Source of the DNA: a phage
Sequence record: PZ154896.1
DNA length: 64,000 bases
Strand: one strand, 5' to 3'
Shown here: piece by piece, positions 1 to 64,000 of the stretch
Numbering within the stretch: position 1 is the stretch's first letter
How the letters are laid out: each line of letters begins with the position of its first letter
The notes under the pieces: generated by a model
The model's database searches: none
What the model was told of the DNA's origin: nothing
What the model saw: only the letters and a program-made list of their open reading frames with translations
Position numbers and translations under genes: made by a program

Positions 1-1624
1 CTTTATCAGTTAGTACCCATTTACCAGGATTTTTTGTAATCAGAGTAGCCGTTACAGGTTCTGCTACGTCATAACTAATAGAGCCGTCCTGAAGTACACG
101 GCCCATGTTACGTAATTGCTTAGTCAGAAGTTCCATACCTTTATAATATGCGGCTACCGCTTTAAGTGGATTATTCTTGAAATAACCACCTAATGCAATC
201 CAGATAATTGCTACAGCCAAATGATGATACTCGTTAAACGAACTCATCTTTCCATATTTGTAAACTAATGGATTGATGTTAATAGTCACATTACAAGTTG
301 TTTCATCAATAGTAAACTGTCCCCAGGTCGGATTAGCATTGAATTCATCATAACCTGAAACAGCATAAAGCACTTTAGCTTCATCATACAATTTTGGCCC
401 GTAAATCTTGGTTTCGCCAAAATATCCACGAGGGTCGATAAACTTGACTTCACCATTATCAGTAATCATAGTATTACTGAAGTTCGGGTCGCCATGAATA
501 ACAGAGTACTGTCCCTGAGAACGGTTATGATAACGAATAAGGTGTTCTAAAGCTTGTTTCAGCATTGGCTTCAGACGCCCAATCTTAGTGTAGTTCACAT
601 GTGTGATTTTACCAAATGAATCAATCAATGGTTGAATACTTTCACAACGATCAATAACTTTCGTATAGAACTCTTTAGTGAAATCACGACGAACAGTTTC
701 AGGACTTACAAAATAAGTGTCTGTGCTGAATTTCAGTGCGTCTAAAATTGCATCAACAATTTGTGGACGAGCAAGACTCGATTTGGATTTAATATATTCA
801 AATGCCGGCTTACCTTTAATGCGTTCCATTTCAAAGTTATTTTCATTAACAGAAACTAACTGAGGAACTGAATCTGATTTCACTTTAAGATACCATGAAA
901 TCTCATCTTTCTGAAGAGCTCGGCCCTGTTCGGTTAATGCGAATTTAGTTACAGTTTCTTCACCGATTTCAACTGCATTAAAACTACGATTAAGTTCACG
1001 AACTTCATGAGCCTTTTCAAGTTTAGGCATATCACCTAAATCAATTAGATTCATAAGCTCTGATTTATTGAATGCGCTGCCGTAAAGGAATTCTACGAAA
1101 TCACGTCCTTTGCAGTATTCATGAATTTCCTCATCAGTAGAACCCATATAGAATTCCCAGTCTTTGAACTGATAAATTCCTACAACATTACCACCTGTTG
1201 AACCTACGTTAGTGATATTTTCACCGTCGAAATTATATCGACATTCGTCACCCTTAACATAGATTGCGTTAACATTCCAAGACCATGAACCAAAATCAGG
1301 AATAATATCACACCAGTTAACAATTACATTATGGCCGTCTAAATCTTTGTGTAATTTAGCAAGAGCATAAGCAGAACCATATGCTTCATCAACTGTACGA
1401 ATAGTCACATTGAACCCTTCTTGCTCACAATAAGCTCGAACAGTTTCAGCAAATTTTGAATGAACTACTACAATAATTTCATCTGCGCCAAGGTCAGAAT
1501 AAATTGTATACAAATTGCTCAGAATAGTGTCTTGTTTATAGTTAACAAGCACCTTAGGAATATGATGCGTTATTGGATACAAACGAGTTGCCAGTCCAGC
1601 ACCAAGAATAACAGCTTTTTTCAT
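1..1624 (-). CDS. bifunctional sugar kinase / sugar-phosphate nucleotidyltransferase (partial; 3' end lies beyond window start)
   Basis: Open frame on minus strand from ATG at 1622-1624 (SD GAGGA upstream) to position 1. N-terminus MKKAVILGAGLATRL is an NTP-transferase GxGxR motif; C-terminal part has IHGDPNFSN...FIDPRG, a kinase HGDxxxxN/D motif. My own translation. Confidence 0.6.
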   Translation of the reverse strand, partial: MKKAVILGAGLATRLYPITHHIPKVLVNYKQDTILSNLYTIYSDLGADEIIVVVHSKFAETVRAYCEQEGFNVTIRTVDEAYGSAYALAKLHKDLDGHNVIVNWCDIIPDFGSWSWNVNAIYVKGDECRYNFDGENITNVGSTGGNVVGIYQFKDWEFYMGSTDEEIHEYCKGRDFVEFLYGSAFNKSELMNLIDLGDMPKLEKAHEVRELNRSFNAVEIGEETVTKFALTEQGRALQKDEISWYLKVKSDSVPQLVSVNENNFEMERIKGKPAFEYIKSKSSLARPQIVDAILDALKFSTDTYFVSPETVRRDFTKEFYTKVIDRCESIQPLIDSFGKITHVNYTKIGRLKPMLKQALEHLIRYHNRSQGQYSVIHGDPNFSNTMITDNGEVKFIDPRGYFGETKIYGPKLYDEAKVLYAVSGYDEFNANPTWGQFTIDETTCNVTININPLVYKYGKMSSFNEYHHLAVAIIWIALGGYFKNNPLKAVAAYYKGMELLTKQLRNMGRVLQDGSISYDVAEPVTATLITKNPGKWVLTDK

Positions 1625-1665
1625 GTTGTGGTCCTCATTGGTAAGTAGGAGTATTGTACACTATT

Positions 1666-1809
1666 CTAGTTAAAGCATTCATACTTTGCTTGTAGTCCAA
1701 TCATAATCCATCCGATTACAAGTGTTGGAATCATTACTGGAGCCGTTAAGCTCCAGTAGATAGTCATGATAAGCATCAATAGTAAAAGTCCTATTGTTAT
1801 TGCTTTCAT
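1666..1809 (-). CDS. small hydrophobic membrane peptide (47 aa)
   Basis: ATG at 1807-1809 overlaps stop of upstream gene (ATGA). Product MKAITIGLLLLMLIMTIYWSLTAPVMIPTLVIGW is almost entirely transmembrane. Below ORF-track size cutoff. Confidence 0.35.
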   Translation of the reverse strand: MKAITIGLLLLMLIMTIYWSLTAPVMIPTLVIGWIMIGLQAKYECFN

Positions 1810-2441
1810 TGTTCGCCTCGTAACATGGCACCTAGTGCACCACCAGGGTGGAACTTAAGGAAGTCATTAGAGGTAAATCCACGCTCAGACGAAAGGTTGA
1901 TAGCAAACGTATCGATAAGCGCTAACAACAATGTAGTGGACATAGTCGGAGCCAGAGAATTCTCATCAACCTCTACTGCGATGCCTGTACAGAAAGAGTA
2001 ATCAAAAAGGGCTTCATTTTCTTGTGGAATGTCTGGGTTACAATGCAACAGAATCTGTTTGACGTTCGGACGAATCATTTTAAGATGCTTAGCCACGCCT
2101 ATCATTTCTTCAGTTTTACCAGAACGACTAATATGAATCAACACATCATTAGGCGCAATGAATCCTGCATCACCGTGAGAATAATGCCCGGTGTTCAAGT
2201 ACATACTCGGGATACCGAGTGAAGCAAATGTCTCAGAAGCTTTAGTTGCAATATTAGCATTCTTACCAACACCTGTAATAATTACTCGGCTTTCATAATT
2301 ACTAAGTCCGGGGCGTCGAAGAGTTTCTAGAATAGCATTATAACGAGCAGGGTTTTGACTAATTACTTTGGCCATAGCGGCCAAAGAAGAAGCTTGTTTT
2401 ATGATTGCGTCAATAGCGATAGTAATAGGAGTAGTTTTCAT
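1806..2441 (-). CDS. SIS-domain sugar-phosphate isomerase (KdsD/GmhA-like)
   Basis: 211 aa; VIITGVGKNANIATKASETFASLG matches the SIS phosphosugar-binding GxGKS motif. Confidence 0.7.
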   Translation of the reverse strand: MKTTPITIAIDAIIKQASSLAAMAKVISQNPARYNAILETLRRPGLSNYESRVIITGVGKNANIATKASETFASLGIPSMYLNTGHYSHGDAGFIAPNDVLIHISRSGKTEEMIGVAKHLKMIRPNVKQILLHCNPDIPQENEALFDYSFCTGIAVEVDENSLAPTMSTTLLLALIDTFAINLSSERGFTSNDFLKFHPGGALGAMLRGEQ

Positions 2442-2481
2442 ATTTCTCTCATTTAATTAGTTTACCGTCCATGTCATTATA

Positions 2482-5193
2482 TCAAAAATCGAACATATCG
2501 AACAGAGATGCTTTCTTCTCGTAATCGAGTTTCGCTGCTGATGTGAATCCTTCAAGTGGTTTAATAAATGTCTTCTCAAGGAGAACAGTGTAGTCCATCC
2601 AATGAAGTACGTCGTCTTTAATTAAATCTGTGATTTCAGTACCAGAAGGCCATGCGATACATTTATCACCGAATGGGTTTCCTTCACGTAAAGGCAGAAC
2701 ATATACTTTTTCACCTTCTACAACTTGCGGTGCATCGATATTACCTTTGATAGCCCGGTTATACGTCAGAATTCCACGAATATGGAACGGGCATTTGGGA
2801 CCAGGGAATCCACCTACATCATATTTAGCAATGTTATTCGCAGAAGATACCGACGCGATGCTAATATAATTCAATTGACGGAATTCTTTTTCAAACTCTT
2901 TAAAATATTCTTGTAATGATTCTTCACCTTCTTGAAGCATACGACGAATACATTCTTTAAGAGCTTTCTGTACTGCTTTAGGAGTCGAAGATTTCTGAGT
3001 CTCTAGACCCATGATTTTGAGTTTAGGCTCAGCGTAACGAGTACCTTCCATATCCCACACGTTTAATGCATAACGTTTCTTACCAGTCCAGAATCCACCA
3101 ATACCTTTAGAACCGAGTGGAGGCCCAGCGATAGCTTCTCGGTCCATGAACATTAAGTGTTGTTTATTGTTCATGTATTCACACATTTCACGGAAACCTC
3201 TATCAATAGCTGGTTCCATACGTTCACGTGCAAACTTATCTAAGAAGTCTACCCAATGGTTGGTATCACGGAATTTAGATTCACCAACCTTATCGATAAT
3301 TTTATCAGCAGATACGTAAATAGAGTCTGTATCACCATAAAGAACGAAAGCTTCACCTTCTGTACCACAAACTTCATTCAGATATTCATTAACTTTACGT
3401 TCAATCCACTGTAAAGCCATTTGCCCGAATGTTGTGATTGCAGTAGCATTACGCAAATCATAATAACGAAACCAAACGTTGCCAAGTGCACCATAAAGTG
3501 AGTTGATAAGCAATTTACGGTTAATTTGGGCAGTCATACCTGCAACTTCAGTACGTTGAGCTCTAAACAACATTTCATTAAGAGATTTAGCAGACAACTT
3601 TTTAATCTTTTCTTTAATCTCATCGCTGAAGTCGAAACGATAATCAACATCTAATGGTTCGTCAACAGAAAGATTAGGATTATGCAATGCCTCTTTAATT
3701 ATTTCGCCATTACGTTGAGCCGCAAGCATATAACCTTTATGTTCTTTACGTTGATTAAAGACCTTAGTGATTTCAGTTGGAACTACACCATCACGATCTT
3801 TATAATACATCATGCCGTTAGGAGAACAACTGTACACATCAGAAGGACGTTCAGCAACAGCGTTAATATAATCATGCAATGGAGCTACTTTAAACGTTCC
3901 TGCTATTGTTTCTGGGCTAATATTCACTTGGCGAATAATACTTGGATACAGAGATGTAAGGTCGAAACTCATTACATATTTGTATCGATTTGGAATAGGT
4001 TCCTTAACAAAAGCGCCGGGATAAGGTTGAACCGGGTGAGAACGACCTTGTGGAATCACCTTGTTCTGCTCTTTAAGGCTATTAAAAATAATAGCATCCC
4101 AAGTTTTAATTGGACTGAACACAGATTGAATCTGTATCTTAGCATAATAACCCATGTCCAAACTCAAGTTGATGAACTGACGCTTAGCATCAATTTGCAA
4201 TACACGATACACGTCGATAATGTTATAAGAAATATATCGTTGGTGATTGCTTTCACGAAGCTTAGAAATAGGGCCGTCATATTTCAGTTTACCAACGTTC
4301 AATTCAAATTCTGAAATGTAATCCAGAGAATATGACGGTTGATTGGTAAAAGAGAATTTTTTGTAAAGGTCAATGTAATCAAGAACAGAGATACCGAACA
4401 ATGTAATGATTTCACGAGAACCATACATGTTTTCAATAACTTTAACACGAGTTTTACGATGTGGTGATAAACGTTTCGCAGTAGATTCACCAAAAATATT
4501 CTTGATTCGGTTATACACATACGGAATATCAAATGACTCAACGTTCCATCCAGTCAAAATGACAGGAGTTTTCTGTTGCCAGAAGTTGAGATATTCCATC
4601 AACAATTCTTTTTCGTTATTGAACGGCATATAAATGATTTTATCGATAATTTCGGATGGAACTTCATCACCGCCTTGTTCTTGAAGCTTAGCAGCGATTT
4701 CAATAGACCATTCTTCTACATTACCATATGGAGAATTCAATAGATCAAATACGTAGAACCTGTCGTCAATTGAGTCATAATGGGTGATAGCATCAATCGG
4801 ATGTTTTGCTTGTGACGGCTCAGGGAACCCATCCGGAGATGTTACTTCGATGTCGAAGTTAGCCACACGAATTTTTGTATGGTCGTATTTGATTTCATAG
4901 TTATAAGTGTCAGACAAATACGCCAATTTGAAATCGTCCATGCCAAGTGCTTCAAGTCCGATATCTTCCATGCGTTTAATCCATTGGGAGGCATCACGCA
5001 TATTGGCGAACAACTTACGAGTACACGGCTTACCGTAGATATCGAAATATTTCGTAGCCTGACTTTCTGGACAATGAGCAAACAGTGATGGTTTATATTC
5101 TACTTCACGAGTACGTTCACGGCCGTTAGAATCGATGTAACGTTCAAAAATTGAATCACCAATCTGTTCAACCGTTAAGTAAAATTCTTTCAT
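2482..5193 (-). CDS. 43: DNA polymerase gp43 (family B, with 3'-5' exonuclease)
   Basis: 903 aa; near-identical over its length to the T4/RB69 gp43 sequence as I recall it (MKEFYLTVEQIGDSIFERYIDSNG..., YGDTDS polymerase motif). Confidence 0.97.
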   Translation of the reverse strand: MKEFYLTVEQIGDSIFERYIDSNGRERTREVEYKPSLFAHCPESQATKYFDIYGKPCTRKLFANMRDASQWIKRMEDIGLEALGMDDFKLAYLSDTYNYEIKYDHTKIRVANFDIEVTSPDGFPEPSQAKHPIDAITHYDSIDDRFYVFDLLNSPYGNVEEWSIEIAAKLQEQGGDEVPSEIIDKIIYMPFNNEKELLMEYLNFWQQKTPVILTGWNVESFDIPYVYNRIKNIFGESTAKRLSPHRKTRVKVIENMYGSREIITLFGISVLDYIDLYKKFSFTNQPSYSLDYISEFELNVGKLKYDGPISKLRESNHQRYISYNIIDVYRVLQIDAKRQFINLSLDMGYYAKIQIQSVFSPIKTWDAIIFNSLKEQNKVIPQGRSHPVQPYPGAFVKEPIPNRYKYVMSFDLTSLYPSIIRQVNISPETIAGTFKVAPLHDYINAVAERPSDVYSCSPNGMMYYKDRDGVVPTEITKVFNQRKEHKGYMLAAQRNGEIIKEALHNPNLSVDEPLDVDYRFDFSDEIKEKIKKLSAKSLNEMLFRAQRTEVAGMTAQINRKLLINSLYGALGNVWFRYYDLRNATAITTFGQMALQWIERKVNEYLNEVCGTEGEAFVLYGDTDSIYVSADKIIDKVGESKFRDTNHWVDFLDKFARERMEPAIDRGFREMCEYMNNKQHLMFMDREAIAGPPLGSKGIGGFWTGKKRYALNVWDMEGTRYAEPKLKIMGLETQKSSTPKAVQKALKECIRRMLQEGEESLQEYFKEFEKEFRQLNYISIASVSSANNIAKYDVGGFPGPKCPFHIRGILTYNRAIKGNIDAPQVVEGEKVYVLPLREGNPFGDKCIAWPSGTEITDLIKDDVLHWMDYTVLLEKTFIKPLEGFTSAAKLDYEKKASLFDMFDF

Positions 5194-5222
5194 TTAATTT
5201 CCTTTAGACGAGTTATTGTCTT
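5194..5222 (-). promoter_or_regulatory. gene 43 5' leader / putative translational operator
   Basis: mRNA-sense GACAAUAACUCGUC then UAAAGGAAAUUAAAUG; the AAUAACUCG loop resembles the T4 gp43 autogenous operator loop as I recall it. Confidence 0.4.
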
Positions 5223-5240
5223 TTGTTTGTTGATGAACTT

Positions 5241-5270
5241 ATTATACTCCAAATGGGACCGAAGTCCCAT
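5241..5270 (-). promoter_or_regulatory. TATAAT -10 element next to 7-bp UUCG-tetraloop hairpin (regA-43 intergenic)
   Basis: Minus-sense AUGGGAC-UUCG-GUCCCAU then TTGGAGTATAAT; -35 is poor. Confidence 0.35.
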
Positions 5271-5274
5271 TGCT

Positions 5275-5643
5275 TTAATTACCAATTGTATATTTTGCTT
5301 TCAAAGTCCAGTCATCTTTCTGTTTAAAAGAGATAACACGGAAGTTATTAGTCAGGCCAAACAGATCTTCACGAGCAGAGTCTTCAATAACAATCAATCC
5401 CCAGTCTTCAAGCAACTGGGCAATCGAATCACGTCGCTGATAGTCTTCACCATCAATATCAACCTGACGTCCGTCCATACGCAACATTTCTTTAAAGTGG
5501 ACGATATAGTACTTACCTTGCTTTTGGAGGATATGACAAGACTGGTAAAGGACTTTATCCTTGTTATTAGCGATGCCCATACGGGTCAAAGTCTCTTTGA
5601 CTTTCAGAAAATCTTCAGGGTTCTTCAATTTAATTTCGATCAT
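5275..5643 (-). CDS. regA: translational repressor RegA
   Basis: About 90% identical to T4 RegA from memory; start set to MIEIKLK by homology (ORF track starts 3 codons upstream). Confidence 0.9.
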   Translation of the reverse strand: MIEIKLKNPEDFLKVKETLTRMGIANNKDKVLYQSCHILQKQGKYYIVHFKEMLRMDGRQVDIDGEDYQRRDSIAQLLEDWGLIVIEDSAREDLFGLTNNFRVISFKQKDDWTLKAKYTIGN

Positions 5644-5645
5644 TT

Positions 5646-6209
5646 TTACCATTCCAATGCTAATTTTTTAAATTGTTTTTGTTCTTTCACATTTTTTGTA
5701 ACTTCTTTGAGAAACTCATCAGTGACCATGGCCTTCAGTTCTTTAAGGACTATTGGCAGCTTGTTATTTTTTTCAAGGAGCCGCTTATACTCTGTAGCAT
5801 CATTCATGTTGATTGTGTAATGTTTCATCAACAATTTGATAACTAGTAACTCTGAAGTGTCTTCGACTAGTTTAGCCCATTTAGAGAATCGACGACCACG
5901 CGGAATTGCCGCCATCATATAGTTGAAGTGCGCTTCATCACTTAATTCAGAACCGACTAAGTTCATCATGTAAACAGCTGGCATACATTCTGGGAACTGG
6001 GATAATGAGTTCTCAACCATAAATTTTGAGTAGTCGACCTGAGCAATTGACATAGATTTCTTTTCATTAATAGCATTAATGATTTTAAAGAATTCATTCT
6101 CAGGTTTTTCTTTAAACATATCAGCACATTTTTGAATCGCATCAGCGTCATTAGACTTCCATGCAATTTGGTGCTCGTTAAGCCGGACGTCATCATCGAA
6201 TAAGTTCAT
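5646..6209 (-). CDS. 62: clamp-loader subunit gp62
   Basis: 187 aa; collinear with T4 gp62 ([17 protein letters not shown]...KLALEW). Confidence 0.9.
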
Positions 6210-6210
6210 A

Positions 6211-7173
6211 TTATTTCCAAGTCAGTTCGCAGGTCAGTTGAAGAAGCATATACATAACGTGTAATTCAATATTACTTGCTAATCCATGAAACTTATTGTT
6301 TTCGCCTGCAATTTCATAAAGCGAAATAATACTTTTACCAGGTGCAACTTGGTCATAACATTCTGAAACTAATTTATCGATGAACCATGAATAATCTGCG
6401 GCATATTTTGGAGCTAATGCACGAAGCTGTTTGATATCTTTGTTCTTCATTGCTTCGATAACATCGGAGACTGTGCCACGGTCATTAGTTACGATAGACA
6501 AAATACCCGCATCAAGAACACCTTTAGACGAGTACTGGTCTAATTGACCGATTGTGCGACGAAAGTCCGGGAAGTTCTTTTTAACCAGAGCTGCAACAAC
6601 TTTCATATCAGCGATTTCGATATTTTCGTTCTTACAGATTTCAACCATACGATGAATCATTTTCTTCATCATCGAGATTTTATCTTCTTCGGTTGGACGT
6701 CCGAATTCGATAACTCGACAACGACTACGTAATGGTTCAATAATTCCGTCGATGTTGTTAGCAGTAATAACAATAGAGCAGTTACTAGAGAATTCTTCCA
6801 TAAACGTACGAAGGTGACGTTGTGATTCGGCGAGGCCACTACGGTCAAATTCATCAATAACAATAACTTTAGGCTTGCCTTCCATTGAGACTGAACGAGC
6901 AAATGCAGTTAACGGACCCCGCACAAAATCAATCTTACAATCAGAACCGTTGACAAACATCATTTCAGCATTGATATCATTACATAATGCTTTTGCTACG
7001 GTTGTTTTACCTGTACCAGGAGAAGGAGAGTGCAAAATAATATGAGGAAGTTTTCCTTTAGATACTAAAGACTTGAATGTTTCATGGTCATACGCAGGCA
7101 GAATACATTCATCAATGGAAGAAGGACGATATTTCTGTTCTAGAATGTGTTCTTTAGGATTGATAGTAATCAT
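6211..7173 (-). CDS. 44: clamp-loader ATPase gp44
   Basis: 320 aa; Walker [15 protein letters not shown] Walker B, SRC motif; T4 gp44-like. Confidence 0.95.
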
Positions 7174-7248
7174 GTAATTTTCCTCATTATCATTAAACTG
7201 GAGGATTTCTCCTCCATAATCGTATCACAATAAACGTAAAGCTTTGAC

Positions 7249-7935
7249 TTAGAAGTCGTGAGTAGAATCGGCTTCCATCGCAATAACATAACTTACTTGA
7301 GAGCTTTCAAACTTGGCTGCAACTTTATCACCAGCTCCCCACAACATTACTTTATAATTACCTGGCTGGATTTTCATATTAGCCATATTGATTACGAAGT
7401 TAAAGTTGTTAGAACCATCATAATCGGTAAGAGTCAAAGAATACTTAGGACGAGTTAGTCCAGAATCTTCAACTTTATTGTAACCATTGATAACAATTTT
7501 ACCATCTTTATTTGTAATAGCAATTGTATCAATCTGAAGACCACGTGAAACTCGAAGCAATTGTTGAAGGTCTTCGGCTTTAATTTCAGTAATCACAGAA
7601 GCCACTGGGAATTGAATTGGCTTATTAGGAAAAACAATGGTGCTCTTGTCAGCGGCAGGCCAATAAACTGTGGAACGTGTATCTGCAATTTTAATATTGC
7701 CATCGGTGTGCATTGAAATTTCGGCATCATCAGACACTAGACTCAAAATGCTTAAGAAGCTATTCAAATCATAAAGTGCTACGTCAAAATCAATTTCATC
7801 AGAGATATTTGCTTCCGCATAAGTGGTGCCATTAACTGCACGAGTCATAATAAATTTACCTTGACTCAGCAGAATGCCGGAGTTAATAGAGGCAAAGTTT
7901 TTCAGAATAGCGATAGTATCTTTAGACAGTTTCAT
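7249..7935 (-). CDS. 45: sliding clamp gp45
   Basis: T4 gp45 homolog; start set at MKLSKDT (ATG 7933-7935). Confidence 0.9.
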   Translation of the reverse strand: MKLSKDTIAILKNFASINSGILLSQGKFIMTRAVNGTTYAEANISDEIDFDVALYDLNSFLSILSLVSDDAEISMHTDGNIKIADTRSTVYWPAADKSTIVFPNKPIQFPVASVITEIKAEDLQQLLRVSRGLQIDTIAITNKDGKIVINGYNKVEDSGLTRPKYSLTLTDYDGSNNFNFVINMANMKIQPGNYKVMLWGAGDKVAAKFESSQVSYVIAMEADSTHDF

Positions 7936-7977
7936 TTTATTTCCTTTCAAGACAATTCAAAGTTTATAACAAATTTA

Positions 7978-8394
7978 TTATGCAGCAACCATTTGCTTTT
8001 TAATAGCTTCAGGCAGTGATTCAATATATTCTGGAATTTTAGAAGCAACAATTTCGCCAGCTGCAATTAGCTGTTCGTCGGCATCAACACAGTAGAAATC
8101 TTCCAGACGCTCAGAACCATCTTTATCAAGAACGATTTTTCCGCCGGCTTCAATAGAATCTTTATAGTGCTTACGCATCAGATGAATCCACATATCAGAT
8201 ACATCGTTATCAATAAAACCATAAATCATAAAACGAGTTTCTTGTGGCAAAGATTGGAGTTTTTTAGCACTTGCGTCATCACAATGCAGGACCCATGCTT
8301 TACGAACACGATTATGGTTATGCGGGTTAGCGTCAGTACGGATAGAAGTAACTTTCAGATCAGCAGCAGTGAAACCTTTAGCAGTAGTAAACAT
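7978..8394 (-). CDS. rpbA: RNA polymerase-binding protein RpbA (by position)
   Basis: 138-aa ORF immediately downstream of gene 45, as in T4. Confidence 0.55.
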   Translation of the reverse strand: MFTTAKGFTAADLKVTSIRTDANPHNHNRVRKAWVLHCDDASAKKLQSLPQETRFMIYGFIDNDVSDMWIHLMRKHYKDSIEAGGKIVLDKDGSERLEDFYCVDADEQLIAAGEIVASKIPEYIESLPEAIKKQMVAA

Positions 8395-8406
8395 ATTATT
8401 TCTCTC

Positions 8407-8607
8407 TTATTCGTAGAAGTCGGTAACTGTCCATGCGGAATTGCGATTAGACATTATTTTATTATACTCATCTTTAAAAGCAGATTTGAGCATTTGTTCA
8501 GTAACAATATGTTCTTCACCTGAAAACGTATTGGTCAAAACATATTTTTTAATTTCAGGGACAACGAGAAGATGTTGGCCGGTTGAATACTCCATGTTGT
8601 TCTCCAT
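8407..8607 (-). CDS. hypothetical protein (T4 45.2 position)
   Basis: 66-aa ORF between rpbA and 46. Confidence 0.5.
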   Translation of the reverse strand: MENNMEYSTGQHLLVVPEIKKYVLTNTFSGEEHIVTEQMLKSAFKDEYNKIMSNRNSAWTVTDFYE

Positions 8608-8649
8608 TTAATTTGATGTGGTCATTATAACCACATCGTGTTAAAGCGT

Positions 8650-10338
8650 TTATGAAACAGTCATTACAGTAAATCGTCCAACTTTGCTCATTTGAAGATG
8701 TTGTCCATAAGCTTGTGGGTCATGGTCTCTGTGACTAATTATAAACACGTTTGCATCGGTTAGAGAGTTAAGAATTGTTGAAATAGCTTTAATACCTTCA
8801 GAATCAGTCGCGGAATCCATGACTTCGTCCATAATTAATGTATTGATTCTAACACCAGAGACCTTTTCAGCAATATCTCGCCATGTAAACAACAATGCGA
8901 TATCGATACGCGCTTTTTCGCCTTGACTAAATGAAGCATAACTGAACTCTTCACGGCCACGTGATTTTATAGATTCATTGAATTCTTCATCAATAGAAAA
9001 CACGTAATCAGCTTCCATGATTTTAAGATAATGGTTAATCTGCTTGTTGAACAGAGGCACATATTTTTTAATGATAGCACCTTTAATACCGGAATCTTTT
9101 AACATATCTGTGATAATACCACGATGGTATTTTTCAAGAACGATATCTGATTTTGTTTTAATGATTTTATCAAGTTCTTTTTGAAGCAAAGCTATCTCAT
9201 CAGCGTGGTCGATAAATTCCGCCGAGGCTTGTTCTATTGCAGCTTTAACTTTCTTAGCTTTATCAATAGTGGCAATCATTGCTTGTTTCTTGGTACGAAT
9301 ATCAGATGCAAGGTCCTGTTTAGTCTTAACATTAGCTCTATATTCGTCCACTAGGACACTCAGATTATCTCTGTGGCATGTAAGTTGCTCGAATGAGTGA
9401 TTACATTCATGAAGCTTATCGGTAATCTTAGTGACAATAGGATCACCCTGGTGCAACTGTGATGCACAAGTAGGACATGTACCACCATCATGATACATCT
9501 TAATAACTTTGTTATACGAGTCAATTTTAGATTTAATCAAGAATGCTTCTTGTCCTATCTTGTTGAATGCCTCAGTAGGGTCTTCGTCAAGAACGATATT
9601 AAGTAGACGCTCATTAGCTTCTTCGATTTCTGCTTTTAATGAACGAGCTTCTTTGGCTAGGTCGTCATACATGTTCTGTAGACGCGCTACGTTATCACCA
9701 GATAATTTCTTTTGACGTTCGATATTCTCGTTATAAATCTTAATTTGTTGGATAATACCATCTTTCTTGGCATCGAGAACTTGACCCTGGGAATTAAGTT
9801 CTCGAACTTGAGACTTATTGATTTTATCCATTTCGGCGAGTGTGCCGACTTCTAAAAGGTCTTCGACAAGTTTTCTACGAGCAGGGGTGCTAAGAGCCAT
9901 GAAAGGGGTATACCCTGCCGTCCCAAGCACAACGATTTGTTTAAAAGACGCGTATGACATTCCGATGCTACGTTCAAATTCTTCTTGGAAGTCACGACTG
10001 CTGGCAGATTCATCAAGACGAACACCGTCAACGGAGATTTCGAAAATATTGGGCTTTTGGCCACGTTTAATGAAGTATTTTTTACCATCGAATTCCATCC
10101 AAAGCTCAACTAAGAGCTCTTTCTTGTTCGTGCTATTAATGATTTGCCCTTTCTTAACATCACGAAATGGTTTACCGAAAAGTCCGAAAGTAATGGCTTC
10201 TAACATCGTAGATTTACCACCACCATTTTTACCTGTGATTAAGGTCTTTTGGACTTTATCTAATTGGATATCGATAAAATTTTGCCCAACAGACATTATA
10301 TTTTTATAACGAACACGATTTAATTTAAATGATTTCAT
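8650..10338 (-). CDS. 46: recombination endonuclease subunit gp46 (Rad50/SbcC-like ATPase)
   Basis: 562 aa; Walker A GKNGGGKST, central coiled coil, CPTC zinc hook, C-terminal signature/Walker B; collinear with T4 gp46. Confidence 0.95.
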   Translation of the reverse strand: MKSFKLNRVRYKNIMSVGQNFIDIQLDKVQKTLITGKNGGGKSTMLEAITFGLFGKPFRDVKKGQIINSTNKKELLVELWMEFDGKKYFIKRGQKPNIFEISVDGVRLDESASSRDFQEEFERSIGMSYASFKQIVVLGTAGYTPFMALSTPARRKLVEDLLEVGTLAEMDKINKSQVRELNSQGQVLDAKKDGIIQQIKIYNENIERQKKLSGDNVARLQNMYDDLAKEARSLKAEIEEANERLLNIVLDEDPTEAFNKIGQEAFLIKSKIDSYNKVIKMYHDGGTCPTCASQLHQGDPIVTKITDKLHECNHSFEQLTCHRDNLSVLVDEYRANVKTKQDLASDIRTKKQAMIATIDKAKKVKAAIEQASAEFIDHADEIALLQKELDKIIKTKSDIVLEKYHRGIITDMLKDSGIKGAIIKKYVPLFNKQINHYLKIMEADYVFSIDEEFNESIKSRGREEFSYASFSQGEKARIDIALLFTWRDIAEKVSGVRINTLIMDEVMDSATDSEGIKAISTILNSLTDANVFIISHRDHDPQAYGQHLQMSKVGRFTVMTVS

Positions 10339-10589
10339 ATGTATTCTCTTCGAATGAAGTCCTCTACATATTTTAACATGTCATCTCTATCAGCAAAATA
10401 TTCATCTAGTTCTGCGTACATAACAACACCCGGTGCGTACTCACAGGTAACATACATTGTTCCAAAGAAACGAGGAGTTGATTCCTCGTAATTCTCAGTC
10501 CATTCAACGATACCAATATAACCGTCACCAATACTAAATTCATGACGATGGATTTCGTAATCAGTCTTCGTCATTATACGCGTCCTCAA
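10335..10589 (-). CDS. hypothetical protein (T4 46.1 position)
   Basis: 84-aa ORF, ATGA overlap with gene 46. Confidence 0.55.
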   Translation of the reverse strand: MRTRIMTKTDYEIHRHEFSIGDGYIGIVEWTENYEESTPRFFGTMYVTCEYAPGVVMYAELDEYFADRDDMLKYVEDFIRREYI

Positions 10590-10818
10590 TACACGCTTCA
10601 GCCATTTTAAGAATAGAGCCAGGAGTATCGTCGTCCATTATATTAAAGCTAAATTCAATAGCCCAGTCGGTGCAGACATGAACTGCTTTAACTTCATTGC
10701 CTTCAACGCGTAATGGCTCAATCCAATACTTGATAGTGTTCTCAAATCCATCATCGTCTTTAACGTCCATTTCAACTTCAAGCCTGAGTCCAGCATTGTT
10801 AAATTCATCTAAAGTCAT
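10561..10818 (-). CDS. hypothetical protein (T4 46.2 position)
   Basis: 85-aa acidic ORF between 46.1 and 47. Confidence 0.55.
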   Translation of the reverse strand: MTLDEFNNAGLRLEVEMDVKDDDGFENTIKYWIEPLRVEGNEVKAVHVCTDWAIEFSFNIMDDDTPGSILKMAEACIEDAYNDED

Positions 10819-11834
10819 TGTGTTGCCTCAATATAAAGTTCGTTGGAATATTTGACCAGCGCTTCTCTGTCTTCGTCTGAGATATCTGGAATCGCGTCAA
10901 TATATTCTTTAATGATATCTTGAAGTGATTTAATCTCGATTTCCTGGTCATCATCAGATTCAACACTGTTATCAACTTTAGAAACCATACGAAGAGAGTG
11001 AACTACTTTTTCAAGTTCAGATTCAAACTTAGTCAACTCTGAATCAATTTCTGATACTATAACACGTAAGGCTAGATTAGTATAATCAGAATAATTGATT
11101 TTGCCTTTAAACGGATAAGTGATTCGTCGATGCCATGTTGTTTCATTAGGAATAAATTCCATACGTTCAACATCAGTGTCAAATACCCAGAATCCGCGCG
11201 GGTCGTTCTCATCACCTGCAGTAAGTGTCCATGGTGTCCCAATATATTTAACGTTAGCAGCTTCAGAGATTGTGTGGAAGTGGCCGGACCAGACTTGTTT
11301 ATAGGTCTTTAAGAAATCAGGTTCAAGCCCATGAGACTTCATTCCTTTATAGAAATAAAAGCCGTTCAGTTCCCAGTGACCAACACAATACGCGGCAGAA
11401 GAAGTCTTGATGTGCTCTAAGATTTCACCTGTATTTTCTTCACACATCCATGGAACGATATCAATTAGACATCCGTCAAAATCTACAGTAGTTGGATGCT
11501 CATAAATAGTAAAGTTTTCAAATTGAGTTAACAATTCAGAAACAGTGTTAGGTGTTATTGTATTCTTGAACGCCATGTCATGGTTTCCTATCGTGACATG
11601 AACGTGAATGCCTGCTTTAGAAATCATATCAACGATTTCACGATTGAATTCCATTGTACGATGTGTTATTGCTTTACGGACGTCAAACCAATCACCGTAC
11701 TGAATCCAAGTTTTAATCCCGTGTTTCTTAGAGTATTCAATTGCTTGACGAATACCATCACGTTGAATATCTTGAACCCATGGGTCGTCTTGTTTGACTC
11801 CGATATGGAAGTCGCCTAAGTGCAAAATTTTCAT
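10815..11834 (-). CDS. 47: recombination nuclease subunit gp47 (Mre11/SbcD-like)
   Basis: 339 aa; phosphoesterase motifs LGDFH, GDWFD, GNHD, GHFH; same length as T4 gp47. Confidence 0.95.
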   Translation of the reverse strand: MKILHLGDFHIGVKQDDPWVQDIQRDGIRQAIEYSKKHGIKTWIQYGDWFDVRKAITHRTMEFNREIVDMISKAGIHVHVTIGNHDMAFKNTITPNTVSELLTQFENFTIYEHPTTVDFDGCLIDIVPWMCEENTGEILEHIKTSSAAYCVGHWELNGFYFYKGMKSHGLEPDFLKTYKQVWSGHFHTISEAANVKYIGTPWTLTAGDENDPRGFWVFDTDVERMEFIPNETTWHRRITYPFKGKINYSDYTNLALRVIVSEIDSELTKFESELEKVVHSLRMVSKVDNSVESDDDQEIEIKSLQDIIKEYIDAIPDISDEDREALVKYSNELYIEATQ

Positions 11835-11879
11835 ATTATTTCCTCATTAGTTAATTCATTCTATCATCCGTTTATAAAG

Positions 11880-11906
11880 CAAAAAAAAGGAACTCCGAAG
11901 AGTTCC
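11880..11906 (-). terminator. rho-independent terminator (UUCG tetraloop)
   Basis: Minus-sense GGAACUC-UUCG-GAGUUCC followed by UUUUUUUUGC. Confidence 0.6.
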
Positions 11907-12079
11907 TATCCACATAGTACACCGTACAAAGGCTCATTTGAACTTTTAAATCGAATGGGCTTGTATGTAATAGTTCCTTCGGCTTTAGCTTTATCATAAG
12001 ACTCTTTAAAACGTCTCATTCTTTCTGCTTTGCCTTTACGGATTTTATCGAAATTTTCAGAGGTCAGGTCGTTCGTCAT
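11906..12079 (-). CDS. small hypothetical protein (57 aa)
   Basis: ATG at 12077-12079, stop TAG at 11906-11908; terminator directly at its 3' end. Below ORF-track cutoff. Confidence 0.35.
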   Translation of the reverse strand: MTNDLTSENFDKIRKGKAERMRRFKESYDKAKAEGTITYKPIRFKSSNEPLYGVLCG

Positions 12080-12118
12080 GCACAATCACCTCTCAGAAAA
12101 TACCTAAATCGATTTCTC

Positions 12119-12340
12119 TCATCGTTTCCACCATTTCTTAACTTGAAATGAATCAACCCACACGAGTTGTTTTGGGTCTGCCTTTACAATAGGTGGACAA
12201 ATTTCTGTAATAGAACTGTCGTGATATTCCTTTTCAGAGATTTTAACACAAAGAGGACCTCCCAATTTAAGGGTGAACCCTGCGTTCAGCTTCAGACGTT
12301 TAAACTTTGTTTGAACTAGCGCCATTAATGATGTCCTCAA
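12119..12340 (-). CDS. hypothetical protein
   Basis: 73-aa ORF overlapping next ORF by about 40 nt; start uncertain. Confidence 0.3.
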   Translation of the reverse strand: MRTSLMALVQTKFKRLKLNAGFTLKLGGPLCVKISEKEYHDSSITEICPPIVKADPKQLVWVDSFQVKKWWKR

Positions 12341-12623
12341 TAGCCTGACGAGTAGTAACCCACTGGATTTTAATTAACTTGTCATTATATGGTTGTCGTA
12401 GAATATCCCGAGATTTCTTAATAGCATATTCGTAAGCTTCGAAGTTGTTTTGAATTGCTGCTTCTTGAGCATGAGCATAAAGACGGTTTAGTTCAAAACG
12501 ATTCTTTTTAAGAATCTTTTCGGATTTTTTACGTGCTTCAGCTTCATTTTTCTTTTGGATTTCTTGTAGCATTTTAGCTACTGCATCTTCTGCTTCTTTA
12601 TTTTCAATAATCTCGGTAGTCAT
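12300..12623 (-). CDS. hypothetical coiled-coil protein
   Basis: 107-aa ORF, Lys/Glu-rich helical. Confidence 0.5.
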   Translation of the reverse strand: MTTEIIENKEAEDAVAKMLQEIQKKNEAEARKKSEKILKKNRFELNRLYAHAQEAAIQNNFEAYEYAIKKSRDILRQPYNDKLIKIQWVTTRQAIEDIINGASSNKV

Positions 12624-12624
12624 A

Positions 12625-12834
12625 TTATCTCATTAAATTAAAATAAAAACGTCCATCCTCTTCAATACAGAACTCATACTCAACTGGAGTCCCATTTATC
12701 GAAAATGACACGTCATGTGGGTTCAAAGGGTCGATGTCAAAATTAATTTTAAATTCACGACCCAACAGTTTTACCAAATAAGGGATTGCTTCGTCAAAAG
12801 GTTCTTCTAAGTAGTTAGAGATGTCAATTGTCAT
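12625..12834 (-). CDS. hypothetical protein
   Basis: Start moved to ATG 12832-12834 (MTIDISN) so overlap with gene 55 is only 11 nt. Confidence 0.45.
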
Positions 12835-13381
12835 CCTCATATAAAAAATCCAAACTAGGCGAATCGCTAACAACTTCCTTCTTTTCAGCCCCAGGAGCTT
12901 TATAAGCGGATTCTTCATAATGCGTCATTTTATCGTAGATGTCTTGAATAAACGTTTCATCTACCAACGCTACCATATCATCGTCATGACTGTCGTAGAC
13001 ATTATGAACGAAGTAACTATATTTCTTTGCAACTTCCTTACGTTCTTTTTTGATACGTTGGACAAAAGCATTAAAACAAGCTCGAGTTATGTATGCATGT
13101 GGGTTATTGTACTTAGTTTCGTCGAAATTATGAAGTCCCTTAATAGAGGCTTCAATCCCATCTGCAATCATCTCCTGCTTCCAAGACTGGGTATATCCTG
13201 AAAAGTTGAAACGTTTGGACAGGCCTTCGGCGATAAGCATAATTGCTAAACCGATGGTATCATTCTGACGAATAATTTTGTTTGGGTCTTTATTATTTAA
13301 GAGCTCCTTTTTCCACTCGATTATAGCGGCGAGAAGCTCTTTATTATTCACATAATTATTTTTAGGTTTTTGTTCAGTCAT
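12824..13381 (-). CDS. 55: late-transcription sigma factor gp55
   Basis: 185 aa; about 90% identical to T4 gp55 from memory ([39 protein letters not shown]). Confidence 0.95.
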
Positions 13382-13402
13382 AAGTACCTCTTAGCTCAAT
13401 TC

Positions 13403-13437
13403 ATAGGTCTATTATATCATAATATTTAGAGACCTAT
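13403..13437 (-). promoter_or_regulatory. palindrome with TATAAT (upstream of gene 55)
   Basis: ATAGGTCT...AGACCTAT inverted repeat; -35 element not obvious. Confidence 0.3.
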
Positions 13438-13536
13438 CTTAAAGCACGAGATACTATCAAAGATACGTAACTTTCATAAAGTTGTCGACTTAAAATTCAC
13501 CAAACTTTTCTTCGGTTATAGCGATTCAAGATAGTT

Positions 13537-13764
13537 TCATTCTATTTCCTTTGCTGCAAATAAGGCAGCATCCAACGAATCAAATTGGTCAACGAAATCA
13601 ATATTCAACGCATCGTCAACCGTAGCATATAACCACCATTGTTTGAATTCATATTCTAGGATAAATCCAGGCCCTTCAATCTGAGGAAGACCTAGGCTAT
13701 TTGTACCAACTTCGTAACCAGCTAGACGCAGGTCATTAATCAAAGTTTCTGTTAATACGCTCAT
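13537..13764 (-). CDS. hypothetical protein
   Basis: 75-aa acidic ORF. Confidence 0.5.
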   Translation of the reverse strand: MSVLTETLINDLRLAGYEVGTNSLGLPQIEGPGFILEYEFKQWWLYATVDDALNIDFVDQFDSLDAALFAAKEIE

Positions 13765-14093
13765 TTTACCGCCTTAACAATTTTCAGGTCAACGAATTTT
13801 TTCTTACGTTGATTTTTCATACGACGGATAGTTTTTTCAGAGATTTCATGTTTCTGATAAGCTTTAGATTCAACACCAAATGCAGCAACGTCAAATTCAG
13901 AAAGAATATATTGTACTAGAATTTCGCGAATAGAATTACGTCCAATTTTCTGGTCGTGTTTTTGCATGATTTCATAAAGACGGAATTCCCACGCGTCAAG
14001 AACTTGAGGAGTAACAATATTGCCGGATTCAAGAAGAGCAACAACTTTATCGAAAGCGAAAGAATTAACTACATTTTTGATTTTAGTAGACAT
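13761..14093 (-). CDS. hypothetical protein
   Basis: Start moved to ATG 14091-14093 (MSTKIKN); the ORF-track start lies inside the upstream promoter palindrome. Confidence 0.5.
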   Translation of the reverse strand: MSTKIKNVVNSFAFDKVVALLESGNIVTPQVLDAWEFRLYEIMQKHDQKIGRNSIREILVQYILSEFDVAAFGVESKAYQKHEISEKTIRRMKNQRKKKFVDLKIVKAVK

Positions 14094-14124
14094 ATTATTT
14101 TCCTCGGTTGTTTTATTATCCAAT

Positions 14125-14160
14125 GAGAGCATTATACTCTGCTCTCAAGAGTTTGTGCAT
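14125..14160 (-). promoter_or_regulatory. early-promoter cassette (GAGAGCA/TGCTCTC palindrome around TATAAT)
   Basis: Near-identical 46-bp copy at 44749-44797. Confidence 0.4.
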
Positions 14161-14399
14161 TATTTCGTGATAAGATAATGTAAATAGTTTGCTTGACGAA
14201 CACTGATATCAACACCCATATCAAAGATACCTTTATAGAACGGGTATTTGTTTTCAGTAGAATCTAGACTAAAAGCCTTTCCACCACAACTAACGGTAAT
14301 AGCATCAGTTAAAGTGTCATATACAAACTTAATAGTTGAACCATTCACTACGACTTCAAGACGTTTTTTCGATGTAGTAATGTCTAATTCTTGTTCCAT
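14160..14399 (-). CDS. hypothetical protein
   Basis: 79-aa ORF. Confidence 0.5.
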   Translation of the reverse strand: MEQELDITTSKKRLEVVVNGSTIKFVYDTLTDAITVSCGGKAFSLDSTENKYPFYKGIFDMGVDISVRQANYLHYLITK

Positions 14400-14462
14400 G
14401 ATATTTTCCTCATTTTAAGATGATAGGAAGATAATAACATGTCTTCCTATCGTTGTACATTA

Positions 14463-14675
14463 TTAACCGAACTTTTTAGCGCCTTTCCAGCCTTCGTACA
14501 TAACTGCACAAGTCAGTAGTACAGCGTGCTGGCATTCTTTGTATTTGTAAATCCAGAACCAACGTAAAAAGTCTTCATCATCAACACCGTTGAGTTTCAT
14601 ATTGGCAAAGAATTCGGCACGTTCTTCACGAAGTTGCCATGACACAATATTTTCAGGATTCATTTTGTGTTCCAC
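14463..14675 (-). CDS. hypothetical protein
   Basis: 70-aa ORF. Confidence 0.5.
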   Translation of the reverse strand: MEHKMNPENIVSWQLREERAEFFANMKLNGVDDEDFLRWFWIYKYKECQHAVLLTCAVMYEGWKGAKKFG

Positions 14676-14794
14676 GCCCCATTTTCATCGATGAACTTAA
14701 TCCAGTCATTTACAGACCATTTAGTTGTATCACCCTTTGGATTAGCATTTAAAGTATATAATCCCTGCTTAAAAAGCATTCGTTTGATATTCAT
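14660..14794 (-). CDS. small hypothetical protein (44 aa)
   Basis: Start moved to ATG 14792-14794 with SD GAGGA; avoids 86-nt overlap with upstream ORF. Confidence 0.35.
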   Translation of the reverse strand: MNIKRMLFKQGLYTLNANPKGDTTKWSVNDWIKFIDENGAWNTK

Positions 14795-14801
14795 AATTTC
14801 C

Positions 14802-15122
14802 TCAACTGTAACGATAACATTCGTTAGCTTTACGTTTGGCTTCAGTATGAGAAGTATTATAATCATAATCTTCTTTACTGTAAACATCTTTTTTCAACTT
14901 ACGAACTTCTTTGCGAAGTTGTCGATTCATTTCATTCTTGACTTCAGAATCAACGCCTTTCATACGTTTCCATTTATCTGAGCGGAAAATGTTTTCAACC
15001 ATGTCTTTGTGGCTAACACCGTCAGGAGCTTTACGTTTACCAAAATAGTCGTAATCACGAACTTTCAAATCTTTACGACGATACGTTTTACCCATAAGTA
15101 CCTCAGAGGTTGATTGATACAA
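14802..15122 (-). CDS. hypothetical basic protein
   Basis: 106-aa Lys/Arg-rich ORF. Confidence 0.45.
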   Translation of the reverse strand: MYQSTSEVLMGKTYRRKDLKVRDYDYFGKRKAPDGVSHKDMVENIFRSDKWKRMKGVDSEVKNEMNRQLRKEVRKLKKDVYSKEDYDYNTSHTEAKRKANECYRYS

Positions 15123-15351
15123 TGCGTTTGATAAAATTCACTTCACTTACTGAAAGGTCTTTAAGACCGATTGATTCTAAACGCTGAGTAAGCGTCAACA
15201 TTGGGATATAGTCCCAGTGTGTTTTAGACGTTTGATAAGTATGGACGCCATTAGCAATTTCAACATGCAAATCGGAAATGGTAACGAATACTGGACGCTC
15301 ATCATTAACTTTAAGGGTTAGAACAACTTTCTTTGAATCTAAACTAATCAT
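15103..15351 (-). CDS. hypothetical protein
   Basis: 82-aa ORF. Confidence 0.5.
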   Translation of the reverse strand: MISLDSKKVVLTLKVNDERPVFVTISDLHVEIANGVHTYQTSKTHWDYIPMLTLTQRLESIGLKDLSVSEVNFIKRIVSINL

Positions 15352-15650
15352 GGCTTAATTTCCTTCGCAATTGAACAGAAGATACCGCGGTCACAAAGCG
15401 TTTCACCAATTTCTGGATATTTGATTGAACGGTACCAAACATCCAGGCTTGAAACTCTGGTTATCTGTACTGCATTACCATTGACAGAATAGTACTGGTC
15501 GACCTTAATTTCTTTATCTTCAATTGTCATTTTATTTTCCTCTATAGTAGATGGTTTAATCTTAACACATCTATTGAGGATGTAAACTGTTTTATGAAAA
15601 TATTTTCGATTTGAGAGGGGCACAAGGAGATAGTGAAGTGAAGATTCCAA
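15348..15650 (-). CDS. hypothetical protein
   Basis: 100-aa ORF, ATGA overlap with downstream gene. Confidence 0.5.
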   Translation of the reverse strand: MESSLHYLLVPLSNRKYFHKTVYILNRCVKIKPSTIEENKMTIEDKEIKVDQYYSVNGNAVQITRVSSLDVWYRSIKYPEIGETLCDRGIFCSIAKEIKP

Positions 15651-15660
15651 TGGATTATAT

Positions 15661-15697
15661 TAGAAATGAGATAAAGAAGACCAGGCGGCACCTGGTC
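15661..15697 (-). terminator. putative terminator hairpin
   Basis: GACCAGG-(5-nt loop)-CCUGGUC stem followed by a U-rich tract on minus strand, at the 3' end of the glutaredoxin-like gene. Confidence 0.4.
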
Positions 15698-16019
15698 AAT
15701 CTTCTATGATATCAGAGTCATATCCTAATGAAATCAAGGACTTTTTAAACTCTGCAATATTCTTTTGTTTCTTATCATTTAAAAATATGACAGGATAACG
15801 AATATTAAGTGAAGTGAATCCTGCACGTTTAGCAAGAGATACGATTAAAGGACGGTCATATTCAATCTTACCATTATTAGTGAGGACTTTATAAAATGTA
15901 TAAGGAGCATTGAGCTCCTTTAAAAGTTTTGTAACAGTATAACATCCCGGACAACGTCCTACTTCTTCAGGGATGCCATAAATTTCAATCTTGTTCTTTA
16001 AGTTCGAGTTTTGTTCCAC
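15696..16019 (-). CDS. nrdH: glutaredoxin/thioredoxin-fold protein (NrdH-like)
   Basis: KIEIYGIPEEVGRCPGCY has a CxxC redox motif; sits upstream of nrdG/nrdD. Start uncertain (GTG at 16017-16019 proposed; ORF track extends to 16148 in the frame that overlaps the next gene). Confidence 0.5.
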   Translation of the reverse strand: MEQNSNLKNKIEIYGIPEEVGRCPGCYTVTKLLKELNAPYTFYKVLTNNGKIEYDRPLIVSLAKRAGFTSLNIRYPVIFLNDKKQKNIAEFKKSLISLGYDSDIIED

Positions 16020-16302
16020 GAGAAATAATTCCTTGGTAAGCCCAATAAGGAGGATTAACAGAATCCTCACCAGAGTTTTCTTCAGGAAAATAAACCTGGA
16101 TAACAAATCCGGATGCATCAAAGGTAAAATAAACCGTAGGTAATTCACCTAACAATTCGGCATGAGCATTAATTTCTTCGAGATCTCGTTCACGCCCAGC
16201 CCAAAAACTAGGATTTAGACTACATTCATAGAAATAATAGTCATTACCGAACATATCAAAACCTTTCCAACTCTCTACCACATACTGCTCAAAACTAATC
16301 AT
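15985..16302 (-). CDS. hypothetical protein
   Basis: 105-aa acidic ORF. Confidence 0.5.
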   Translation of the reverse strand: MISFEQYVVESWKGFDMFGNDYYFYECSLNPSFWAGRERDLEEINAHAELLGELPTVYFTFDASGFVIQVYFPEENSGEDSVNPPYWAYQGIISRGTKLELKEQD

Positions 16303-16304
16303 AA

Positions 16305-16520
16305 TTAAGCCTTTTTATCAAGAACAGAATTCAGTTTATTAGTAATTTTGTCCAAACGTTCATTGAATTCGCTGGAGGATAAACCCTTTTCCGGAGAAAT
16401 TAAACTAATCAAGAAAAATACAACAGTAAAAGGAATAAGAAAAATAGCTCCAACTGCCATAAACAGAAAGAATGTTACAGTTGTAAGAAAATCAGCTAAA
16501 CCTTTACGAAATTTATACAT
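16305..16520 (-). CDS. small membrane protein
   Basis: 71 aa with one hydrophobic helix (FLFMAVGAIFLIPFTVVFFLISLI). Confidence 0.5.
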   Translation of the reverse strand: MYKFRKGLADFLTTVTFFLFMAVGAIFLIPFTVVFFLISLISPEKGLSSSEFNERLDKITNKLNSVLDKKA

Positions 16521-16630
16521 ATTTACCCTTAATTAACTAAGCATTGATAAGCACTAAACTATATTGCGAATAAAATTCTGGACCAAAACGAAAAATCATG
16601 TCATTTATAGTATCCATAATGTAATTCAAT

Positions 16631-17101
16631 TTAATCATGTTTCCACACCCCATCGGTATTTGACCAAAGTCGCTGATTATCTGATCCTCGCCACAGCTTT
16701 TTAGTCGGAAGATTTTTCTCGTACTTCCCATCAATAATAACATCAACATATTTAAGCATTTCTAGTTGTTTAATATCTTCAAACTTATATCCTGTCCACA
16801 ACCAAATGCTTTTATTGGGATAAAGATTTTTTACTGTTTGAACGATGCAATGAACAACATCTCTGTTGTCAGGATAGAGAGGGTCACCTCCGGTTATAGT
16901 CAATCCTTCTATATAATCATTATTCAAACATTCAATTAATTGTTCTAGTGTCTCTCCAGTGAATGGAATGCCATTTCTAGCATTCCATGTTGATTTATTA
17001 TAACACCCTTCGCATTTATGCAAACAACCTGTAACGAAAAGAACGACCCTGCATCCAGAGCCATTCACAAAATCGCAGGGATAAAATCTATCGTAATTCA
17101 T
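16631..17101 (-). CDS. nrdG: anaerobic ribonucleotide reductase activating protein NrdG
   Basis: 156 aa; radical-SAM-type Cys cluster CLHKCEGC; ATGA-coupled to nrdD. Confidence 0.9.
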   Translation of the reverse strand: MNYDRFYPCDFVNGSGCRVVLFVTGCLHKCEGCYNKSTWNARNGIPFTGETLEQLIECLNNDYIEGLTITGGDPLYPDNRDVVHCIVQTVKNLYPNKSIWLWTGYKFEDIKQLEMLKYVDVIIDGKYEKNLPTKKLWRGSDNQRLWSNTDGVWKHD

Positions 17102-18915
17102 TGGTGTTTAACCCTATGCATGATTTCTTTATTTTTACCGAGATTAAATCCGCGTTCGTTCGGATTTCCCAAATAACCGCATGTTCTTCTTATAGTATTC
17201 ATCTTTTTAGGATCAGTTTCTCCACAAACTGAACAAACAAATCCGTTTTCAGTAGGAGTCATTTCATGAGTACTTCCGCATGTAAAACATTTATCTACTG
17301 GCATATTAACACCAAAATAATCTAAATGTTGCGCAGCATAATCCCATACAGCCTCAAGACCTTTTAGGTTATTTTTCATATCAGGAAGTTCAACATAAGA
17401 AATGTGACCGCCTGTTGCAATGAAATGATATGGGGCTTCGCGAGAAATCTTTTCAAATGGAGTAATATTTTCTTCTACTGAAACGTGGAAACTGTTAGTG
17501 TACCAGCCTTTATCGGTGACATCTTTTACACTTCCATATTTTTCTGTATCAAGTTTACAGAAGCGATAACAAAGGTTTTCAGCAGGAGTAGAATATAAAC
17601 TAAAAGCAAATCCAGTTCTTTCAGACCACTGTTTAAGATGAGCATTCATTTTAGTTAAAATTTCTTGTCCAATATCACGACCGACAAGAATATTCAATTC
17701 GTGAATACCAATGTATCCCAAAGACACTGAACTTCTACCATTTTTAAATAACTCAATTATATCGTCATCAGGTTTAAGACGAACCCCGAATGCACCTTCT
17801 TGGTAAAGAATAGGAGCTACAGTTGCTTTAACACCCTTTAAAGAACTAATTCTACACATCAAAGCTTCAAAACACAGATCCATTCGTTCATTAAATAGCT
17901 CAACAAATTTCTGTTCATTGAATTGTGTTCCAATATAAGAATCTAATGCAATACGAGGAAGATTCAGTGTTACAACACCAAGATTATTACGTCCATCAAG
18001 AATTTCATTACCAGTCGAATCTTTCCATACACTCAAGAAACTACGACAACCCATTGGAGAAACAGGAATAGATGAACCGGTGATAGCTTTATTATTCTTA
18101 ACTGAAATAATATCAGGATACATTCTTTTGCTTGCACACTCTAGAGCAAGCTGCTTAATATCATAGTTCGGATCATCTTTATAAAGATTAACACCTTCTT
18201 CAACAAACATAACAAGTTTAGGAAAAATAGGAGTTATCCCATCGCGTCCAAGGCCTTTAATACGATTTTTCAGAATTGCTTTCTGAATCATTCGTTCAGC
18301 CCAGTCAGTTCCCATACCAAACGTAATTGTTACAAAAGGCGTTTGTCCGTTTGAACTAAAGAGAGTATTTACTTCATATTCATAAGCTTGGAATGCATCG
18401 TATACGTCTTTTTCTGTTTTAGATTGGGCATAATTCAACGCATCAGCGATTTGCCATTTTTCTGCATCTTCAACATGTTTAGCGTATGTGCGTTTAACAT
18501 AAGGAGAAAGAACTTTATCGACATTCGCAAATGTAGTTCCGCCGTACTGGTGTGAAGCAACCTGTGCGGTAATTTGTGCCATAATTGCAGTAGCAACGCC
18601 AATAGATTTAGGCGTTTCAATTTGAGCATTACCTAGCTTAAATCCATTCTCAAGCATCCCCTTTAAATCGACTAAACAGCAATTAGTAAATGGAAGAGCA
18701 GGAGAATAATCAATATCATGCATGTGAATGATTCCGCTTTCATGCGCATTCATAATAAAAGACGGGACCATATTTTTGGCAATGTGCTTAGACACAATAC
18801 CAGCCATAAGGTCCCGTTGAGTTGGAAAAACACGAGAATCTTTATTAGCATTCTCGTTCAAAAGATCTTTATTAGTTTTATGAATTAATCCTTCAATTTC
18901 TTTTTCAATTTTCAT
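17098..18915 (-). CDS. nrdD: anaerobic ribonucleoside-triphosphate reductase NrdD
   Basis: 605 aa, same length as T4 NrdD; C-terminal CFTCGSTH...CSVCG zinc ribbon and glycyl-radical region; uninterrupted. Confidence 0.95.
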   Translation of the reverse strand: MKIEKEIEGLIHKTNKDLLNENANKDSRVFPTQRDLMAGIVSKHIAKNMVPSFIMNAHESGIIHMHDIDYSPALPFTNCCLVDLKGMLENGFKLGNAQIETPKSIGVATAIMAQITAQVASHQYGGTTFANVDKVLSPYVKRTYAKHVEDAEKWQIADALNYAQSKTEKDVYDAFQAYEYEVNTLFSSNGQTPFVTITFGMGTDWAERMIQKAILKNRIKGLGRDGITPIFPKLVMFVEEGVNLYKDDPNYDIKQLALECASKRMYPDIISVKNNKAITGSSIPVSPMGCRSFLSVWKDSTGNEILDGRNNLGVVTLNLPRIALDSYIGTQFNEQKFVELFNERMDLCFEALMCRISSLKGVKATVAPILYQEGAFGVRLKPDDDIIELFKNGRSSVSLGYIGIHELNILVGRDIGQEILTKMNAHLKQWSERTGFAFSLYSTPAENLCYRFCKLDTEKYGSVKDVTDKGWYTNSFHVSVEENITPFEKISREAPYHFIATGGHISYVELPDMKNNLKGLEAVWDYAAQHLDYFGVNMPVDKCFTCGSTHEMTPTENGFVCSVCGETDPKKMNTIRRTCGYLGNPNERGFNLGKNKEIMHRVKHQ

Positions 18916-19385
18916 TTTAAACTCTTTCTAAGCTGCTTTTTGAATGAAGCTATTAATTGTGTTTTGGTATCAGATTCATTATATTCAAATCCTCTTTGAA
19001 GCATCTCAGCCATCATTTCCTCTTTACCTAGTCTTGAGAACTCTTTAGTTTTGTCTGGAACAAAATTAGGATGGATATTATTATCAGAATAATCTTGTTT
19101 CAAATAAGCAAGAAGAGCTTCAAGCCATTCGAGGTAGTCGACATCACGTCCTTTAAGACCGGAACGGTTGAACTTATGCTTCATTTGGCCTTCTGCTGCG
19201 TTGCACAGATTACAGAGTAATCCACGAACTCTACCGGCTTTTGGCCCGTTTAATTCATGGTCGTGGTCAAGATGGTTACCTTGAACATCAGGGTCTAATT
19301 CACGGTGGCAAATAGGACACTTACCATTCTGTGCATCATAAAATTTTTGTTTTTCTTCTTTATATTTTGCGCCTGATAATAACAT
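18912..19385 (-). CDS. 49: endonuclease VII (Holliday-junction resolvase) gp49
   Basis: 157 aa; near-identical to T4 gp49 from memory (CPICHREL...HLDHDHELNG...LLCNLCNAAEG). Confidence 0.92.
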   Translation of the reverse strand: MLLSGAKYKEEKQKFYDAQNGKCPICHRELDPDVQGNHLDHDHELNGPKAGRVRGLLCNLCNAAEGQMKHKFNRSGLKGRDVDYLEWLEALLAYLKQDYSDNNIHPNFVPDKTKEFSRLGKEEMMAEMLQRGFEYNESDTKTQLIASFKKQLRKSLK

Positions 19386-19414
19386 GATAAACCCTTACCT
19401 TAAATAGATAAGGG

Positions 19415-19422
19415 TATTTATA
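19415..19422 (-). promoter_or_regulatory. late promoter TATAAATA
   Basis: Exact TATAAATA on minus strand about 30 nt upstream of gene 49 ATG. Confidence 0.5.
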
Positions 19423-19426
19423 ATTT

Positions 19427-19606
19427 AGTAAACGTTATAAAAGTCTCGATGAAAACGTTTATATTGTCGAATCATTTTCTTAGTAGGACGTGTTACTGAA
19501 ATAATTGAAGTAGTCATAGTCGGATTGTTTGGAGCACCAGTCATAACAAATTTCCAGGATTTTTGTCCATTTTTTCTTTCACCATAAAATAATTCAGTTT
19601 TCATAA
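19427..19606 (-). CDS. small hypothetical protein (59 aa)
   Basis: MKTELFYGERKNGQ...; below ORF-track cutoff; fills the gap between flanking genes. Confidence 0.35.
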
Positions 19607-19613
19607 TAAACCT

Positions 19614-20042
19614 TTAACTTAAACGTCTTTCTAAATATTCAATGTATTCCGCTGCTGCTTGCATCAGATTACCTTCATAGCCGTCATTATTTTCTTGTGC
19701 GGCTAATTTAGCTAAAGCATAAGAAATACGTTCCCCTTCGAATTCACCAAGTTCACTGTCACAAACTACTTGGTCAATTTCTTCGAGTTCATCTATTGAA
19801 TTGGATTCCCAGAAACACCAAAAACTGATATCACGGTCGTGGATGCAAAGTTTCTCGCCTGTAGACAACATTACTTCAACGATGCCACCCGACAGGTCAG
19901 CCGTTGTTGAAATACCAATTACCTTGATGATTGTTCCTTTCTTTAATTCAGGAAACTTGACTTGTAGTTCTTCATCTTCTTTAACAATCTTGAACCATTT
20001 ACCGCGAGTTTCAGAAATATTCATAACCATACTCCATATCAA
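19614..20042 (-). CDS. hypothetical protein
   Basis: 142-aa ORF. Confidence 0.5.
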   Translation of the reverse strand: MIWSMVMNISETRGKWFKIVKEDEELQVKFPELKKGTIIKVIGISTTADLSGGIVEVMLSTGEKLCIHDRDISFWCFWESNSIDELEEIDQVVCDSELGEFEGERISYALAKLAAQENNDGYEGNLMQAAAEYIEYLERRLS

Positions 20043-20143
20043 TTAATTCATTTATTGAAGGTTCATCATAACACGTTTCTTCGTCATTGTAAACTGTTTC
20101 GACGTCTGGCTCGACTGTCTCCCATCGAGCCGAATACCACGGT

Positions 20144-20479
20144 TTAACCGCGGAGCTTATTGAGCTCTTCATAATCAATCCAGGATTCTAGCCCAGATGG
20201 CAAATCAGATTCAACGTTCCACAGAAGCTCTTCGATGGCTTGTAGGCGATTATATTCTTCAACAGTAATAGTAACCATTGTTTCAGGCTTTTTAACCATC
20301 ATGTCATTCATCAGAATGTACAGGTCTTCACAAACAGCCGGGTCGTCCCATGTCCATATTTCAGCATCTCGAACCAATGAAGTCGGAATCGAATTTAAAA
20401 CTTCAAGCTTAGTAGGAGCGTCAGGGCCGAGAAGAGTTGCTACAAATTTATACGCTTTGGCGAAATCAATATCGTTCAT
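20144..20479 (-). CDS. hypothetical protein
   Basis: 111-aa acidic ORF, ATGA-coupled to nrdC. Confidence 0.5.
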   Translation of the reverse strand: MNDIDFAKAYKFVATLLGPDAPTKLEVLNSIPTSLVRDAEIWTWDDPAVCEDLYILMNDMMVKKPETMVTITVEEYNRLQAIEELLWNVESDLPSGLESWIDYEELNKLRG

Positions 20480-20739
20480 TTAAAATATTCTCGCAGTTGG
20501 TCAAATCCACCAATGTGACTTCCGTCAGGAGCAAACACTTGAGGCATAGTCAATCCGACTTGTGATTCACGTCCAAGCTTAACCAGAAGCTCAGCAATTT
20601 TCTCATCATCGAACACACCTTTTTCTGGCATAACATTAATGAATTCGAATGGCTGTTTCTTAACAGTCAGCAATCGTTTCGCATTATCACAATAAATGCA
20701 TTTATGAATAGTAGAGTCATACCCGTACACTTTAAACAT
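20476..20739 (-). CDS. nrdC: thioredoxin/glutaredoxin NrdC
   Basis: MFKVYGYDSTIHKCIYCDNAKRLL... near-identical to T4 thioredoxin from memory; start set to ATG 20737-20739. Confidence 0.88.
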   Translation of the reverse strand: MFKVYGYDSTIHKCIYCDNAKRLLTVKKQPFEFINVMPEKGVFDDEKIAELLVKLGRESQVGLTMPQVFAPDGSHIGGFDQLREYFK

Positions 20740-21145
20740 TATTTTTCCTTTCATCAATTAAATATGCAACGCCAAATACAATACATGTAATAAAACCTGT
20801 GATACAGATAGAAACCAACAACACTGTACCAAAGAACCAAATCAAGTTATCTTTAGTAGTTTGTTTGATATCCATCTCACGAATTTCTATAGCTATCGTA
20901 TCACCTTTATTAAGAAGCGTATAAAACGATGGTGATACATGCCTGTCAAAAACTCGACCTTGTTCATCTTTATAAACTGCAATAAATTCCAATTTAGAAT
21001 ATTTTCCTGTAGATTGACCTGAAATTAATTCCACTACCTCCACAGGAATTACTTTAGTTTCCATGTAAGTATTCTGGCTGTTCCAAATGAATGGAATGAC
21101 GGCAAAAACTAAAGCTGCAATAAAACAACGAAGGCTATATCTCAT
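20732..21145 (-). CDS. membrane protein
   Basis: 137 aa with N- and C-terminal transmembrane helices. Confidence 0.5.
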   Translation of the reverse strand: MRYSLRCFIAALVFAVIPFIWNSQNTYMETKVIPVEVVELISGQSTGKYSKLEFIAVYKDEQGRVFDRHVSPSFYTLLNKGDTIAIEIREMDIKQTTKDNLIWFFGTVLLVSICITGFITCIVFGVAYLIDERKNNV

Positions 21146-21450
21146 TATAATGTTCTCTCAAATTTGTGGAAGCATTTACGGCATTTCAATTTCAAGTTAT
21201 CAGTGGTCCAGTTAACCAGTTGGACTTGGATAGTTCCACATTCCGGACATGGATGTTTTGCTGCCGATTTGGCAGCATTTTCACGTCGTTCAACCATTTT
21301 CATGATTTCGTTCCATGCCGGAGTAACGAACTCTTCTTCACCGTGGATTTTATCTCGCTGAACAAATTCAATCTTTGAACTATCGTCAATAAACTTAACC
21401 AAGCTGTGATTAGTGCTCATGTCAATATCCTCTAAAAGACGTAGTTTCAT
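21145..21450 (-). CDS. zinc-ribbon protein
   Basis: 101 aa; CPECG...CRKC four-Cys pattern. Confidence 0.5.
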   Translation of the reverse strand: MKLRLLEDIDMSTNHSLVKFIDDSSKIEFVQRDKIHGEEEFVTPAWNEIMKMVERRENAAKSAAKHPCPECGTIQVQLVNWTTDNLKLKCRKCFHKFERTL

Positions 21451-22400
21451 TATAAAACCTCAATGGCATTTCGTAAACCATCAGCTTTTGCATTCAGAGC
21501 TTTTAATGATTTAGTTTGTTCTGCAATCTGGACTTCGACTTCTTTCAGACGAGATTTGAGATATTCGCGTTCTTCTCTTAAGTTATCAACTTTTTCTACT
21601 TTAGGTTCTTTAATAGGCTTAGGCTTATACGTATTAGGGTTCTTCAGCTTAATTTGAATACGAGAACTGTATAACATTGAACCGTTATCTTCGGATTCGT
21701 CGAACGTTTCAACAACATCCATAGTCTCTAACAATGTAATAAGTTTATAAGACAACGAACGAACGGTTTTGTTATGCTTATTAATTTCTTCAGCTTTCAT
21801 GGTACCGAGATTACGTGAGTAGTAATAAGGAACCTGGATATCAATTGACAATGATGCGTTACCATTACCAGTTGGTTTGAATACTGCAGTAACCCAATCT
21901 TTAACATGAACTTTATTTGTACGACCATCACCGCCTGTGAATAATTTACGTGAATGTTTAAAAAGCATATTCACTTGATTATTAAATTCACAAGCAAATT
22001 TATCAGCAAATTTAGTTTCAGGAATGGTAGATAACCAATCAGCTAAATGAGTCTTTTTAACATCGTTAATAATAGTAAATTCAACCAAATCAGTTTTAGA
22101 TGTCACAGATTTAATAAAGCTCGGCTTCATAAAGTTTTTAATGTTATCGCGAGCTACAGTAGAAGATAATAAACGAGAACGTTTGAACCATTGAAGCAGT
22201 GTCCCTAATGAATGAGAATACGCATTCTGAGTATCTTTACAGATATGATTTTCTTGACCTGTGTATGTACCAAAATCTCGAAGAATACCACTTACTACAA
22301 CTCGGTGTGGAACATCAAATCCTAATGAACCAGAAGCACGTTGGGCATGAACGTTAGCGATAAGACCTGCAAAATAATCAATGTAATGTGAACGTGTCAT
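21450..22400 (-). CDS. hypothetical protein with C-terminal coiled coil
   Basis: 316 aa; own upstream promoter cassette. Confidence 0.55.
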   Translation of the reverse strand: MTRSHYIDYFAGLIANVHAQRASGSLGFDVPHRVVVSGILRDFGTYTGQENHICKDTQNAYSHSLGTLLQWFKRSRLLSSTVARDNIKNFMKPSFIKSVTSKTDLVEFTIINDVKKTHLADWLSTIPETKFADKFACEFNNQVNMLFKHSRKLFTGGDGRTNKVHVKDWVTAVFKPTGNGNASLSIDIQVPYYYSRNLGTMKAEEINKHNKTVRSLSYKLITLLETMDVVETFDESEDNGSMLYSSRIQIKLKNPNTYKPKPIKEPKVEKVDNLREEREYLKSRLKEVEVQIAEQTKSLKALNAKADGLRNAIEVL

Positions 22401-22428
22401 AATATTTTCCTCTCGTTAAGATAAAAAG

Positions 22429-22458
22429 ATTATACTCCAACCATCCTTGGTTGTAAAC
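22429..22458 (-). promoter_or_regulatory. sigma70-type early promoter (TTTACA-17-TATAAT) with internal palindrome
   Basis: Minus-sense TTTACAaccaaggatggttggagTATAAT; CAACCA/TGGTTG inverted repeat in spacer. Confidence 0.5.
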
Positions 22459-22462
22459 TGAT

Positions 22463-23395
22463 TTATGATTTTAATGCATTCATTGCGTTAAAAAGTTTAG
22501 AGTACTGCAACTGGAGCTTAGTAACTACTTGTTGAGCATCACGAAGCTTAGCTTGTGCTTTGTCAAGTTCAACAGACAGTTGGTCCACAGTGGCTTTGAT
22601 TTGATTATAATAGTAATCTTCGGCAGGAAGAAGTCCGTTAGAGATTTCCAGTTTAGTCGACGGTGTGCCGTTAAACATAACAGGTTGTGCTGAAGCTGAA
22701 TTAATCTTACCGATAGTCGGGGCGACAATAATTGACGCTTCGAACGTTGCATTTTCCTTTTTAAGATTTTTATAATATTCAGAGTCTTTGTGCCACCATG
22801 GCGCAGGAACCTTTTTACCAATAGATACACGAGCCTGGATAGCGATATGGCCCTTATTCTTGATAATGTCTATAATATTAAGCTCACGAGAATAAATTGC
22901 TTTAATCTGGTGAATATTATCACCTAACACTTCCAACGCTTGGTGGAATACACGAGCAACGTTATCATTCTTAGGTTTATACGTAAGAGTGAACTCGTTC
23001 TCACTGATAACCATGATTTCTAACTTATCGTAAGTATATTTCAAATGTTTCATGTTAATTGCTTGAGGACGAATACGAGAAGCAATGGCCATCAGATTGT
23101 TAAGGTTATTTCTGAACTGTTTAGCAAAATATTGTCCATAACCGCCGATACAAAAATTACGAAGTTTCTGTTTGGCTAATAAACGGCTGAACTCACCATT
23201 TTTAATGAACTCTTTAACGGGTGTGTTAGTAACGCATTCAAATTGAGTAAACTTACGAGAATTAATCCCATAATATGAACAGATTTCCTCAATCTCTTCA
23301 GGAGTCTTTACAGGCATACGGATAGGATTAGGACCTGGGGTATATGCGTTCGAGGTAAATTCTTTGATAAGTTCTCTACGTGTAATAGAAGCCAT
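22463..23395 (-). CDS. hypothetical protein with C-terminal coiled coil
   Basis: 310 aa; own upstream promoter cassette. Confidence 0.55.
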   Translation of the reverse strand: MASITRRELIKEFTSNAYTPGPNPIRMPVKTPEEIEEICSYYGINSRKFTQFECVTNTPVKEFIKNGEFSRLLAKQKLRNFCIGGYGQYFAKQFRNNLNNLMAIASRIRPQAINMKHLKYTYDKLEIMVISENEFTLTYKPKNDNVARVFHQALEVLGDNIHQIKAIYSRELNIIDIIKNKGHIAIQARVSIGKKVPAPWWHKDSEYYKNLKKENATFEASIIVAPTIGKINSASAQPVMFNGTPSTKLEISNGLLPAEDYYYNQIKATVDQLSVELDKAQAKLRDAQQVVTKLQLQYSKLFNAMNALKS

Positions 23396-23421
23396 TTTAT
23401 ATTCCTCATGTTGAAAAATTT

Positions 23422-23451
23422 ATTATACTCCAACCATCCTTGGTTGTACAT
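23422..23451 (-). promoter_or_regulatory. sigma70-type early promoter with internal palindrome
   Basis: Near-identical copy of the 22429-22458 cassette. Confidence 0.5.
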
Positions 23452-24446
23452 CATTCCTTAAGAAGTTTTACTACTTGAATAAGATTAGCTCGTTCTGTTT
23501 TATTTTTACTGTTTAAGCCTGCTAATCGTGAGATTTCATCATCAGTCTGTTGAATAGTTACATTAAGTTCGTTAATCAAAGCTTCAAAGTATTTGATTTG
23601 CTCAGCATGTTTTGATTCAAATTTCTGAACCGGAATAACGTCTTGGTTTAGTTCATCAATAAGGTCTTTAAGAGCATCTTCTTGGTTGATATCATATTCA
23701 ACTTCTTTTATTTCTTCAACGAGCTCGTCTTTATATCTAACGTCTTTTAGTCCTGGTGCTGGTCCTGAAATCTCTTCTTTAAGAGTACAAACATATCCAA
23801 TACGGTATCCAATGCCGTCTCGCTTGATATCAACTTCGTCAATAAATCCACAATGTTTAAGACCAGAGCCGATTAGGTCAAAATATCCTTGACGTCGTCC
23901 TTCAAACGTTACACGAACTACTAAGACAGTTTTACCTGCAACCTTTTGAAGCTCACATTTATAAAAGTCTGTTGAACCTGAATAACGTGGATGAGTTTTA
24001 AAGTTCATCTGACGATCTAGGCCCATTTGTAAACGTGCTGATACAGCCAGAAAACGTGTTTGGTTCTCGTTAAGATGAGCAACAATCCATTTCAAAGGCA
24101 TTTTACACTGTTCACGACCGAACAAATCAGTACGTCCTAGATTACGCAGGATGTTGTTAGAGTTAATCATCGACAGAACGTTAAGTTTATTCAGCGCGCT
24201 GAAGATTCCATCGGCCATTGATTTTCCGTAACCTTTACACGCTTTAATAAGCGCTCGCGGTAGATTAGTATAGATTTCAGACGGCATATGAAAATCAAAT
24301 TTACTAGTCAGTAATTGATGAACTTGGATAGCAATTTGCTCATAATTAAGTGCTCTGCGATCATTATGGTCTTTAAACCACACTTTAATCTGTGAAGCAC
24401 ATAAACCGTTAATTTCATGTTTTACCGCATCAGATGTAATGCTCAT
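23451..24446 (-). CDS. hypothetical protein with C-terminal coiled coil
   Basis: 331-aa ORF. Confidence 0.55.
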   Translation of the reverse strand: MSITSDAVKHEINGLCASQIKVWFKDHNDRRALNYEQIAIQVHQLLTSKFDFHMPSEIYTNLPRALIKACKGYGKSMADGIFSALNKLNVLSMINSNNILRNLGRTDLFGREQCKMPLKWIVAHLNENQTRFLAVSARLQMGLDRQMNFKTHPRYSGSTDFYKCELQKVAGKTVLVVRVTFEGRRQGYFDLIGSGLKHCGFIDEVDIKRDGIGYRIGYVCTLKEEISGPAPGLKDVRYKDELVEEIKEVEYDINQEDALKDLIDELNQDVIPVQKFESKHAEQIKYFEALINELNVTIQQTDDEISRLAGLNSKNKTERANLIQVVKLLKE

Positions 24447-24482
24447 AACTATTTCCTCAGATTGAATTGGAACTCAAAACCA

Positions 24483-24505
24483 TTATAACCCGTCCTTGGG
24501 TAAAG
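24483..24505 (-). promoter_or_regulatory. putative early promoter (TTTACC-17-TATAAT)
   Basis: Minus-sense TTTACCcaaggacgggtTATAAT. Confidence 0.4.
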
Positions 24506-24508
24506 CGT

Positions 24509-25036
24509 TTATGCGTGAACCGTCTTTAAACGTTCTTCAAATTTACGAAGAGTACTAATACGTTCTGATTTCTGTTTTGTATAGTTTGCAATACGTTCTG
24601 AAGTGAGAGCGTATCGTTCGTTTACTGTTTCTTTCATGAAGTCAGGGATTTCACGAGAAGCTTTAATTTCATCAAACTTATCGAGTACTGCCTGGTCTTC
24701 AGCGATTAAATTTTCGTACATCTCGATATCTTTCTTGATAAACTCGATATCTTCCTGGGTTACTTTGGATAAACGAGATGCTTTATCCTTTTTGTACTGC
24801 TCGTTAGTTTCACGAGACCAGAATAATGTACGTTTTTTGTTAGTGTTTTTGTAGACTTCCACAATTCCAACTGAATCGATGATAGCAATCCAATTCCAGC
24901 GAGATTTGAAAATCTGACCTCCGTCCACGGTAATCTCGTTACCATAAGCAACGTCATTAAAGAACTTGCTTTGTGCTTCAGATTTAAATTTACCGTCGTT
25001 ATAATTTACCAGGTTGAAAATATCTTTAGCGTTCAT
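24509..25036 (-). CDS. hypothetical protein
   Basis: 175-aa ORF. Confidence 0.5.
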   Translation of the reverse strand: MNAKDIFNLVNYNDGKFKSEAQSKFFNDVAYGNEITVDGGQIFKSRWNWIAIIDSVGIVEVYKNTNKKRTLFWSRETNEQYKKDKASRLSKVTQEDIEFIKKDIEMYENLIAEDQAVLDKFDEIKASREIPDFMKETVNERYALTSERIANYTKQKSERISTLRKFEERLKTVHA

Positions 25037-25054
25037 GTTTTACCTCCAGTAGTT

Positions 25055-25093
25055 GATAGGTCTATAATAACACAACCATAGACCTTGTAAACA
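25055..25093 (-). promoter_or_regulatory. early promoter in AGGTCTAT/ATAGACCT palindrome (GTTTACA-17-TATTAT)
   Basis: Family B cassette; see findings. Confidence 0.5.
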
Positions 25094-25094
25094 A

Positions 25095-25382
25095 CTAAAA
25101 GAAACTTTTTTCGGTATTTTTTCCACTGAACCAAACCGATTTCGGAATTTTCTGTAATTTTTCAGATTTAAGTTTCTCTTCCTGTTCTTTCTTATATGCA
25201 TCCTTGTCGTACTGGAACAACTCTAGGGCATTCTTTTGTAGACGGTCTAAGGTAATTAAGGCTTTAGTTTTTCCTTTCAAGGAAGAGTCCTGGCGAACCT
25301 CCTCGCTATATTGCATCGTAGAACTAACCATACGATGAGCATACAGTTCTACTGCTGCTTTAATTTTTTGCATAAAATCCAT
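25095..25382 (-). CDS. hypothetical protein
   Basis: 95-aa ORF. Confidence 0.45.
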   Translation of the reverse strand: MDFMQKIKAAVELYAHRMVSSTMQYSEEVRQDSSLKGKTKALITLDRLQKNALELFQYDKDAYKKEQEEKLKSEKLQKIPKSVWFSGKNTEKSFF

Positions 25383-25520
25383 AACATATCCTCTTTGATT
25401 TGTACAACATTATTTTTAAATAGTTCTATGCCCTCAGTAGGTTCCTGGTGTCCTTCTTTGAGGTAAGCCATATGATTATTCATCTTTATGGCTTTTGTTA
25501 CCTCAGAACTTCCTATAAGC

Positions 25521-26522
25521 TTATTTCAGTAAAGTTACTTCAGAGATTTCCTCCCAACCATCTTTATCAGTTGAAATAAAATCTGCTACATAAAGAGCCG
25601 TACGTAATGATACATTGCGAAGACGAGATACGTTAGCCTTCATCCAGGACAATGCTTTATACGTTTCTGCATCTGTCAGACCACGTTTCTGCATCATGTC
25701 AGTAGATAATATTACGTCTTCAACTCGAACCATAATCTCTTCATTAGAGTGTACTCCAAGGTCGAGATACACTGAACGAGATACTAAAGCTTGAAGGTGT
25801 GGGGCAAGTTTCGAACCGCGTTCTAACTCTTTATCGATATCAACGTTTGTAATGAAAACGATAGTACCTTCAAACTCAAATTCTTTATCAATACCCTTAT
25901 CATCGAGATAAGATGACGCAGTGCTCCAGCAAACTTTGCGTTTATCTCCAGTATCTAATGCTGCTTTAAGAAGGTTCAAGATGTCCATATCTGAGAATAC
26001 GTCAACGTCGTCGATTAAGAGAACGCTGTCTGCATCACGGTTGAGCCAAAGTTGTTCGTAAAGGCCGATACCAGAGATTTTACCATTAATGCTTTTATAT
26101 TTGATGAAACCGTTATCATTAGCATTATTAAGTGCTTTATCCAGAGAATACGTCTTACCAATACCAGCTGCACCTGAAATAATGAGTGAACGAATTTTAC
26201 CATCGATAATGCCATTCGTCATCATGTTCATTACTTTAAAGCGTTTGTTGATACGAGTTTTCATATCTTCAGTGCTTTCAACGACTGCAACCGGTGACGT
26301 CTCAACTCCTTCCATTACGATGTCTGATTTGAAGACCCATACTCCACGTTCAGAACCATCAATCATAACGAAAATTTTACCATCACCTAAGTGGGAACAT
26401 TCAGGATTAAGCTTTGCTGGGAACCATGTCTTTGTGGCAACATAAGAACCAGAGATTTCGTTATTACGATAGATACCTTTTTTGATTTGAACGTTGAACA
26501 TTTTATTCTCCAATTTACTCAT
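25521..26522 (-). CDS. P-loop NTPase
   Basis: 333 aa; Walker A SGAAGIGKT and Walker B LLIDDVD. Confidence 0.65.
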   Translation of the reverse strand: MSKLENKMFNVQIKKGIYRNNEISGSYVATKTWFPAKLNPECSHLGDGKIFVMIDGSERGVWVFKSDIVMEGVETSPVAVVESTEDMKTRINKRFKVMNMMTNGIIDGKIRSLIISGAAGIGKTYSLDKALNNANDNGFIKYKSINGKISGIGLYEQLWLNRDADSVLLIDDVDVFSDMDILNLLKAALDTGDKRKVCWSTASSYLDDKGIDKEFEFEGTIVFITNVDIDKELERGSKLAPHLQALVSRSVYLDLGVHSNEEIMVRVEDVILSTDMMQKRGLTDAETYKALSWMKANVSRLRNVSLRTALYVADFISTDKDGWEEISEVTLLK

Positions 26523-26530
26523 TTCGTTTC

Positions 26531-26568
26531 GATAGGTCTATAATAACATGTTTAAAGCAAAAGTAAAC
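26531..26568 (-). promoter_or_regulatory. early promoter cassette (family B)
   Basis: GTTTAC-17-TATTAT followed by AGACCTATC arm. Confidence 0.5.
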
Positions 26569-26570
26569 AA

Positions 26571-26789
26571 TTATTTGAGACGAGATTTTTTGGTAAGAGG
26601 TTGAAAGAACACTGCTTTACCGGCTGGGGTTAAGGTGACTCGTAATGCATTACCGATTCCTAAGGATGCTTTAACTAAACCTTTAGCTTTCAGTTCACCG
26701 AATGCTTGACGTTGGTCTGCATCACGAGTGTTAACCATAAGACCTTTATCACCTGCTTCACGAATCATTTCTAACATTTTGGTTTTCAT
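26571..26789 (-). CDS. small hypothetical protein (72 aa)
   Basis: Start moved to ATG 26787-26789 (MKTKMLEMI); the ORF-track start lies inside the promoter cassette. Confidence 0.45.
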   Translation of the reverse strand: MKTKMLEMIREAGDKGLMVNTRDADQRQAFGELKAKGLVKASLGIGNALRVTLTPAGKAVFFQPLTKKSRLK

Positions 26790-26808
26790 TTTGTTCTCCT
26801 CTTGTTTT

Positions 26809-26847
26809 GATAGGTCTATAATAACATATCCTAAAAGCATGTACACT
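26809..26847 (-). promoter_or_regulatory. early promoter cassette (family B)
   Basis: GATAGGTCTATAATAACA palindrome half plus GTGTAC -35-like element. Confidence 0.4.
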
Positions 26848-26897
26848 ACTTTTTAAAAATATTTTAACCCCCTAAAGGGACCCGAAGGTCCCCACAT

Positions 26898-27179
26898 TTA
26901 CTTATCGCACTTAGCAACATAATTAGGCATATCACAGAATACGGAGCGAGTAACTACTCGGCCCTTTGACCATGCTTCAGTTGCTTGTCCGGCTGTGCTA
27001 TTAATATAGCTTGATCTAATGTTCTCAATACCCTGAGAATGTGATGCGTTTACCGAACCATTAGAAGACCCAGAAGTCTGGTTACCACCAGCTCCTGTAC
27101 TACCGCTGGCTGCACCCGTGGTAGCACCAACAGAGAATGCCATCATTACTGCGAATAAACCAATTACTAATTTTTTCAT
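26898..27179 (-). CDS. secreted Gly/Ser-rich protein
   Basis: 93 aa; N-terminal signal peptide MKKLVIGLFAVMMAFSVGA; low-complexity GSTGAGGNQTSGSS; two Cys near C-terminus. Confidence 0.5.
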   Translation of the reverse strand: MKKLVIGLFAVMMAFSVGATTGAASGSTGAGGNQTSGSSNGSVNASHSQGIENIRSSYINSTAGQATEAWSKGRVVTRSVFCDMPNYVAKCDK

Positions 27180-27210
27180 ATTTACCTCAAGTTAATGGTT
27201 ATTTATCTAC

Positions 27211-28200
27211 TTATTTATAGTAAGAATTATGATTTTCGAGATAGACTTGTTCAAGGAAGTCATCCCAGAAACTCATATCTACTTTTTGTTGCATACCGTT
27301 CTTGGCAGCTTGTTCTGACGCATGTTCAACTTGGTCAACGATATCTTCTAGGAATTCTTGTACAGTTTTAAACGTATGTTTACCAAGCTTAACATCGAGA
27401 ATAAATGGAGCATCCTGAAGTGGGTAAACCAGGTCGCCTGTTTTGTAAATTTCCAATAATTGAAGTCCACCACGACATGCATGACTCAATGCTTTCCAGT
27501 CAATACCTTCGTTAGCTTCTGCCTTACGAGCACGTTCACCATAGTTCTCTTCTAGTTTAACCAGGATGGCATTGAACTCTTTATTGGTTAATGTGTCTTG
27601 GAATTTACGGTCCAACAGATTATAGAATGTTTGCTTACCTGTTTTCTCGTTTTCGGTTTCAACCCATGAAGCAAATTCACCTACAGGCAGAACATTCTTC
27701 ATATGGGATAAACGAATTACTGCACCATTATCAAAGTATTGTCCCCATTCATTAGAACGTTTAAGGGCTTGACGAAGAACAGCCAGTCGAGAACCCTTGA
27801 CACCGTATTTAGAAGCTTGCTTACGGACATACCCTAAATAAGATTTCATGTTAGTGGTATAGAAACGAGACCTGTTATCTTGAATATACTTCCATACATC
27901 AGGCAAATCAGATTTAACTACTAAACTTGGTGGAGTGTGAAGCATATCTAATGCGACGGTTTCACCATCCGCAGCTAGTTTAAAGAAATATTTGAGACTA
28001 TACAACTCATGGTCCACGTCGTCTTTTGTGTTCTTAGAAGATGTGTTATTCGTGTTTTTGCTCATATGTTCTTTAACGTTACCGGTCAAAATATCACGAG
28101 CATGAGGGACATAAATTTCTTTAAAATCAACGTCAGATTCAGGAGTAGACGTTCCATAAAGGTGGCTACCAAAGTAAGCCTTAACAATCGTTTTCATCAT
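27211..28200 (-). CDS. nucleotidyltransferase-fold protein (pol-beta-like)
   Basis: 329 aa; N-terminal GSHLYGTSTPESDVD fits the hG[GS]x(9-13)DhD motif. Confidence 0.55.
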   Translation of the reverse strand: MMKTIVKAYFGSHLYGTSTPESDVDFKEIYVPHARDILTGNVKEHMSKNTNNTSSKNTKDDVDHELYSLKYFFKLAADGETVALDMLHTPPSLVVKSDLPDVWKYIQDNRSRFYTTNMKSYLGYVRKQASKYGVKGSRLAVLRQALKRSNEWGQYFDNGAVIRLSHMKNVLPVGEFASWVETENEKTGKQTFYNLLDRKFQDTLTNKEFNAILVKLEENYGERARKAEANEGIDWKALSHACRGGLQLLEIYKTGDLVYPLQDAPFILDVKLGKHTFKTVQEFLEDIVDQVEHASEQAAKNGMQQKVDMSFWDDFLEQVYLENHNSYYK

Positions 28201-28212
28201 TTAGCCTTATAT

Positions 28213-28671
28213 TCAAGAGTAGGACAGATTTTTTTCTTTACGAGCTTTAAGGTATTCACCTATTAATGATTTCTTACGTTCAATAGGCTCAAGTCCATTT
28301 TTAATTCGTTCTTGGTTTTGCGCAATGAGCTCAATTTCTTTATAATATTTTCTGTCGTTATATTTGTCTAACAACCAAGACGGACCAATTACCAACCCGG
28401 TAGCAATAAAAGCCATGACTGCTACCATTAAAATGCCTACACCAATTGAGGCCGGAACTAATGTCCATAGACTGCTAAAAACAAAGAATCTAGTTAAAAT
28501 TTCCTGGCCAATGATTACGACTGCTGCTAAAATCGCAAATCCAATAATTGAAACAGACAATACTGGGATTAACGTTTTCCAAAAATAAGCACACAACGTT
28601 TTCGGGCGATTCCATGTACTATTGAACGCGGCATAAATTTTAAAGTGCCAAGAGTTTTCATTGATAATCAT
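28213..28671 (-). CDS. membrane protein
   Basis: 152 aa, two or three hydrophobic helices. Confidence 0.5.
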   Translation of the reverse strand: MIINENSWHFKIYAAFNSTWNRPKTLCAYFWKTLIPVLSVSIIGFAILAAVVIIGQEILTRFFVFSSLWTLVPASIGVGILMVAVMAFIATGLVIGPSWLLDKYNDRKYYKEIELIAQNQERIKNGLEPIERKKSLIGEYLKARKEKNLSYS

Positions 28672-28680
28672 AATAATTCC

Positions 28681-29223
28681 TTATTTCAAAGTCGGGATAA
28701 TAGAATCAAGATAAGCTTTAAGAGCAACTGCTTCATCTTTGTCTAATGTAACGATATGTTGACGAAGGTCATCAATTTGACGAATAACTACGACATCACC
28801 ATCTTCATAAGAAGGATTAACGCCTAGGACTGTTGTATAGTCAGGGCGGTCCTGACTTGTAATAAAAGCATTACGGCATTTAGCCCATTGAAGTTTGGCC
28901 TTTTTGGCTGTTTCAGATTCCATGAATTCTTTCACTTTAGCGACGAATGTTTTCCAATTATTAATAGAAAAACATTCGTCTTCAGTTTCGATATTAACCC
29001 CACTATAAAGTCCATGATAAAAACGAACTTGAAGGTCTTCACCAATGTTAATTACAGATGCATGTCCTGGTGGATTGAGTTTCAAAATCTTGTCCAGTTC
29101 CATAGGAAGAATAGTAGCAGCATCATCTTCTTGTGTCAGAACATACACATAACCACGTTTTTCGATACATAAATCACCAAACAACTCGGTTGTTTCAATT
29201 ACAGTTTTCATATTATTCACCAA
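28681..29223 (-). CDS. hypothetical protein
   Basis: 180-aa ORF. Confidence 0.5.
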   Translation of the reverse strand: MVNNMKTVIETTELFGDLCIEKRGYVYVLTQEDDAATILPMELDKILKLNPPGHASVINIGEDLQVRFYHGLYSGVNIETEDECFSINNWKTFVAKVKEFMESETAKKAKLQWAKCRNAFITSQDRPDYTTVLGVNPSYEDGDVVVIRQIDDLRQHIVTLDKDEAVALKAYLDSIIPTLK

Positions 29224-29392
29224 TTAAAGTTTCAACAAAATTCACCAAAGCATTCTGGCAAGCATCAACCTGATTTTCATAAAAGTCTTCGTTATCATTT
29301 ACCGCATGATAAGCTACATCATTCAAATCTGAATCGGCTTCACGTAAGTCACGGATAAGGTCCATCAATTTATTAGCTTGTTCACGGGTCAT
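29213..29392 (-). CDS. small hypothetical protein (59 aa)
   Basis: MTREQANKLMDLIRDL...; promoter cassette directly upstream; below ORF-track cutoff. Confidence 0.4.
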   Translation of the reverse strand: MTREQANKLMDLIRDLREADSDLNDVAYHAVNDNEDFYENQVDACQNALVNFVETLIGE

Positions 29393-29517
29393 TTTACCAT
29401 ACTCGTTTCAATAAGATTCACTATGCCGTTTACCATGTTATAAGTAAACATCGGATAATTGTATTGTACTACAACATAAGCGATAAGCAAAAGTTTCATT
29501 TTGTTCTCCATTTGTTT

Positions 29518-29557
29518 TGGTAGGATTACTATATCATAGTCCTACCAAGACGTAAAC
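29518..29557 (-). promoter_or_regulatory. early promoter cassette (family A variant)
   Basis: GGTAGGATTA...TAGTCCTACC palindrome around -10, GTTTAC -35. Confidence 0.5.
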
Positions 29558-29790
29558 TACCGATTGTGTTTTAAATGTTGATAAAGTTCTTCAACTTGTT
29601 TAGGGTCCAAAACAATTAAGTCATTTTCTTGGCGAAGATAAATCAATCCCTTATCCCCAGGGCCATTTTTACAAAACATCGCCACCATATCATCGTCTTC
29701 AGCGCTTTCAGGTAAAAGTTCAAGTACACCGTCTTCAGATTTTCCAGTATAATCGTAAAGCATAATGTCCTCACATAATCTCGTTAACAT
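29557..29790 (-). CDS. hypothetical protein
   Basis: 77-aa ORF. Confidence 0.5.
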   Translation of the reverse strand: MLTRLCEDIMLYDYTGKSEDGVLELLPESAEDDDMVAMFCKNGPGDKGLIYLRQENDLIVLDPKQVEELYQHLKHNR

Positions 29791-29950
29791 ACATTTGCAA
29801 TTCGGTGTGGGCGTCGGCCATCTTTTTCATAGCTCTGTTAATGTCGATGTCTCCATCTTCGCAACCATGAGCATTTTCCCAATCAGATACCGCATTAGCG
29901 TACTCTTCAATCAAAAACATCAACTTAGAAATCTTTTCTTTACGTGTCAT
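29771..29950 (-). CDS. small hypothetical protein (59 aa)
   Basis: Start moved to ATG 29948-29950 with SD GAGGAG; the longer ORF-track start would include a promoter cassette. Confidence 0.4.
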   Translation of the reverse strand: MTRKEKISKLMFLIEEYANAVSDWENAHGCEDGDIDINRAMKKMADAHTELQMYVNEIM

Positions 29951-29967
29951 AACGTTCTCCTCTAGTA

Positions 29968-30007
29968 AGTAAGGACTACTATAACACAACCTGAGGAGAA
30001 GTAAACT
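29968..30007 (-). promoter_or_regulatory. early promoter cassette (GTTTAC-17-TATAGT)
   Basis: Minus-sense GTTTACttctcctcaggttgtgtTATAGTAGTCC. Confidence 0.45.
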
Positions 30008-30014
30008 GATAGAT

Positions 30015-30045
30015 GCCAAAAAGCCCCAACCGTAAGGAAGGGGCT
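30015..30045 (-). terminator. rho-independent terminator
   Basis: AGCCCC...GGGGCU stem followed by UUUUUGGC on minus strand, just 3' of rI. Confidence 0.55.
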
Positions 30046-30051
30046 AGTAAA

Positions 30052-30354
30052 TTAGATAGATGTAGGCTCTAATTTTATTTTCATGAACTCGGCAAATTGT
30101 CTGGCAGTTTTTATGCCTTGTTCATGACATTCAAATGCATCATCACAGGGGCTATTTTTGTAATGCTTTACCATATACTTATAGAATTTTTCAGAATTCT
30201 CGACATTTTGAATTTCAAACAAAGTATATACGTTTTTAATCCCTGATTCCATAAAGTTATCAAAATATGGGTCGGTGTACGCAGTACCAACGATAGGAGT
30301 TGTTGCTGCAAAAAACCCCAGCATCGCCATGACAGCTATCGCTCTTAAGGCCAT
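30052..30354 (-). CDS. rI: lysis-inhibition regulator rI (periplasmic antiholin)
   Basis: 100 aa; strongly resembles T4 rI from memory (signal-anchor, DPYFDNFMESGIKNVY, conserved Cys pair). Confidence 0.85.
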   Translation of the reverse strand: MALRAIAVMAMLGFFAATTPIVGTAYTDPYFDNFMESGIKNVYTLFEIQNVENSEKFYKYMVKHYKNSPCDDAFECHEQGIKTARQFAEFMKIKLEPTSI

Positions 30355-30366
30355 ATAGGCCTCCTG

Positions 30367-30579
30367 TTAATTTTGGCCAGTATTTATTTTTCGCCTTTGG
30401 ACGGCCTTAACATCTGTGAGGTATTTTTCCAGCTTGCGCTTGCGTGTATAATCAGCTTTAGAACCAGTTTGACGGATATCCTCGTTTAAATGAGAAATAG
30501 AATGTCCTAATTCTCTTCGGATTTCATCCAATTGGGTTACAGTAAGATTACGAAGTTGTCTTTCGTTTAATTGCTGCAT
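30367..30579 (-). CDS. hypothetical protein
   Basis: 70-aa basic helical ORF. Confidence 0.5.
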
Positions 30580-30606
30580 ATATACCTCTTGGTTAGATAT
30601 TAGTAT

Positions 30607-31188
30607 TTATAACAACCCTGTCAAATCGTTCCAATGCTTCCGGCATAATGACACATATCTATCGGTGTCACCAATTTCAATTTGACTGCCATCTGTAATT
30701 GGAAGTCCGTCTTCCGTGACTCTAGCTACCATTGTGGCTTTTTTACCACAATGACAGACACCTTTAAGTTCAACAAGCTTATCGGCAATAGCCATTAATG
30801 CTTGAGAACCTTCAAATAGATTACCTTTAAAATCTGTTCGTAGTCCATATGCCATTACCGGCACATTGTATACGTCAACAATACGACTAAGTTGATACAC
30901 CTTTTCAGTAGTTAAGAACTGAGCTTCGTCAACAAATACACAATGAATATCCTTTTGTGCTGCAGCCCATTTATAGAATTCAAAGATATCCATGTCTTTT
31001 GTAATTATATTGGCGTCCTGACGAATACCAATACGAGAGACTATTTCACCTTTTGAATCGCGAGTATCAATAGCCGGTTTAAGAACTAATACACCCATGC
31101 CACGTTCTTTATAGTTATGGGCGGCAGTCAAAAGAGAAGCAGATTTTCCAGCATTCATTGCTGCATAAGTAAAAATTAAACTCGCCAT
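30607..31188 (-). CDS. tk: thymidine kinase
   Basis: 193 aa, same length as T4 Tk; P-loop AMNAGKSASLL, VDEAQF, zinc CHCG...C. Confidence 0.95.
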   Translation of the reverse strand: MASLIFTYAAMNAGKSASLLTAAHNYKERGMGVLVLKPAIDTRDSKGEIVSRIGIRQDANIITKDMDIFEFYKWAAAQKDIHCVFVDEAQFLTTEKVYQLSRIVDVYNVPVMAYGLRTDFKGNLFEGSQALMAIADKLVELKGVCHCGKKATMVARVTEDGLPITDGSQIEIGDTDRYVSLCRKHWNDLTGLL

Positions 31189-31189
31189 C

Positions 31190-31378
31190 TTAGTCCTTAG
31201 TTAAATTTTCTAAATATGTTTCTAAATCATTTTCAGCTTTATCGATAGATTTTACTAATTCGTAGTATGTTTCAGCATCTCCATAATCCGAAGCCAATTC
31301 AAAAGATAAATCTCGTTCTAAACTAATAATTTCGCTGATTAAAAATCGTATTTCATTCTTTTGTTCGCGAGTAATCAT
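31190..31378 (-). CDS. hypothetical acidic protein
   Basis: 62-aa ORF. Confidence 0.45.
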   Translation of the reverse strand: MITREQKNEIRFLISEIISLERDLSFELASDYGDAETYYELVKSIDKAENDLETYLENLTKD

Positions 31379-31581
31379 AAGGAATTTATATAATCAATAA
31401 GTTCTTGTTCTTTATCGTCGAAATCTTTACACAGTTCTTCGTATTCGTCGGTATTAAAAGGACCGCATTCATCGCAAACTTTTTCCAATTCACTATTTTT
31501 ATCCATAACTTCGTGAATAAGAGAAAACAGTCTGTCTTTTTGTTCTTTACTTAAACTCATAACCATGTCACCTTTAAGCAA
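31375..31581 (-). CDS. hypothetical acidic protein
   Basis: 68-aa ORF, ATGA overlap. Confidence 0.45.
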   Translation of the reverse strand: MLKGDMVMSLSKEQKDRLFSLIHEVMDKNSELEKVCDECGPFNTDEYEELCKDFDDKEQELIDYINSL

Positions 31582-31784
31582 TATTCTTCTACATGTTGTT
31601 TACGGCCTTTCTTATCGATAAAAGTATATTCAACGAATGTTCCGATGTAGTCTTTATCTACATCATGTGGACTATTAATTGGGCATTTGGTACGACAAAT
31701 GCGTTCCCATTGACGAATAATTACTGCCTTATTCTTTGGGTCATATGGATGTGGATAATGTATATTCATAATAATGGTTCCCAA
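31557..31784 (-). CDS. hypothetical protein
   Basis: 75-aa ORF. Confidence 0.45.
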   Translation of the reverse strand: MGTIIMNIHYPHPYDPKNKAVIIRQWERICRTKCPINSPHDVDKDYIGTFVEYTFIDKKGRKQHVEEYCLKVTWL

Positions 31785-32263
31785 TCAACAATCACAATTT
31801 CTAGTTTAGTGGAATACGTATCTAAAATCTCTTCGATGATATCCCAGTTTCCGCCACCGATACCTGCACCAATTCTTGGCATATAAATTACAGGCTTTGT
31901 TATCTTATTCTTTCCGAATTCATTTAATTCTATTATACAATTCATTAAAGCATAGTACTCAAAATTAGGTCCCGGCTCAAACTGCGTATAAAGATTAAAG
32001 CAATAAGCTTTATGGGTCTTAAAATATTTTTCATAAACCGAATAAGTCCCGAGTTTAGACTCGTCTCCGAATTCGGTTTGAAGTTTATCGGCTTCTAAAA
32101 TTTTTGGATAAGCCTTTGCTAATTGTCCTGCCACACCGGCGCCCATTGTATGAAAACAATTACACCCGTGAGCAATATTATTACCTTTAGAAAACAGGGC
32201 GACAATATCGCCCTTGATATAGTTTTTAATCACTTGCTGCAAGTCCTCTAGTATAAGAGTCAA
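31766..32263 (-). CDS. macro-domain-like protein (putative ADP-ribose binding/hydrolysing)
   Basis: 165 aa; GNNIAHGCNCFHTMGAGVAGQL and MPRIGAGIGGGNW resemble macro-domain glycine-rich motifs. Confidence 0.5.
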   Translation of the reverse strand: MTLILEDLQQVIKNYIKGDIVALFSKGNNIAHGCNCFHTMGAGVAGQLAKAYPKILEADKLQTEFGDESKLGTYSVYEKYFKTHKAYCFNLYTQFEPGPNFEYYALMNCIIELNEFGKNKITKPVIYMPRIGAGIGGGNWDIIEEILDTYSTKLEIVIVDWEPLL

Positions 32264-32573
32264 CTAGACGGTCCACCATAGAATTGCATGCTGCCTTATC
32301 TTTAGGTTCCGCCACCGAGCATTCTAATATTTGCCATTTTTTATAGTATCTTTTAATTAAGGTAGACGCCTTGAACCTACTAGACGCCCCATCTTTTTCT
32401 CCGTCTTTATACGCATATAACAATTTTTGTGAAAAATCTACTTTACACTCTTGACTTTTACCACAATAATCAGACGCCGTTCTGTTTGTATACTCCGTTA
32501 CATCAGTATATGTAGTATTAGCAAGAGCGCTAAATGAAACCAAGCCAACTATTAAAGCCAACATTTTGGTCAT
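32226..32573 (-). CDS. secreted Cys-containing protein
   Basis: 115 aa; signal peptide MLALIVGLVSFSALA; four Cys. Confidence 0.5.
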   Translation of the reverse strand: MTKMLALIVGLVSFSALANTTYTDVTEYTNRTASDYCGKSQECKVDFSQKLLYAYKDGEKDGASSRFKASTLIKRYYKKWQILECSVAEPKDKAACNSMVDRLVDSYTRGLAASD

Positions 32574-33112
32574 TCTTTTATTTCCAGTAGTTTATTTGAT
32601 TTAAGGTAATTAGCCTTTTCTAGGACTTCAGAAGCATATTTACTTCCAGCACTTGTCTTCCATCCCGCATTATATGAGGATATAGCTTTTCTTATATCCC
32701 CGTTATGTATATTTAACCAATAAGAAAATTCGATATAAGCCCATCTGGCTGAATTAGACCGCTTAGATAGCATTTTCTTAATTTGGGCATCAGTCATATT
32801 ATAACCAAGCTGGTTAATTCTTGCCCTCATTGTTGGTAGATAATTTTGGAACATTCCATACGCATGGTGACCTTTCTTATTTTTAAGATTAATACCGGCA
32901 GATGATTCCTGCCATAGTATTGCGGCCATTATGTATCCAAGTCCTTTCTTATGCATATTTTCATGCGTTTTAAATTTTCCATCCTTAGAAAACTGTTCCC
33001 CAAACTGATAAGCATAATTCAAGTTATCGAGTTGGACATTACTAAAAGTATGCTCGGAGCTATGTGCTGATAACGAAAGAGCAAATAGACCAGCGAGTAG
33101 TGCTTTTCTCAT
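32570..33112 (-). CDS. secreted lytic transglycosylase-like (SLT domain) protein
   Basis: 180 aa; signal peptide; LWQESS catalytic Glu motif, AYGMFQ, YNAG. Confidence 0.65.
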   Translation of the reverse strand: MRKALLAGLFALSLSAHSSEHTFSNVQLDNLNYAYQFGEQFSKDGKFKTHENMHKKGLGYIMAAILWQESSAGINLKNKKGHHAYGMFQNYLPTMRARINQLGYNMTDAQIKKMLSKRSNSARWAYIEFSYWLNIHNGDIRKAISSYNAGWKTSAGSKYASEVLEKANYLKSNKLLEIKE

Positions 33113-33120
33113 GTTTACCT

Positions 33121-33579
33121 CTAGATTTTAATCACTGCTTTAGAAGCTTTTCCTGGTAGTCGTTTACTGTTAATAATAGCCATTCTGCATTGAAGAGTCT
33201 TCATTTTGAATGCTGGATTTTCGCGACAAACTGTAAGTCCTAACCAAAGATTTCCATCAGTTATTTCTAAACGGCCTGGGCGATATTCGACACCTTCGAC
33301 AAAATCTTCATCAACATCCGGACGTGCCGGCATTGATAAAAATTCTGCAACTTCTTTAACATGATTTTTTACTTTACGAAATAATTCAAAAACGTAGTTC
33401 TCATCTATTTCTCTCTGGATGGCACGATCTAAGAGATGTTGAGAATACTTGATATGAAAGCCTGGTAGCCCAAGAGACTTTGCAGCATCTTTTACACCGG
33501 CATTTATTTTGCGGAACTCCGTTTCAAAGATTCGACGGAGTTTATTACGGCGGATAAAAACGTCAGAATTGATAGTCAT
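33121..33579 (-). CDS. regB: site-specific RNA endonuclease RegB
   Basis: 152 aa; about 80% identical to T4 RegB from memory (MTIN..VFIRRNKLRR, EITDGNLWLG, CRMAIINS.RLPGKASKAVIK). Confidence 0.9.
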   Translation of the reverse strand: MTINSDVFIRRNKLRRIFETEFRKINAGVKDAAKSLGLPGFHIKYSQHLLDRAIQREIDENYVFELFRKVKNHVKEVAEFLSMPARPDVDEDFVEGVEYRPGRLEITDGNLWLGLTVCRENPAFKMKTLQCRMAIINSKRLPGKASKAVIKI

Positions 33580-33596
33580 TTTTGATTTCTCCTCTA

Positions 33597-33638
33597 GTTG
33601 ACAGGTCTATAGTAACACATCTAGAGGAGAAGTAAACA
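33597..33638 (-). promoter_or_regulatory. early promoter cassette (GTTTAC-17-TACTAT) flanked by 9-bp inverted repeat
   Basis: CTCCTCTAG ... CTAGAGGAG inverted repeat; upstream of regB. Confidence 0.5.
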
Positions 33639-33641
33639 ACT

Positions 33642-33857
33642 TTATTGATAAAATGGAGTTAAAGCCCAAGATTCTTTAGATACCATATCGGCGAAATGCC
33701 TCATCTCTTCGATTTGGCGACGACGTTGGTCAGCATAGTCTTCTTCGCCTTCTTCCTTACAATCTTCAAGGTCTTCTTCAAGATACTTTAAGTATTCACT
33801 ACAAATTTTGTTGACCTTTTCTTGAAAGTCCAATAACCCAGTAATAGTAGAAGCCAT
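33642..33857 (-). CDS. hypothetical acidic protein
   Basis: 71-aa ORF. Confidence 0.5.
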   Translation of the reverse strand: MASTITGLLDFQEKVNKICSEYLKYLEEDLEDCKEEGEEDYADQRRRQIEEMRHFADMVSKESWALTPFYQ

Positions 33858-34291
33858 TAGTATTTTTCCTCAGGTCGAAATACTGCACGACATGCCCACA
33901 TGCTGGCTTCTTTTAGATGTTGCTTAGCATACTTAAGAGCCTGCACTGCATCCATATCTTCTTTGGTTTGTTGCTCTGATTCATTTTCTTTCAAGATATA
34001 TGCTTCTTCAATCAGAGCATCAAACATCAATCCAAGACGGACTTCTGCATCTTTAATAGCGTTCACTTTACTGATTTTATCATCGGTATGCGGCTTGTAG
34101 CCTTTGATGTCTTCAATCGACATAAGGAATTTCCTCATCGGTGGCAAGGTCATATTCGACCAATTGGATAGGCTCATTAATATCATATCCGCGTACAGTG
34201 ATATCGGTTGACGGATATTTTCCAGTAATATCACCCGTTCTAAATGCTTCAATGAATGATTGCTCGCCTGAGCAACCAAACCAGGCGGCAA
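33857..34291 (-). CDS. hypothetical protein
   Basis: 144-aa ORF. Confidence 0.5.
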   Translation of the reverse strand: MPPGLVAQASNHSLKHLERVILLENIRQPISLYADMILMSLSNWSNMTLPPMRKFLMSIEDIKGYKPHTDDKISKVNAIKDAEVRLGLMFDALIEEAYILKENESEQQTKEDMDAVQALKYAKQHLKEASMWACRAVFRPEEKY

Positions 34292-34337
34292 AACATTTTA
34301 AAACATCTTCAGACCCTTCTATAATCAATTTAGCCAT
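34113..34337 (-). CDS. hypothetical protein (overlapping frame)
   Basis: 74-aa ORF overlapping the previous ORF by about 180 nt; one of the two may be mis-called. Confidence 0.3.
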   Translation of the reverse strand: MAKLIIEGSEDVLKCFAAWFGCSGEQSFIEAFRTGDITGKYPSTDITVRGYDINEPIQLVEYDLATDEEIPYVD

Positions 34338-34699
34338 TATAGACTCTCAGTAAAGGTACGAGCTATAACGTCGCGCTGTTGTTCTGGAGTCAGAGAGTTA
34401 AAGCGAACTGCATAACCAGATACACGGATGGTCAGCTGCGGATATTTTTCAGGATGCTTAACTGCATCTTCCAGAGTTTCACGACGCAGAACGTTAACGT
34501 TCAGGTGTTGACCACCTTCAATTTTAACTTTAGGTTGATGTTCAATTTCAATTTCACGGGCATTCAAACCGTAGAAAATTTCCGGGTCTACAATAGCGTC
34601 TTCTTTAAAAGTCTTAGAGACGATAATCCGGGCTTGAGTACCATCTTCAAAATAAATAGTGCCTTTATGTGCACCTTCAAGAATTTGATATGCTTTCAT
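34337..34699 (-). CDS. autonomous glycyl-radical cofactor (GrcA/YfiD-like)
   Basis: 120 aa; C-terminal [25 protein letters not shown] is the pyruvate-formate-lyase glycyl-radical signature. Confidence 0.75.
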
Positions 34700-34705
34700 A
34701 TAACC

Positions 34706-35062
34706 TCAATTAGAAAATAAATTTATCCAAGTTTTTTCTTTAATCAAAAATGGGTCGGAATTAAACGCCATTAAACTTTGGGTGATTAATCCCTTAAATG
34801 GCCCATCAATAAATTCCATTTTGAAATGCGGAATACTAGTCATCAACCGTGCATTAGGAGCAGTACAAAGAACCTGTTGACCTGCGAACGGACCTTTAGT
34901 CAAACGATATCGTTTAGGTTTAAAATGGTAAATCTCGTAATTTTCTACAAGAGCCCTTTTATTGCATACTGGGCTGTTATAACAATACTCAAAAACTTCA
35001 ATAGTGGTCATCATTGCATTCCAATCACAAAAAATTGAGGACGAGCAATACCGCCGATGCAA
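34706..35062 (-). CDS. hypothetical protein
   Basis: 118-aa ORF. Confidence 0.5.
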   Translation of the reverse strand: MHRRYCSSSIFCDWNAMMTTIEVFEYCYNSPVCNKRALVENYEIYHFKPKRYRLTKGPFAGQQVLCTAPNARLMTSIPHFKMEFIDGPFKGLITQSLMAFNSDPFLIKEKTWINLFSN

Positions 35063-35550
35063 TATTTGCTTTTGCAGCAGTGCTGTACTGATTTAATATG
35101 GACATTGTAAATCTTATCCATATCAGGAGCTTTAATAGGCTCGTCAATTATATACAGAATACGAGAAAGCGTTAATCCACGGAATTTAGAACCTTCATTA
35201 CCAATAAAACTACGGACAGAATCAGTAAATAAACGGAATCGAATATCATCGCTAGAATAACGAGAAAATTCTTTTTTAATGTTGCCAGCAGAAATTTTAG
35301 CATAAGCTGAAGTATTAGAAAGAACAATAACTGTTCCACCATCGAGCAGCCAATTAGCGGCAAAATTAGTTACTGCAGTTGATTTACCAGATTGTCTGCC
35401 ACCATCTAAACGAAGTGTACAGTACTGCTTGAGTACGTCTTCAAATGGTGGGGCATAACCGTTCTTACAAATTTCTTCTACTCTAGCATCAGAATGGTGT
35501 GTAAAAGCATTCATCAGGGATAGATAAGGTCCAGTTAAAAATGTTCTCAT
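35011..35550 (-). CDS. hypothetical protein with P-loop-like motif
   Basis: 179 aa; GGRQSGKST Walker-A-like. Confidence 0.5.
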   Translation of the reverse strand: MRTFLTGPYLSLMNAFTHHSDARVEEICKNGYAPPFEDVLKQYCTLRLDGGRQSGKSTAVTNFAANWLLDGGTVIVLSNTSAYAKISAGNIKKEFSRYSSDDIRFRLFTDSVRSFIGNEGSKFRGLTLSRILYIIDEPIKAPDMDKIYNVHIKSVQHCCKSKYCIGGIARPQFFVIGMQ

Positions 35551-35723
35551 TTAGTTTCTCTTAAGGTTGGGGCCATTCCGTGGCACATGTTAGGTCCTTC
35601 GACTCGCTATGTAAACCCATTACCGCACTTGGGCTCGACCTTATTACAGGTTGGAAAAGGTACATCACTTAGAAGACTCGAGGTTCATAAGGAGAGGTTG
35701 CGTTTCCCTTTATTAGGCAAGAA

Positions 35724-36053
35724 TTATACTCTAGGCTTTTGAGCTTGTTTGGTATTGGATTCCCATGCGGCTTTGGTAATTTTGTTAGCGGCATAACCAA
35801 AGGCATTAGATAGAACACCTTTAGAGTTGAATACATCCAATCCAATAAGTACACCTGCTGTGTTAAATTTAGGAGCAAAGTACGCATTAGTTTTAGAAAG
35901 AGCTTTTTTCAATTCAGGGTCTTGAACCAAGCCATCAAAAACGCCTTTACCATTTACTTTATATGTTACTTTGGGATTTTTAGCTTCTTCGATAGCAGCT
36001 TTCTGTTCCGCAGATAGTGTAACTTCAGTAATAAATTCTTGATAGGTTTTCAT
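35724..36053 (-). CDS. internal (capsid-targeted) protein
   Basis: Start set at MKTYQEFITE (ATG 36051-36053), the capsid-targeting sequence shared by T4 internal proteins. Confidence 0.7.
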   Translation of the reverse strand: MKTYQEFITEVTLSAEQKAAIEEAKNPKVTYKVNGKGVFDGLVQDPELKKALSKTNAYFAPKFNTAGVLIGLDVFNSKGVLSNAFGYAANKITKAAWESNTKQAQKPRV

Positions 36054-36166
36054 TTTGTTCTCTCTAGGTTTAGACCATTCCATGGCCCATGAATTGTCCA
36101 TTTTCCGTATTTACCACTCCAAGTAATTATGAATATACTATCACAATTCTAGGAGAAAGTAAACTG

Positions 36167-36469
36167 TTATTTACCTTTAATTACTTTAGCTGCTTCGATA
36201 GCCGCTTGCTGAAGGTCGTCCATAGACATACCGAATTTAGAAGCAAAGTTATCAATTTTCTTTTCGACCGCATTCAAAGGCTTGGCCTGTTTACCTTCAT
36301 TAGCGCCTGGAAGAGCGAGAATACGCTCTTTGTCAATATAAAGGCTTACAAGTTTCTTACGGTCTTTATCGGACAAATCATGAAATGAATGGGCCTTTTT
36401 ATTTATAGCGGCTTCTAATTTACCTGCGCTCACTCGCGCTTCAGTAATAAATTCTTGATATGTTTTCAT
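36167..36469 (-). CDS. ipII: internal protein II-like
   Basis: 100 aa, N-terminal MKTYQEFITEA capsid-targeting sequence; size matches T4 IPII. Confidence 0.75.
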   Translation of the reverse strand: MKTYQEFITEARVSAGKLEAAINKKAHSFHDLSDKDRKKLVSLYIDKERILALPGANEGKQAKPLNAVEKKIDNFASKFGMSMDDLQQAAIEAAKVIKGK

Positions 36470-36510
36470 ATGTTTCCTTTAAATGTAAATAGGCCTAAAT
36501 ATAGGCCTTA

Positions 36511-37089
36511 TTAATTACCACGGGCTGCATTAGCAACGGCATAAGCGTACTGAACATTAGCGTCTTTAAACGTACCTTTAGAGGTATCTATTTCTGCCTT
36601 AAAGCCGCCTTTAGCCATAACATCGGCAAATTCTTTACGGAAAGCCATTGCATCAAGACCTTTCCATGATGATTTGTGCTTGGCGAATTCAAGACCAGCG
36701 TAGTTGACAGCCTTAGCTAATTTATTATCAATAACCCATTTACCGGCTTTAGGCACAAACTTCGGTCCTTTTTGTTTAGAGAACAGTTTTAAATTCCAGC
36801 GACGAAGATCACTGTCGGCTTTAACAAAAGCTGCATCTAAGTTACTAGCAACAACATCTTCAATATGAGCAAATTTAAGTCCGTCAACTTCAATATTTAG
36901 ATCGTTACGCCAGCGAAGTCCTTCCCAAGCGAAGGCTTTAAAATCAGAAGCTTTTGTGGCTAGATATCGTTCAAGTGGAGCAGTTTTAGGGTCAAAGCCG
37001 TTTCCGCCACGATAAGTCCACTCGTCCTTATTAATGCCTTGAGCTTTTCCTGCAAAGGCCTCGGCGATAAATTCTTTATATGTTTTCAT
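36511..37089 (-). CDS. ipIII: internal protein III-like
   Basis: 192 aa, N-terminal MKTYKEFIAEA; size matches T4 IPIII. Confidence 0.75.
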   Translation of the reverse strand: MKTYKEFIAEAFAGKAQGINKDEWTYRGGNGFDPKTAPLERYLATKASDFKAFAWEGLRWRNDLNIEVDGLKFAHIEDVVASNLDAAFVKADSDLRRWNLKLFSKQKGPKFVPKAGKWVIDNKLAKAVNYAGLEFAKHKSSWKGLDAMAFRKEFADVMAKGGFKAEIDTSKGTFKDANVQYAYAVANAARGN

Positions 37090-37110
37090 TTTTGTTTCCT
37101 TGTTTGTTTT

Positions 37111-37150
37111 GATAGAGTAATTATACCATATTAATACTTAAGCGTAAACT
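37111..37150 (-). promoter_or_regulatory. early promoter cassette (family A variant)
   Basis: GTTTAC -35 and TATAAT -10 in a degenerate GATAG palindrome. Confidence 0.45.
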
Positions 37151-37152
37151 GT

Positions 37153-37413
37153 TTAAGCTTTACCGCCGGAAATAATTCCGAAGTTGTTAAAATCGTATCC
37201 AATATCGTCAACATCTACTTTAGGGCTTGCTACAACATAAGCAATTTCACTACGTTTTGCATAGGTGTTGATTTCTTTACCATCGCCACCTAAGAAAAAA
37301 TACCCATTACGTTTTAATGAGCCAAAGTCTTCCGCATCACCAATGAAAGCTTTAACTTTAAATTTAGGACCTTTGGCATCTGCTTCAGCGATAAATTCTT
37401 GATACATTTTCAT
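37153..37413 (-). CDS. internal protein (capsid-targeting-sequence-containing)
   Basis: 86 aa, N-terminal MKMYQEFIAEA. Confidence 0.65.
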   Translation of the reverse strand: MKMYQEFIAEADAKGPKFKVKAFIGDAEDFGSLKRNGYFFLGGDGKEINTYAKRSEIAYVVASPKVDVDDIGYDFNNFGIISGGKA

Positions 37414-37419
37414 TTTTCC

Positions 37420-37833
37420 TTAGTAAATTGATTTACCATAGTATTTGTACCAAGTAGGGCGCTGAGCAATTTTTTCATCTAAGCGTGCTTGACTTATCGC
37501 AATGGACGCTTCGGACGGGACATAATTATTACGAAATTCGGCAGGGATGTCGGAAATATCTTGGACAGTTGTGTCCTTGATTTTGAAACCACGTTTCAAG
37601 CATTCAGCGATTAACTCGATTTGACGTAAACGTAAAAATTCGAGTTTGTCGTAAAAGAATGTTACATGACCTGTGCCTAAGATAAATGTTGGAGAGATTT
37701 TAAAATCCTTTACACGTTTACCGTTTTGAACATGTTTACGGACTGCACCAAATACGCGTGGTAATTCACGATACTCTGCCATAAGATGTTGGTCGGTCAG
37801 TTCAGAAACAAGTGTTAAATTGATACGAGTCAT
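37420..37833 (-). CDS. denV: endonuclease V (pyrimidine-dimer DNA glycosylase) DenV
   Basis: About 90% identical to T4 endo V from memory; start set to MTRINLTLV (ATG 37831-37833). Confidence 0.92.
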
Positions 37834-37849
37834 AATTTCCTCCAAGTAG

Positions 37850-37890
37850 TTGATGAATGTATAGTATCAAAGTCCTTGGAGGAAGTAAAC
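37850..37890 (-). promoter_or_regulatory. early promoter cassette (GTTTAC-17-TATACA-like)
   Basis: Minus-sense GTTTACttcctccaaggactttgaTACTATACAT. Confidence 0.4.
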
Positions 37891-37891
37891 A

Positions 37892-38173
37892 CTATTTTTC
37901 TGAAGCGCCTGAAATATATTTTTCAAGACGTTGTTTCATCAGCGAGCCGTTCTTAGCGATTTCTTCCGGTTTATCGCACATACGTAACAAGGCTTCAAGC
38001 TTAACGATATCACTGGTGCGCTCAAATTTGCGAGTATCTATCTTACTAGCAAGTTCAGAAATACGTGCTAATAGACTTTCAGCTTCAACCAAAGCTGCAC
38101 CTAGCTTAGTTGCAAATGTGTCAGTAGCTTCGTTAAGAATAGATTCTGATAAAAATTCACTATATGTTTTCAT
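37892..38173 (-). CDS. internal protein (capsid-targeting-sequence-containing)
   Basis: Start set at [10 protein letters not shown] (ATG 38171-38173), ATGA-coupled to lysozyme gene. Confidence 0.6.
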
Positions 38174-38658
38174 ATATACGCTTTCCAAGTTCCTGTTTTA
38201 AATGTTGAGATTACGCGTTTCGCGCGATTAGGTGTCTGACGATACCATTTAGATTGGGCTAGATTTACTGCCGCTTCGTCCCAACGTTTCTGTTGAAGCA
38301 TACGAAGAGAATTAGTAAAACCAGCGACGCCTGCTACACCCATTTGGAAGACCATATTGACCAATGCACATCGACGAACTGCATCTAAAGAATCATATAC
38401 CGGTTTAAGTTTAGCATTACCCAAGATTCCGCGTACGGCTTTATCAACGTCTTCATTAAATAACTTTTCGGCCTCATCAAGGGTAATTGTACCGTTGCAT
38501 TTACGTCCGATCATTCTGTCAAGTTCAGCTTTAGCTACGGCTAAAGACGGGTTCTTTGTTACTAAATGGCCTATGCCAATCGTCCAAAAGCCTTCAGTGT
38601 CTTTGTATAAAGTCAGTCTAAGACCTTCGTCATTACGAAGCATTTCAAATATATTCAT
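38170..38658 (-). CDS. e: lysozyme (endolysin) e
   Basis: About 85% identical to T4 lysozyme from memory ([27 protein letters not shown]); start set at ATG 38656-38658. Confidence 0.95.
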
Positions 38659-38692
38659 AATACCTCCCACATTTATAGGAGGTATTTATTAC

Positions 38693-39166
38693 TTATAGAA
38701 GGGTAGTGAGCACCTTATATAATGATTTGCCCATTACATATTCCCATTGAGAAGGTTTAATTAAAGCGAATGCATCAAATTCAGGAATCTGTCGTCCGTC
38801 TGGGAACGTATGATAGGAATTACAAACACTGTTTCTGAATTGCTCGTGCTCTACAGGGATGGTATATAGGAACAGATGAATATTCTTATTGTCTGAGTAA
38901 TGATGTTCACCTAGGTCTTTCAGGAAGGCAGGGTCATATTGTGTAAACCCAGTTTCTTCTTCGCATTCACGAATAGCTGCTTCAATAGGAGATTCACCGG
39001 GCTCGACACGACCTTTAGGAATATCCCACCGATGAGCTAAAGAACCTTTAGGACGAGAACCAGTTACACGGCCCATGAATAACTCTTTATCTTTTGTCAT
39101 GAAGATAATACCAGCTGATAGCTCTTTCACTTTATTTTTCTTACTCATCATCTCAAATTCCTGCAT
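38693..39166 (-). CDS. nudE: Nudix hydrolase NudE
   Basis: 157 aa; Nudix box GRVEPGESPIEAAIRECEEETG; position matches T4 nudE (e.1). Confidence 0.85.
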   Translation of the reverse strand: MQEFEMMSKKNKVKELSAGIIFMTKDKELFMGRVTGSRPKGSLAHRWDIPKGRVEPGESPIEAAIRECEEETGFTQYDPAFLKDLGEHHYSDNKNIHLFLYTIPVEHEQFRNSVCNSYHTFPDGRQIPEFDAFALIKPSQWEYVMGKSLYKVLTTLL

Positions 39167-39639
39167 TCGGTAATAAAACGTTCAACTTCATTATTCTTGG
39201 CTTTTATCTTGTCTTTATGTTCTTGTAAACTACTTTTAATAAGATTAATAATGATGGCGGCGGTACCGCCGCCAATGATGCCACCAACAACACTTATGAT
39301 ACTAGATGCTAATAAGATAGCAATAATATCAACAAAACCGAAAGAACTCACCTTAGTACTGAAAAACCATATAGACGGTACAAATATAATCCATCCTGTT
39401 ATCCATTGGCACTTATTGAAAAACCTTTCAAGCTCAGCTTGAGTTGTTCGTATTACTTCATCGATAGGTTGATATCCATTAATGTATCTGTTCACGATAA
39501 TACCTGCTGGCTGGTCGATTTTAAATTCTTGGCAAATATTTTTCACTAAGTAGGATGGACATCCTGTCCAATCTACTGAATAGTATGAAATACCTTCATT
39601 GCCATCGTCTATATTAGACCAATATGTTTTGTTAATCAT
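39148..39639 (-). CDS. membrane protein, FIxECR C-terminal family
   Basis: 163 aa; transmembrane helices; ends ...VERFITECRNLR. Confidence 0.55.
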   Translation of the reverse strand: MINKTYWSNIDDGNEGISYYSVDWTGCPSYLVKNICQEFKIDQPAGIIVNRYINGYQPIDEVIRTTQAELERFFNKCQWITGWIIFVPSIWFFSTKVSSFGFVDIIAILLASSIISVVGGIIGGGTAAIIINLIKSSLQEHKDKIKAKNNEVERFITECRNLR

Positions 39640-40325
39640 TACCAGCCTTCCATAGGAAATTCCAGATAAACTTGAGCATTGACACGAATTTCATTGGTAA
39701 TCTTTTTAACTCGGTCTGTATTACGAGATACACGTCCGAACCAACGCCATCCATTACTAATTGCACGAGAACCAGTGTGCCATGTTTGCCAATCAAACTG
39801 AAGAAGAGTACGATCTGGAGCTTCCCATTTCTCTAGTTCACCTTTTTCAATTTTTTCGAGGACTTCTTTGTGCCACTGGCGATAGATAAGTTCGCCATCA
39901 GGAATCTGACTGAACTCTGCAGTTCCTGTTGCAAAATGAGTAGGACACACATCAGCGTTAACAAGACCAAGAATATGTTCAGAATAGTAACGAGGGTTGT
40001 CATAATCAGGTTGTCCTGCAGTAATAAAGTGTTGACCAACTGGAATATCAGGGCGTGGTACGTCATCATGGTGATATCCAGGAATAGCAGGATACCAACC
40101 AGGCATCAGCATGTGAACTCGTGAATCAAATACTACATCCGAGTCTTTCCAATCGTCAGGAAGATTTTGGATAAAGCTACGAGTAATTGGGCCGCCATTA
40201 TCAAAAGCAAAATTCAAATCGCAGTTAAAAAACATAGGCTCGTTTTTAATCTGGTCGTTTTTAATCGCATGAGCAAAACCACCTACTGCACGAGCTTGAC
40301 TATTAAACACTTTAGAACTATTCAT
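39639..40325 (-). CDS. hypothetical protein
   Basis: 228-aa ORF, His/Asp-rich (GYHHDDVP). Confidence 0.5.
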   Translation of the reverse strand: MNSSKVFNSQARAVGGFAHAIKNDQIKNEPMFFNCDLNFAFDNGGPITRSFIQNLPDDWKDSDVVFDSRVHMLMPGWYPAIPGYHHDDVPRPDIPVGQHFITAGQPDYDNPRYYSEHILGLVNADVCPTHFATGTAEFSQIPDGELIYRQWHKEVLEKIEKGELEKWEAPDRTLLQFDWQTWHTGSRAISNGWRWFGRVSRNTDRVKKITNEIRVNAQVYLEFPMEGW

Positions 40326-40326
40326 A

Positions 40327-40632
40327 TTATTTTCCTCGACATTCTTTAATGAAATTTTCTAGATTGGTAGATTCAATAGCTTTTTTACGAGCTTCCGCGT
40401 GTTCTTCTTCAGACAATTTACATTTATAATTGACCCAGACATTATGGTCAAAACTAGTCGTGGCATATAATAACAATGCTCCAACGAATAGCAAAAACGG
40501 TGATAAGAATACAAAACCAGGAACACCATCCATATCGTAAGCCTTTTGTAATACTGCAACAGAAAGGGCTGCGTAAAAAGGTGATGCAAATATTGTTAAA
40601 AGACCAATTCGGTTGGTTTCGCCTAATTTCAT
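40327..40632 (-). CDS. membrane protein, FIxECR C-terminal family
   Basis: 101 aa; two transmembrane helices; ends ...NLENFIKECRGK. Confidence 0.55.
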   Translation of the reverse strand: MKLGETNRIGLLTIFASPFYAALSVAVLQKAYDMDGVPGFVFLSPFLLFVGALLLYATTSFDHNVWVNYKCKLSEEEHAEARKKAIESTNLENFIKECRGK

Positions 40633-40651
40633 ACTATTCTCCTCATGTTTT

Positions 40652-40691
40652 AATAGGACTACTATAACATAGTCCCTATAATTATGTAAAC
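40652..40691 (-). promoter_or_regulatory. early promoter cassette (family A)
   Basis: AATAGGACTAcTATAACATAGTCCCTAT palindrome centred on -10 TATAGT; GTTTACA -35. Confidence 0.5.
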
Positions 40692-40703
40692 AGTTTTGCG
40701 AAA

Positions 40704-41660
40704 TTATTTGAAAGGTTTTACCATATGGAAATTTTGTTTGAAACGTTTGACGTAATCATCATGTCCTAAGCTTTGGTACATACTTACTACTTTGCTGTAG
40801 TTTTCCCAGGCATACTCACGGAACCAACCAGAGGTGATGCTTGTACAGACTTTTTCTAATGCCATCATAAAACTGGCTTCAGGGTTAATTTTAAAGTCAT
40901 TAGGAATCTGAGAACGTTCTAATGCTAGTACACATGATTCTTCGTATACACCGGCCAATTTGACCATTTCTGGTAATGATTCGAACTTCTCACGTGAGGT
41001 CATGACTTCAGAACCGTCTTTCATATAAAATGTATACGCTGGACGGTCTGTTAGTGCAATGGCTTCATGAATAGTATCATGGTCATATGTATAGATATCA
41101 TCTTTAAAGAACGCACTTTTAGAAGTGTCAAGAACCGGGTGAGCATAGTTCAAGGTTTCTTTCTGGCGTTTCAGCATAATTTCAGTAAGTTCATCGTTCA
41201 GTGTAACACCTTTACCACGAAGATACTGAATATGGTTCATAGTCTTTAAAAAGAACGGATTATTTTTCTTGAAACGATGAGACATCTTAATTGCAAGACA
41301 TATCTCAGGAGTTGCCCAGTAAAACCCATTCAAACGGTCTTTAGACAAATGTTTCTTGGCGTATTTTAAAAGGTCATAAGAAGACGTGAAATCTTCAGGA
41401 GTGAGTTCACCGACTAATTCACGGACATTAGTGATTGCCGGAACAATATACGCTTCAAAATGAGTTTCGCGTCCATTATGGAAGCATTTGAAAACTTGGA
41501 CATCAGGGTTATCTTGATGAACATATACACCCATCATTTGATTTTTGAATGTATTCCAAGAACCTTGGTCTGCAATAAAGTCCCAGTCACTATTTTTGAT
41601 AGCGTTAGAATCAATAAGACCATGATAGTGAAGTGCACGAGAACCAATAACTAACATCAT
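40704..41660 (-). CDS. hypothetical protein
   Basis: 318-aa ORF, no motif I can assign. Confidence 0.55.
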   Translation of the reverse strand: MMLVIGSRALHYHGLIDSNAIKNSDWDFIADQGSWNTFKNQMMGVYVHQDNPDVQVFKCFHNGRETHFEAYIVPAITNVRELVGELTPEDFTSSYDLLKYAKKHLSKDRLNGFYWATPEICLAIKMSHRFKKNNPFFLKTMNHIQYLRGKGVTLNDELTEIMLKRQKETLNYAHPVLDTSKSAFFKDDIYTYDHDTIHEAIALTDRPAYTFYMKDGSEVMTSREKFESLPEMVKLAGVYEESCVLALERSQIPNDFKINPEASFMMALEKVCTSITSGWFREYAWENYSKVVSMYQSLGHDDYVKRFKQNFHMVKPFK

Positions 41661-41688
41661 AATATTTTCCTCGGATTAATTCATTAAC

Positions 41689-41928
41689 TTAAATTTCACG
41701 ACATGCGATATCATATTCATCCCAGAGGTCATCGTGTGAAGCCTCTACCAATGGAACGATTGTACCATTTATGTCTTCATTATAAGGGCAAATTGTACAG
41801 TGCGCATCTTCGAATCGAATGCCTTTGTGTTCAGATTTTTTATAACGCATATCGAATATCTTTGCAAACTTTTCACGAGTAATGGTTTTAGCAACCACTT
41901 CGGTTCCAACACTTTCGTAATAAATCAT
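41689..41928 (-). CDS. hypothetical protein
   Basis: 79-aa ORF with Cys/His pairs (HCTICPYNED). Confidence 0.5.
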   Translation of the reverse strand: MIYYESVGTEVVAKTITREKFAKIFDMRYKKSEHKGIRFEDAHCTICPYNEDINGTIVPLVEASHDDLWDEYDIACREI

Positions 41929-41947
41929 TGTGGACTCCGTTTAATTT

Positions 41948-41987
41948 GATAGGACTACTATAACATAGCCCTATCTTGTTGTAAACT
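41948..41987 (-). promoter_or_regulatory. early promoter cassette (family A)
   Basis: GATAGGACTAcTATAACATAGcCCTATC palindrome plus GTTTAC. Confidence 0.5.
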
Positions 41988-41990
41988 GTT

Positions 41991-42188
41991 TTAGCAAGAA
42001 TAACTAGATGATACCCAGCCTTGAACAGTAATACTATTATTTGATACCGAGATCGCGTTCTGGAGATTCAGACCTGCGTTATCTTCAATCCATAATGTAA
42101 CTTCTTCGCGTTCTTCTGTTGCAATTTGGAACAGGTTTTCCAGGGCAGCTACTGCCGTACGTACAGCACAATCTAATTCACGAGACAT
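41991..42188 (-). CDS. small protein, C-terminal W-x-SS-x-x-C family
   Basis: 65 aa; ends ...QGWVSSSYSC. Confidence 0.5.
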   Translation of the reverse strand: MSRELDCAVRTAVAALENLFQIATEEREEVTLWIEDNAGLNLQNAISVSNNSITVQGWVSSSYSC

Positions 42189-42197
42189 ATGATTTCC

Positions 42198-42470
42198 TTA
42201 GCAAGTGTGAGAAGATGCAATCCAACCACCAGTTTCGAGGCTCAGATTGTAGTCGTATTGGTAAACGTCAGCCCATTCAGCATAGCCGTTTTTTGTACAA
42301 CGTTCAAGATCGGCTTTAAGATGTCCGGGTGAATGATAGGTTCCACCCATACCATAAGCTGGACACAAGTCGAATGTTGTGTTTTGTTTATCAGCAATTT
42401 CTTTGGCAGCCTCAATAGCTGCATAGATTTTTGCTACAGCTTCAGCCAGTTCGGTTTGTTCTTTAGACAT
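42198..42470 (-). CDS. small protein, C-terminal W-x-SS-x-x-C family
   Basis: 90 aa; ends ...GGWIASSHTC. Confidence 0.5.
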   Translation of the reverse strand: MSKEQTELAEAVAKIYAAIEAAKEIADKQNTTFDLCPAYGMGGTYHSPGHLKADLERCTKNGYAEWADVYQYDYNLSLETGGWIASSHTC

Positions 42471-42479
42471 AGTGATTCC

Positions 42480-42785
42480 TTAGCACAACGCAGAAGACGA
42501 AACCCAAGCACCTTCAGTAATAACGTAACCATTACCTTCACGCTTAACATCGCCACCATTATTTTCAATTTCATTTTTCATCCACTGGGATACGATTTCA
42601 CCCTTAGGATAATAAGTACGACCGCTACCATAATCACCTACAGAAAATGATACGGCGTATTGGTCTGCGATCTTTGTTGCTTCTTCTTCGATACGTTCAG
42701 CTTGATTCAGAAGTTTATAAATTGCATCTGAAGCGGATTTGGCATCATTAAACTCTGGTACTTTAATTTCAATAATCTTACTCAT
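42480..42785 (-). CDS. small protein, C-terminal W-x-SS-x-x-C family
   Basis: 101 aa; ends ...GAWVSSSALC. Confidence 0.5.
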   Translation of the reverse strand: MSKIIEIKVPEFNDAKSASDAIYKLLNQAERIEEEATKIADQYAVSFSVGDYGSGRTYYPKGEIVSQWMKNEIENNGGDVKREGNGYVITEGAWVSSSALC

Positions 42786-43141
42786 TTTCTACATTCCTTA
42801 ATAAAGTTTTCTATTGTTTCATTTTCACGTCTAGCTAGGAGTTCATTATAACTAATCATTTGAGAAGCGTAAACCTTTTTATTTTTCTTGTTATGGTTTA
42901 TAAAATCGTAGTAAAAATAGACTACAGTACAAAATGATGCGATGGATGCAAAGGCTTGGGTATACCGTAAGTCCTGCCATTGGTCTGTGAATCCACCAGT
43001 GTTCCCTATAAATCCTAACACAACGCCGTCAATAAGAAATCCAACTAATCCAAAGGCAAATCCCATGCCAATACTCATAATAAAAATTAGAATGTTCTCA
43101 CCAAGAGAAGGCCATACGGTTAAGAGTTGAGGCTTTTGCAT
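42782..43141 (-). CDS. membrane protein, FIxECR C-terminal family
   Basis: 119 aa; transmembrane helices; ends ...IENFIKECRK. Confidence 0.55.
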   Translation of the reverse strand: MQKPQLLTVWPSLGENILIFIMSIGMGFAFGLVGFLIDGVVLGFIGNTGGFTDQWQDLRYTQAFASIASFCTVVYFYYDFINHNKKNKKVYASQMISYNELLARRENETIENFIKECRK

Positions 43142-43545
43142 CTTATTTCCTTAACGAATTCCATAGCTTCTTCATATTCATACTTTTTAACAGCTTCATC
43201 ATACTGAGCTTGGGCTTTTGCGCACTGAACTTTCCATTCTCTTAATCGGGCTCTGTGATGACGTCCTTGGTACCAATATCCCACCCAGTTAATAGGCATT
43301 AATAAAAATGGTACAATAAACGACCCGGCTATAATAAGTAAAAACACTGCATCAGACGATATAACTTCACTAGAATCTAAAACAGCTCCTATAATCATAA
43401 AGATTAAAAATGCTAAAGCTAAAATAGGGCCAAATAGTACTTCATTTGGGATTAATTTACGCTTGTATTCGTATGCCCAGGGCTTAATTGGCATGTACAG
43501 GGTTGGCTTTGACATATTCTCTACATTCCATAATAAATTGCTCAA
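43120..43545 (-). CDS. membrane protein, FIxECR-like C-terminus
   Basis: 141 aa; two transmembrane helices; ends ...MEFVKEIRCKSLNS. Confidence 0.5.
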   Translation of the reverse strand: MSNLLWNVENMSKPTLYMPIKPWAYEYKRKLIPNEVLFGPILALAFLIFMIIGAVLDSSEVISSDAVFLLIIAGSFIVPFLLMPINWVGYWYQGRHHRARLREWKVQCAKAQAQYDEAVKKYEYEEAMEFVKEIRCKSLNS

Positions 43546-44101
43546 GGATTAAATTGTTAGTGAAATTAGGACTAACAACCATGGTTTCATAAAGCGCATC
43601 AATAGCACTTAAAGCATCAACTCTTTTAAGCAAAGGCTTGCCTTCATACATAGTTTCAGAATCGACGATTAACGTAAAGTAATATTTTTTATTATCGACT
43701 AGAACTTCAGTATCGATATAAAACATGTTAGACCTTAAGAGCTTATCTCTAAAACCATAATAATCTTCAGAGCGTTCGCTGATATATTCCCATTCAGTGT
43801 TTAAACAACAAACAGACCATGTAGGAGCAACGAAATCAGTGAATCTAATATCATGGTCTGCAACTAGTTTAGCAATAGCTCCGATATCATGAATCATAAT
43901 ACCTGGGGCTAATAAAGATTTTCGGTTATTTGCATATTCAGTTGTCTCATAAGAAGACGACCAGTACCATTTACGTCCAGTTGCAACATATCGTAATGAA
44001 TCAACTAAAGACGTAGGTGGATTTACCTTATTTCGGAACTCTTCGAACATTGAGTCAATATCATTATTTTGGTTTCGCATGTTAACTCCTTTATTATCCA
44101 A
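43484..44101 (-). CDS. hypothetical protein with FIxECR-like C-terminal motif
   Basis: 205 aa; ...LILEQFIMECREYVKANPVHAN; overlaps previous gene by 62 nt. Confidence 0.5.
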   Translation of the reverse strand: MDNKGVNMRNQNNDIDSMFEEFRNKVNPPTSLVDSLRYVATGRKWYWSSSYETTEYANNRKSLLAPGIMIHDIGAIAKLVADHDIRFTDFVAPTWSVCCLNTEWEYISERSEDYYGFRDKLLRSNMFYIDTEVLVDNKKYYFTLIVDSETMYEGKPLLKRVDALSAIDALYETMVVSPNFTNNLILEQFIMECREYVKANPVHAN

Positions 44102-44129
44102 AAGGAGGACCTGAGTCCTCCGTATTATT

Positions 44130-44723
44130 TTATTTCAAAGAGTTAATATATTCTTGTACATCGGCAGAAGTGGTTTCGACACCAGCTGGAGTGCCATTGA
44201 ACGTTTCAACACGAGTCAGAGTGTCTTCGATATCAACCTTAGTCAGTGCAGCGATTTCAATTACATCATCAGCCGTAGAGATACCAAGGGCATTAGCTGC
44301 TCGAGTTTCACGAATGTATTCGAGTTTGATTGCCAGATTCTGACGAGCATCGTCAAGTTCAACCACCTTACGAGCAATTTCAATTCGCATAGCGGCATAC
44401 CCGTCAGCTTTTGTATTAAGTTGTTCGGCAGTTCGACGATACAGAAGACCAAGCTTGGCATGCATGGTAACATCTTGACCTTCAGCCAGGAGCTTACGAA
44501 TTTCACGTTCCTTAGAAGCGGCTTGCTTATTCTTTTCATTAACAAGTTCGCGAATACGTTTTTCTTCATTAATAGATTTAACAGAAGCCGTTTTTAGTTC
44601 TTTGATTTGGGTAATCAACTTATCTGCAGCTGCGTTATACTGTTCTTCGACAGTCAGATTTTTAGCCATAGCAGTACCCAGTTTAGTGCGGATGAATTCA
44701 ACAAGTTTCTTCAGTGTGTTCAT
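44130..44723 (-). CDS. coiled-coil protein (tentatively PspA/IM30-like)
   Basis: Start at ATG 44721-44723 (ORF-track start is TTG); long heptad-rich helices; PspA resemblance is impression only. Confidence 0.5.
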
Positions 44724-44758
44724 ATTATTACCTTTCAATTGGTGGTTTATTATCCAAC

Positions 44759-44794
44759 GAGAGCATTATACTCTGCTCTCAAGAGTTTGTACAT
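44759..44794 (-). promoter_or_regulatory. early-promoter cassette (duplicate of 14125-14160)
   Basis: GAGAGCA-ttatact-cTGCTCTC palindrome around TATAAT. Confidence 0.4.
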
Positions 44795-45021
44795 TATTTT
44801 TTAATCAAGTTGACATAAAATTCTGCATCTTCAGGGTGCATGCCTTCGCAGTATTCTTCAACCATGAACTTCTTAACAGCTTCATAAGGGCCGCTCAGAT
44901 TAAGTTCAGTTGTCCAGAACTTGGAATCTTGGACTGAATCGATACGAACTTCAGGGTGACGGTTGCGAATAACTTCTTCAGTGTATTCATAATCAACGAC
45001 ATCAATACTAACTTTAGCCAT
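44794..45021 (-). CDS. hypothetical acidic protein
   Basis: 75-aa ORF. Confidence 0.5.
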   Translation of the reverse strand: MAKVSIDVVDYEYTEEVIRNRHPEVRIDSVQDSKFWTTELNLSGPYEAVKKFMVEEYCEGMHPEDAEFYVNLIKK

Positions 45022-45040
45022 TTTGTGTTCCTCTTGTTTT

Positions 45041-45079
45041 GATAGGACTACTATACCATAAACTTACTTAGATGTAAAT
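45041..45079 (-). promoter_or_regulatory. early promoter cassette (family A, truncated palindrome)
   Basis: GATAGGACTACTATACC plus TTTACA-like -35. Confidence 0.4.
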
Positions 45080-45232
45080 TATTTCAACGTCACCTTTAGC
45101 TGCTTTATAACCTTCAGCCCAAGATACAACAGAGTTTTTATCCGAGGATTCAAATTCAGGCATTGGGCTTTCACCAATATTCACACAGTATGTTTCTTCA
45201 TTTTCATCGAACCAAATAATTAAAGTAGTCAT
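45068..45232 (-). CDS. small hypothetical protein (54 aa)
   Basis: Start moved to ATG 45230-45232 (MTTLIIWFDENEE), downstream of the promoter cassette. Confidence 0.4.
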   Translation of the reverse strand: MTTLIIWFDENEETYCVNIGESPMPEFESSDKNSVVSWAEGYKAAKGDVEIIYI

Positions 45233-45252
45233 TTTGTTTACTCCTCTGTAGT

Positions 45253-45290
45253 TGATAAGTCTATAGTAACACCGTCCTTGGTGCTTGTAC
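45253..45290 (-). promoter_or_regulatory. early promoter cassette (family B)
   Basis: GATAAGTCTATAGTAACAC plus TGTACA -35-like. Confidence 0.4.
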
Positions 45291-45291
45291 A

Positions 45292-45795
45292 TCATTTATT
45301 TTTAATTTTGCAAATTTTTTCTGCTTCAGCAATTGCAGCGTCAATGATGCTTTGTGCAATTTTATTACTAGTTGACCTGGCAATCACACTAAGAACAATT
45401 TCTTTTTCTTCACCACCCCAACCCCAAGTCCTTTGTTCGTGGGTACCTTTAACTACAGCTGAAACTTCAACAGAACGTCCACCATCAGAAGTTTTAACAT
45501 CTACAACCCAATCACCGTCTTTCTCTTCTACCCTTGATTTATCCCAAGAAATACTAATATATGATTCACTGTCAATAGAAGTCGCCGGGTTTTTCTCTAC
45601 CGTAAGACCTTCACTTTCCAGCCATTCAATTGTATTTGCGCATAAATCCGAAGAACACCTAATCGGAAACCGGCAAGATTTTTCACCTTTAGCTGCAGCG
45701 TTATACATCTTTTCTAAAATACGCTTTTGCACGTTTTTAAAAATAGTTTCAGCAGATTCTTCAGATTTTTTATTCAGTTCAGTGTAAAGACTCAT
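45292..45795 (-). CDS. hypothetical protein
   Basis: 167-aa ORF. Confidence 0.5.
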   Translation of the reverse strand: MSLYTELNKKSEESAETIFKNVQKRILEKMYNAAAKGEKSCRFPIRCSSDLCANTIEWLESEGLTVEKNPATSIDSESYISISWDKSRVEEKDGDWVVDVKTSDGGRSVEVSAVVKGTHEQRTWGWGGEEKEIVLSVIARSTSNKIAQSIIDAAIAEAEKICKIKNK

Positions 45796-45814
45796 AATAT
45801 TCTCCCCATGTTTT

Positions 45815-45853
45815 GATAGGTCTATAGTAACACATCTAGGGAAGAAGTAAACA
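45815..45853 (-). promoter_or_regulatory. early promoter cassette (family B)
   Basis: GTTTAC-17-TACTATAGACCTATC. Confidence 0.5.
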
Positions 45854-45904
45854 ACTTTTTCAGTAAGTTATAGACCCCCTAATGGGGACCGAAGTCCCCA
45901 TTCT

Positions 45905-46531
45905 TTACTTACGAGTTTTTGCATACTGAGCAGCGTCAGCAGCCAAACGACCTGCCTGACGAAGTTTTTCTTTAATCGCATCGTGAAGTGGTTGAGTATA
46001 CTTCAAACCTTCGATAGTCAAATAAAGACGATAAAGGTCTGGGGTATCAAGGTTGTTGATATGTTGGCCATTACGAAGACTGTTGAATTCACGAACGAGT
46101 GAAGATGTATCGGATTCAATATCGCGAACAAGCGAAGATAGTTGTTTATATTTTTTTTCCAGGCTAGAAGTATCAAACTTAAGAGCAGGAGCTTTAGGAG
46201 TTGCTTTTACTTCCGGCTTAGGCTCAGGTTTTGCTATTGCTTTAGGGGTCGCAGGTTTAGGAACGGTAGGAGCAGGTTTTACTTTAGGCGAACCCGATTT
46301 AGCAGAAACACCGCCACTAACAATATCTTTGAACGCTTTAGAAGCTCTGTAATATTCTTTTTGGCTGGAAGTGTCGATACCATACATGGCTTGAACGTTT
46401 TTGAAAAACTCTGTACTAGTTTTTGTACCAGAAATAGCATCGTAAGCAGCTTGCCATTTCTCTTTTGTCATACGTACACCGGCTTCGGTGATTACTTCCG
46501 TTTCGGCTAAAAATTCATTAAAAGTATACAT
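45905..46531 (-). CDS. capsid-targeting-sequence-like protein (internal-protein candidate)
   Basis: 208 aa; N-terminal MYTFNEFLAETE resembles the MKTYQEFIAEA targeting sequence; Pro/Lys/Ala-rich central repeat; late promoter upstream. Confidence 0.55.
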   Translation of the reverse strand: MYTFNEFLAETEVITEAGVRMTKEKWQAAYDAISGTKTSTEFFKNVQAMYGIDTSSQKEYYRASKAFKDIVSGGVSAKSGSPKVKPAPTVPKPATPKAIAKPEPKPEVKATPKAPALKFDTSSLEKKYKQLSSLVRDIESDTSSLVREFNSLRNGQHINNLDTPDLYRLYLTIEGLKYTQPLHDAIKEKLRQAGRLAADAAQYAKTRK

Positions 46532-46566
46532 TGATGGTCCTTAGAAAGTAGGTTTATTGTTTACTA

Positions 46567-46574
46567 TATTTATA
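46567..46574 (-). promoter_or_regulatory. late promoter TATAAATA
   Basis: Exact TATAAATA on minus strand about 36 nt upstream of ATG 46531. Confidence 0.45.
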
Positions 46575-46604
46575 CAAAAAAGCCCCAACCTTTCGGAAGG
46601 GGCT
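46575..46604 (-). terminator. rho-independent terminator (GAAA loop)
   Basis: AGCCCC-UUCC-GAAA-GGUU-GGGGCU followed by UUUUUU on minus strand, downstream of the tRNA region. Confidence 0.55.
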
Positions 46605-46647
46605 ATATACCTTGTCGGGGTTTCCACCTACTAAGGCAAGTGTTTGT

Positions 46648-46739
46648 ACGAAACGCCGGGATTCGAACCCGGTTATTAAGCAGTTGACGCTACTCAATAT
46701 TTTTAAAAGGCCATATCTCGACCATATCCGAACGTTCCG
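46648..46739 (-). other. tRNA-like element / probable tRNA pseudogene
   Basis: Canonical T-arm CCGGG-UUCGAAU-CCCGG and 7-bp acceptor pairing, but no canonical D or anticodon arm in the 92-nt span. Confidence 0.3.
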
Positions 46740-46907
46740 TCAAAAACGCTACTCGGCTTACGGCAAAGATATTTCCTCGAATCGATAATTCTTTGCGCCG
46801 TTTCTGCTGTGATGTAAGGGGATATTAACAAATCATAAAGATTTATTAAGACCAGTCCTTACTCAGGGAACATCAGTCCGACGACTTGCCGGTAGCGACC
46901 CGGCTTC

Positions 46908-47252
46908 TTATTTTGACATATCATCAATTTGTTCTCTACGTCTACGCCATAGATTAATTACTTCATCAACACATTCAGCATTTGGTATATGACGACAATA
47001 GTATAGTGATTCGCGTTTCTGGAACCGATGTTGTAATGGAATTTCGTTTAAAAGGTCTTTACGGTCAAAGTATTCAAAACTAGTTAACCCGGAACGGTTT
47101 TTAAGAAACTTCCAATGTCCGAATTCATTTTGAAAATAAACATAATCAGCGTGTTGATATAACGAATTAATCAACCGGTCGGAAATAACTGTATCCTGTT
47201 CATTAAAATAAAACGTTAAATCATGAACTACCAGATAAATATTACCTTTCAT
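46908..47252 (-). CDS. hypothetical protein
   Basis: Start set at ATG 47250-47252 (MKGNIYLVVHD) to avoid overlapping tRNA-Arg. Confidence 0.5.
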   Translation of the reverse strand: MKGNIYLVVHDLTFYFNEQDTVISDRLINSLYQHADYVYFQNEFGHWKFLKNRSGLTSFEYFDRKDLLNEIPLQHRFQKRESLYYCRHIPNAECVDEVINLWRRRREQIDDMSK

Positions 47253-47270
47253 ATTTTCCTCACTTAAAGT

Positions 47271-47347
<77 letters not shown>

Positions 47348-47350
47348 GAT

Positions 47351-47425
47351 TGGTGACCCTGGCTGGTTTCGATCCAGCTACCTATCAGTTATGAGCTGAC
47401 AGCTCTCCCATTGAGCTACAGGGCC
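47351..47425 (-). tRNA. tRNA-Met (anticodon CAU; could be Ile2 if lysidine-modified), CCA encoded
   Basis: Manual fold: acceptor GGCCCUG/CAGGGUC, D-stem GCUC/GAGC, anticodon loop CUCAUAA, T-arm GCUGG-AUCGAAA-CCAGC; 3 nt from tRNA-Arg. Confidence 0.8.
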
Positions 47426-47504
47426 TTAATAACTTTCTATTATGAAAGGCACTTTAGAGCACCTTTGGTAATAGAGGGTATGAATTAATAATAACACATA
47501 ATTC

Positions 47505-48020
47505 TTAAAGCAAATCAATCATTTTAACAGTCGGCAAAACGATTTCTTCTTCAATATAAGCAAATTCAACACATTCAACTACACGCAAGAAATCATAATC
47601 ATAATATTCAGAAGCATGGCCAAGAATATCAATGAGACCTTCTGATACTAAATATCCATTCTCATGGAACAGGTCAAATACACGCGATTCGTCTTCTTCA
47701 GATTTATTACCAAGGTCGACTTCAATATCAAAGACCTTTTTAATGAATTCTGGATAAAGCTGGTCTGAGAACAATCCTTCAACCAAGTATTCATAGATTA
47801 AAAGCGAACAATCACTGAATAGTGTATTACCACAGTAACGTTCAGCTTTAGTGCTGGAATGACGGCTCTTAAATTTCTTCAAAAGATATTTAAACTGTTG
47901 GAGCTCATGCTCTTCTACACCAAATAATGTTTTGGTTTTATAGTTGTCGCCGTCATTTTCCCAAGTAGTGACATCAATTACGTAACCTTTAGGAATTGTA
48001 CTGCCTAAACAAATATTCAT
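47505..48020 (-). CDS. hypothetical acidic protein
   Basis: 171-aa ORF. Confidence 0.5.
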   Translation of the reverse strand: MNICLGSTIPKGYVIDVTTWENDGDNYKTKTLFGVEEHELQQFKYLLKKFKSRHSSTKAERYCGNTLFSDCSLLIYEYLVEGLFSDQLYPEFIKKVFDIEVDLGNKSEEDESRVFDLFHENGYLVSEGLIDILGHASEYYDYDFLRVVECVEFAYIEEEIVLPTVKMIDLL

Positions 48021-48024
48021 TTAC

Positions 48025-48315
48025 TCACCGTACCATATTAATGTAATTATATTCAATGCAACATAATTTCAAAGGATTCTTGAAAATATCATATTCAAGA
48101 GGACCTTTTTCTGTTTCAATAAAGAAATCAAAGTTCACACTATTAAATTTGCGGTCTTCCCAAAGTAATTTAACCTGTGAAGATGAACGGTCGACGTAAA
48201 CCTTTTCAACTTCAAAGTGGGTCAAAATACCATAGTAATCGACTAGTGCTTTAGCTGCAGCTCGGTCGCTTTCATATCCATTCTCAACGGATTTTACCTT
48301 AGCATAAAGAATCAT
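48025..48315 (-). CDS. hypothetical protein
   Basis: 96-aa ORF. Confidence 0.5.
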   Translation of the reverse strand: MILYAKVKSVENGYESDRAAAKALVDYYGILTHFEVEKVYVDRSSSQVKLLWEDRKFNSVNFDFFIETEKGPLEYDIFKNPLKLCCIEYNYINMVR

Positions 48316-48317
48316 TA

Positions 48318-48701
48318 TTAACCTTTATCAACAATAGTATGTGTATGGGCATTTACGATTTGCCACCAGTCAAAACTATCGCCAAATCGTTTTGATTTAT
48401 TGTCTTCAATAATTTGGCGTAATTCATCTTCAGTAGCGGCTTTCGCGATTAAATCAGCATATCCACCACGAGGATAATAATTATCACCTGCAAAAAGTAA
48501 AAAGTTTGGTTTAATATTATTAAACTCTTCAAGAGTAATAACTGTTCCACCAGGTTGAACAATATCTACATAACTATATCCTAATTTTTGAGCAGCATCT
48601 ACTGCTTCAAGCAGGGTATCATGAGCCCATCCAATTTGGCAATCTGGCTTTTCAGATGGATTAGCCTGATAATCCGCGTACACTTTATACATTCTATTCA
48701 C
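48318..48701 (-). CDS. hypothetical protein
   Basis: 127-aa ORF. Confidence 0.5.
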   Translation of the reverse strand: MNRMYKVYADYQANPSEKPDCQIGWAHDTLLEAVDAAQKLGYSYVDIVQPGGTVITLEEFNNIKPNFLLFAGDNYYPRGGYADLIAKAATEDELRQIIEDNKSKRFGDSFDWWQIVNAHTHTIVDKG

Positions 48702-48879
48702 CTTTAGAAATTTTATCCATAACGATAGCGATTAAACCGATTAGAAATGCTACTACCAATGAGATAGAATTTTCTGTTGTTGTCAGTAGTCCACAAATGA
48801 ATCCTACAAACATCGAAAAACTAAAAGCCATTGAAGCAATTACTACAGCAACATTACGAATCAGTTCAGCGCGTTTCAT
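48694..48879 (-). CDS. small membrane protein
   Basis: 61 aa, two hydrophobic helices. Confidence 0.45.
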   Translation of the reverse strand: MKRAELIRNVAVVIASMAFSFSMFVGFICGLLTTTENSISLVVAFLIGLIAIVMDKISKGE

Positions 48880-48898
48880 TTTATTCTCCTCAGTAGTT

Positions 48899-48938
48899 GA
48901 TAGGGTAATAGTATCACTACCCTATCTAAAAGTAAACG
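48899..48938 (-). promoter_or_regulatory. early promoter cassette (family A variant)
   Basis: GATAGGGTA...TACCCTATC palindrome around -10; GTTTAC -35. Confidence 0.45.
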
Positions 48939-48948
48939 GTTTTATAAA

Positions 48949-49257
48949 CTATTTTATTCCACGTGATGCAATCGTATTCTGCCGTTTAACGCCAGTTTGT
49001 TTAAAGTCATGACTGTCGATTTGATCGGTACGAGCAACTCCGAACGATGATTTAATCTTAGCTTTAGATCCTTTAGTTATAGAAATAAACATCTCAGAGG
49101 ACCCTTTCTTAAAGTCTGATGCAGATACTTCAACGCCGTTCTTAGCAAGTGACCTCAGAATTGCATCTGCGTACTCATCATCAAGACTCGCTTGAGTATT
49201 AATAACGAATGTCTTTGGCGCAGCTGCTTCACAGATAAATTCTTTAAATGTTTTCAT
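48949..49257 (-). CDS. internal protein I-like (capsid-targeting-sequence-containing)
   Basis: 102 aa; N-terminal MKTFKEFICEAAA; located next to 57B as ipI is in T4. Confidence 0.6.
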   Translation of the reverse strand: MKTFKEFICEAAAPKTFVINTQASLDDEYADAILRSLAKNGVEVSASDFKKGSSEMFISITKGSKAKIKSSFGVARTDQIDSHDFKQTGVKRQNTIASRGIK

Positions 49258-49269
49258 TTTATTTTCCTA

Positions 49270-49308
49270 ATTAATTTTGATAGGACTACTATAACATAGT
49301 CCTATCAG
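49270..49308 (-). promoter_or_regulatory. early promoter cassette (family A, perfect 10-bp inverted repeat)
   Basis: GATAGGACTAcTATAACATAGTCCTATC plus GTTTACA; minus-sense GTTTACA-17-TATAGT. Confidence 0.5.
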
Positions 49309-49330
49309 CATGTAAACTGTTTTGTGAAAA

Positions 49331-50016
<686 letters not shown>

Positions 50017-50020
50017 TTTA

Positions 50021-50755
50021 TTACCTTAAGATTGTTTCAATTTTAGAATAAAGCTCTTCTAAAGAGCCGTCGTTTGTAATAACTAAATCGCCTTCTTCAA
50101 TAGGCAACCCAGCTTCTGTAATATGTTTATCAGTGGATTCCGTACCAGAGCGAACCACATGAATAACTGTAGCACCCATCGCTCTAGCGGTTTCCATTTC
50201 ATGGACTTGGCGTGTATCGGTTACAACATAGTAATCGAAATCACTTCCAATATAATCCATATAGTTTAATGCAAAAAGTTTAACCCAATACATACGGTCA
50301 AATAAATTAACGACAACATCCGTACCGAGGGCTTGCATAAGACGGCGGATTGACCATGTGTCGTTGATATTATTTATAGCTTCACGCAGGGCTTCATATG
50401 GTTTAATATCTAGATATGAATACCCACCTTCTAATGATGATAATACTTTAACATTATTAATTGGTAAATATTGACTTTGTAAATAAATTAGCGCTTCTTC
50501 CAATAATTCAATAACATCCAACTTATTGAGATTTAATGGTGTTTCACGGTCGTATCCAACACCTTCGAAGTATTCATATTTCAACTCAGTGAATACATCA
50601 GGATTTTCAGCATGCCTACGTCCCCAGGCTATTGCTAGAGCGTCTTTAATCGGATATGCCAATTGGTATTTTACGGATTTAAAGTTTGAATTGATGTAAT
50701 CGGCAGTAGTGTCTTTACCACTACGTTTGATGCCGCTTAAAAAGATTAGCTCCAT
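50021..50755 (-). CDS. 1: deoxynucleoside monophosphate kinase gp1
   Basis: 244 aa; P-loop GIKRSGKDTTADYI; collinear with T4 gp1. Confidence 0.9.
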   Translation of the reverse strand: MELIFLSGIKRSGKDTTADYINSNFKSVKYQLAYPIKDALAIAWGRRHAENPDVFTELKYEYFEGVGYDRETPLNLNKLDVIELLEEALIYLQSQYLPINNVKVLSSLEGGYSYLDIKPYEALREAINNINDTWSIRRLMQALGTDVVVNLFDRMYWVKLFALNYMDYIGSDFDYYVVTDTRQVHEMETARAMGATVIHVVRSGTESTDKHITEAGLPIEEGDLVITNDGSLEELYSKIETILR

Positions 50756-50808
50756 AGGTTTTCCTCATATAATTTATGAATGATTATAACATACGGAGCT
50801 AGAAGCGA

Positions 50809-51393
50809 TTAACGCAAGGAAGGGTGTCTAGAAATGGATTTAGATTCGACCGCTTGACGTGGCTGTTGAGATACAATGACTTCGCCATCCTTTTCTATCG
50901 TCATATACGCGTAGTGAATAGTTGCTACGCACGTAACGGCAGGGTCAGAGTCTTCGGTGTAACTAAATTCAATTTCACTCAAATCAGAAATCCATGGTTT
51001 ATAGAAATTTGCCGTCAAAACTACTTCGGTCTTATTGTTGTTTAAAATGTGCAAAGTAACAAACTCAGGACCATCTGAGTGGGCCGTATTATGTCCGGTT
51101 ATATAGTTATTAGTGCTGAGCATCCATTTATACATGTTCATCCAGGACGTCATGTCTTCATCAACTATAAATCGTACAACAAAAGGGTCATATTCAAATG
51201 TGGTGCCTGCACGCATTGCACGTCCTAACCCCATTGTGCCTGTCACAGTTTCAACAACAGGAATTCTCACACCTGGCAATGGTGCCGTTTGGGCATTGAG
51301 CACAAAACCTGAAGTTCGTGTACTATCTGGGATATCCACAACAAAGTTTGTTATATTTGTTTGGTTAAAAATCTGTCTCGTTGGACGAGTCAT
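50809..51393 (-). CDS. 3: tail completion / sheath stabiliser gp3
   Basis: Position between genes 1 and 2; start set to ATG 51391-51393 (ORF-track start is GTG). Confidence 0.75.
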   Translation of the reverse strand: MTRPTRQIFNQTNITNFVVDIPDSTRTSGFVLNAQTAPLPGVRIPVVETVTGTMGLGRAMRAGTTFEYDPFVVRFIVDEDMTSWMNMYKWMLSTNNYITGHNTAHSDGPEFVTLHILNNNKTEVVLTANFYKPWISDLSEIEFSYTEDSDPAVTCVATIHYAYMTIEKDGEVIVSQQPRQAVESKSISRHPSLR

Positions 51394-51495
51394 AAGCACC
51401 TCAAAAACGCTTTAATAAAAATGCAGTATAATGGTTTTAGGTCTCTTCCATTAATCTGGTTCAACAGAATATCAGAAGAACGGAAGAGAATAGAA

Positions 51496-52317
51496 TTAAG
51501 ATTTCCAAACAGTATTCGCAGAGAAACGTTTTCCTTTTGACATAAACTGCTGAGTAGGTAACATGATTATGTTAGCCCAGTCTTTAGGAGCGATTTCTGT
51601 TATTGTTCCTCTAATGTGGCCTGGCAGGTATGCTTTAATCATTTTGTCAGCACCTTGAAATCCTTTCACCTTGCTCCAGTCTATCTTCAACTTTGTGTTA
51701 TTAGTAATAGTAGTTGTGCTAGCATATTGCTTCAGCAATTCTTCAAGAAACTGTTGTCGTGCTTTAGGTGGGATATAGTGCAAGTTTAACCCATACATCA
51801 AATTATGTTTACCTAATCCTAAATAAATAATCAAAGGATATCGGTCCCAGTATGGCAGAGTATCTTTATGTTTAGCATCATACACGTAGGTATAAATTTT
51901 GCCTGGCGTAGGCTTGACTACTTTATGACCTTTTACACTTTTCTTAATTGTTTCAACAAACCACTTAGATGATTTGTTGTTTACTGCTGCACCTTCATTT
52001 CTAATCTTTTCTCGTATTGAACTGCGAAACGAGTTTATCATCAGAAGTTGACGTTCTTGCTTATTGAGTTTATTTTTAGGTTTAGATTCAAGTGTTTCAA
52101 TTTTCTGTGCAGTCTTAATAGATGATGCATATCTAGACATTGCAGATGTAAACGACGAGTATTTTATTCCTTTTGATTCTGCAAATGCTTTTGCAGTGAT
52201 TCCTTTCTCTTTAGCTTTCTTGTATTCTAATCCTATCTCAATCCATTTTCTTTCATTCATAGACTGAGCAATCTTAGGGGCTTGTACGCCTTCAGATATA
52301 ATTTGGAATATGCTCAT
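51496..52317 (-). CDS. 2: DNA end-protector protein gp2
   Basis: 273 aa (T4 gp2 is 274 aa); basic; adjacent to gene 4. Confidence 0.85.
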
Positions 52318-52319
52318 AA

Positions 52320-52769
52320 TTACCCCTTGTATCCGAGTTTTCTAAGACCATCCTCGGTTAGAACTCGGAATTTTATATTTCTCTTTTCAGCAACAGCTGA
52401 GGCAGCTTTCCATTTATCACAGTTCACAGACCAGGTATATATTTCATTCATATAACGTTTCTTTGCTGCAGTCGTAAGATTTGCAGGCTTAATAGGCGGT
52501 TGAGTTTCTTTCTTTGGTTTTATTTCTACAAAGAACTCTTGACCTGATGCATCCTTCATCCATATATCCATAAAGTATCGACGTTTTTTACCTTCTGCGT
52601 TACAGAAATATGGAATTACTGCTGTTTCACTACCCCATGCAATAATTTCTGGATTTTTATCCAACCATTCGAAAAAGAATTTTTCCCAGTTTGAACGATA
52701 CGTTATTTTGGTATGGTCTCCACGGTATTTTTTTAAATTTTTTGGGACCCATTTACCAGAGTAGGCCAT
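52320..52769 (-). CDS. 4: head completion protein gp4
   Basis: About 90% identical to T4 gp4 from memory; start set to [12 protein letters not shown] (ATG 52767-52769) with SD AAGGAGG. Confidence 0.9.
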
Positions 52770-52780
52770 GTTGTCCTCCT

Positions 52781-52788
52781 TATAAATA
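52781..52788 (+). promoter_or_regulatory. late promoter TATAAATA (gene 53)
   Basis: Exact TATAAATA on plus strand 43 nt upstream of gene 53 ATG. Confidence 0.5.
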
Positions 52789-52795
52789 GTATTAT

Positions 52796-52803
52796 TATTT
52801 ATA
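52796..52803 (-). promoter_or_regulatory. late promoter TATAAATA (gene 4)
   Basis: Exact TATAAATA on minus strand upstream of gene 4; divergent from the gene 53 promoter. Confidence 0.4.
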
Positions 52804-52830
52804 CCAATTTCATATTGGAAGGAGACTATC

Positions 52831-53406
52831 TTGTTATTTACATTCTTCGACCCAATAGGATATAGTGCTAAAACAGTTAATAAGAATGCACCTACTATTC
52901 CTATGACAGACATATTTCGTAACTATAAAGAGTACTTTAAGCGTGTTGCTGCCAATTATAGATTACGTTCTTATTATATTAAAGGCTCTCCGCGTCCTGA
53001 AGAACTAGCAAACATAATTTATGGCAACCCTCAATTATACTGGGTCCTTTTGATGTGTAATGACAACTATGATCCGTATTATGGTTGGATTACATCTCAG
53101 GAAGCAGCGTATCAAGCTTCTATTCAGAAATATGCTAATGCTGGCGGCGACCAAGTTCTTTATCATATTAATGAAAATCGTGAGAAATTTTACAATTTGG
53201 TTTCATATCCGGACGAGCCTTTAGTGTGGTACGATAAAGGTGATGAAGCTCGTAAGTATCCGCAATATAAAGGACCTTTAGCTGCAGTAGATACTTATGA
53301 AGCGGCAGTATTAGATAATGAAAAACTTCGTAAAATAAAAATTGTTGCAAAAGAAGATATAAACTCGTTTATCACAGATTTGATTCGTGAGATGGAGATT
53401 GCATAA
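52831..53406 (+). CDS. 53: baseplate wedge protein gp53
   Basis: 191 aa; about 85% identical to T4 gp53 from memory. Confidence 0.92.
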   Translation: MLFTFFDPIGYSAKTVNKNAPTIPMTDIFRNYKEYFKRVAANYRLRSYYIKGSPRPEELANIIYGNPQLYWVLLMCNDNYDPYYGWITSQEAAYQASIQKYANAGGDQVLYHINENREKFYNLVSYPDEPLVWYDKGDEARKYPQYKGPLAAVDTYEAAVLDNEKLRKIKIVAKEDINSFITDLIREMEIA

Positions 53407-55139
53407 TGGAAATGATTAGCAGTAGCCTTAATTGGTTCGTGGGTGTTGTCGAGGATAGAATGGACCCATTAAAACAAGGGCGAGTTCGAGTTCGAGTCGT
53501 TGGTCTTCATCCGGCGCAGAGAACACAAGGTGATGTACAAGGTATTCCTACAGAAAAACTTCCATGGATGACTGTTATTCAACCTATTACGTCTGCATCA
53601 ATGTCAGGTATTGGTGGTTCTGTTACAGGTCCTGTTGAAGGAACTCGAGTATATGGTCATTTCTTAGACAAATGGAAAACAAACGGGATTGTACTTGGTA
53701 CATACGGTGGAATAGTACGTGAAAAGCCTAATAGACTTGAAGGTTTTTCAGACCCGACAGGTCAGTATCCGCGACGTTTAGGTAATGATACGAACGTACT
53801 AAACCAAGGTGGTGAAGCTGGTTATTATTCAAACTCTAACGTAATTCAAGATAACAACTTGGATTATGGTATAAACCCAGATGATACAGATTTAGCAAAT
53901 ATTCCAGAAGATGATGACCCTAATTTTACAATAACAGAAATGTTACGTCGTGACGAAGGTCTTCGTGATAAAGTGTATTGGGACCATCTCGGATATCCTA
54001 CAGTAGGTATTGGACACCTTATAGTAATGGAAAAAACCCGAGATATGTCTCGAATTAATAAATTGTTATCTGATCAAGTAGGGCGTGAAGTAACAGGAAA
54101 TCCGGGAACTATTACATTAGAAGAAGCAACAGCGTTATTTGAGAAGGACCTTGCTAAGATGCAGAAAGCCATTCGTTCTAATTCTAAAGTAGGTCCTGTT
54201 TATGCTAAAATGAACAGATCTCGCCAAATGGCATTAGAAAACATGTGCTTCCAGATGGGTGTTGGTGGTGTAGCAAAATTCAATACTATGCTTAAAGCAA
54301 TGGCCACAGGTGATTGGAAAACCGCATACAAATCTGGACGCGATTCATTATGGTTCCAACAGACTAAAGGGCGTGCTTCACGTGTAACAACAATTATTTT
54401 AACTGGTAACATGGAATCATATGGCGTTCCTGTTAAAACACCACCTTCACCAGGAGTTGGTGCTGATTTAGTTACTAGAAATACCGATCCAGAAGACCCG
54501 GCTGGTCCTCCTGTTCCTTTAGATTCACGCATCCTTTTTAAAGAACCGGAATCAAGTTATCGTGGTGAGTATCCATACGTTCATGCTATGGAAACAGAAA
54601 GTGGTCATATCCAAGAATTTGACGATACTCCAGGTAATGAACGTTATCGCTTAGTTCATCCAACAGGGTCATATGAGGAAGTTTCTCCGTCTGGGCGTCG
54701 TACTCGTAAAACTGTAGAAGACCTTTTTGACATCACTAATGGCGATGGGAACTTCTTGATTTCTGGTGATAAGCTTGTTAACGTTGGTGCTAACGAAATA
54801 TATTATAACATGGCAGACCGCCTCCATCAAATAGATGGCAATGACACAATCTTTATTCGCGGTAACCAATCTAAAACTGTTGAAGGCGATGGAACTCTTT
54901 ATGTTAAGGGTAATATCAAAATAGTTGTTGACGGAAATGCAGATATTCTTGTTAAAGGTGATGCTAAAACTCAGGTCGAAGGGAATCATGATTACACCGT
55001 CAACGGAAACGTTAAATGGACTGTTAATGGTAATGTTGATATGACTGTTGCCGGGGATTGGGCAGAAACAATGTCTACAATGAGCTCAGTAGCTTCAGGA
55101 CAATACACTGTTGACGGATCTCGTATTGATATTGGGTAA
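53406..55139 (+). CDS. 5: baseplate hub / tail-associated lysozyme gp5
   Basis: 577 aa; central T4-lysozyme-like domain (EGLRDKVYWDHLGYPTVGIGHL) and C-terminal VxGxxxxx beta-helix repeats; TAATG overlap with 53. Confidence 0.95.
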   Translation: MEMISSSLNWFVGVVEDRMDPLKQGRVRVRVVGLHPAQRTQGDVQGIPTEKLPWMTVIQPITSASMSGIGGSVTGPVEGTRVYGHFLDKWKTNGIVLGTYGGIVREKPNRLEGFSDPTGQYPRRLGNDTNVLNQGGEAGYYSNSNVIQDNNLDYGINPDDTDLANIPEDDDPNFTITEMLRRDEGLRDKVYWDHLGYPTVGIGHLIVMEKTRDMSRINKLLSDQVGREVTGNPGTITLEEATALFEKDLAKMQKAIRSNSKVGPVYAKMNRSRQMALENMCFQMGVGGVAKFNTMLKAMATGDWKTAYKSGRDSLWFQQTKGRASRVTTIILTGNMESYGVPVKTPPSPGVGADLVTRNTDPEDPAGPPVPLDSRILFKEPESSYRGEYPYVHAMETESGHIQEFDDTPGNERYRLVHPTGSYEEVSPSGRRTRKTVEDLFDITNGDGNFLISGDKLVNVGANEIYYNMADRLHQIDGNDTIFIRGNQSKTVEGDGTLYVKGNIKIVVDGNADILVKGDAKTQVEGNHDYTVNGNVKWTVNGNVDMTVAGDWAETMSTMSSVASGQYTVDGSRIDIG

Positions 55140-55142
55140 TAT

Positions 55143-55658
55143 ATGGCACAAATACTTCCTTTAAATACCGACTTAGGAGAAGACATGGAAGGGGCGTCTA
55201 TTGACGTCCTTTTTACTCCACAGTTAGAAACAACCGAAACTTTAGTGTCAATAAATATAACAGATTATGAACCGACACAAGGCATTACGGTAGACGGTAA
55301 TCGTTTATATGGAACATATGAAAGTGTGTTTAGCTTTTCTTCGGATGCATTGAAATACCGATTAAATGATAATTTTGAAACCGCATCTTCATGGGATGAT
55401 TTACCGAAAGATGAATCCACACAGTTATATTTGTGGAGAGCTCCTCAGAATCTTCGTAAAGTGTTTAGTTATACGGTTGAAATGATTTATAACTACCAAG
55501 AAGAAAGTTCATCAGGCGGTTCTAGAAGTGACTCTGGTACAGAACCTCCACCGGCTCCAGTACAAAAAACTCTTACTAAGGTTTATACAAAAACTATAGT
55601 AGGAAATTGGAGCAAATGGGCTCAACAATTACGAAACTATGTTTATGTGAGGCCGTGA
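55143..55658 (+). CDS. 5.1: gp5.1-like hypothetical protein
   Basis: 171-aa ORF between gene 5 and 5.4. Confidence 0.6.
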
Positions 55659-55660
55659 AA

Positions 55661-55954
55661 ATGTCTGGTTTAAGTTACGACAAGTGCGTTACAACAGGTC
55701 ATGAAGCATGGCCTCCTACTGTAATAAATGCTTCCCAATCTAAAGTATTCACCGGCGGTATTCCTGTTCTTGTGGCAGGAGACCAAATAACACCTCATAC
55801 AGAAATTAAAAAACCATACGAGACTCATGGAGGTGTTACTGAACCTCGTACATCTAAAGTATACGTCACCGGTAAAAAGGCTGTTCAAATGGCTGACCCA
55901 ATTTCATGCGGGGATACTGTTTCTCAGGCCTCGTCAAAAGTCTTTATAAAATAG
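55661..55954 (+). CDS. 5.4: PAAR-repeat spike tip protein gp5.4
   Basis: 97 aa from [11 protein letters not shown]...; near-identical to T4 gp5.4 from memory; ATG 55661-55663. Confidence 0.85.
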
Positions 55955-55962
55955 GAATTAAA

Positions 55963-57936
55963 ATGGCAAACACTCCTGTAAATTATCAATTAACCCGAAC
56001 AGCGAATGCTATTCCCGAGATTTTTATCGGGGGCACATTTGCCGAAATCAAACAGAATATTATCGAATGGCTCAATGGACAGAATGAATTTCTTGATTAT
56101 GATTTTGAAGGTTCGCGTTTAAACGTATTGTGTGACCTTTTAGCATATAACACTCTTTACATCCAACAGTTCAGTAATAGTGCAGTGTACGAAAGTTTTA
56201 TGCGTACTGCAAACTTGCGTAGTTCTGTTGTACAAGCGGCTCAAGATAACGGATATCTGCCTTCATCTAAATCAGCAGCACAAACAGAAATTATGCTCAC
56301 ATGTACTGATGCATTAAATAGAAACTATATCACCATTCCACGTGGCACTCGTTTCTTAGCATACGCTAAAGATACTTCTGTTAACCCGTATAACTTTGTT
56401 TCTACTGAAGATGTCATTGTAGTTAAAGACAAAAATAACCAATATTTTCCACGTCTTCGATTAGCTCAAGGACGTATTGTTCGCACTGAATTAACATTTG
56501 ATAGATTAAAACCTATCATTATTCGCGATAAGAATATTGACCGTAATTTGGTTAAGTTGTATGTTGACGGAGCAGAATGGATTAACTGGACTCGTAAGTC
56601 GATGGTTCACGCTGGTTCTACGTCAACAATCTATTATATGCGTGAAACAGTTGATGGGAACACCGAATTTTATTTTGGTGAAGGCGAAATCTCTATTAAC
56701 ACATCAGAAGGTGCGTTAACATCTAACTATATTGGTGGCCTTAAACCTGTTCAGGGTTCTAAAATCGTAATTGAGTATATTTCTACTAATGGCGCAGATG
56801 CTAACGGTGCTGTAGGATTTTCTTATGCTGATACATTAGCTAATATCACGGTAATCGGTATTAACGAGAACCCTAGCAATAACCCAGACTTTGTTGGGGC
56901 CGATGGCGGCGGTGACCCTGAAGATATTGAACGTATCCGCGAATTAGGCACAATTAAACGCGAAACTCAACAACGTTGTGTAACCGCTTCCGACTATGAC
57001 ACATTCGTCTCTGAGAGGTTTGGTTCTATTATTCAAGCGGTTCAAACATTCACGGATTCATCTAAACCAGGGTACGCATTTATTGCTGCTAAACCTAAGT
57101 CTGGGTTATATTTGACTTCAGTCCAACGTGATGATATCAAAAACTATTTGAATGATTATAACTTAGGGACTATTACACCTGTTGTTATTTCGCCTGATTA
57201 TTTGTTTATCAAAATGAATATCAAAGTTACGTACGCGTTGAATAAACTCCAGGAATCAGAACAATATCTTGAAGGGCAGATTATTAATAAAATAGACCGT
57301 TATTATATTGAAGATGTAGAAATTTTTAACTCATCATTTGCAAAATCTAAAATGCTAACTTATGTCGATGATGCAGATATTTCTATTATTGGTTCTTCAG
57401 CTACTATTCAAATGGTTCGCGAAGTACAAAACTTCTATAAAACGCCTGAGGCCGGTATTAAATACAATAATCAGATTAAAGATAGATCGATGGAATCTAA
57501 TATATTCTCGTTTGATTCGCACAGACCTAATCCAGAAAATGCAAACGAAACTATTAAATACGGTGTTCGCATAGTATCTTCTGACCGTAATGACCGTGGC
57601 ATAGGTCAAGTTATTATTGGTCCATTTGCAGACGGTGATGTTGTTGAAAACGAAAATATACAACCTTATACAGGTAATGATTTTAATAAACTTACTGTTA
57701 CTGACGGACGAAACAAATACTATTCAATTGGTGAAGTGAATTATCCTGCCGATTCGATTTATTGGAACATTGCTAAAATTGACCTCACTTCAGACCGTTT
57801 TGAAGTTCAAACAATTGAACTTTATTCCGACCCTGCAGATGATATTATTTTTACAAAGGATGGTTCTTTAATCGTATTCGAAAATGACTTACGTCCTCAG
57901 TACTTAACTATAGATTTGGAGCCTATTTCACAATGA
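55963..57936 (+). CDS. 6: baseplate wedge protein gp6
   Basis: Start set to MANTPVNYQLTRTANAIPEIF (ATG 55963-55965); high identity to T4 gp6 from memory. Confidence 0.95.
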   Translation: MANTPVNYQLTRTANAIPEIFIGGTFAEIKQNIIEWLNGQNEFLDYDFEGSRLNVLCDLLAYNTLYIQQFSNSAVYESFMRTANLRSSVVQAAQDNGYLPSSKSAAQTEIMLTCTDALNRNYITIPRGTRFLAYAKDTSVNPYNFVSTEDVIVVKDKNNQYFPRLRLAQGRIVRTELTFDRLKPIIIRDKNIDRNLVKLYVDGAEWINWTRKSMVHAGSTSTIYYMRETVDGNTEFYFGEGEISINTSEGALTSNYIGGLKPVQGSKIVIEYISTNGADANGAVGFSYADTLANITVIGINENPSNNPDFVGADGGGDPEDIERIRELGTIKRETQQRCVTASDYDTFVSERFGSIIQAVQTFTDSSKPGYAFIAAKPKSGLYLTSVQRDDIKNYLNDYNLGTITPVVISPDYLFIKMNIKVTYALNKLQESEQYLEGQIINKIDRYYIEDVEIFNSSFAKSKMLTYVDDADISIIGSSATIQMVREVQNFYKTPEAGIKYNNQIKDRSMESNIFSFDSHRPNPENANETIKYGVRIVSSDRNDRGIGQVIIGPFADGDVVENENIQPYTGNDFNKLTVTDGRNKYYSIGEVNYPADSIYWNIAKIDLTSDRFEVQTIELYSDPADDIIFTKDGSLIVFENDLRPQYLTIDLEPISQ

Positions 57937-60900
57937 CAGTAAAAGCGCCAGCAGTCACAAGTCTCAGAATATCCAAGTTGTCCGCTAACCAAGTTCAAAT
58001 ACGCTGGGATGACGTTGGTGCTAATTTCTACTATTTTGTAGAAATCGCTGAGACTAAAACGGCAGACGGGGAAATAATTCCCCCTGCCAGCTACAGATGG
58101 ACAAATTTAGGATATACTCCTAATAGCAACTGGTTCGAAAGTAGCTTAGACCCATTAACTTCTTATATTATTCGTGTATCAACTGCCGCTGAAGGCTTCG
58201 AGAGATCTGATTGGGTATATACCGAAATATTTGAATCATTTCAGACTAACGCGTATACATTTCAACATATGATTGAAATGCAATTGGCTAATACTTTTAT
58301 TAGAGAAAAATTTACAAATAACAACACGGCTTATGTCGATTTTAATAACGACACTATAATGGCAGCTCTAATGAATGAATCGTTCCAATTTAGCCCTGCT
58401 TATGCGGATATTTCATCTATTAAAAATTTCATTATTGGTGAAAATGAGTATCATGAAATTCAAGGTTCGATTCAACAGGTGTGTCATGATATAAACCGTG
58501 TTTATTTGATGGAATCCGAAGGAATTCTTTATTTGTTTGAACGGTATCAGCCTGTGGTTAAAGTCTCTAATGATAAGGGACAAACCTGGAAATCGGTTAA
58601 ATTGTTTAATGACCGTGTAGGGTACCCTGTATCAAGAACAGTGTATTACCAGACAGATTACACCACGTATGTTCTTGGGTATGATAAATTATTTTACGGC
58701 CGTAAATCAACTGACGTTCGTTGGTCTGCTGATGATGTGAGATTTAGTTCTCAAGATATAACATTTGCTAAAATTGGTGACCAGTTAAATTTAGGATTTG
58801 ATGTAGAAATATTTGGTAACTACGCATCATTACCTGCTAACGTATCACGTATTGCAGAAGCTATCGTTTGCAATGACGATTATGTATATGTTGCTGCTCG
58901 AGATAAAGTCCGTTTTATTAAAACTAGTAATGCCCCTATTGATTCAGACCCATTATCTCCGACATATTCCGAACGTTTGTTTGAACAAGAAACATTTAAC
59001 ATCACAGGTAACCCTAAGGCAGTTTGCTATAAAATGGATTCTGTCGGTGGTAAAATATTTGCACTGATTATCGGTGAAGTTGTTAATCTTAATGACGACC
59101 CGAGGACCACTCCTATTGTTGATTCTGCTGATAAAGGTGTTTACGTTCTAGACCATGATGCTGGCACATTTAAACGTGTGTTTGGTAATACTGAAGAAGA
59201 ACGCCGTCGTATTGAACCTGGGTACACCAGTATGTCTACTGATGGTGTTGAGTTATCTATTTCATCTAGTAATTTTAAATTTTTAGAATCAGATATTGTT
59301 GATGACCAAAAAACACAAACCAAGTACGGTTTAATCGGTGCTGTTAAATACGAGTATCCTCGCGAATGGTTGGCTGATAAACATTATCATATGATGTCAT
59401 TTATTTCAACTGAAGACTCTCAATGGGAATCGTTCACTCCTCAACCGATGGAATACTATGCTGAGCCATTCTTTAGTTATTCTAGAAAGTCTGGTACTCG
59501 TTGTTGGATTAATAACTCAGACAAGGCCGTTGTAATTTATTCTGATTTACTTTACACTAAGGTTATTGAGAGTCATCCACTTAGTTCTCCAGACCGTGAA
59601 GTTCATGAATATTGGAAGGACGGTGACTGTACAATAGTGATGCCTAACGTAGATTTCACCGGATTTAAAAAATATGCATCCGGCATGATTTTCTATAAAG
59701 CATCAGGTGAGATTATTTCTTATTATGATTTTAGTTACCGTGTTAGAGATAATGTTTCTATAATTTGGAAGCCTACTAATGTATTCTTAACAGCATCGTT
59801 ACAAAACCAAGAAAAAGATACCACATGGGCTCCTGTGGAAGAGAATGGTATTGCGGACCCAGATTTACGACCATTGCTCACTACAATGATGCCGGAGTCT
59901 TATCTTTTAGATAATACAAACTTCGAAGCATTCTGCGAGGCTTATATTCAGTATCTTTCTGACGGTTATGGGACCCATTATAACAACCTTTTAAATCTTA
60001 TTAAAAATCAATATCCACGAGAAGAACATGCGTGGGAATATTTATGGTCTGAGATTTATAAACGAAACATTTACTTAAACGCCGAAAAACGCGATTTAGT
60101 GTCTCGTTTCTTTGAATCAAGAAGTTATGACTTCTATTCAACTAAAGGAACTGAAGCATCATATAAATTCTTGTTTAAAGTGCTTTATAATGAAGATGTT
60201 GAAATTGAAATTGAATCTAGTTCCGGGACCGAATATGATATCATCATTGAATCTGATTCGTTGACAGAAGATTTGGTCGGACAAACCATATACACCGCTA
60301 CAGGACGTTGTAATGTGACGTATATCGAGAGAAGTTACTCTAAAGGTAAATTACAATGGGCTGTAACAATTCACAACCTCTTAGGTCGTTTAATCCAAGG
60401 ACAGGAAGTTAAAGCTGAAAGACTCCCTGGTTTTGAAGGTGAAATTGTTCGTGGTATTAAAGGTAAAGAGCTTTCTCAGAACAACATCGATTACATAAAT
60501 CGTGGTAGAGCATACTACGTAATGAAGATTAAATCTAAACTTCCATCATCTCGTTGGAAATCAGACGTATTACGTTTTGTTCATCCGGTTGGATTTGGAT
60601 TTATCGCAATTACCCTTCTCACAATGTTTATTAACACTGGATTAACACTTAAACATGTTGAAACCATTATTAATAAATACAAAAACTATAAGTGGGATTC
60701 TGGATTACCGACTAAATATGCAGACCGAGTGGCTAAATTAGACCCACAAGGAAATGTTGAGTTTGACCCTATTACAGGTAAAGCGATATATGAAATAGGC
60801 CCTATGGCTGGTCAAGATTATCCATTGCCTGAAGATTATAACGCTGAAAACAATAACTCCATATTTCAAGGTCAACTTCCATCGGAACGACGTAAACTGA

Positions 60901-61031
60901 TGAGCCCATTATTTGATGCGTCTGGAACAACATTCTCTAGATTTAGAGATTTGGTTGAACAGCGGTTAATCGATAATGTAGGAAATCCAAGAGACCCCGT
61001 GAATCCACCACAGGTTAAATTAGATGAATGA
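57933..61031 (+). CDS. 7: baseplate wedge protein gp7
   Basis: 1032 aa, same length as T4 gp7; ATGA overlap with gene 6. Confidence 0.95.
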   Translation: MTVKAPAVTSLRISKLSANQVQIRWDDVGANFYYFVEIAETKTADGEIIPPASYRWTNLGYTPNSNWFESSLDPLTSYIIRVSTAAEGFERSDWVYTEIFESFQTNAYTFQHMIEMQLANTFIREKFTNNNTAYVDFNNDTIMAALMNESFQFSPAYADISSIKNFIIGENEYHEIQGSIQQVCHDINRVYLMESEGILYLFERYQPVVKVSNDKGQTWKSVKLFNDRVGYPVSRTVYYQTDYTTYVLGYDKLFYGRKSTDVRWSADDVRFSSQDITFAKIGDQLNLGFDVEIFGNYASLPANVSRIAEAIVCNDDYVYVAARDKVRFIKTSNAPIDSDPLSPTYSERLFEQETFNITGNPKAVCYKMDSVGGKIFALIIGEVVNLNDDPRTTPIVDSADKGVYVLDHDAGTFKRVFGNTEEERRRIEPGYTSMSTDGVELSISSSNFKFLESDIVDDQKTQTKYGLIGAVKYEYPREWLADKHYHMMSFISTEDSQWESFTPQPMEYYAEPFFSYSRKSGTRCWINNSDKAVVIYSDLLYTKVIESHPLSSPDREVHEYWKDGDCTIVMPNVDFTGFKKYASGMIFYKASGEIISYYDFSYRVRDNVSIIWKPTNVFLTASLQNQEKDTTWAPVEENGIADPDLRPLLTTMMPESYLLDNTNFEAFCEAYIQYLSDGYGTHYNNLLNLIKNQYPREEHAWEYLWSEIYKRNIYLNAEKRDLVSRFFESRSYDFYSTKGTEASYKFLFKVLYNEDVEIEIESSSGTEYDIIIESDSLTEDLVGQTIYTATGRCNVTYIERSYSKGKLQWAVTIHNLLGRLIQGQEVKAERLPGFEGEIVRGIKGKELSQNNIDYINRGRAYYVMKIKSKLPSSRWKSDVLRFVHPVGFGFIAITLLTMFINTGLTLKHVETIINKYKNYKWDSGLPTKYADRVAKLDPQGNVEFDPITGKAIYEIGPMAGQDYPLPEDYNAENNNSIFQGQLPSERRKLMSPLFDASGTTFSRFRDLVEQRLIDNVGNPRDPVNPPQVKLDE

Positions 61032-62028
61032 TTCAAGTGTTATCTATCGTGCAATAGTTACATCAAAATTTAGAACAGAGAAAATGCTGAATTTTTATAA
61101 TTCAGTTGGGGATGGAGATGATAAGAACTCCATTTATATTACGTTTGGACGTTCAGAGCCTTGGGCGTCAAATGAAAATGAGGTGGGCTTCGCCCCACCT
61201 TATCCTACAGATTCTGTTCTTGGTGTTACTGATATGTGGTCCCATATGATGGGTACCGTTAAAGTTTTACCTTCAATGTTAGATTCTGTTATTCCTAGAC
61301 GTGATTGGGGAGATGTGCGATATCCAGACCCTTACACGTTTAGAATTAACGATATAGTCGCATGTAATACTGCTCCGTACAACGCGACAGAAGTTGGAGC
61401 TGGTTGGTTAATTTACCGTTGTTTAGATGTCCCTGACGTAGGGCTCTGTTCAATAGAATCTTTAGATAATAAAGATGAATGTCTTAAATTAGGTGGTAAA
61501 TGGACTCCGTCTGTTCGTTCTATGTCTCCTCCTGAAGGCAGAGGCGATGCTAATGGGGTTATCGAAACCGGTGATGGATATATTTGGGAATACCTTTATG
61601 AGATTCCTGCCGATGTGTCAATTAACCGTTGCACTAATGAATATCTTGTAGTTCCATGGCCAGAAGAAATTAAAGAAGACCCCGCCCGTTGGGGATATGA
61701 AAATAACTTAACTTGGCAACAAGATGACTACGGCTTGATTTACCGTGTTAAAGCCAATACGATGCGGTTTAAAGCATATTTTGATTCTGTTTATTTCCCT
61801 GAGGCAGCTTTGCCTGGTAACAAGGGTTTTAGACAGATATCAATTATCACAAACCCGTTAGAAGCTAAGAAAAATCCAAATGACCCTAATGTTAAAGCAG
61901 AAAAGGATTATTACGACCCTAGAGACCTGCAGCGTCATTCCGGTGAAATGATTTATATGGAAAACCGACCACCTGTTATTATGGCAATGGACCAAACAGA
62001 AGAAATTAACATTTTGTTTATGTTTTAA
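61024..62028 (+). CDS. 8: baseplate wedge protein gp8
   Basis: 334 aa, same length as T4 gp8. Confidence 0.95.
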   Translation: MNDSSVIYRAIVTSKFRTEKMLNFYNSVGDGDDKNSIYITFGRSEPWASNENEVGFAPPYPTDSVLGVTDMWSHMMGTVKVLPSMLDSVIPRRDWGDVRYPDPYTFRINDIVACNTAPYNATEVGAGWLIYRCLDVPDVGLCSIESLDNKDECLKLGGKWTPSVRSMSPPEGRGDANGVIETGDGYIWEYLYEIPADVSINRCTNEYLVVPWPEEIKEDPARWGYENNLTWQQDDYGLIYRVKANTMRFKAYFDSVYFPEAALPGNKGFRQISIITNPLEAKKNPNDPNVKAEKDYYDPRDLQRHSGEMIYMENRPPVIMAMDQTEEINILFMF

Positions 62029-62033
62029 TTAGG

Positions 62034-62057
62034 GAGCCTTCGGGCTCCCATTTTTGT
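62034..62057 (+). terminator. rho-independent terminator (UUCG tetraloop)
   Basis: GGGAGCC-UUCG-GGCUCCC followed by AUUUUUGU, just 3' of gene 8. Confidence 0.6.
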
Positions 62058-62060
62058 ATC

Positions 62061-62068
62061 TATAAATA
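62061..62068 (+). promoter_or_regulatory. late promoter TATAAATA (gene 9)
   Basis: Exact TATAAATA 33 nt upstream of gene 9 ATG. Confidence 0.55.
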
Positions 62069-62100
62069 GAATATAATATCGGACAACAAAAGGCAGAATT

Positions 62101-62973
62101 ATGGCATTTTTTAAGCAAACTCCTAAACAATTAATCGATACCGGCGAAATTGGTAATGCCTCAACAGGTGATATCTTATTCGACGGTGGTAATAAAATAA
62201 ATGACGATATCAACGCTATTTACAATGCATTTGGCGATCAACGTAAAATGGCCATAGCAGATGGAACCGGACCAACAGGTCAAACTATTCATGCCACAGG
62301 CTATTATCAAAAAGGAAAGGCTGTCGATTATCAAACTCCTATTAAACCTGGCACCATGCATGATATTGATGCTTCTGATGGCGGTGTGATTGTTATTATT
62401 GACCGTCCTGAATTAGGTGACTCTGTAGAATTCATAAACTCTAATGGGTCTATTTCTGTTAACAATCCTTTAAGTATCCAAGTAACTGATGGTTCAATTA
62501 AAGGCGTTCTTAATAATCTTGTTATTTCCACCCCTTATACCCATGTTGTTCTTCGTTGTATTGAAATTAATGGGCCAACTTCAGTATGGAATTATTCTAC
62601 TGATAGCATGTTTGGGCAGAAAGAATCTCCTGTCGATGGGACTTGGAGTCTTACAGGAAACACAGTTTCTATTCCTCTGTTTTATCGCACAGATTATAAC
62701 ATGGCTAAATTGCTTGTTACATGCCAATCCGCAGACGGTAGAAAAATAAAAACATGCGAAATAAATATTCTAATAGATACAATTAACTCAGAAGTTCTTT
62801 CTACCGAATTTGCAGTAATGCGAGTTGGTAATGTAGATGAAACCGACGAGATTGCTAATATTAGCTTTAGTATTATTAACAACTTTGTTACTATGACGAT
62901 TACATCTGATATTATTGGATTACGTTCGGCAGTTAAAATTATCTCAACTCAGAAAATTGGGGTCGCTCAATAA
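62101..62973 (+). CDS. 9: baseplate wedge / long-tail-fibre socket protein gp9
   Basis: 290 aa (T4 gp9 is 288 aa). Confidence 0.9.
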   Translation: MAFFKQTPKQLIDTGEIGNASTGDILFDGGNKINDDINAIYNAFGDQRKMAIADGTGPTGQTIHATGYYQKGKAVDYQTPIKPGTMHDIDASDGGVIVIIDRPELGDSVEFINSNGSISVNNPLSIQVTDGSIKGVLNNLVISTPYTHVVLRCIEINGPTSVWNYSTDSMFGQKESPVDGTWSLTGNTVSIPLFYRTDYNMAKLLVTCQSADGRKIKTCEINILIDTINSEVLSTEFAVMRVGNVDETDEIANISFSIINNFVTMTITSDIIGLRSAVKIISTQKIGVAQ

Positions 62974-64000
62974 TGAAACAAAATATTAAAATTGGTAACG
63001 TCGTTGATGACGGACAAGGCGATTACCTTCGTCGAGGTGGTGAAAAAATAAATGAGAACTTTGACGAAATCTATTATGAATTAGGTGATGGTGAAGTTCC
63101 TTATTCCGCTGGCGCATGGAAGACTTATGATGCGGCTGATGGTCTTAATCTTAAGGCGGCTTGGGGTAAATCTTATGCAATTAATACTACTTCTGGCCGG
63201 GTTTCGGTAAATCTTCCTAAAGGGACAATTGCAGACTATAATAAAGTTATTCGTGCTCGTGACGTATTTGCAACTTGGAACATTAACCCTGTTACTTTAA
63301 TTCCAGCAAACGGAGACACGATTAAAGGTTCTTCATCTCCGGTAGAAATTAACGTTCAGTTCTCTGATTTAGAATTAGTTTATTGTGCTCCTGGACGTTG
63401 GGAATACATCAAGAACAAACAAATTGATAAAATAGTTAGCTCTGACATTAGTAATGTTGCTCGTAGAGAATATCTGGTTGAAACCCAAGGTCAGACCGAT
63501 TTCATGGATGTTTTTAACGGGACCTCTTATAACGTTAACAACATTCGTGTAAAACATCGTGGCAACGAATTGTATTATGGTGATGTATTCAGTGATAATA
63601 GCGATTTTGGTTCGCCAGGCGCTAATCCTGGTGAACTGGTTGCACTTGATGGATTTAATATTAGATTACGCCAACCATGTAATGTTGGTGACACCGTACA
63701 AATTGAGACATTCCTAGATGGTGTTTCTCAGTGGCGTAGTTCATATACTCGTCGCCAAGTTCGCATTTTAGATAGTAAATTGACTGCTAAAAAGTCTATT
63801 GATGGAAGTATTTACGTCACTGATTTGAGTACGTTCCGGTCTATTCCATTTACAGCATTTGGTATTAATCCTACGGAACCACCTAACCCGAATTCGTTAG
63901 AAGTTCGCTTCAATGGTATTCTCCAAGAATTAGCTGGTACTGTTGGAACTCCTATTTTCCGCTGTGAAGGTGTGGATGCTGACTCTGAAGAGTCATGCGC
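62973..64000 (+). CDS. 10: baseplate wedge / short-tail-fibre attachment protein gp10 (partial; continues beyond window end)
   Basis: ATG 62973-62975 in TAATG overlap with gene 9; MKQNIKIGNVVDDGQGDYLRRGG... about 85% identical to T4 gp10 N-terminus from memory; no stop before 64000. Confidence 0.9.
   Translation, partial: MKQNIKIGNVVDDGQGDYLRRGGEKINENFDEIYYELGDGEVPYSAGAWKTYDAADGLNLKAAWGKSYAINTTSGRVSVNLPKGTIADYNKVIRARDVFATWNINPVTLIPANGDTIKGSSSPVEINVQFSDLELVYCAPGRWEYIKNKQIDKIVSSDISNVARREYLVETQGQTDFMDVFNGTSYNVNNIRVKHRGNELYYGDVFSDNSDFGSPGANPGELVALDGFNIRLRQPCNVGDTVQIETFLDGVSQWRSSYTRRQVRILDSKLTAKKSIDGSIYVTDLSTFRSIPFTAFGINPTEPPNPNSLEVRFNGILQELAGTVGTPIFRCEGVDADSEESC

Follow-up and report, generated by a model that had tools for sequence, protein, structure and literature searches.

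The 64 kb stretch of phage DNA analysed here (the window) is very probably a segment of an RB69-like phage of the genus Mosigvirus, in which the interval between genes 47 and 55 is an 'empty' form of the site that holds the alpha-glucosyltransferase gene (a-gt) in T4, and the absence of this gene fits the DNA chemistry of the group. We read a-gt as missing between 47 and 55 because the window comes from an RB69-like relative of T4, a member of the group that modifies its DNA with arabinose. That this phage group lacks a-gt is already known: the RB69 record has shown the arrangement since 2003, and papers of 2018 and 2026 described the chemistry. Our addition is modest, namely that the a-gt-free junction appears as a fused terminator-like and middle-promoter-like element, and that the same element also flanks a-gt where the gene is present.

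The interval at 11835-12823 had been picked out from the sequence as lying between genes 47 and 55, and indeed it is precisely the gap between them. The genes that frame and fill it, together with gene 46, are as follows.

8650-10338, minus strand: gene 46, with 82.5% amino acid identity to the T4 protein
10815-11834, minus strand: gene 47, SbcD/Mre11-like recombination nuclease subunit, 339 aa with a Metallophos domain (Pfam); lower border of the interval
11906-12079, minus strand: a-gt.2 homolog, 57 aa from an ATG (59 aa from an upstream TTG); DUF5486, phrog_2140
12119-12325, minus strand: a-gt.3 homolog, 68 aa (73 aa from a TTG); phrog_1648
12300-12623, minus strand: a-gt.4 homolog, 107 aa; DUF2654
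12625-12840, minus strand: a-gt.5 homolog, 71 aa; DUF5491
12824-13381, minus strand: gene 55, late sigma factor, 185 aa; upper border of the interval

The minus-strand order of genes 55, 47 and 46 is the T4 early-gene order. At the protein level, the product of gene 47 is 75.5% identical to T4 gp47 and 99.7% identical to RB69 gp47, and that of gene 55 is 90.7% identical to T4 gp55 and 99.5% identical to the RB69 gp55 sigma factor. The original prediction counted three or four small ORFs of 57-107 aa in the interval, which was correct; the actual number is four, all on the minus strand, and together these genes account for 89% of its length.

The four small genes were readily assigned to families and to T4 counterparts. 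Identity to T4 (tblastn) was 75% for a-gt.2 (E 4e-23), 72% for a-gt.3 (E 5e-30), 58% for a-gt.4 (E 2e-32) and 47% for a-gt.5 (E 1e-14), and the four proteins were 98-100% identical to their RB69 counterparts, with values of 98%, 98.5% and 100% for a-gt.2, a-gt.3 and a-gt.5, respectively. Pfam scores for DUF5486, DUF2654 and DUF5491 were 97.2, 96.6 and 48.2 bits against curated cut-offs of 27, 25 and 27, and the PHROG E-values for the four genes ranged from 1e-24 to 7e-37. Their order between 55 and 47 is identical to that in T4, as is the 17 nt overlap of the a-gt.5 homolog with the 3' end of gene 55. The a-gt.3 gene is annotated in the RB69 record and is without annotation in PhAPEC2. In the window, a 39 nt gap (12079-12119) with a GAGGTGA ribosome-binding site lies between a-gt.3 and a-gt.2, whereas the T4 pair has a 16 nt overlap; the first ~10 residues of a-gt.2 could not be aligned between the window phage and T4.

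The names a-gt.2 to a-gt.5 are positional. The PHROG families of these genes carry no functional assignment, no related solved structure was found for any of them, and a full-text literature search on the gene names returned a single paper, on comparative genomics. Of the four, the a-gt.4 homolog (DUF2654) has the widest conservation, and it alone was detected in all seven of the other phages compared, with homologs in the Dhakavirus, Karamvirus, Klebsiella phage, Lazarusvirus (Acinetobacter) and Krischvirus loci (at 5301-5510 in compared locus L010 and at 5346-5534 in L011). Its presence in all seven shows that a-gt.4 is independent of the type of sugar on the DNA.

A glucosyltransferase gene does not fit into this interval. 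Across all six frames, the longest stop-to-stop frame is 109 aa, and the T4 proteins are 400 aa (a-gt) and 351 aa (b-gt, Pfam PF09198) long, so that there is no room for either. When T4 a-gt, b-gt, 47.1 and mobB were searched against the whole 64 kb window by tblastn, none gave a match at E<0.1 (best E values were 0.53 for a-gt and 5.9 for b-gt), confirming the earlier claim that a-gt is absent from its T4 position and extending it to the full window. The six-frame profile check of the interval, run with Pfam, likewise returned no glycosyltransferase, and frames other than those of the four genes matched no family at E<=1. A glycosyltransferase hidden in another frame was rejected on the same grounds, as the frames of at least 43 aa had no Pfam match (E<=1) and none exceeded 109 aa. 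The AGT profile PF11440, which scored 862 bits on T4 a-gt as a control, found no match among the interval ORFs and remaining frames. Elsewhere in the window, we rejected the presence of a glycosyltransferase after Pfam searches of ten large or unassigned ORFs and searches with T4 a-gt and b-gt, and the two Mosigvirus transferases used as queries had no match inside the 64 kb.

These Pfam results have to be read against the behaviour of Pfam on the transferases of the group itself: the Mosigvirus transferases gp003 and gp040 (PhAPEC2 2520-3620 and 24189-25091) had no Pfam match at E<=0.01. Because Pfam is blind to known Mosigvirus transferases, its negatives on the window ORFs are weak and would be compatible with a divergent glycosyltransferase, and we therefore base the argument for absence on the tblastn searches and on the orthology of window genes to those of relatives with annotation. 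It also follows that Pfam-based screens of T4-like phages for DNA glycosyltransferases would overlook the proposed arabinosyltransferases of the RB69 group.

The best database matches were all Mosigvirus, with 99.1% identity over 10800-13400 (PhAPEC2) and at most 97.1% over 1-25000. Compared with RB69 DNA, the window was 98.1-98.3% identical over 1-13458 and 98.3% identical across the interval. According to its GenBank record, RB69 has the same order of 47, a-gt.2, a-gt.3, a-gt.4, a-gt.5 and 55, also without a-gt, and its interval measures 987 nt against 989 nt in the window. The window is not RB69 itself, which is excluded by the identity of ~98% and by one indel, and the phage collection held no record identical to it (best 97.1% over 25 kb). 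Judged by these matches, the window phage is evidently another isolate of the RB69 group (genus Mosigvirus).

Other features of the window were recorded alongside. Beyond ~13458 its identity to RB69 falls from 98% to 94%, and near this point, upstream of gene 55 and before the 55.1 homolog (13537-13764), RB69 has ~185 nt more, with RB69ORF072c, which the window does not have. Two tRNA genes, Arg-TCT and Met-CAT, were found by ARAGORN at 47271-47425 on the minus strand, with a MotA-box/-10 match just upstream of them at 47488-47512 (minus); the PhAPEC2 annotation has three tRNAs at the matching place.

The left end of the window carries two genes of the proposed sugar pathway, and both are the same as those of RB69.

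1-1624, minus strand: nucleotidyltransferase-kinase fusion (RB69 gp52:53, ORF53_52c), with an NTP_transferase domain and weak kinase-like matches; the last ~20 C-terminal residues are cut by the window edge
1806-2441, minus strand: arabinose-5-phosphate isomerase homolog (RB69 gp55/ORF055c), with a SIS domain, 100% identical to RB69

The isomerase homolog lies directly downstream of the DNA polymerase gene 43 (2482-5193); its RB69 counterpart carries the annotation arabinose-5-phosphate isomerase, and a role for it in the sugar pathway is proposed in PMC6024577 and PMC13326640. The fusion is 99.5-99.7% identical to RB69 ORF053c and ORF052c, and whereas the RB69 record splits this gene, the window has it as one intact frame. 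Thomas et al. (2018, PMC6024577) ascribed the ORF052c/053c split to sequencing error, and the intact frame agrees with their correction. A MotA-box/-10 match (TGCTTTA-N12-TACAAT) is present at 1653-1677 (minus), ~30 nt upstream of the start of the fusion. In relatives, the rest of the cluster (phosphatase-like, U32 peptidase-like, thymidylate-synthase homolog, transferase and kinase genes) falls just to the left of the window and had no match inside it, and neither had the homologs of gp48 and of the transferases gp46:47 and gp3. Homologs of RB69 gp48 and of both GT-B-like transferases (gp46:47 and gp3) are present in PhAPEC2.

In T4, DNA contains glucosyl-hydroxymethylcytosine, and the substrate of a-gt and b-gt is hydroxymethylcytosine in DNA. 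RB69 differs in both sugar and base. Thomas et al. (2018, PMC6024577) found no RB69 gene homologous to known glucosyltransferases and detected arabinose, not glucose, in the DNA of this phage; they proposed that ORF003c is the transferase and that ORF53_52c and ORF055c act in UDP-arabinose synthesis. Lee et al. (2026, PMC13326640) revised this picture: in RB69 DNA one or two arabinosyl residues are ether-linked to 5-hydroxycytosine, the modified base being 5-hydroxycytosine rather than hydroxymethylcytosine, and 5-hydroxy-dCMP (5hodCMP) is made by gp48. The same authors proposed the GT-B-like gp46:47 and gp3 as the first and second transferases, assigned to arabinose transfer, reported this chemistry for RB69 and DLP3, and noted that both T4 glucosyltransferases are absent from RB69 (PMC13326640).

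Applied to the window phage, the pathway would start with the replacement of cytosine by 5-hydroxycytosine, made as a mononucleotide by the thymidylate-synthase homolog. GT-B-like proteins, which share no sequence relationship with a-gt or b-gt of T4, would then transfer arabinose to the base, one residue or two, with UDP-arabinose as the proposed nucleotide-sugar donor. At the left end, the isomerase and nucleotidyltransferase-kinase genes would be two of those proposed for UDP-arabinose synthesis, with the transferases and the base-forming enzyme predicted just outside the window. As T4-type glucosyltransferases need hydroxymethylcytosine, we infer that they would find no substrate in a 5-hydroxycytosine phage. 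The original prediction took the missing a-gt to fit a phage that does not glucosylate its DNA and uses an alternative sugar pathway encoded at the left end; this reading is supported by the two left-end genes, by the near-identity to RB69 and by the published arabinose chemistry of RB69, which this particular phage probably shares.

We compared the same interval in representatives of other T4-like genera, and found that the gene content of the site varies among them.

T4 (Tequatrovirus): 3152 nt, a-gt present, with mobB and 47.1
Roth79 (Klebsiella phage): 2360 nt, a-gt present, 66% identical to T4 a-gt
CC31 (Karamvirus): 1073 nt, a-gt absent
dhaeg (Dhakavirus): 1032 nt, a-gt absent
window, RB69 and PhAPEC2 (Mosigvirus): 987-989 nt, a-gt absent
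MIZ3 (Krischvirus): 596 nt, a-gt absent
DLP2 (Lazarusvirus, Acinetobacter): 583 nt, a-gt absent

An a-gt-free interval is thus the usual state among these genera, so that by itself it is weak and non-diagnostic evidence of DNA chemistry. It is the left-end genes and the identity to RB69, rather than the bare absence of a-gt, that point to an alternative sugar.

The junction where a-gt would lie in T4 consists of two adjoining elements, listed here with the copies found around a-gt in the two phages that carry it.

11907-11880 (stem-loop 11907-11888), minus strand: intrinsic-terminator-like hairpin, AGGAACUC-UUCG-GAGUUCCU followed by U8, from a terminator scan
11881-11858, minus strand: MotA-type middle-promoter-like site before gene 47, with MotA box TGCTTTA at 11881-11875, an 11 nt spacer and -10 hexamer TAGAAT at 11863-11858
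16608-16627 and 18716-18735 in the T4 locus (L002): copies of the composite element
~6068-6120 and 7340-7395 in the Roth79 locus (L009): copies of the composite element

The UUCG terminator named in the original prediction is present as a motif, in the form of a C(UUCG)G hairpin and U8 after a-gt.2. The hairpin folds with an 8 bp stem and a UUCG loop and overlaps the a-gt.2 stop codon, and the PhAPEC2 annotation has a terminator at the matching position. Folded in its 66 nt context, the hairpin had a z-score of just -1.37, and for this reason the terminator call is founded on the motif. The last U residues of the U-tract merge into the TGCTTTA box, and downstream of the -10 hexamer a GAGGA ribosome-binding site (11845-11841) precedes the gene 47 start codon. 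MotA-dependent middle promoters of T4 combine a MotA box (TGCTTtA) with a sigma-70 -10 hexamer that follows it after 11-13 bp, and the succession of box, hexamer and ribosome-binding site before gene 47 has the layout of such a promoter. In the window, 11 matches to the pattern TGCTTYA-N11-13-TANNNT were counted where 2.08 were expected (about fivefold), and none of 100 shuffles reached this number. Transcription of a-gt.2 to a-gt.5 would run towards gene 47 and meet in turn the hairpin with its U-tract, the MotA-box/-10 site and the ribosome-binding site of gene 47. As consensus matches, the hairpin would function as a terminator and the MotA-type site as a middle promoter.

Alignment showed that the MotA-type site beside the hairpin is conserved in five other loci. 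The window, Dhakavirus and Karamvirus each have a single copy of the composite of hairpin, box and hexamer, lying upstream of gene 47; in T4 and Roth79, a-gt has a copy on either side, again made up of a UUCG hairpin, a MotA box of the GCTTTA type and a -10 hexamer. The composite element is the breakpoint of the difference between presence and absence of a-gt. We considered and rejected the possibility that a UUCG hairpin with a MotA box is a dispersed repeat: the window held three such combinations against 0.66 expected, and the other two lay in coding sequence or on the opposite strand. The element is conserved and specific to this site.

Given these data, we weighed how firmly the loss of glucosylation can be stated and how the empty site may have arisen. 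The phage might still glucosylate its DNA, if its genome encodes a glucosyltransferase beyond the window or if the window itself contains a divergent one. Such a gene could have escaped us in that direct examination covered 64 kb of a genome of ~168 kb (~38%), with the remainder judged from relatives 97-99% identical, and in that Pfam does not recognise the divergent transferases of the group; the T4 b-gt site, between genes 42 and uvsX, is outside the window, and the uvsX-43 region is only partly inside. Against it, the complete PhAPEC2 genome, searched as five loci, gave no credible match to T4 a-gt or b-gt, with the T4 control locus at 100%. The best PhAPEC2 match to either query, at E=0.087 over 69 aa, was apparently spurious, and b-gt had no match in that genome at E<=1. 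The scan for both genes was thus negative in the window itself and, by proxy, in the complete genome of a relative. The phage collection pointed the same way: about 504 records carried a-gt at an identity of at least 80% and 505 carried a T4-type gp55, which leaves none for the ~153 records with a gp55 of the window (Mosigvirus) type. Moreover, in RB69, which is 98% identical to the window, the sugar detected on the DNA was arabinose and not glucose (Thomas et al., 2018, PMC6024577). Together, these observations make continued glucosylation highly improbable.

With the window taken as an RB69-like segment bearing an empty a-gt site, that state could be either ancestral or derived. In the former case, a-gt (in T4 with the homing endonuclease gene mobB) entered the terminator/promoter element upstream of gene 47 as a self-contained cassette that brought a hairpin and a middle promoter of its own, in the lineages of T4 and the Klebsiella phage. 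We give this a little less than an even chance. Most of the genera sampled are a-gt-free, with intervals of 583-1073 nt, and the two intervals that carry a-gt measure 2360 and 3152 nt; the duplicated composite elements flank the insert; a homing endonuclease gene adjoins a-gt in T4; and composite terminator/promoter elements are documented at the borders of indels in T4-like phages (PMC2839356, PMC4122927). However, the identical a-gt site in T4 and Roth79, with 66% identity between the genes, would then call either for an old insertion and loss in Mosigvirus, Dhakavirus and Karamvirus, or for two insertions. The same divergence between the two a-gt genes is close to that of the flanking genes, as expected for vertical descent with losses, and so also speaks for a derived empty site. 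Here a-gt would have been present in an ancestor shared with T4 and deleted in Mosigvirus by recombination between the flanking hairpin/middle-promoter elements, after the switch from hydroxymethylcytosine to 5-hydroxycytosine had made the gene useless. This fits the bracketing of a-gt by the same composite element in T4 and Roth79, and also the make-up of the window junction, in which the stem is like the upstream T4 copy and the sequence after the box is like the downstream one. Yet a-gt is also absent from the Dhakavirus, Karamvirus, Krischvirus and Lazarusvirus representatives, which would demand several independent losses, and no remnant of a-gt, mobB or 47.1 was detectable in the window by tblastn. 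A derived origin is possible, then, and we lean against it. It is with similar reserve that we suggest a general model, in which a-gt of the T4-type and Klebsiella T4-like phages is a cassette between two copies of the composite element, the window is the single-copy empty site, and recombination between such elements lets a lineage acquire or shed DNA-sugar genes as its base chemistry changes.

Outside annotation, the significance of these findings is small. Without a-gt and with the sugar genes at the left end, the phage belongs to the arabinose-modifying RB69 group, and this placement predicts that it would resist many restriction enzymes, be sensitive to defences that recognise arabinosylated DNA and be genetically isolated from T4. 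The junction element gives a concrete breakpoint at which to study swaps of DNA-modification genes in T4-like phages.

The site in the window can be set beside two known systems. T4 has orthologous flanks in genes 47 and 55, a-gt.2 to a-gt.5 in the order of the window, and a UUCG hairpin that overlaps the a-gt.2 stop codon in the same way; it differs in the 2.2 kb of extra DNA between this hairpin and gene 47, which holds mobB, a-gt and 47.1. A further parallel is found in the PeSLs, composites of a stem-loop and a promoter that occupy intergenic positions at indel borders in variable regions (Arbiol et al., 2010; Comeau et al., 2014; PMC2839356, PMC4122927). The junction element resembles them as a stem-loop fused to a promoter-like site at an indel border, but whereas PeSLs were defined with early promoters, the element described here carries a MotA box and is of the middle-promoter type.

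Follow-up and report, generated by a model that had tools for sequence, protein, structure and literature searches.

When T4 nrdC.5 is expressed, a T4 deletion mutant can again infect hosts with Dsr1 (Srikant, Guegler and Laub 2022, PMC9391042). NrdC.3 and NrdC.4 (phrog_1435) and NrdC.6 (phrog_2257) are uncharacterised proteins of the T4 early region, and their RB69 equivalents already carry these names. In the papers that could be searched, we found no statement that the NrdC.3/4 and NrdC.6 families and DUF7235 form one superfamily. In T4-like phages, PeSL and PmSL elements are known regulatory cassettes (Arbiol et al. 2010, PMC2839356; Comeau et al. 2014, PMC4122927), and the published T4/PST early consensus, TTTACW-N17-TAYWAT, has a stem-loop between the -35 and -10 boxes (PMC2839356, PMC4122927).

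The window considered here is the whole 64-kb stretch of phage DNA that was analysed (64,000 nucleotides, record PZ154896.1). It contains three tandem minus-strand ORFs, wA (21450..22400, 316 aa), wB (22463..23395, 310 aa) and wC (23451..24446, 331 aa), exactly where an earlier note on this DNA had placed three tandem genes of 310-331 aa. We can assign them by their sequences to RB69-type nrdC.3, nrdC.5 and nrdC.6, respectively, of an RB69-like T4-type phage. The T4/RB69 NrdC.3 ortholog wA matches phrog_1435 at E 1e-103, has a precomputed assignment to Pfam PF26897, and is 57% identical to T4 NrdC.3 by BLASTP against the T4 proteins. The T4/RB69 NrdC.6 homolog wC matches phrog_2257 at E 1e-127, has a precomputed assignment to PF26899, and shows 29% BLASTP identity (E 1e-18) to T4 NrdC.6. 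The gene order in RB69 is identical and is annotated nrdC.6 - nrdC.5 - nrdC.3 - nrdC.2 - nrdC.7 - nrdC, which bears out the earlier placement of the three genes in the nrdC accessory region.

The middle gene belongs to the family of T4 NrdC.5. Residues 15-309 of wB align to positions 1-307 of the Pfam DUF7235 profile (PF23882) with 367.9 bits (cut-off 30) and E 6e-110, T4 NrdC.5 scores 420.6 bits (E 5e-126) against the same model, and phrog_2351 contains both proteins. No PF23882 match was found in wA or wC, and the match of T4 NrdC.3 is confined to its C-terminus, with E 0.18. Besides the end-to-end DUF7235 match and the PHROG, wB and T4 NrdC.5 share a coiled coil ending in ...KL(F/N)NA(M/L)NAL(K/N) and a genomic slot between an nrdC.6-type and an nrdC.3/4-type gene. 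They differ in that wB is 30 aa shorter, only 24% identical over 308 aa (BLASTP), and preceded by an early PeSL of its own, whereas T4 nrdC.5 follows nrdC.6 at a 7-nt gap once a T4 frameshift is taken into account. T4 also encodes NrdC.4, a fourth member with no counterpart in this phage, and in the T4 reference an apparent 1-nt deletion has cost nrdC.6 its coiled coil.

Many GenBank records give genes of the nrdC.3/5/6 type the product name "thioredoxin." A Pfam search found no match to thioredoxin or glutaredoxin families in wA, wB or wC, and the locus label "nrdC.x" seems to be where the name comes from. The analysis thus brings a widespread mis-annotation to light.

The relationship among the three proteins is not visible in simple comparisons. 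Pairwise BLASTP among them gives no match (identity is below about 20%), hhalign on shallow protein-database alignments is non-significant, and both PHROGs and Pfam keep the three families apart. All of this would fit three unrelated ORFans of like size that acquired coiled-coil tails independently, any apparent homology being an artefact of composition and heptads. The evidence against that reading includes a bridge family, with one gene in each of six other T4-like phages (about five lineages), where it occupies the nrdC.3 position. The bridge family is linked by hhalign to NrdC.3/4 (97.3%, E 2e-11), to NrdC.5/wB (98.2%, E 3e-14) and to NrdC.6/wC (91.7%, E 8e-7), against 0.3% for an unrelated 318-aa phage family used as a negative control. 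With the coiled coil cut off, the links persist at 94.8% (E 5e-8), 74% (E 3e-5) and 55% (E 1e-4, covering only the region of two conserved motifs), respectively, and the z-scores of the three family links against column shuffles are 13.4, 12.8 and 5.5. A single IME523 protein is matched by all three family HMMs (E 1.4e-3, 1.9e-8 and 1.4e-7). Compared directly, the NrdC.3/4 and NrdC.5/wB profiles align with E 6.5e-4 (local) or 2e-6 (global) and z = 9.8 against column shuffles, and the NrdC.6/wC profile is not significant against the other two families (z = 3.5 and 2.3). The same two motifs stand in register in all three pairwise profile alignments. MAFFT alignments joining all three families were unstable and misregistered the motifs, and were kept out of structure prediction.

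Fold comparison tentatively points the same way. A Foldseek search with the wC model returned 12 matches at E <= 1e-3 and probability 1.0, all of them T4-like phage proteins and nine of about 300-335 aa. Among these are the IME523 and PM2 bridge proteins, matched over their full length at 12-15% identity, E 2e-7 to 5e-5 and TM about 0.4, the last obtained with a model of pLDDT 67.7. The independent-ORFan reading is consequently very unlikely, and wA, wB and wC are best regarded as paralogs of ancient divergence, all from a single superfamily that is restricted to T4-like phages, the attachment of wC to the other families being the weakest of the three. Of the alignments and structure prediction proposed in the earlier note, pairwise BLASTP came back empty, shallow-profile comparison was non-significant and the link emerged through the six-phage bridge family; the wC model is only moderate, and the wB model, with a pLDDT of 40.6, was too poor for use.

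Two further candidates for membership did not hold up when tested: the neighbour of the bridge gene (256-262 aa) and the RB69ORF134c family of 318 aa (window 40704-41660). The families themselves are narrow. A search of 1.84 billion proteins with a mixed-profile HMM gave only 10 matches, each a close relative or a fragment, and in addition the spurious repeat protein P0061, and showed no bridge between the families; a scan of IMG/VR found 7 loci only, and sequence searches of the PDB were empty, with no solved structure resembling these proteins. Many other T4-like genera have a single superfamily member directly upstream of nrdC.2, and tandem arrays of 2 to 4 members are seen in the T-even, RB69 and JS10 lineages, so that the comparison of copy number across related phages called for earlier reveals a range of 1 to 4.

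All three proteins end in heptad-rich segments, as the earlier note had claimed, and these span about 50 residues. An ad-hoc scan of a/d positions found one unbroken heptad register in each: residues 267-316 of wA (coding segment 21453..21602, minus strand), 258-310 of wB (22466..22624, minus) and 278-311 of wC, within a helical C-terminal segment of residues 278-331 (23454..23615, minus). The register runs through seven or more heptads in wA and wB and through about five in wC, and none of 200 shuffles of the respective sequence scored as high. By the yardstick of at least four contiguous heptads with hydrophobic a/d positions in a helical segment, all three count as coiled-coil proteins. The AlphaFold models have long terminal helices, at 258-309 in wB (low confidence) and at 281-309 and 313-330 in wC (moderate overall confidence), and the order of secondary-structure elements is alike in the two, at pLDDT 40.6 for wB and 67.7 for wC. 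The architecture that we infer for all three has two helical motifs in its N-terminal part, then an alpha/beta body that is small and variable, and at the C-terminus about 50 residues of coiled coil. The N-terminal motifs are S-R-L-x8-L-x-N-F and F-x3-F-x2-N-x4-L-x4-R-L-x2-G, and the coiled coil has a conserved end, K-L-x-x-A-x-x-x-L-K. The conserved residues are structural in kind (hydrophobic, N, R) and uninformative about a target. The heptads suggest that the proteins may oligomerise through the coiled coil.

Each of the three genes is preceded by its own promoter-like cassette, in agreement with the earlier note, all on the minus strand. Cassette 1 (22401..22462, upstream of wA) has a -35 box TTTACA at 22452-22457, a hairpin CAACCA-AGGA-TGGTTG at 22438-22453 and a -10 box TATAAT at 22429-22434, followed by a Shine-Dalgarno sequence, GAGAGGA. 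Cassette 2 (23396..23450, upstream of wB) has a -35 box TGTACA at 23445-23450, a hairpin at 23431-23446 and a -10 box TATAAT at 23422-23427. As sigma-70 promoters these read TTTACA-17-TATAAT (11/12, the top match in a 10-kb scan) and TGTACA-17-TATAAT (10/12). Cassette 3 (24447..24508, upstream of wC) has a MotA-box-like GCTTTA at 24501-24506, a hairpin ACCC-AAGGAC-GGGT at 24488-24501 and a -10 box TATAAT at 24482-24487; with its GCTTTA-N13-TATAAT arrangement and no usable -35 box, it looks like a MotA-box middle promoter ("PmSL"-like). The third cassette had been called related to the first two, and it is so in carrying the same AAGGAY-loop hairpin, but it belongs to a different promoter class. 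Since promoter-like matches are not enriched across the region (29 found, 32.9 expected), what argues for promoters is where these particular sites lie, that they recur and that they are conserved.

These features suggest that the cassettes are PeSL elements of the kind already described in T4-like phages, two of them of the early sigma-70 type and one of the MotA-box type. As in the described elements, they are intergenic and situated in a hyperplastic region, an early sigma-70-type promoter with a stem-loop between its -35 and -10 boxes leads into a Shine-Dalgarno sequence and ATG, direct repeats enclose an accessory gene that some relatives have and others lack, and a MotA-box variant occurs as well. 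The hairpins predicted in all three spacers differ from the described elements in having a conserved AAGGAY loop, covarying stems (of 4-6 bp) and no adjacent U-tract. Among seven distinct cassettes, 94% of cells are paired, four of five pairs are changed on both sides, and none of 500 shuffles reaches the observed score, a statistic that is inflated by the hairpins having been chosen for their stems and is thus supportive rather than independent. PeSLs of RB49 and phi1 have been described as having a terminator role, but this is doubtful here, because a consensus scan detected no U-tract or terminator-like site at the hairpin positions; an intrinsic-terminator role is unsupported by that scan.

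The earlier note had seen near-identical promoter cassettes before the first two genes, and their 27-nt cores are in fact identical: the window contains exactly two copies of the 27-mer TACAACCAAGGATGGTTGGAGTATAAT, one at 22429-22455 and the other at 23422-23448 (both minus strand), with 0 copies expected from shuffles. The two cores are direct repeats on either side of wB. Such identity is what might be expected had the genes recently been duplicated in tandem, promoters included, but the three proteins are less than about 20% identical to one another, and each has separate orthologs in T4, RB69 and JS10, so that the duplications are older than these genera. Moreover, the same cassette design is found with a different promoter class and at unrelated loci, with PeSL-type cassettes also occurring at about 45262-45295 of the window and in T4, and the design of cassette 3 occurring upstream of T4 nrdC.7. 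Given this distribution and the divergence of the proteins, the cassettes owe their identity to homogenisation or mobility rather than to having been duplicated together with the genes. We regard recent tandem duplication as practically out of the question, the levels of divergence ruling it out, and homology that is seen only through a bridging family and a fold search indicates ancient paralogs instead. The "duplicated module" of the earlier note therefore survives as one superfamily with one architecture, but not as a recent event, and its promoters were not simply copied together with the genes.

The direct repeats around wB allow a simple prediction. In-silico crossover between the two identical cassettes gives a junction without wB, and of the 21 phage records that match, at least 20 contain this junction uninterrupted, at 95.5-98.4% identity. 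In phage F2 we verified a chimeric cassette and the absence of wB; FL18 and AV109 likewise lack wB, whereas RB69, phi25-307 and TH58 have it. Comparative genomics thus shows the identical 27-nt cores behaving as recombination sites, and small mobile promoter-hairpin cassettes appear to let related phages gain or lose wB.

What the three proteins might do is suggested by the middle one. Its function had been given as unknown, which is out of date for its family in light of the effect of T4 NrdC.5 on Dsr1. We propose that wA, wB and wC are early or middle accessory proteins that would oligomerise through the coiled coil, with a fast-evolving body that would bind and neutralise host immune proteins; this proposal is made because wB shares its Pfam and PHROG families with T4 NrdC.5, a protein with which infection of E. 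coli carrying Dsr1 is restored. With wB only 24% identical to the tested protein, even anti-Dsr1 activity is putative for it, as is the part of all three genes in counter-defence. The nearby gene 49.2 inhibits OLD (PMC13096335). For the three genes, divergence from T4 is among the highest in the block, at 24%, 29% and 57% identity, as compared with 78-82% for NrdC.10 and NrdC.8. DSAD1, a phage inhibitor of DSR2, offers a functional analogy only: it is described (PMC10973363, PMC10981675) as an accessory protein that binds and blocks a SIR2-type NADase defence, its target being DSR2 and not Dsr1.

It could be argued that the three are real paralogs that act instead as host-takeover or regulatory proteins, for example by modulating nucleotide metabolism, replication or the envelope of the host, and that T4 NrdC.5 counters Dsr1 indirectly or is the only member to do so. 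A phenotype is available for only one member of one branch, the proteins match neither the anti-defence and defence models of PADLOC nor any solved structure, and their conserved residues say nothing of a target. We consider this reading unlikely, however, as the genes are dispensable and vary in presence between near-identical phages, diverge very fast relative to neighbouring genes, and have proven anti-defence genes nearby, a combination typical of arms-race genes. It is reasonable to expect, with some confidence, that the full reading holds, namely that these are ancient paralogs confined to T4-like phages, serving as coiled-coil accessory proteins in counter-defence, transcribed from early or middle cassettes of their own and recombining at the cassette cores. 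A more speculative extension, which we offer tentatively as a possibility somewhat against the balance of probability, is that the NrdC.3/4/5/6 superfamily is a cassette-borne repertoire of immune inhibitors, in which a conserved C-terminal coiled-coil scaffold carries a hypervariable N-terminal body, each paralog or allele being tuned to a different host defence sensor, and co-infecting phages exchange the members as PeSL-bounded units, somewhat as in an integron without an integrase. Dsr1 would then be the target of T4 NrdC.5, and NrdC.3, NrdC.4 and NrdC.6 would have other targets, for example effectors of the NADase type.

The presence or absence of an nrdC.5-like gene at identical PeSL cores is a clean natural case in which cassettes shuffle a gene that probably helps determine host range, and isogenic-like phage pairs (the window type and F2, FL18 or AV109) are ready for testing. 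More broadly, the analysis supplies a working hypothesis and an evolutionary frame for nrdC.3 to nrdC.6, four T4 genes long listed as "hypothetical." Their relatives are found in hundreds of coliphages that are candidates for therapy, where they may now be viewed as one family with one branch tied to Dsr1 evasion.

The source of the window is a T4-type myovirus whose genes follow the RB69 (Mosigvirus) layout, and phages TH58 and phi25-307 are 97-98% identical to its 3-kb three-gene region. On the minus strand lie wA (21450-22400, 316 aa), an NrdC.3 ortholog, wB (22463-23395, 310 aa), a distant NrdC.5 homolog, and wC (23451-24446, 331 aa), an NrdC.6 homolog; RB69 has the same order, nrdC.8 - nrdC.6 - nrdC.5 - nrdC.3 - nrdC.2 - nrdC.7 - nrdC. 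The earlier note had described three tandem ORFs of 310-331 aa with heptad-rich ends, and this observation is confirmed, with exact coordinates: an a/d-position scan gives one unbroken heptad register in each protein (wA 267-316, wB 258-310, wC 278-311), every segment outscores 200 of 200 shuffles of its own sequence, and the AlphaFold models, of wB and wC, have long terminal helices there. Its interpretation is partly supported, as discussed below. The gene upstream of wC (24509-25036, minus strand, 175 aa, 82% identity to T4 NrdC.8) has a weak heptad-like C-terminus (residues 146-173; 7 of 200 shuffles reach its score), and no relation of its product to wA, wB or wC was detectable. Beside nrdC, a 137-aa membrane-protein ORF (20732-21145, minus strand) encodes a homolog of NrdC.7 that shares 42% identity with the T4 protein; T4 nrdC.7 itself lies between nrdC.8 and nrdC.6.

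Against the T4 proteins, BLASTP gave 57% identity for wA with NrdC.3, 24% over 308 aa for wB with NrdC.5, and 29% (E 1e-18) for wC with NrdC.6, while NrdC.10 and NrdC.8 are 78-82% identical between the two phages; the three are among the most diverged genes of the block in this comparison. Pfam DUF7235 (PF23882) matches wB and T4 NrdC.5 end to end (368 and 421 bits, cut-off 30), and PHROGs places wA with NrdC.3 and NrdC.4 (phrog_1435), wB with NrdC.5 (phrog_2351) and wC with NrdC.6 (phrog_2257). Many GenBank phage records label homologs of the three, as well as nrdC.8, nrdC.10 and nrdC.11, "thioredoxin". No thioredoxin-family match was found for any of these genes (Pfam search on wA, wB and wC), so the name appears to have been propagated from the "nrdC.x" locus labels. 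The T4 reference nrdC.6 encodes 275 aa, against 295 aa in four close relatives, and carries a 1-nt deletion (GAGCTG-ATATTT, versus GAGCTGAATATTT in the relatives) at about 51996-52089 of T4 NC_000866 (about 8997-9090 of locus L001). In T4's annotated 70-nt "spacer" upstream of nrdC.5, a gap of only 7 nt in the relatives, the missing C-terminal coiled coil (...SKAKSEREKLIKIVDLLKS*) can still be read; either the frameshift is genuine or the reference contains a sequencing error.

Are the three genes a duplicated module, as the earlier note proposed? Pairwise BLASTP among them gave no matches, and hhalign with shallow protein-database alignments was non-significant. With richer family alignments, NrdC.3/4 and NrdC.5/wB match over about 230-255 columns (E 6.5e-4 local, 2e-6 global; column-shuffle z-score 9.8), while both comparisons with NrdC.6/wC are weak (z = 3.5 and 2.3). 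Alignment including the T4 paralogs reveals two N-terminal motifs common to all (...SRLLSxxxxxxxLxNF and FxxxFxxNxxxLxxxSRLxxG), which fall in register in all three pairwise profile alignments, and a common C-terminal ending, LxNAxxxLK. The families prove very narrow: of 1.84 billion representative proteins only 10 matched a mixed profile, all from T4-like phages save one spurious repeat protein. That protein, the 511-aa metagenomic P0061, matched at E 1e-6 because its roughly seven repeats of ...FVAKFNNNLNTLLAS... resemble motif 2 (FAKQFRNNLNNLMAIAS); the match was judged chance or compositional.

The link is supplied by a gene of 309-346 aa that is present once in each of six other T4-like phages (Enterobacter phage IME523, Edwardsiella phage PEi20, Pectobacterium phage PM2, Klebsiella phages Marfa and JEC, and Serratia phage X20), which in PEi20, PM2 and Marfa lies directly upstream of nrdC.2, the nrdC.3 position. 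All three family HMMs match the IME523 protein among 269 ORFs (E 1.4e-3, 1.9e-8 and 1.4e-7). The six-sequence profile of this bridge family matches NrdC.3/4 at 97.3% (E 2e-11), NrdC.5/wB at 98.2% (E 3e-14) and NrdC.6/wC at 91.7% (E 8e-7), compared with 0.3% for an unrelated 318-aa phage family; with the coiled coil removed the matches are 94.8%, 74% and 55%. We regard the bridge family as the decisive evidence that the three are related. A Foldseek search with the AlphaFold model of wC (pLDDT 67.7; about 80-88 for residues 1-140) appears to support this independently: all 12 BFVD neighbours (E <= 1e-3, prob 1.0) are T4-like phage proteins, nine of them roughly 300-335 aa, and the bridge proteins of IME523 and PM2 are among them, sharing 12-15% identity with wC. 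Based on the bridge family and the fold search, wA, wB and wC are therefore ancient paralogs, the link being least secure for wC, and not the product of a recent duplication. We did not find NrdC.3/4, NrdC.5 (DUF7235) and NrdC.6 described as one superfamily in the literature searched. In the single-copy phages, a strongly conserved protein of about 256-262 aa (...APTWGxDDRPHAPFDGYLWENELGEVEAYHAGSYLPY...) adjoins the bridge gene, or lies near it in IME523 (loci L009 18555-19325, L012 5503-6291 and L013 6221-6994); hhalign (at most 0.9%) rules it out as a superfamily member.

Each gene is preceded by a predicted promoter cassette, on the coding strand TAA-ATCAG-TTTACA-ACCAAGGATGGTTGGAG-TATAAT-...GAGAGGAAAATATT-ATG for wA, TGA-TGTACA-ACCAAGGATGGTTGGAG-TATAAT-...GAGGAATATAAA-ATG for wB and TAA-AC-GCTTTA-CCCAAGGACGGGT-TATAAT-...GAGGAAATAGTT-ATG for wC. 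The first two, noted earlier as near-identical, share an exact 27-mer (22429-22455 and 23422-23448) found nowhere else in the window, and score as good sigma-70 promoters in a consensus scan. The related third lacks a -35; in its place a MotA-box-like GCTTTA precedes the -10 by 13 nt, and the cassette is therefore probably of the middle-promoter type. All three have a predicted hairpin inside the promoter spacer, at which the consensus scan detected no terminator with a U-tract. T4 cassettes of this design precede nrdC.3, nrdC.4 and nrdC.7. Seven distinct cassettes all have the loop AAGGAY, and their stems covary (CAACC/GGTTG, ACCC/GGGT, CACC/GGTG, CCAC/GTGG, AGCC/GGCT, TACC/GGTA); 94% of cells are paired, both sides changed in four of five pairs and no shuffle reaches the score, a statistic that is supportive only, as having a stem was the condition for entering the set. 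The loop's AAGGA resembles a Shine-Dalgarno sequence. GGAG, the motif that T4 RegB endoribonuclease recognises, directly follows the hairpin in three cassettes (22429-22455, 23422-23448 and the T4 nrdC.3 upstream spacer: TGGTTGGAGTATAAT; TGGCTCGGAGTATAAAT).

Early promoters with a stem-loop between -35 and -10 (PeSL; T4/PST consensus TTTACW-N17-TAYWAT), and Mot-box variants (PmSL), were described by Arbiol et al. 2010 (PMC2839356) and Comeau et al. 2014 (PMC4122927). The window cassettes are alike in the stem-loop inside the spacer, the consensus form and the Mot-box variant, and by these sequence features are elements of this already known kind. Each copy does have its own predicted promoter, but these promoters belong to cassettes already known as mobile, and one differs from the other two in promoter class. 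A further PeSL (45262-45295, minus strand; TGA-TGTACA-AGCACCAAGGACGGTGT-TACTAT, then GAGGAG and an ATG at 45232) lies about 21 kb from the locus, with the left flank of the wB cassette and a stem, CACC/GGTG, unlike the others. The NrdC.8-like gene has its own cassette (25037-25094, minus strand; TTTACA-16-TATTAT, the stem overlapping the -10). A MotA-box cassette sits directly downstream of nrdC.8 in both T4 and the window phage; because it keeps this place, the gene behind it differs, T4 having nrdC.7 there and the window phage its nrdC.6-like gene.

The identical 27-nt cores form direct repeats on both sides of wB. We built the expected crossover junction in silico (wC end, one chimeric cassette and wA start, 557 nt); 21 records in the GenBank phage collection cover at least 80% of it, with at least 20 full-length matches, each of them unbroken and 95.5-98.4% identical. 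Carriers include F2, FL18, JM17, AV109, AV114, AV118 and p000v. Phage F2 has a wC-type gene, 57 nt, then a wA-type gene, and the sequence between the two, TGA-TGTACAACCAAGGATGGTTGGAGTATAAT-CTTTCTATCTTAACGAGAGGAAAATATT-ATG, is the chimeric cassette expected from the crossover. From the presence of this junction in other phages it follows that the nrdC.5-like gene is gained or lost as a PeSL-bounded unit, an exact polymorphism we did not find in the literature searched.

Copy number across the phages examined ranges from one superfamily member (bridge phages) through two (F2-type phages) and three (this window, RB69 and JS10) to four (T4); genes of these types are dispensable and variable in number. 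The earlier description of their function as unknown is outdated for the family of the middle gene. A T4 clone without nrdC.5 loses infection of E. coli ECOR17 and regains it when the host's dsr1, encoding a SIR2-domain defence protein, is deleted, and plasmid-expressed nrdC.5 restores plating on MG1655 with dsr1 (PMC9391042). A nearby gene, 49.2, inhibits OLD defence (PMC13096335). Given the anti-dsr1 effect of NrdC.5, the strong divergence, the copy-number variation and the dispensability, the best-supported reading is that these are counter-defence proteins; for wB that role would follow from family membership at 24% identity, and for wA and wC we infer it. The conserved coiled coil would then serve oligomerisation, and the variable body may recognise the host immune protein.

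Follow-up and report, generated by a model that had tools for sequence, protein, structure and literature searches.

Many minus-strand genes in this phage DNA, which was analyzed over a stretch of 64,000 nucleotides (the window), are preceded by promoters that carry inverted repeats, and the question is whether these repeats act in the DNA or in the RNA. The source is a Mosigvirus, an RB69-like relative of T4, and the window is about 96-98% identical to known Mosigvirus genomes. Our curated set comprises 29 promoter cassettes, which span 8.6 to 49.3 kb and of which 21 fall in 22429-49308; all lie on the minus strand, to which the features below belong. Exact matches to GTTTAC-N16-18-TATAAT occur five times, all on the minus strand, compared with 0.04 expected. 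A graded scan revealed 25 strong GTTTAC/TGTAC-N16-18-TAnnnT sites on this strand; on the plus strand no site reached the same cut-offs. The enrichment is limited to this T4-type motif, and a generic TTGACA/TATAAT scan found 67 sites versus 65 expected. In 20 of the 29 cassettes the inferred start site lies 20-25 nt from the ATG. The preliminary description had correctly listed TATAAT, TATAGT and TATTAT as -10 elements, but had missed the frequent variant TACTAT.

MotA, the activator of T4 middle genes, binds a box of the GCTTTA kind. The cassettes at 8629, 13416 and 24487 contain such a MotA-like box and so resemble middle promoters more than early ones. With these three excepted, the earlier assignment to sigma70 early promoters of a PeSL-like kind stands: the data support T4-type early promoters with a few middle-type ones, and the cassette type is already described in T4-like phages as PeSL ("promoter plus stem-loop" or "promoter-early stem-loop").

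It had also been claimed that more than 25 promoters are embedded in palindromes. The promoters are there, but an inverted repeat of any kind was found in only about 20 of the 29 cassettes and none in about nine. Three layouts can be distinguished: arms flanking the -10 element (about 11 cassettes), a spacer paired with the downstream Shine-Dalgarno sequence (four to five, including the regB and denV orthologues) and a small hairpin within the spacer only (four; 22434, 23427, 24487 and 45268). The proposed division into three sequence families is oversimplified, as there are at least 10 distinct arm sequences, for example GATAGGAAGA, GATAGGGTA, GGTAGGA, GATGTGGT and TTCTCCTC. In 12 of the 29 cassettes the spacer and the sequence just downstream form a perfect stem of 7 bp or more (binomial p = 6e-9); random positions give 5%, shuffled spacers 4.6%, and spacers combined with the downstream part of a different promoter 7.4%. 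The hairpins have minimum free energies of -14 to -18 kcal/mol (z -2.2 to -4.8) and loops of 8-30 nt, and the 5' arm lies upstream of the expected start site in every case. The intergenic gaps that house the promoters measure 55-70 nt.

In the flanking layout, the arms TGATAGGACTA/TAGTCCTATCA (11 bp, 49297-49307/49278-49288, loop 8) belong to the cassette 49278..49317 (GTTTAC-N18-TATAGT) upstream of ORF 48949-49257, with an RNA minimum free energy of -17.7 kcal/mol (z -4.8); the T4 orthologue has the arms TGATGAGGTA/TACCTCATCA. The nrdC.8 orthologue promoter (25058..25092, GTTTAC-N17-TATTAT) contains AGGTCTAT/ATAGACCT (25078-25085/25058-25065, loop 12); in T4 and Dhakavirus its spacer pairs with the ribosome-binding site instead. 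Upstream of the e.6-like ORF 44130-44723 (44759..44794, ATGTAC-N18-TATAAT) the arms are GAGAGCA/TGCTCTC (44774-44780/44759-44765, loop 8), and GAGGACA/TGTCCTC in the Dhakavirus orthologue. These three repeats of the window are present where the preliminary description had placed them. The cassette 48899..48937 (GTTTAC-N18-TACTAT, upstream of ORF 48694-48879) has the arms GATAGGGTA/TACCCTATC with a loop of 10; in four other genera the orthologues have different arms that still pair. Upstream of ORF 41689-41928 (41948..41986, GTTTAC-N18-TATAGT) the arms GATAGGGCTA/TAGTCCTATC include one G-T position. Those upstream of ORF 40327-40632 (40656..40691, GTTTAC-N19-TATAGT), ATAGG(G)ACTA/TAGTCCTAT, contain a bulged G, whereas close relatives show an 18-nt spacer and perfect arms. 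The cassette upstream of ORF 29389-29499 (29514..29557, GTTTAC-N18-TATAGT) has TTGGTAGGACTA/TAATCCTACCAA with one mismatch; the counterparts are AGTTGACAAGATTA/TAATCTTGTCAACT in T4 and ATGATGAGATA/TATCTCATCAT in Melville.

Further flanking arms are GATAGGAAGA/TCTTCCTATC at 14422..14460 (ATGTAC-N18-TATTAT, loop 10) and TGAGAGCA/TGCTCTCA at the promoter of the 55.2 orthologue (14124..14160, ATGCAC-N18-TATAAT), the twin of the 44.7 kb cassette; here the palindrome is kept in four genera with differing arms. The region upstream of the gene 55 orthologue (13403..13446) has a TGCTTTA box and the arms ATAGGTCT/AGACCTAT around TATTATGATATAAT. Its ribosome-binding site has a predicted unpaired probability of 0.00 in read-through RNA versus 0.71 in its own transcript. 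In the middle-type promoter upstream of the 45.2 orthologue (8607..8647, GCTTTA, N12, TATAAT) the arms GATGTGGT/ACCACATC flank the -10, whereas in T4 AGAGATT/AATCTCT encloses the MotA-like box and the -10 together.

In the second layout the spacer pairs with a sequence that includes the ribosome-binding site, over a distance of 17-31 nt. At the denV orthologue promoter (37837..37890, GTTTAC-N18-TACTAT) TTCCTCCAAG pairs with CTTGGAGGAA (minimum free energy -17.8 kcal/mol, z -3.8), and the predicted unpaired probability of the ribosome-binding site is 0.00 in read-through RNA and 0.37 in the own transcript. The corresponding pair in T4 and JS10 is TCTCCTGTAG/CTACAGGAGA; in AnYang and Kp122 the 5' arm lies at -6 to -1, with the start site still downstream. 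At the regB orthologue promoter (33582..33637, GTTTAC-N17-TACTAT) TTCTCCTCTAG pairs with CTAGAGGAGAA, and the predicted values are 0.00 and 0.64. The consensus fold of the regB leaders from eight phages is this same helix between spacer and ribosome-binding site, with compensatory changes at four pairs. Two further cassettes pair TTCTCCTC with GAGGAGAA (29955..30006, GTTTAC-N17-TATAGT, loop 30) and TCCTCAATAG with CTATAGAGGA (15538..15587, GTTTAC-N17-TAAGAT; predicted unpaired probability 0.01 in read-through RNA versus 0.68 in the own transcript). Upstream of ORF 45292-45795 (45800..45852, GTTTAC-N17-TACTAT) the spacer TTCTTCCC is weakly paired with the ribosome-binding site GGGGAGAA, including one G-U pair. 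This cassette is preceded by a terminator-like hairpin, GGGGACTTCGGTCCCC.

Masking of the ribosome-binding site in the read-through form only is predicted for 13416, 15564, 23427, 33614 and 37866. As a mean of all 29 promoters, masking in read-through RNA was not above that with shuffled upstream sequence (0.345 versus 0.398, sd 0.031). The ribosome-binding site is part of all strong long-range helices (score at least 8; n = 25, 15 distinct arm pairs), the exceptions being one T4 helix and, possibly, a spurious match with a 12-nt loop at window position 26134.

The repeat CAACCA/TGGTTG had been described as surrounding the -10, but it lies wholly within the spacer: the same hairpin CAACCA-agga-TGGTTG is found at 22429..22458 (GTTTAC-N18-TATAAT) and 23422..23451 (ATGTAC-N18-TATAAT). 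Similar small spacer hairpins are CACC-aaggac-GGTG at 45263..45292 (ATGTAC-N18-TACTAT) and ACCC-aaggac-GGGT in the middle-type promoter 24482..24505 (GCTTTA MotA-like box, N12, TATAAT). Only a right arm is present at 45050..45079 (ATTTAC-N18-TATAGT; TAGTCCTATC, no left arm), 26818..26846 (GTGTAC-N17-TATTAT; AGACCTATC, fold z = 0.2) and 26540..26568 (GTTTAC-N17-TATTAT); those at 45055 and 26545 are counted among the repeat-less cassettes. The inverted repeat is not convincing at 37120..37149 (GTTTAC-N18-TATAAT, upstream of ORF 36511-37089), and 36135..36164 (GTTTAC-N18-TAGTAT) has a degenerate palindrome; a similar T4 cassette, whether orthologous or not, shows a perfect 14-bp palindrome, TCCTAGAATTGTGA/TCACAATTCTAGGA, around the -10. 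No inverted repeat was found at a promoter-like site in the coding sequence upstream of ORF 42480-42785 (42845..42874, ATG 42785), at a site inside coding sequence (14856..14885), at one overlapping a gene junction (21449..21478), all GTTTAC-N18-TATAAT, and in a 119-nt gap upstream of ORF 19614-20024 (20065..20094, GTTTAC-N18-TATGAT).

The layouts recur in T4, Dhakavirus, Jiaodavirus, Gelderlandvirus and RB49, and stems of at least 7 bp are in excess in T4 (8/19), JS10 (5/22), LH01 (12/22), Melville (6/14) and Kp122 (2/10), with 4-6% at random positions. For the suggested comparison with the RB49 PeSL elements, we computed that their stems lie within the spacer or straddle the -10, like the layouts of the window and in agreement with the description by Arbiol 2010 (PMC2839356). 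We also compared promoters from other genera, picked solely by orthology of the downstream gene: when the window promoter carries a helix, 16 of 20 counterparts do so too, as opposed to 3 of 11 when it lacks one (Fisher p = 0.006; random helix rate 11%). Arm sequences differ between orthologous promoters and complementarity is retained. An alignment of 15 cassettes that share an 8-nt loop, preselected for helices, has changes on both sides at 10 of 12 stem pairs. Because pairing is kept with different sequences in the orthologues, it is the pairing itself, as judged by this comparison, and not the arm sequence that is under selection.

The preliminary description had located the action of the arms in the DNA, as a cruciform or a dimeric binding site, which these data do not support. 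A sequence-specific dimeric site is argued against because orthologues pair with different sequences; arms that vary between cassettes as well as between orthologues offer no single protein half-site. Loops of 8-30 nt speak against a cruciform, and those of the ribosome-binding-site class are too long for it. For any role in DNA it is a further difficulty that the spacer/ribosome-binding-site pairing of regB, denV and others makes sense only in RNA, and that the orthologous promoters of nrdC.8 and regB alternate between the flanking-arm and the ribosome-binding-site layout. Two observations would also be compatible with a promoter-linked role in DNA: the -10-flanking hairpins are found only with promoters and never at promoter-less gene junctions, and the tight geometry, with a loop of 8 nt in 30 of 53 and the repeats centred on the 5' edge of the -10, could reflect a constraint at that level. 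Two comparisons addressed strand asymmetry. G-T and A-C mismatches are about equally frequent inside the helices (8 versus 9) and flanking them (28 versus 28). Of 31 hairpins in the -10-flanking class, 24 have a more stable fold on the sense strand than on the antisense strand, with a likewise biased genomic background of 58%. For the pairing as a whole, action in RNA that is read through from upstream, and not in DNA, appears most likely; for the -10-flanking repeats, whose sequence bears no sign of an RNA function, it is a tentative reading. The same geometry is an established RNA mechanism in the T4 genes e, soc, 49 and I-TevI (PMC3014915).

We therefore lean, by a modest margin over even chances, towards PeSL early promoters whose hairpins would be active in read-through RNA; we infer the transcription start positions, the read-through RNA and all functional consequences from the sequence. 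Host sigma70 RNA polymerase would read the T4-type early promoters and the few middle-type ones. The repeats would occupy positions that the promoter leaves free, with the -35/-10 spacer as 5' arm and, as 3' arm, either the ribosome-binding site or positions of about -7 to +3. Since the 5' arm lies upstream of its own start site, the own transcript could not form the hairpin. From this position it had been concluded that the arms do not act in RNA, which overlooked read-through from upstream promoters in same-strand gene arrays; RNA of this origin would form it. In the regB/denV-type class the hairpin would hide the ribosome-binding site of read-through RNA, and the genes would be translated chiefly from the transcript of their own early promoter. 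This resembles the control of the four T4 genes, whose hairpins hold a late promoter. In the larger -10-flanking class a hairpin standing on its own (-14 to -18 kcal/mol) would form between the upstream stop codon and the next start, with the ribosome-binding site predicted to remain open. Because these hairpins lack a U-run they are not canonical intrinsic terminators; most likely they would serve as attenuator, 3'-end stabilizer or folding insulator of read-through RNA.

The suggestion that the cassettes are mobile gained support. The copies at about 14.1 and 44.7 kb, already noted as near-identical, agree in 52 of 54 positions, and of the 38 points at which synteny with two close Mosigvirus relatives breaks, 13 fall within 40 nt of a -10, versus 5% expected. 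Participation of the cassettes in rearrangements, as in PeSL shuffling, is thus supported by sequence comparison. Because they are similar to each other, they could serve as sites of homologous recombination, at which the small genes between them would be inserted, deleted or swapped. LH01 has hybrid cassettes exactly at the points where the window segments 26549-26804 and 45050-45226 are absent: one deletion fuses the cassette 45263..45292 with that at 45055, and the other hybrid has 26818..26846 as its 5' partner and 26540..26568 as its 3' partner.

A 10-kb stretch of the window is matched by Mosigvirus genomes (RB69-like T4 relatives), with about 96% identity across 91-97% of the stretch, and Shigella phage phi25-307 matches an 8-kb stretch at 98.4% identity. 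An INPHARED search gave matches in about 900 T4-like genomes. Up to about 52.8 kb the genes lie on the minus strand, and beyond this point they lie on the plus strand. Comparison with the T4 map indicated that the region with the promoter cassettes corresponds to T4 nrdC through tk, vs, regB, denV, e, the tRNA genes and ipI to 57B. A tRNA-Arg(tct) gene (47271-47347, minus strand) and a tRNA-Met(cat) gene (47351-47425, minus strand) are found in a 252-nt gap, and the same pair is annotated in related Mosigvirus genomes. The same-strand gene arrays contain one promoter per 0.3-3 kb, and terminators are scarce. The cassettes are situated in intergenic gaps before small, frequently uncharacterised ORFs, within a variable region rich in small early genes. 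At least two of them lie inside coding sequence (14861 and 42850; each cassette is named by the first base of its -10 element), and the cassette at 21454 overlaps a gene junction.

Exact matches to GTTTAC-N16-18-TATAAT occur five times, exclusively on the minus strand, compared with an expectation of 0.04. A graded scan for GTTTAC(A), a gap of 16-18 nt and TAnnnT gave 25 strong minus-strand sites and, at the same cut-offs, no site on the plus strand. Curation by reading each intergenic gap resulted in 29 minus-strand cassettes between 8.6 and 49.3 kb, 21 of them within 22429-49308. The enrichment is specific to the T4-type motif: a generic TTGACA/TATAAT scan returned 67 sites versus 65 expected, which is no enrichment in this A/T-rich genome. 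The cassettes are oriented toward a gene that possesses a ribosome-binding site. At 20 of the 29, the ATG follows the inferred start site at a distance of 20-25 nt, and most of the cassettes carry an A-rich, UP-like region at about -40 to -45 (for example aaaacaGTTTAC and aaaaagttGTTTAC; judged by eye and not scored statistically). Boxes, gene distance and A-rich upstream region are, at the level of sequence, those of T4-type early (sigma70) promoters. They resemble the T4/RB69 early consensus with GTTTAC at -36 to -31, A-rich -40s and a TAnnnT -10 (PMC1524935). In RB69, Nolan et al. 2006 predicted 57 early promoters, many of which precede novel ORFs, and the paper yielded no hit for the terms 'inverted repeat', 'palindrom' and 'hairpin' (PMC1524935). 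The cassettes at 8629, 13416 and 24487 contain a GCTTTA box like that of MotA, the T4 middle-gene activator, and look like middle promoters. In the cassette at 40656-40691 (minus strand) the gap between GTTTAC and TATAGT is extended to 19 nt by one extra G in the left arm. In close relatives the gap measures 18 nt and the arms are perfect; the window copy may be a weakened promoter.

The preliminary description had counted more than 25 of these promoters as embedded in palindromes. The cassettes are real, but the palindromes were over-counted, with an inverted repeat in about 20 of the 29. Where repeats had been described they were recovered at the same positions, and they fall into different layouts. 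The two arms, i.e. the halves of the inverted repeat, flank the -10 at 11 cassettes (8629, 13416, 14136, 14436, 25069, 29533, 40666, 41962, 44770, 48913 and 49293). At four to five cassettes the spacer between -35 and -10 pairs with the ribosome-binding site (15564, 29983, 33614, 37866 and, weakly, 45829); we refer to this layout as the masking class. A small hairpin is contained entirely in the spacer at four (22434, 23427, 24487 and 45268). The remaining cassettes, about nine, have no repeat, those at 26545 and 45055 possessing the right arm only. This right arm (..AGACCTATCAA or ..AGTCCTATCAA) is part of the extended promoter consensus and occurs with or without a left arm; the preference of RB69 early promoters for C at -3 to -1 fits its sequence (PMC1524935). 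We abandoned a division of the arms into three discrete sequence families, because the window contains at least 10 arm sequences, including further types, which grade into one another; the CAACCA/TGGTTG repeat, previously placed around the -10, is internal to the spacer.

The geometry of the -10-flanking hairpins is tight: the loop has 8 nt in 30 of 53, and the symmetry centre coincides with the first bases of the -10. In all repeat-bearing cassettes the 5' arm precedes the expected start site. A transcript from the cassette's own promoter therefore lacks the hairpin, and read-through RNA, which would enter the cassette from an upstream promoter, contains it. The extension of T4 early transcripts into downstream genes is a basis of T4 biology (PMC2988021). 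The earlier argument that arms upstream of the start must act in the DNA ignores such read-through in long same-strand arrays with few terminators.

Pairing was measured as the longest perfect stem that the 19-nt spacer can form with the region extending from the third -10 base through +45. Stems of at least 7 bp were present in 12 of the 29 cassettes (p = 6e-9). The corresponding rates were 5% for random positions, 4.6% after shuffling of the spacers and 7.4% after crossing of a spacer with the downstream part of another promoter. Folded as RNA, seven cassettes reached -14 to -18 kcal/mol (z -2.2 to -4.8), and the cassette at 26823, which has only the right arm, gave no comparably stable fold. 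Equivalent regions of other T4-like phages were scanned in the same way. Stems of at least 7 bp were found at 8 of 19 promoters in T4 (Tequatrovirus), 5 of 22 in JS10 (Dhakavirus), 12 of 22 in LH01 and 10 of 27 in phi25-307 (both Mosigvirus), 2 of 10 in JIPh_Kp122 (Jiaodavirus) and 6 of 14 in Melville (Gelderlandvirus); random positions gave 4-6% in any of these phages.

For an orthology test, promoters of other genera were picked solely by orthology of the downstream gene. The orthologue had a helix in 16 of 20 cases if the window promoter has one and in 3 of 11 if it has none (Fisher p = 0.006), the random value being 11%. The arms themselves differ. At 49293 the window has TGATAGGACTA/TAGTCCTATCA and T4 has TGATGAGGTA/TACCTCATCA; at 29533 the pairs are TTGGTAGGACTA/TAATCCTACCAA in the window, AGTTGACAAGATTA/TAATCTTGTCAACT in T4 and ATGATGAGATA/TATCTCATCAT in Melville. 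Before the 55.2 orthologues we found GAGAGCA/TGCTCTC in the window, GAGAGA/TCTCTC in LH01, GGGACCA/TGGTCCC in dhabil and AGGAGATT/AATCTCCT in Kp122. In the T4 orthologue of the 48913 promoter the left arm is shifted to a position beside the -35, and the pairing is kept. When 15 cassettes with 8-nt loops were aligned, two-sided changes appeared in 10 of 12 stem pairs, and 87% of the alignment cells were paired versus 32-49% with the partner columns slid; this set was chosen for helices, and the orthology test therefore carries most of the weight. Variants of the 49.3 kb cassette in viral contigs came from four loci, too few for a substitution analysis. With arm sequences that differ between orthologues, it is the pairing itself that these comparisons indicate to be under selection.

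The masking class has a spacer that resembles the anti-Shine-Dalgarno sequence of rRNA (TTCTCCTC and similar) and pairs with GAGGAGAA, and its loops comprise 17-31 nt. Among nine genomes we detected 25 strong long-range helices (score of at least 8) with 15 distinct arm pairs, and the ribosome-binding site is included in all of them except one T4 helix and a possibly spurious match with a 12-nt loop at 26134 of the window. The consensus fold of eight regB leaders is the helix between spacer and ribosome-binding site, with four compensated pairs. The denV helix consists of TTCCTCCAAG/CTTGGAGGAA in the window and, with compensatory changes, of TCTCCTGTAG/CTACAGGAGA in T4 and JS10; in denV of AnYang and Kp122 the 5' arm is found at -6 to -1, still ahead of the start site.

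Partition-function folding predicted masking of the ribosome-binding site exclusively in the read-through form at 13416, 15564, 23427, 33614 and 37866. At these five sites the unpaired probability was at most 0.01 in read-through RNA versus 0.37-0.71 in the own transcript, and equal masking was reached by at most 2% of shuffled upstream sequences. Partial masking was predicted at 25069 and 29983. Averaged over all promoters, masking in read-through RNA did not differ from that with shuffled upstream sequence, and only the subset is specific. The masking class is hard to read as anything but an RNA-level element. Orthologous promoters also switch between layouts: the nrdC.8 promoter has -10-flanking arms in the window, but its T4 and Dhakavirus counterparts pair with the ribosome-binding site, and for the regB promoter the ribosome-binding-site pairing is found in the window and the reverse in Kp122. 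This switching hints at a related role for both layouts.

We propose, as a tentative reading to which we give somewhat less than an even chance, that the spacers of many early promoters across the Tevenvirinae double as 5' arms of RNA hairpins. The fate of the downstream gene would then depend on which promoter made the RNA. In read-through RNA the ribosome-binding sites of regB, denV, nrdC.8 and several small genes would be masked, which would also conceal the GGAG target of the RegB nuclease, and translation would be limited to the first minutes, while the gene's own early promoter fires. The -10-flanking hairpins would be a second solution, maintained by compensatory evolution.

Promoters inside hairpins are an established means of translational control for the T4 genes e, soc, 49 and I-TevI (Uzan and Miller 2010, PMC3014915). 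Two of these leaders are recognizable in the window. The leader of the gene e (lysozyme) orthologue (38659-38692, minus strand) reads ACCTCC-TATAAATGTG-GGAGGT and has the classical T4 layout: the ribosome-binding site is covered by a hairpin whose loop holds the late promoter. The gene 49 leader (19386-19424, minus strand) contains the TATAAATA late motif followed by ACCCTTA...TAAGGGT just before the gene 49-like ORF 18912-19385 and matches the T4 gene 49 hairpin. The masking class shares with these genes a ribosome-binding site paired with a 5' arm upstream of the proximal start, so that the long RNA would be silent and the RNA from the proximal promoter translatable. A site paired in the long and free in the proximal transcript is predicted for the masking subset only and was not found for the -10-flanking class. 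In the known cases the embedded promoter is late (TATAAATA) and the silent RNA early, whereas the embedded promoters of the window are of the early sigma70 type. They would therefore represent a variant of the mechanism and not a member of that set. For the orthologues of regB, denV, nrdC.8 and others the predicted logic is reversed, with translation confined to the early-promoter transcript; the T4-like literature searched contained no experimental support for such gating at these genes. It also contained no usable maps of T4 start sites or 3' ends and no earlier accounts of palindromes in T4 early promoters. Masking by an early promoter and compensatory pairing across genera are undescribed in the T4-like reviews and PeSL literature searched, a selection that does not cover older T4 literature. 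The combination of cross-genus compensatory pairing with an early promoter in a masking hairpin, for regB, denV and others, may thus be new.

The role of the -10-flanking hairpins is less clear. They have no U-run, leave the ribosome-binding site open and are seen at promoters only. A search for a positive RNA signature, by G-U preference, strand folding, U-run and masking, found none for this class. G-T and A-C mismatches numbered 8 and 9 in the helices and 28 and 28 beside them, a weak test because many internal mismatches arise from chance extension of the helix. The sense strand folds better in 24 of 31 hairpins against a genomic background of 58%, which is a marginal difference (p ~0.02), absent in the masking class. 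At a guess, the -10-flanking hairpins serve in read-through RNA as an attenuator, a 3'-end stabiliser or a folding insulator or, less probably, have a promoter-linked role in the DNA. Stems too short for RNase III led us to reject a processing site of this enzyme, and hairpin promoters of the phage N4 type were rejected because T4-like phages use the host sigma70 polymerase.

It is unlikely that the stem-loops are only terminators or attenuators of upstream transcription without a translational role, as was proposed for the PeSLs (promoter-early stem-loop cassettes) of RB49. One RB49 PeSL stem-loop reduced downstream lacZ about like a strong terminator (PMC2839356), and the stable hairpins of the window, similar to intrinsic terminators, lie in the intergenic gap right after the upstream stop codon. 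However, a G+C-rich hairpin followed by a U-run was not found in the cassettes: the right arms continue into AAAAC or AACTAC, so that the -10-flanking hairpins precede A-rich and not U-rich sequence, and we rejected intrinsic terminators on this basis. The masking-class hairpins, with their long loops of 17-31 nt covering the ribosome-binding site, are not terminator-like either. True T-run hairpins exist separately, upstream of some promoters, and none of the cassette hairpins is among the terminator-like sites of the window. Canonical terminators are located elsewhere, for example at about 30020-30048, 44104-44121 and 46575-46603.

The sites at about 30020-30048 and about 46575-46603 (minus strand) are two copies of the same terminator, AGCCCCTTCC(TTAC/GAAA)GGTTGGGGCTTTTT, which suggests that terminator cassettes have been duplicated too. 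G+C-rich hairpins with a UUCG-type loop (GGGACCTTCGGGTCCC and relatives) were observed at 26877-26892, at about 45881-45902 and at about 5245-5262 (minus strand), each just upstream of a promoter. TTAGGGGG follows two of them and TTTGGAG the third, a layout of terminator and then promoter.

Less probable still is an action at the DNA level, as favoured in the preliminary description. The palindrome around the -10 would form a cruciform or a site for a dimeric protein of phage or host, and would thereby turn the early promoter on or off. How early promoters are shut off is incompletely understood (PMC3014915), and an element of this kind might underlie it. The tight geometry of the -10-flanking hairpins, their restriction to promoters and the missing preference for G-U pairs are in line with such an element. 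Nevertheless, a conserved half-site across sites, as expected for a dimeric operator, was not found: the window has at least 10 arm sequences, and orthologues pair with other ones. The half-site centres are separated by about 18 bp, which does not correspond to the helical repeat. By general energetics, and not by computation, the extrusion of a cruciform is very costly with long unpaired centres, and those of the hairpins measure 8-12 nt and, in the masking class, 17-31 nt. Furthermore, about nine of the 29 promoters have an equally good -35 and -10 and no repeat, and in some orthologues the promoter pairs with the ribosome-binding site instead, which would be meaningless in DNA.

We consider it very improbable that the pairing is a functionless by-product of cassette copying, gene conversion or template-switch 'correction' of near-palindromes during replication: near-identical copies, hybrids and breakpoints show that cassettes are exchanged, and paralogous cassettes share arm families, but copying accounts for shared sequence and not for the complementarity of arms, crossed spacer and downstream parts pair in only 7.4%, orthologues of other genera pair with different arms (16 of 20 versus 11% by chance), and the 5' arm shifts within the spacer and still pairs, e.g. 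in the T4 cassette at L002 position 6452.

The exchange itself, which the preliminary description had proposed from a single pair, is supported. The twin cassettes of this pair, located at 14.1 kb and 44.7 kb, share 52 of 54 positions. On their opposite strand we noticed GTTTAT-N16-TATACT at 44745-44772 (plus strand) and TTTTAT-N16-TATACT at about 14111-14138 (plus strand), a possible antisense promoter; this promoter-like appearance arises because the cassettes are palindromic. Synteny breakpoints against two close relatives fall within 40 nt of a -10 in 13 of 38 cases, with 5% expected, although breakpoints of whole-gene indels are expected between genes regardless. LH01 lacks 26549-26804 and has a hybrid of both flanking cassettes instead, and the same applies to 45050-45226. 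The LH01 gene orthologous to the one below 48913 is preceded by the TGATAGGACTA/TAGTCCTATCA cassette (L004 positions 7230 and 6899 versus 48913 and 49293 in the window), which reads as a swap of promoter cassettes between close relatives. Since the compensatory conservation extends across five T4-like genera, the stem is a selected feature and not merely a recombination handle.

PeSLs were defined in RB49 and phi1 as strong sigma70 promoters whose stem-loop most often lies in the spacer or overlaps the -10; they cluster in front of small genes in variable regions and mediate recombination including excised mini-circles (PMC2839356). Later reports added T4/PST and KVP40/nt-1, including PmSLs at middle promoters (Comeau et al. 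2014, PMC4122927). The PeSL-like label given to the window cassettes is justified by every feature examined, i.e. promoter, stem-loop position, genomic setting and rearrangements. They combine a strong sigma70 promoter and A/T-rich upstream sequence with a stem-loop in the spacer or overlapping the -10, and they end at the 3' side in a ribosome-binding site and an ATG. About 20 of the 29 have a stem-loop in one of the positions known from PeSLs (upstream, over the -35, in the spacer, over the -10 or downstream of it). Furthermore, they are dense before small variable-region genes and have recombinable copies, with breakpoints of close relatives inside cassettes. The suggested comparison with RB49 PeSLs gave the same result, as the scan revealed spacer-internal stems and stems straddling the -10 in both. 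The T4/PST PeSL has TTTACW-N17-TAYWAT and stems of the type AGNA-loop-TCNT (PMC4122927), which fits window arms such as TAGGAC/GTCCTA. There are also differences. Mosigvirus is absent from the genera analysed in PMC2839356 and PMC4122927, and the window stems are A/T-rich and variable instead of G runs followed by C runs. Most of them have no U-rich tail, and the terminator role of PeSLs is therefore doubtful here. The PST figure legend of PMC4122927 places the stems 'just upstream' of the promoter, whereas many straddle the -10 in the window and in T4. A masking subclass and cross-genus compensation are undescribed in the available portions of PMC2839356 and PMC4122927.

The occurrence of the known PeSL architecture in another T4-like genus is useful for annotation and unsurprising. 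If the masking holds true, the subset would provide a simple rule by which certain proteins, among them the RegB nuclease, are restricted to the immediate-early period, and the classical T4 promoter-in-hairpin mechanism would extend from late to early promoters, as a mirror image of the late-gene cases e, soc, 49 and I-TevI. Promoter spacers in these phages are not free sequence, and altering them in phage engineering may therefore change the expression of downstream genes. A further palindrome, at 28942-28980 inside ORF 28681-29211, is near-perfect, with 19-nt arms, a 1-nt centre and 89% complementarity.

Follow-up and report, generated by a model that had tools for sequence, protein, structure and literature searches.

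The window, a 64,000-nt stretch of DNA, is that of a Mosigvirus-type T-even phage, and the 25 kb around the locus described here are 97–98% identical to Mosigvirus T-even phages (for example, Shigella phage phi25-307). At this locus the minus strand carries tk.4, also named adfM (31766..32233), a gene that starts with GTG and encodes 155 aa followed by a TGA stop; its extent is that of the CDS in RefSeq Mosigvirus records and of T4 tk.4. Upstream lies vs, for the valyl-tRNA synthetase modifier (32226..32573, minus strand), the end of which overlaps the start of tk.4 by 8 nt. Downstream, the ATG (31767-31769) of tk.3 (31557..31769, minus strand) overlaps the tk.4 TGA (31766-31768) as ATGA. This overlap suggests translational coupling of the two genes; coupling by such overlaps is typical of T-even early-gene blocks.

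The first-pass annotation had placed a macro-domain-like protein at 31766-32263. The open reading frame itself is real: it runs along the minus strand without interruption, its translation carries both of the motifs picked out there (GNNIAHGCNCFHTMGAGVAGQL and IGAGIGGGNW), and the plus strand of the interval has many stops. The interval is, however, the maximal reading frame, opened by a TTG at 32263 (165 aa), and that start is not likely. Translation probably begins at the GTG at 32233, giving 155 aa, because RefSeq Mosigvirus relatives have a CDS of 468 nt annotated at exactly this position, T4 Tk.4 is 155 aa long and aligns with the window protein end to end, homologues have a median length of 154 aa (n = 120), and the final part of vs contains a Shine-Dalgarno-like AGAGGA (32244..32249, minus strand; read from the sequence) at a distance of 10 nt from the GTG. 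For these same reasons the TTG start was rejected. The 30 nt that extend the frame up to the TTG (32234..32263, minus strand) belong to the 3′ end of vs, which is read in another frame, and are probably not translated as part of the macrodomain protein.

Within tk.4, codons 7-13 form a GC-rich hairpin of 8 bp (32196-32214, minus strand; AGGGCGAT-ATT-GTCGCCCT, about -13 kcal/mol), which sits 20 nt inside the coding region and is followed by a T-rich tract. A 26-nt stretch is nucleotide-identical in the window, T4 and Yersinia phage PYps47T, despite high synonymous divergence elsewhere. A functional RNA element in the 5′ coding region was considered and rejected, the 26-nt identity to T4 being unexceptional under codon shuffling (mean longest run 22.7). 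The hairpin is absent in phage CC31, and the count of terminator-like structures in the tk.4 region was within expectation.

Two other genes deserve a remark. In the window as in T4, the N-terminal segment of Vs is hydrophobic, resembles a signal peptide and closes with A-x-A (MTKMLALIVGLVSFSALA), and four cysteines of the protein are conserved; these features are unexpected if Vs binds a cytoplasmic synthetase, as it is said to do. Vs had no Pfam match, and T4 vs is conditionally required in minimal medium (HIDEN-SEQ preprint). About 6.5 kb from tk.4, adjoining the lysozyme gene, lies a gene for a NUDIX hydrolase (38696-39166, minus strand; Pfam E = 5e-16), the positional counterpart of T4 nudE/e.1, for which hydrolysis of ADP-ribose has been reported. 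The window enzyme could dispose of ADP-ribose released by the macrodomain.

An ALC1-like macrodomain orthologous to T4 Tk.4

The proposal that tk.4 encodes a macro-domain-like protein was borne out by profile scores, structure prediction and structure searches alike. Pfam Macro (PF01661) scored 27.7 bits against a gathering cut-off of 22 (E = 2.7e-6), with profile positions 2-117 of 118 covered. When PDB sequences were searched with the single sequence, BT1257 was the best match (E = 1e-10), accompanied by Poa1p, SCO6735, TARG1 and DarG; a family profile of 69 homologues retrieved the same structures at E = 1e-16 to 1e-10, with TARG1 (the best, E = 1.3e-16) and BT1257 both at the 1e-16 end. 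We found no solved structure of any Tk.4-family member, BT1257 (E = 1e-10) remaining the best match among PDB sequences. An AlphaFold2 model built on the 69-homologue alignment (pLDDT 95.0, pTM 0.90) has the three-layer α/β macro fold with two glycine-rich ADP-ribose-binding loops. The top 22 Foldseek matches of the model in the PDB were all TARG1, Poa1p, BT1257, DarG, SCO6735 or designed proteins that share this fold, TARG1 coming first. Fold prediction, on which the first-pass annotation had let its claim depend, thus returned a macro fold and not an unrelated one. In PADLOC, DarG was the sole match (E = 3.9e-8), as it was in NCBIfam. Because its closest neighbours in sequence and in structure are all of that class, the tk.4 product belongs to the ALC1-like macrodomains (TARG1, DarG, SCO6735 and Poa1p), apart from the MacroD, PARG and viral nsP3 classes.

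The window gene is the Mosigvirus orthologue of phage T4 tk.4, since renamed adfM (anti-DarT factor, macrodomain). Its product is identical to T4 Tk.4 (NP_049723) at 131 of 155 positions (85%), over the full length and with no gaps. Thymidine kinase, three small open reading frames, tk.4, vs, an SLT-like vs.1 and RegB follow one another in the window as tk–tk.1-3–tk.4–vs–vs.1–regB do in T4, and the order is the same in Mosigvirus RefSeq records, with tk.4 between tk.3 and vs. Between window and T4, 62% of synonymous and 8% of non-synonymous sites of tk.4 differ (dN/dS 0.065), and the gene is therefore under strong purifying selection.

Across its whole length, the 498-nt interval is matched in 376 phage records. 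Of 50,697 phage records searched by tblastn, about 2,800 had a homologue; Felixounaviruses and Straboviridae infecting many different hosts were among them. Tk.4 of Yersinia phage PYps47T (positions 1471-1575 of its segment compared) is only 58.7% identical to the window protein, and in this phage the upstream region and the first ~13 tk.4 codons are nucleotide-identical to T4. Within Tequatrovirus, tk.4 is dimorphic, and the pattern suggests that recombination has left a junction at its 5′ end and that alleles are exchanged, as is often seen for anti-defence genes. In Felixounaviruses the homologue can be larger: that of Salmonella phage GEC_vB_BS (segment 2483-3268) has 261 aa, made up of the macrodomain and a C-terminal extension of ~100 residues, a form that probably explains the 422-position profile of PHROG 335. 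Karamvirus CC31 (segment 1085-2540) has an extra 139-aa open reading frame between vs and tk.4, while tk directly follows tk.4 and tk.1-tk.3 are absent; the small open reading frames around tk.4 therefore form a variable cassette region.

A glutamine at the lysine position of the active site

The first substrate-binding loop comprises residues 22-36 (HGCNCFHTMGAGVAG; 32126..32170, minus strand) and contains invariant columns, among them Asn25 (codon 32159-32161). Gln84 (codon 31982..31984, minus strand) ends the strand 75-84 and stands where DarG (K80) and TARG1 (K84) have their catalytic lysine. The second, diphosphate-binding glycine loop comprises residues 119-130 (PRIGAGIGGGNW; 31844..31879, minus strand), with Gly126 at the position of TARG1 Asp125. 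Residues invariant in the family alignment are, among others, His22, Gly23, Asn25, Cys26, Gly33, Asn80, Tyr82, Gln84, Pro119, Gly122 and Gly124. Gln84 was present in 120/120 homologues and Asn25 in 119/119; Asn25, Gln84 and both glycine loops are invariant among 120 homologues, down to ~38% identity.

The register of Gln84 against the lysine was supported by several alignments. HMMER profile alignment to TARG1 set Gln84 opposite the catalytic Lys84 and Gly126 opposite Asp125. With hhalign, M. tuberculosis DarG (a sequence 100% identical to PDB 5M3I) had Lys80 opposite Gln84 (N-L-Y-T-Q in Tk.4, N-F-P-T-K in DarG) and Asn22 opposite Asn25, and in a profile alignment to BT1257 Gln84 faced a Gln and Asn25 an Asn. 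In the AlphaFold2 model Gln84 closes the strand 75-84 and the next helix runs from residue 93, the 8-residue spacing being the same as in TARG1. A seven-sequence MAFFT alignment placed Tyr82 opposite the DarG/TARG1 lysine, and a pairwise phmmer alignment with BT1257, which had no gaps, shifted the Gln84 strand by 6 residues; both were rejected. We kept the Gln84–Lys register because the HMMER and hhalign profile alignments agree and conserve the preceding Thr, because the loop length of 8 residues equals that of TARG1 and fits the strand and helix of the model, and because the published structure-based equivalence of the BT1257/SCO6735 Gln with Lys (PMC9411070) is reproduced. The equivalence of Gln84 to SCO6735 Gln85 rests on BT1257 and that report, as a direct C-terminal sub-query aligned the second glycine loop only.

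SCO6735 indicates what a glutamine can do at this position. With DNA that carries DarT-made thymidine-ADPr, its hydrolysis outpaces that of DarG and of TARG1; activity is lost in the Q85A mutant and almost lost in N27S, and a water-mediated mechanism in which the Gln positions the distal ribose has been proposed for it (PMC9411070). Mutating the equivalents of Asn25 reduces activity both in SCO6735 (Asn27; PMC9411070) and in PhiKZ AdfM (Asn23; PMC13309987). As SCO6735 is also Gln-type and yet hydrolyses thymidine-ADPr on DNA, the missing catalytic lysine of the Tk.4 family should, by analogy, be no sign of inactivity.

T4 Tk.4 (segment 6923-7390) has Lys127 in its second glycine loop (IGAGIGKGNW), at a position that is Gly127 in the window protein and Gly in 113/120 homologues. 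The T4 allele used in experiments is therefore atypical at a position of the substrate-binding loop.

Probable function against DarT2 and alternative roles

The tk.4 orthologue was already known, its domain annotation being two decades old and a function in T4 having been assigned in 2025. The A1pp/macro domain of tk.4 orthologues was reported in 2006 (PMC1524935). In 2025, T4 without both AdfA and AdfN was shown to withstand DarTG2 nonetheless, which predicted a further factor (PMC11825919); AdfN is the NADAR protein gp30.3, whose substrate is the guanine-ADPr that DarT1 makes. In a T4 transposon library grown on a DarTG2 host, tk.4 was the single significant hit, and a clean T4 tk.4 knockout was DarTG2-sensitive, upon which the gene was renamed adfM (bioRxiv 10.1101/2025.11.20.689424, November 2025). 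The authors of this preprint describe Tk.4 as structurally similar to DarG and say of an enzymatic removal of ADP-ribose from DNA only that it ‘seems likely’ (10.1101/2025.11.20.689424). Our literature search found no report of biochemistry for Tk.4.

The first-pass annotation had suggested that the macrodomain could reverse a host ADP-ribosylation defence. Orthology supports this, as it does the choice of DarTG-carrying hosts as the test: the T4 screen and knockout on DarTG2 hosts concern a gene that is syntenic with the window gene, and the two products are 85% identical. What has been demonstrated is a phenotype of T4; for the window gene, whose product differs from T4 Tk.4 at 15% of residues, it would be expected by analogy.

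We consider it likely that this tk.4/adfM orthologue, a stand-alone 155-residue ALC1-like macrodomain of Gln type, removes DarT2-made ADP-ribose from phage DNA by hydrolysis and thereby allows replication on DarTG2 hosts. During infection, host DarT2 would ADP-ribosylate thymidines in single-stranded phage DNA and so block replication. The phage macrodomain would hold the ADP-ribose between its two glycine loops, and hydrolysis of the N3-thymidine–ribose bond would release ADP-ribose and restore the DNA, letting the phage replicate on DarTG2 hosts. We infer that the window protein carries out this removal enzymatically, with Gln84, held in place by Asn25, standing in for the catalytic lysine of DarG and TARG1. 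Given a Gln-type active site, the chemistry would be expected to be SCO6735-like (substrate positioning and an activated water) and not lysine-based.

Protection might also come about mainly without catalysis, with DarT2 bound and inhibited or its ADP-ribosylated product shielded. The catalytically dead mutants SCO6735 Q85A, DarG K80A and TARG1 K84A inhibit DarT in vitro, SCO6735 most strongly (PMC9411070), and as dead SCO6735 still inhibits DarT by binding, protection need not be purely enzymatic; a family without the catalytic lysine would suit such a role. We nevertheless regard it as improbable, because the residues that bind and position ADP-ribose are invariant across 120 homologues, a pattern typical of an enzyme, and because the C-terminal DarT-binding domain of DarG is absent from the Tk.4 protein.

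Annotation offers another role. RefSeq labels T4 Tk.4 ‘phosphatase; contains A1pp phosphatase motif’, and PHROG 335 also names it a phosphatase. The product could then act like yeast Poa1p (6LFQ), an ADP-ribose-1''-phosphate phosphatase, and dispose of a small soluble ADP-ribose derivative, such as one arising as a by-product of tRNA splicing or RNA repair. Poa1p acts as a phosphatase on small molecules and has, to our knowledge, no role in DNA de-ADP-ribosylation. Tk.4 His22 aligns with Poa1p His23, which the depositors mutated (entry 6lfs, H23A), and Thr29 with Ser30, while the C-terminal half of Tk.4 aligns weakly. Comparative genomics from the Aravind laboratory holds that phage macrodomains mostly target soluble ADPr derivatives (PMC9503650). 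The same His is found in TARG1 and BT1257, however, and is not diagnostic of a phosphatase; the name itself derives from the SMART domain name A1pp, with no assay behind it (PMC1524935). DarTG2 modifies DNA, and it is to this system that the one known phenotype of the T4 orthologue is specific; a phosphatase role would leave that phenotype unexplained. We therefore think a Poa1p-like function very unlikely.

Equally hard to credit is a role as an eraser of ADP-ribose on proteins or RNA, whether of marks made by the phage enzymes Alt, ModA and ModB or of those left by host defences, for instance by CmdT, an mRNA ADP-ribosyltransferase. Glu/Asp-ADPr on proteins and uracil-ADPr in RNA are further substrates of SCO6735 and TARG1 (PMC9411070; PMC13036486), which makes a broader range plausible for the ALC1-like class. 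CmdTAC is still a robust defence against tk.4-carrying T-even phages (PMC11618068), the adenine modification made by CmdT is described as irreversible (PMC13036486), and no defect was reported for the T4 tk.4 mutant without DarTG2 (10.1101/2025.11.20.689424). The processing of Alt/Mod products, put forward in the first-pass annotation, found no support in our analysis. Alt and Mod enzymes modify arginine, and we know of no cleavage of the arginine-ADPr linkage by ALC1-like macrodomains, which counts against Tk.4 as the eraser of these marks.

Hydrolysis of DarT2-made thymidine-ADPr thus remains our preferred reading, and it can be taken one step further. Possibly, though we would sooner doubt it than rely on it, Tk.4-type AdfM represents a third, mechanistically distinct solution to DarT2: an ALC1-like macrodomain of Gln type with a short loop, whose origin is separate from those of DarG and of the Lys-type PhiKZ AdfM and which needs no catalytic lysine to hydrolyse thymidine-ADPr. 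As do SCO6735 and TARG1, it may then also remove Glu/Asp-ADPr from proteins or uracil-ADPr from RNA. If so, ~2,800 phage genomes would carry a broad-spectrum eraser and not a dedicated anti-DarT2 factor.

Comparison with known ADP-ribose erasers

T-even phages stack dedicated erasers of DNA ADP-ribosylation, namely AdfA, AdfN (NADAR, guanine) and AdfM (macrodomain, probably thymine). To this our analysis adds a T-even AdfM family with an invariant Gln in place of the catalytic Lys of DarG, which points to SCO6735-like chemistry. T4 Tk.4 shares with the window protein its length, its neighbourhood (tk.3 downstream, vs upstream) and its invariant residues; it differs in its ATG start, where the window gene has GTG, and in having Lys127 for Gly127.

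Gln-type ALC1-like macrodomains of cellular origin are SCO6735 of Streptomyces coelicolor (PDB 5E3B) and Bacteroides BT1257 (2FG1/2AFC), which, like Tk.4, have a Gln at the Lys position and a conserved Asn. The second loop, G-x-G-[LI]-[AG]-G-G-x-W, is common to all three. SCO6735 and BT1257, the latter the closest solved structure to Tk.4, are 54% identical to each other, whereas Tk.4 has only ~27% identity to them. Their subclass is defined by a mobile loop longer by ~5-6 residues, about 5 more than in DarG and TARG1 (PMC9411070), and Tk.4 does not have it: BT1257 shows a 6-residue insertion relative to the Tk.4 profile, and the Tk.4 loop from Q84 to Y93 equals the TARG1 loop from K84 to Y93 in length. 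It is this extended loop that is said to give SCO6735 its high activity on DNA (PMC9411070). Tk.4 further differs from SCO6735 in an invariant Gly23, which is Val25 in SCO6735, and in being phage-encoded, SCO6735 being the product of a cellular, DNA-damage-inducible gene. Judged by its sequences, the Tk.4 family forms a Gln-type, short-loop subgroup of its own. As it lacks both the lysine and an SCO6735-like extended mobile loop, its activity on DNA is not to be taken for granted.

Human TARG1/OARD1 (4J5R and others) was the best profile match and the top Foldseek match, and its strand–loop–helix spacing around residue 84 is identical to that of Tk.4. TARG1 also cleaves thymidine-ADPr (PMC9411070). 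Its catalytic dyad, Lys84/Asp125, is Gln84/Gly126 in Tk.4.

DarG of DarTG2 (M. tuberculosis 5M3I, T. aquaticus 5M31/5M3E) has Lys80, in an FPTK motif, where Tk.4 has Gln84. The NCBIfam DarG equivalog NF048014 scored 29.3 bits against a cut-off of 250 and matched at positions 4-146 of 338 only; the PADLOC DarG match likewise covered only positions 4-145 of 329. By both profiles, the C-terminal DarT-binding domain of DarG is absent from the 155-aa window protein. No darT lies beside tk.4, whose neighbours are vs and tk.3, as in T4, and the gene is an orphan phage gene. The predicted action of a Tk.4-type protein is that of the DarG macrodomain, yet the protein itself is no DarG.

PhiKZ gp104, the independently named ‘AdfM’ of chimalliviruses, is like T4 Tk.4 a stand-alone phage macrodomain that counters DarTG2. 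It removes DarT2-made ADP-ribose from DNA in vitro, with activity reduced by N23A (PMC13309987). It differs from Tk.4 in being DarG-like and Lys-type, with an FPTKDNW motif in the MAFFT alignment, and in being imported into the phage nucleus. With an FPTK motif in PhiKZ gp104 and a Gln in Tk.4, the two proteins called AdfM are of different macrodomain lineages with a convergent role. This split between the T4 Tk.4 and PhiKZ gp104 lineages matters for the design of mutants (Q84A and N25A, and no Lys mutant), for inhibitors and for the transfer of annotation from one lineage to the other.
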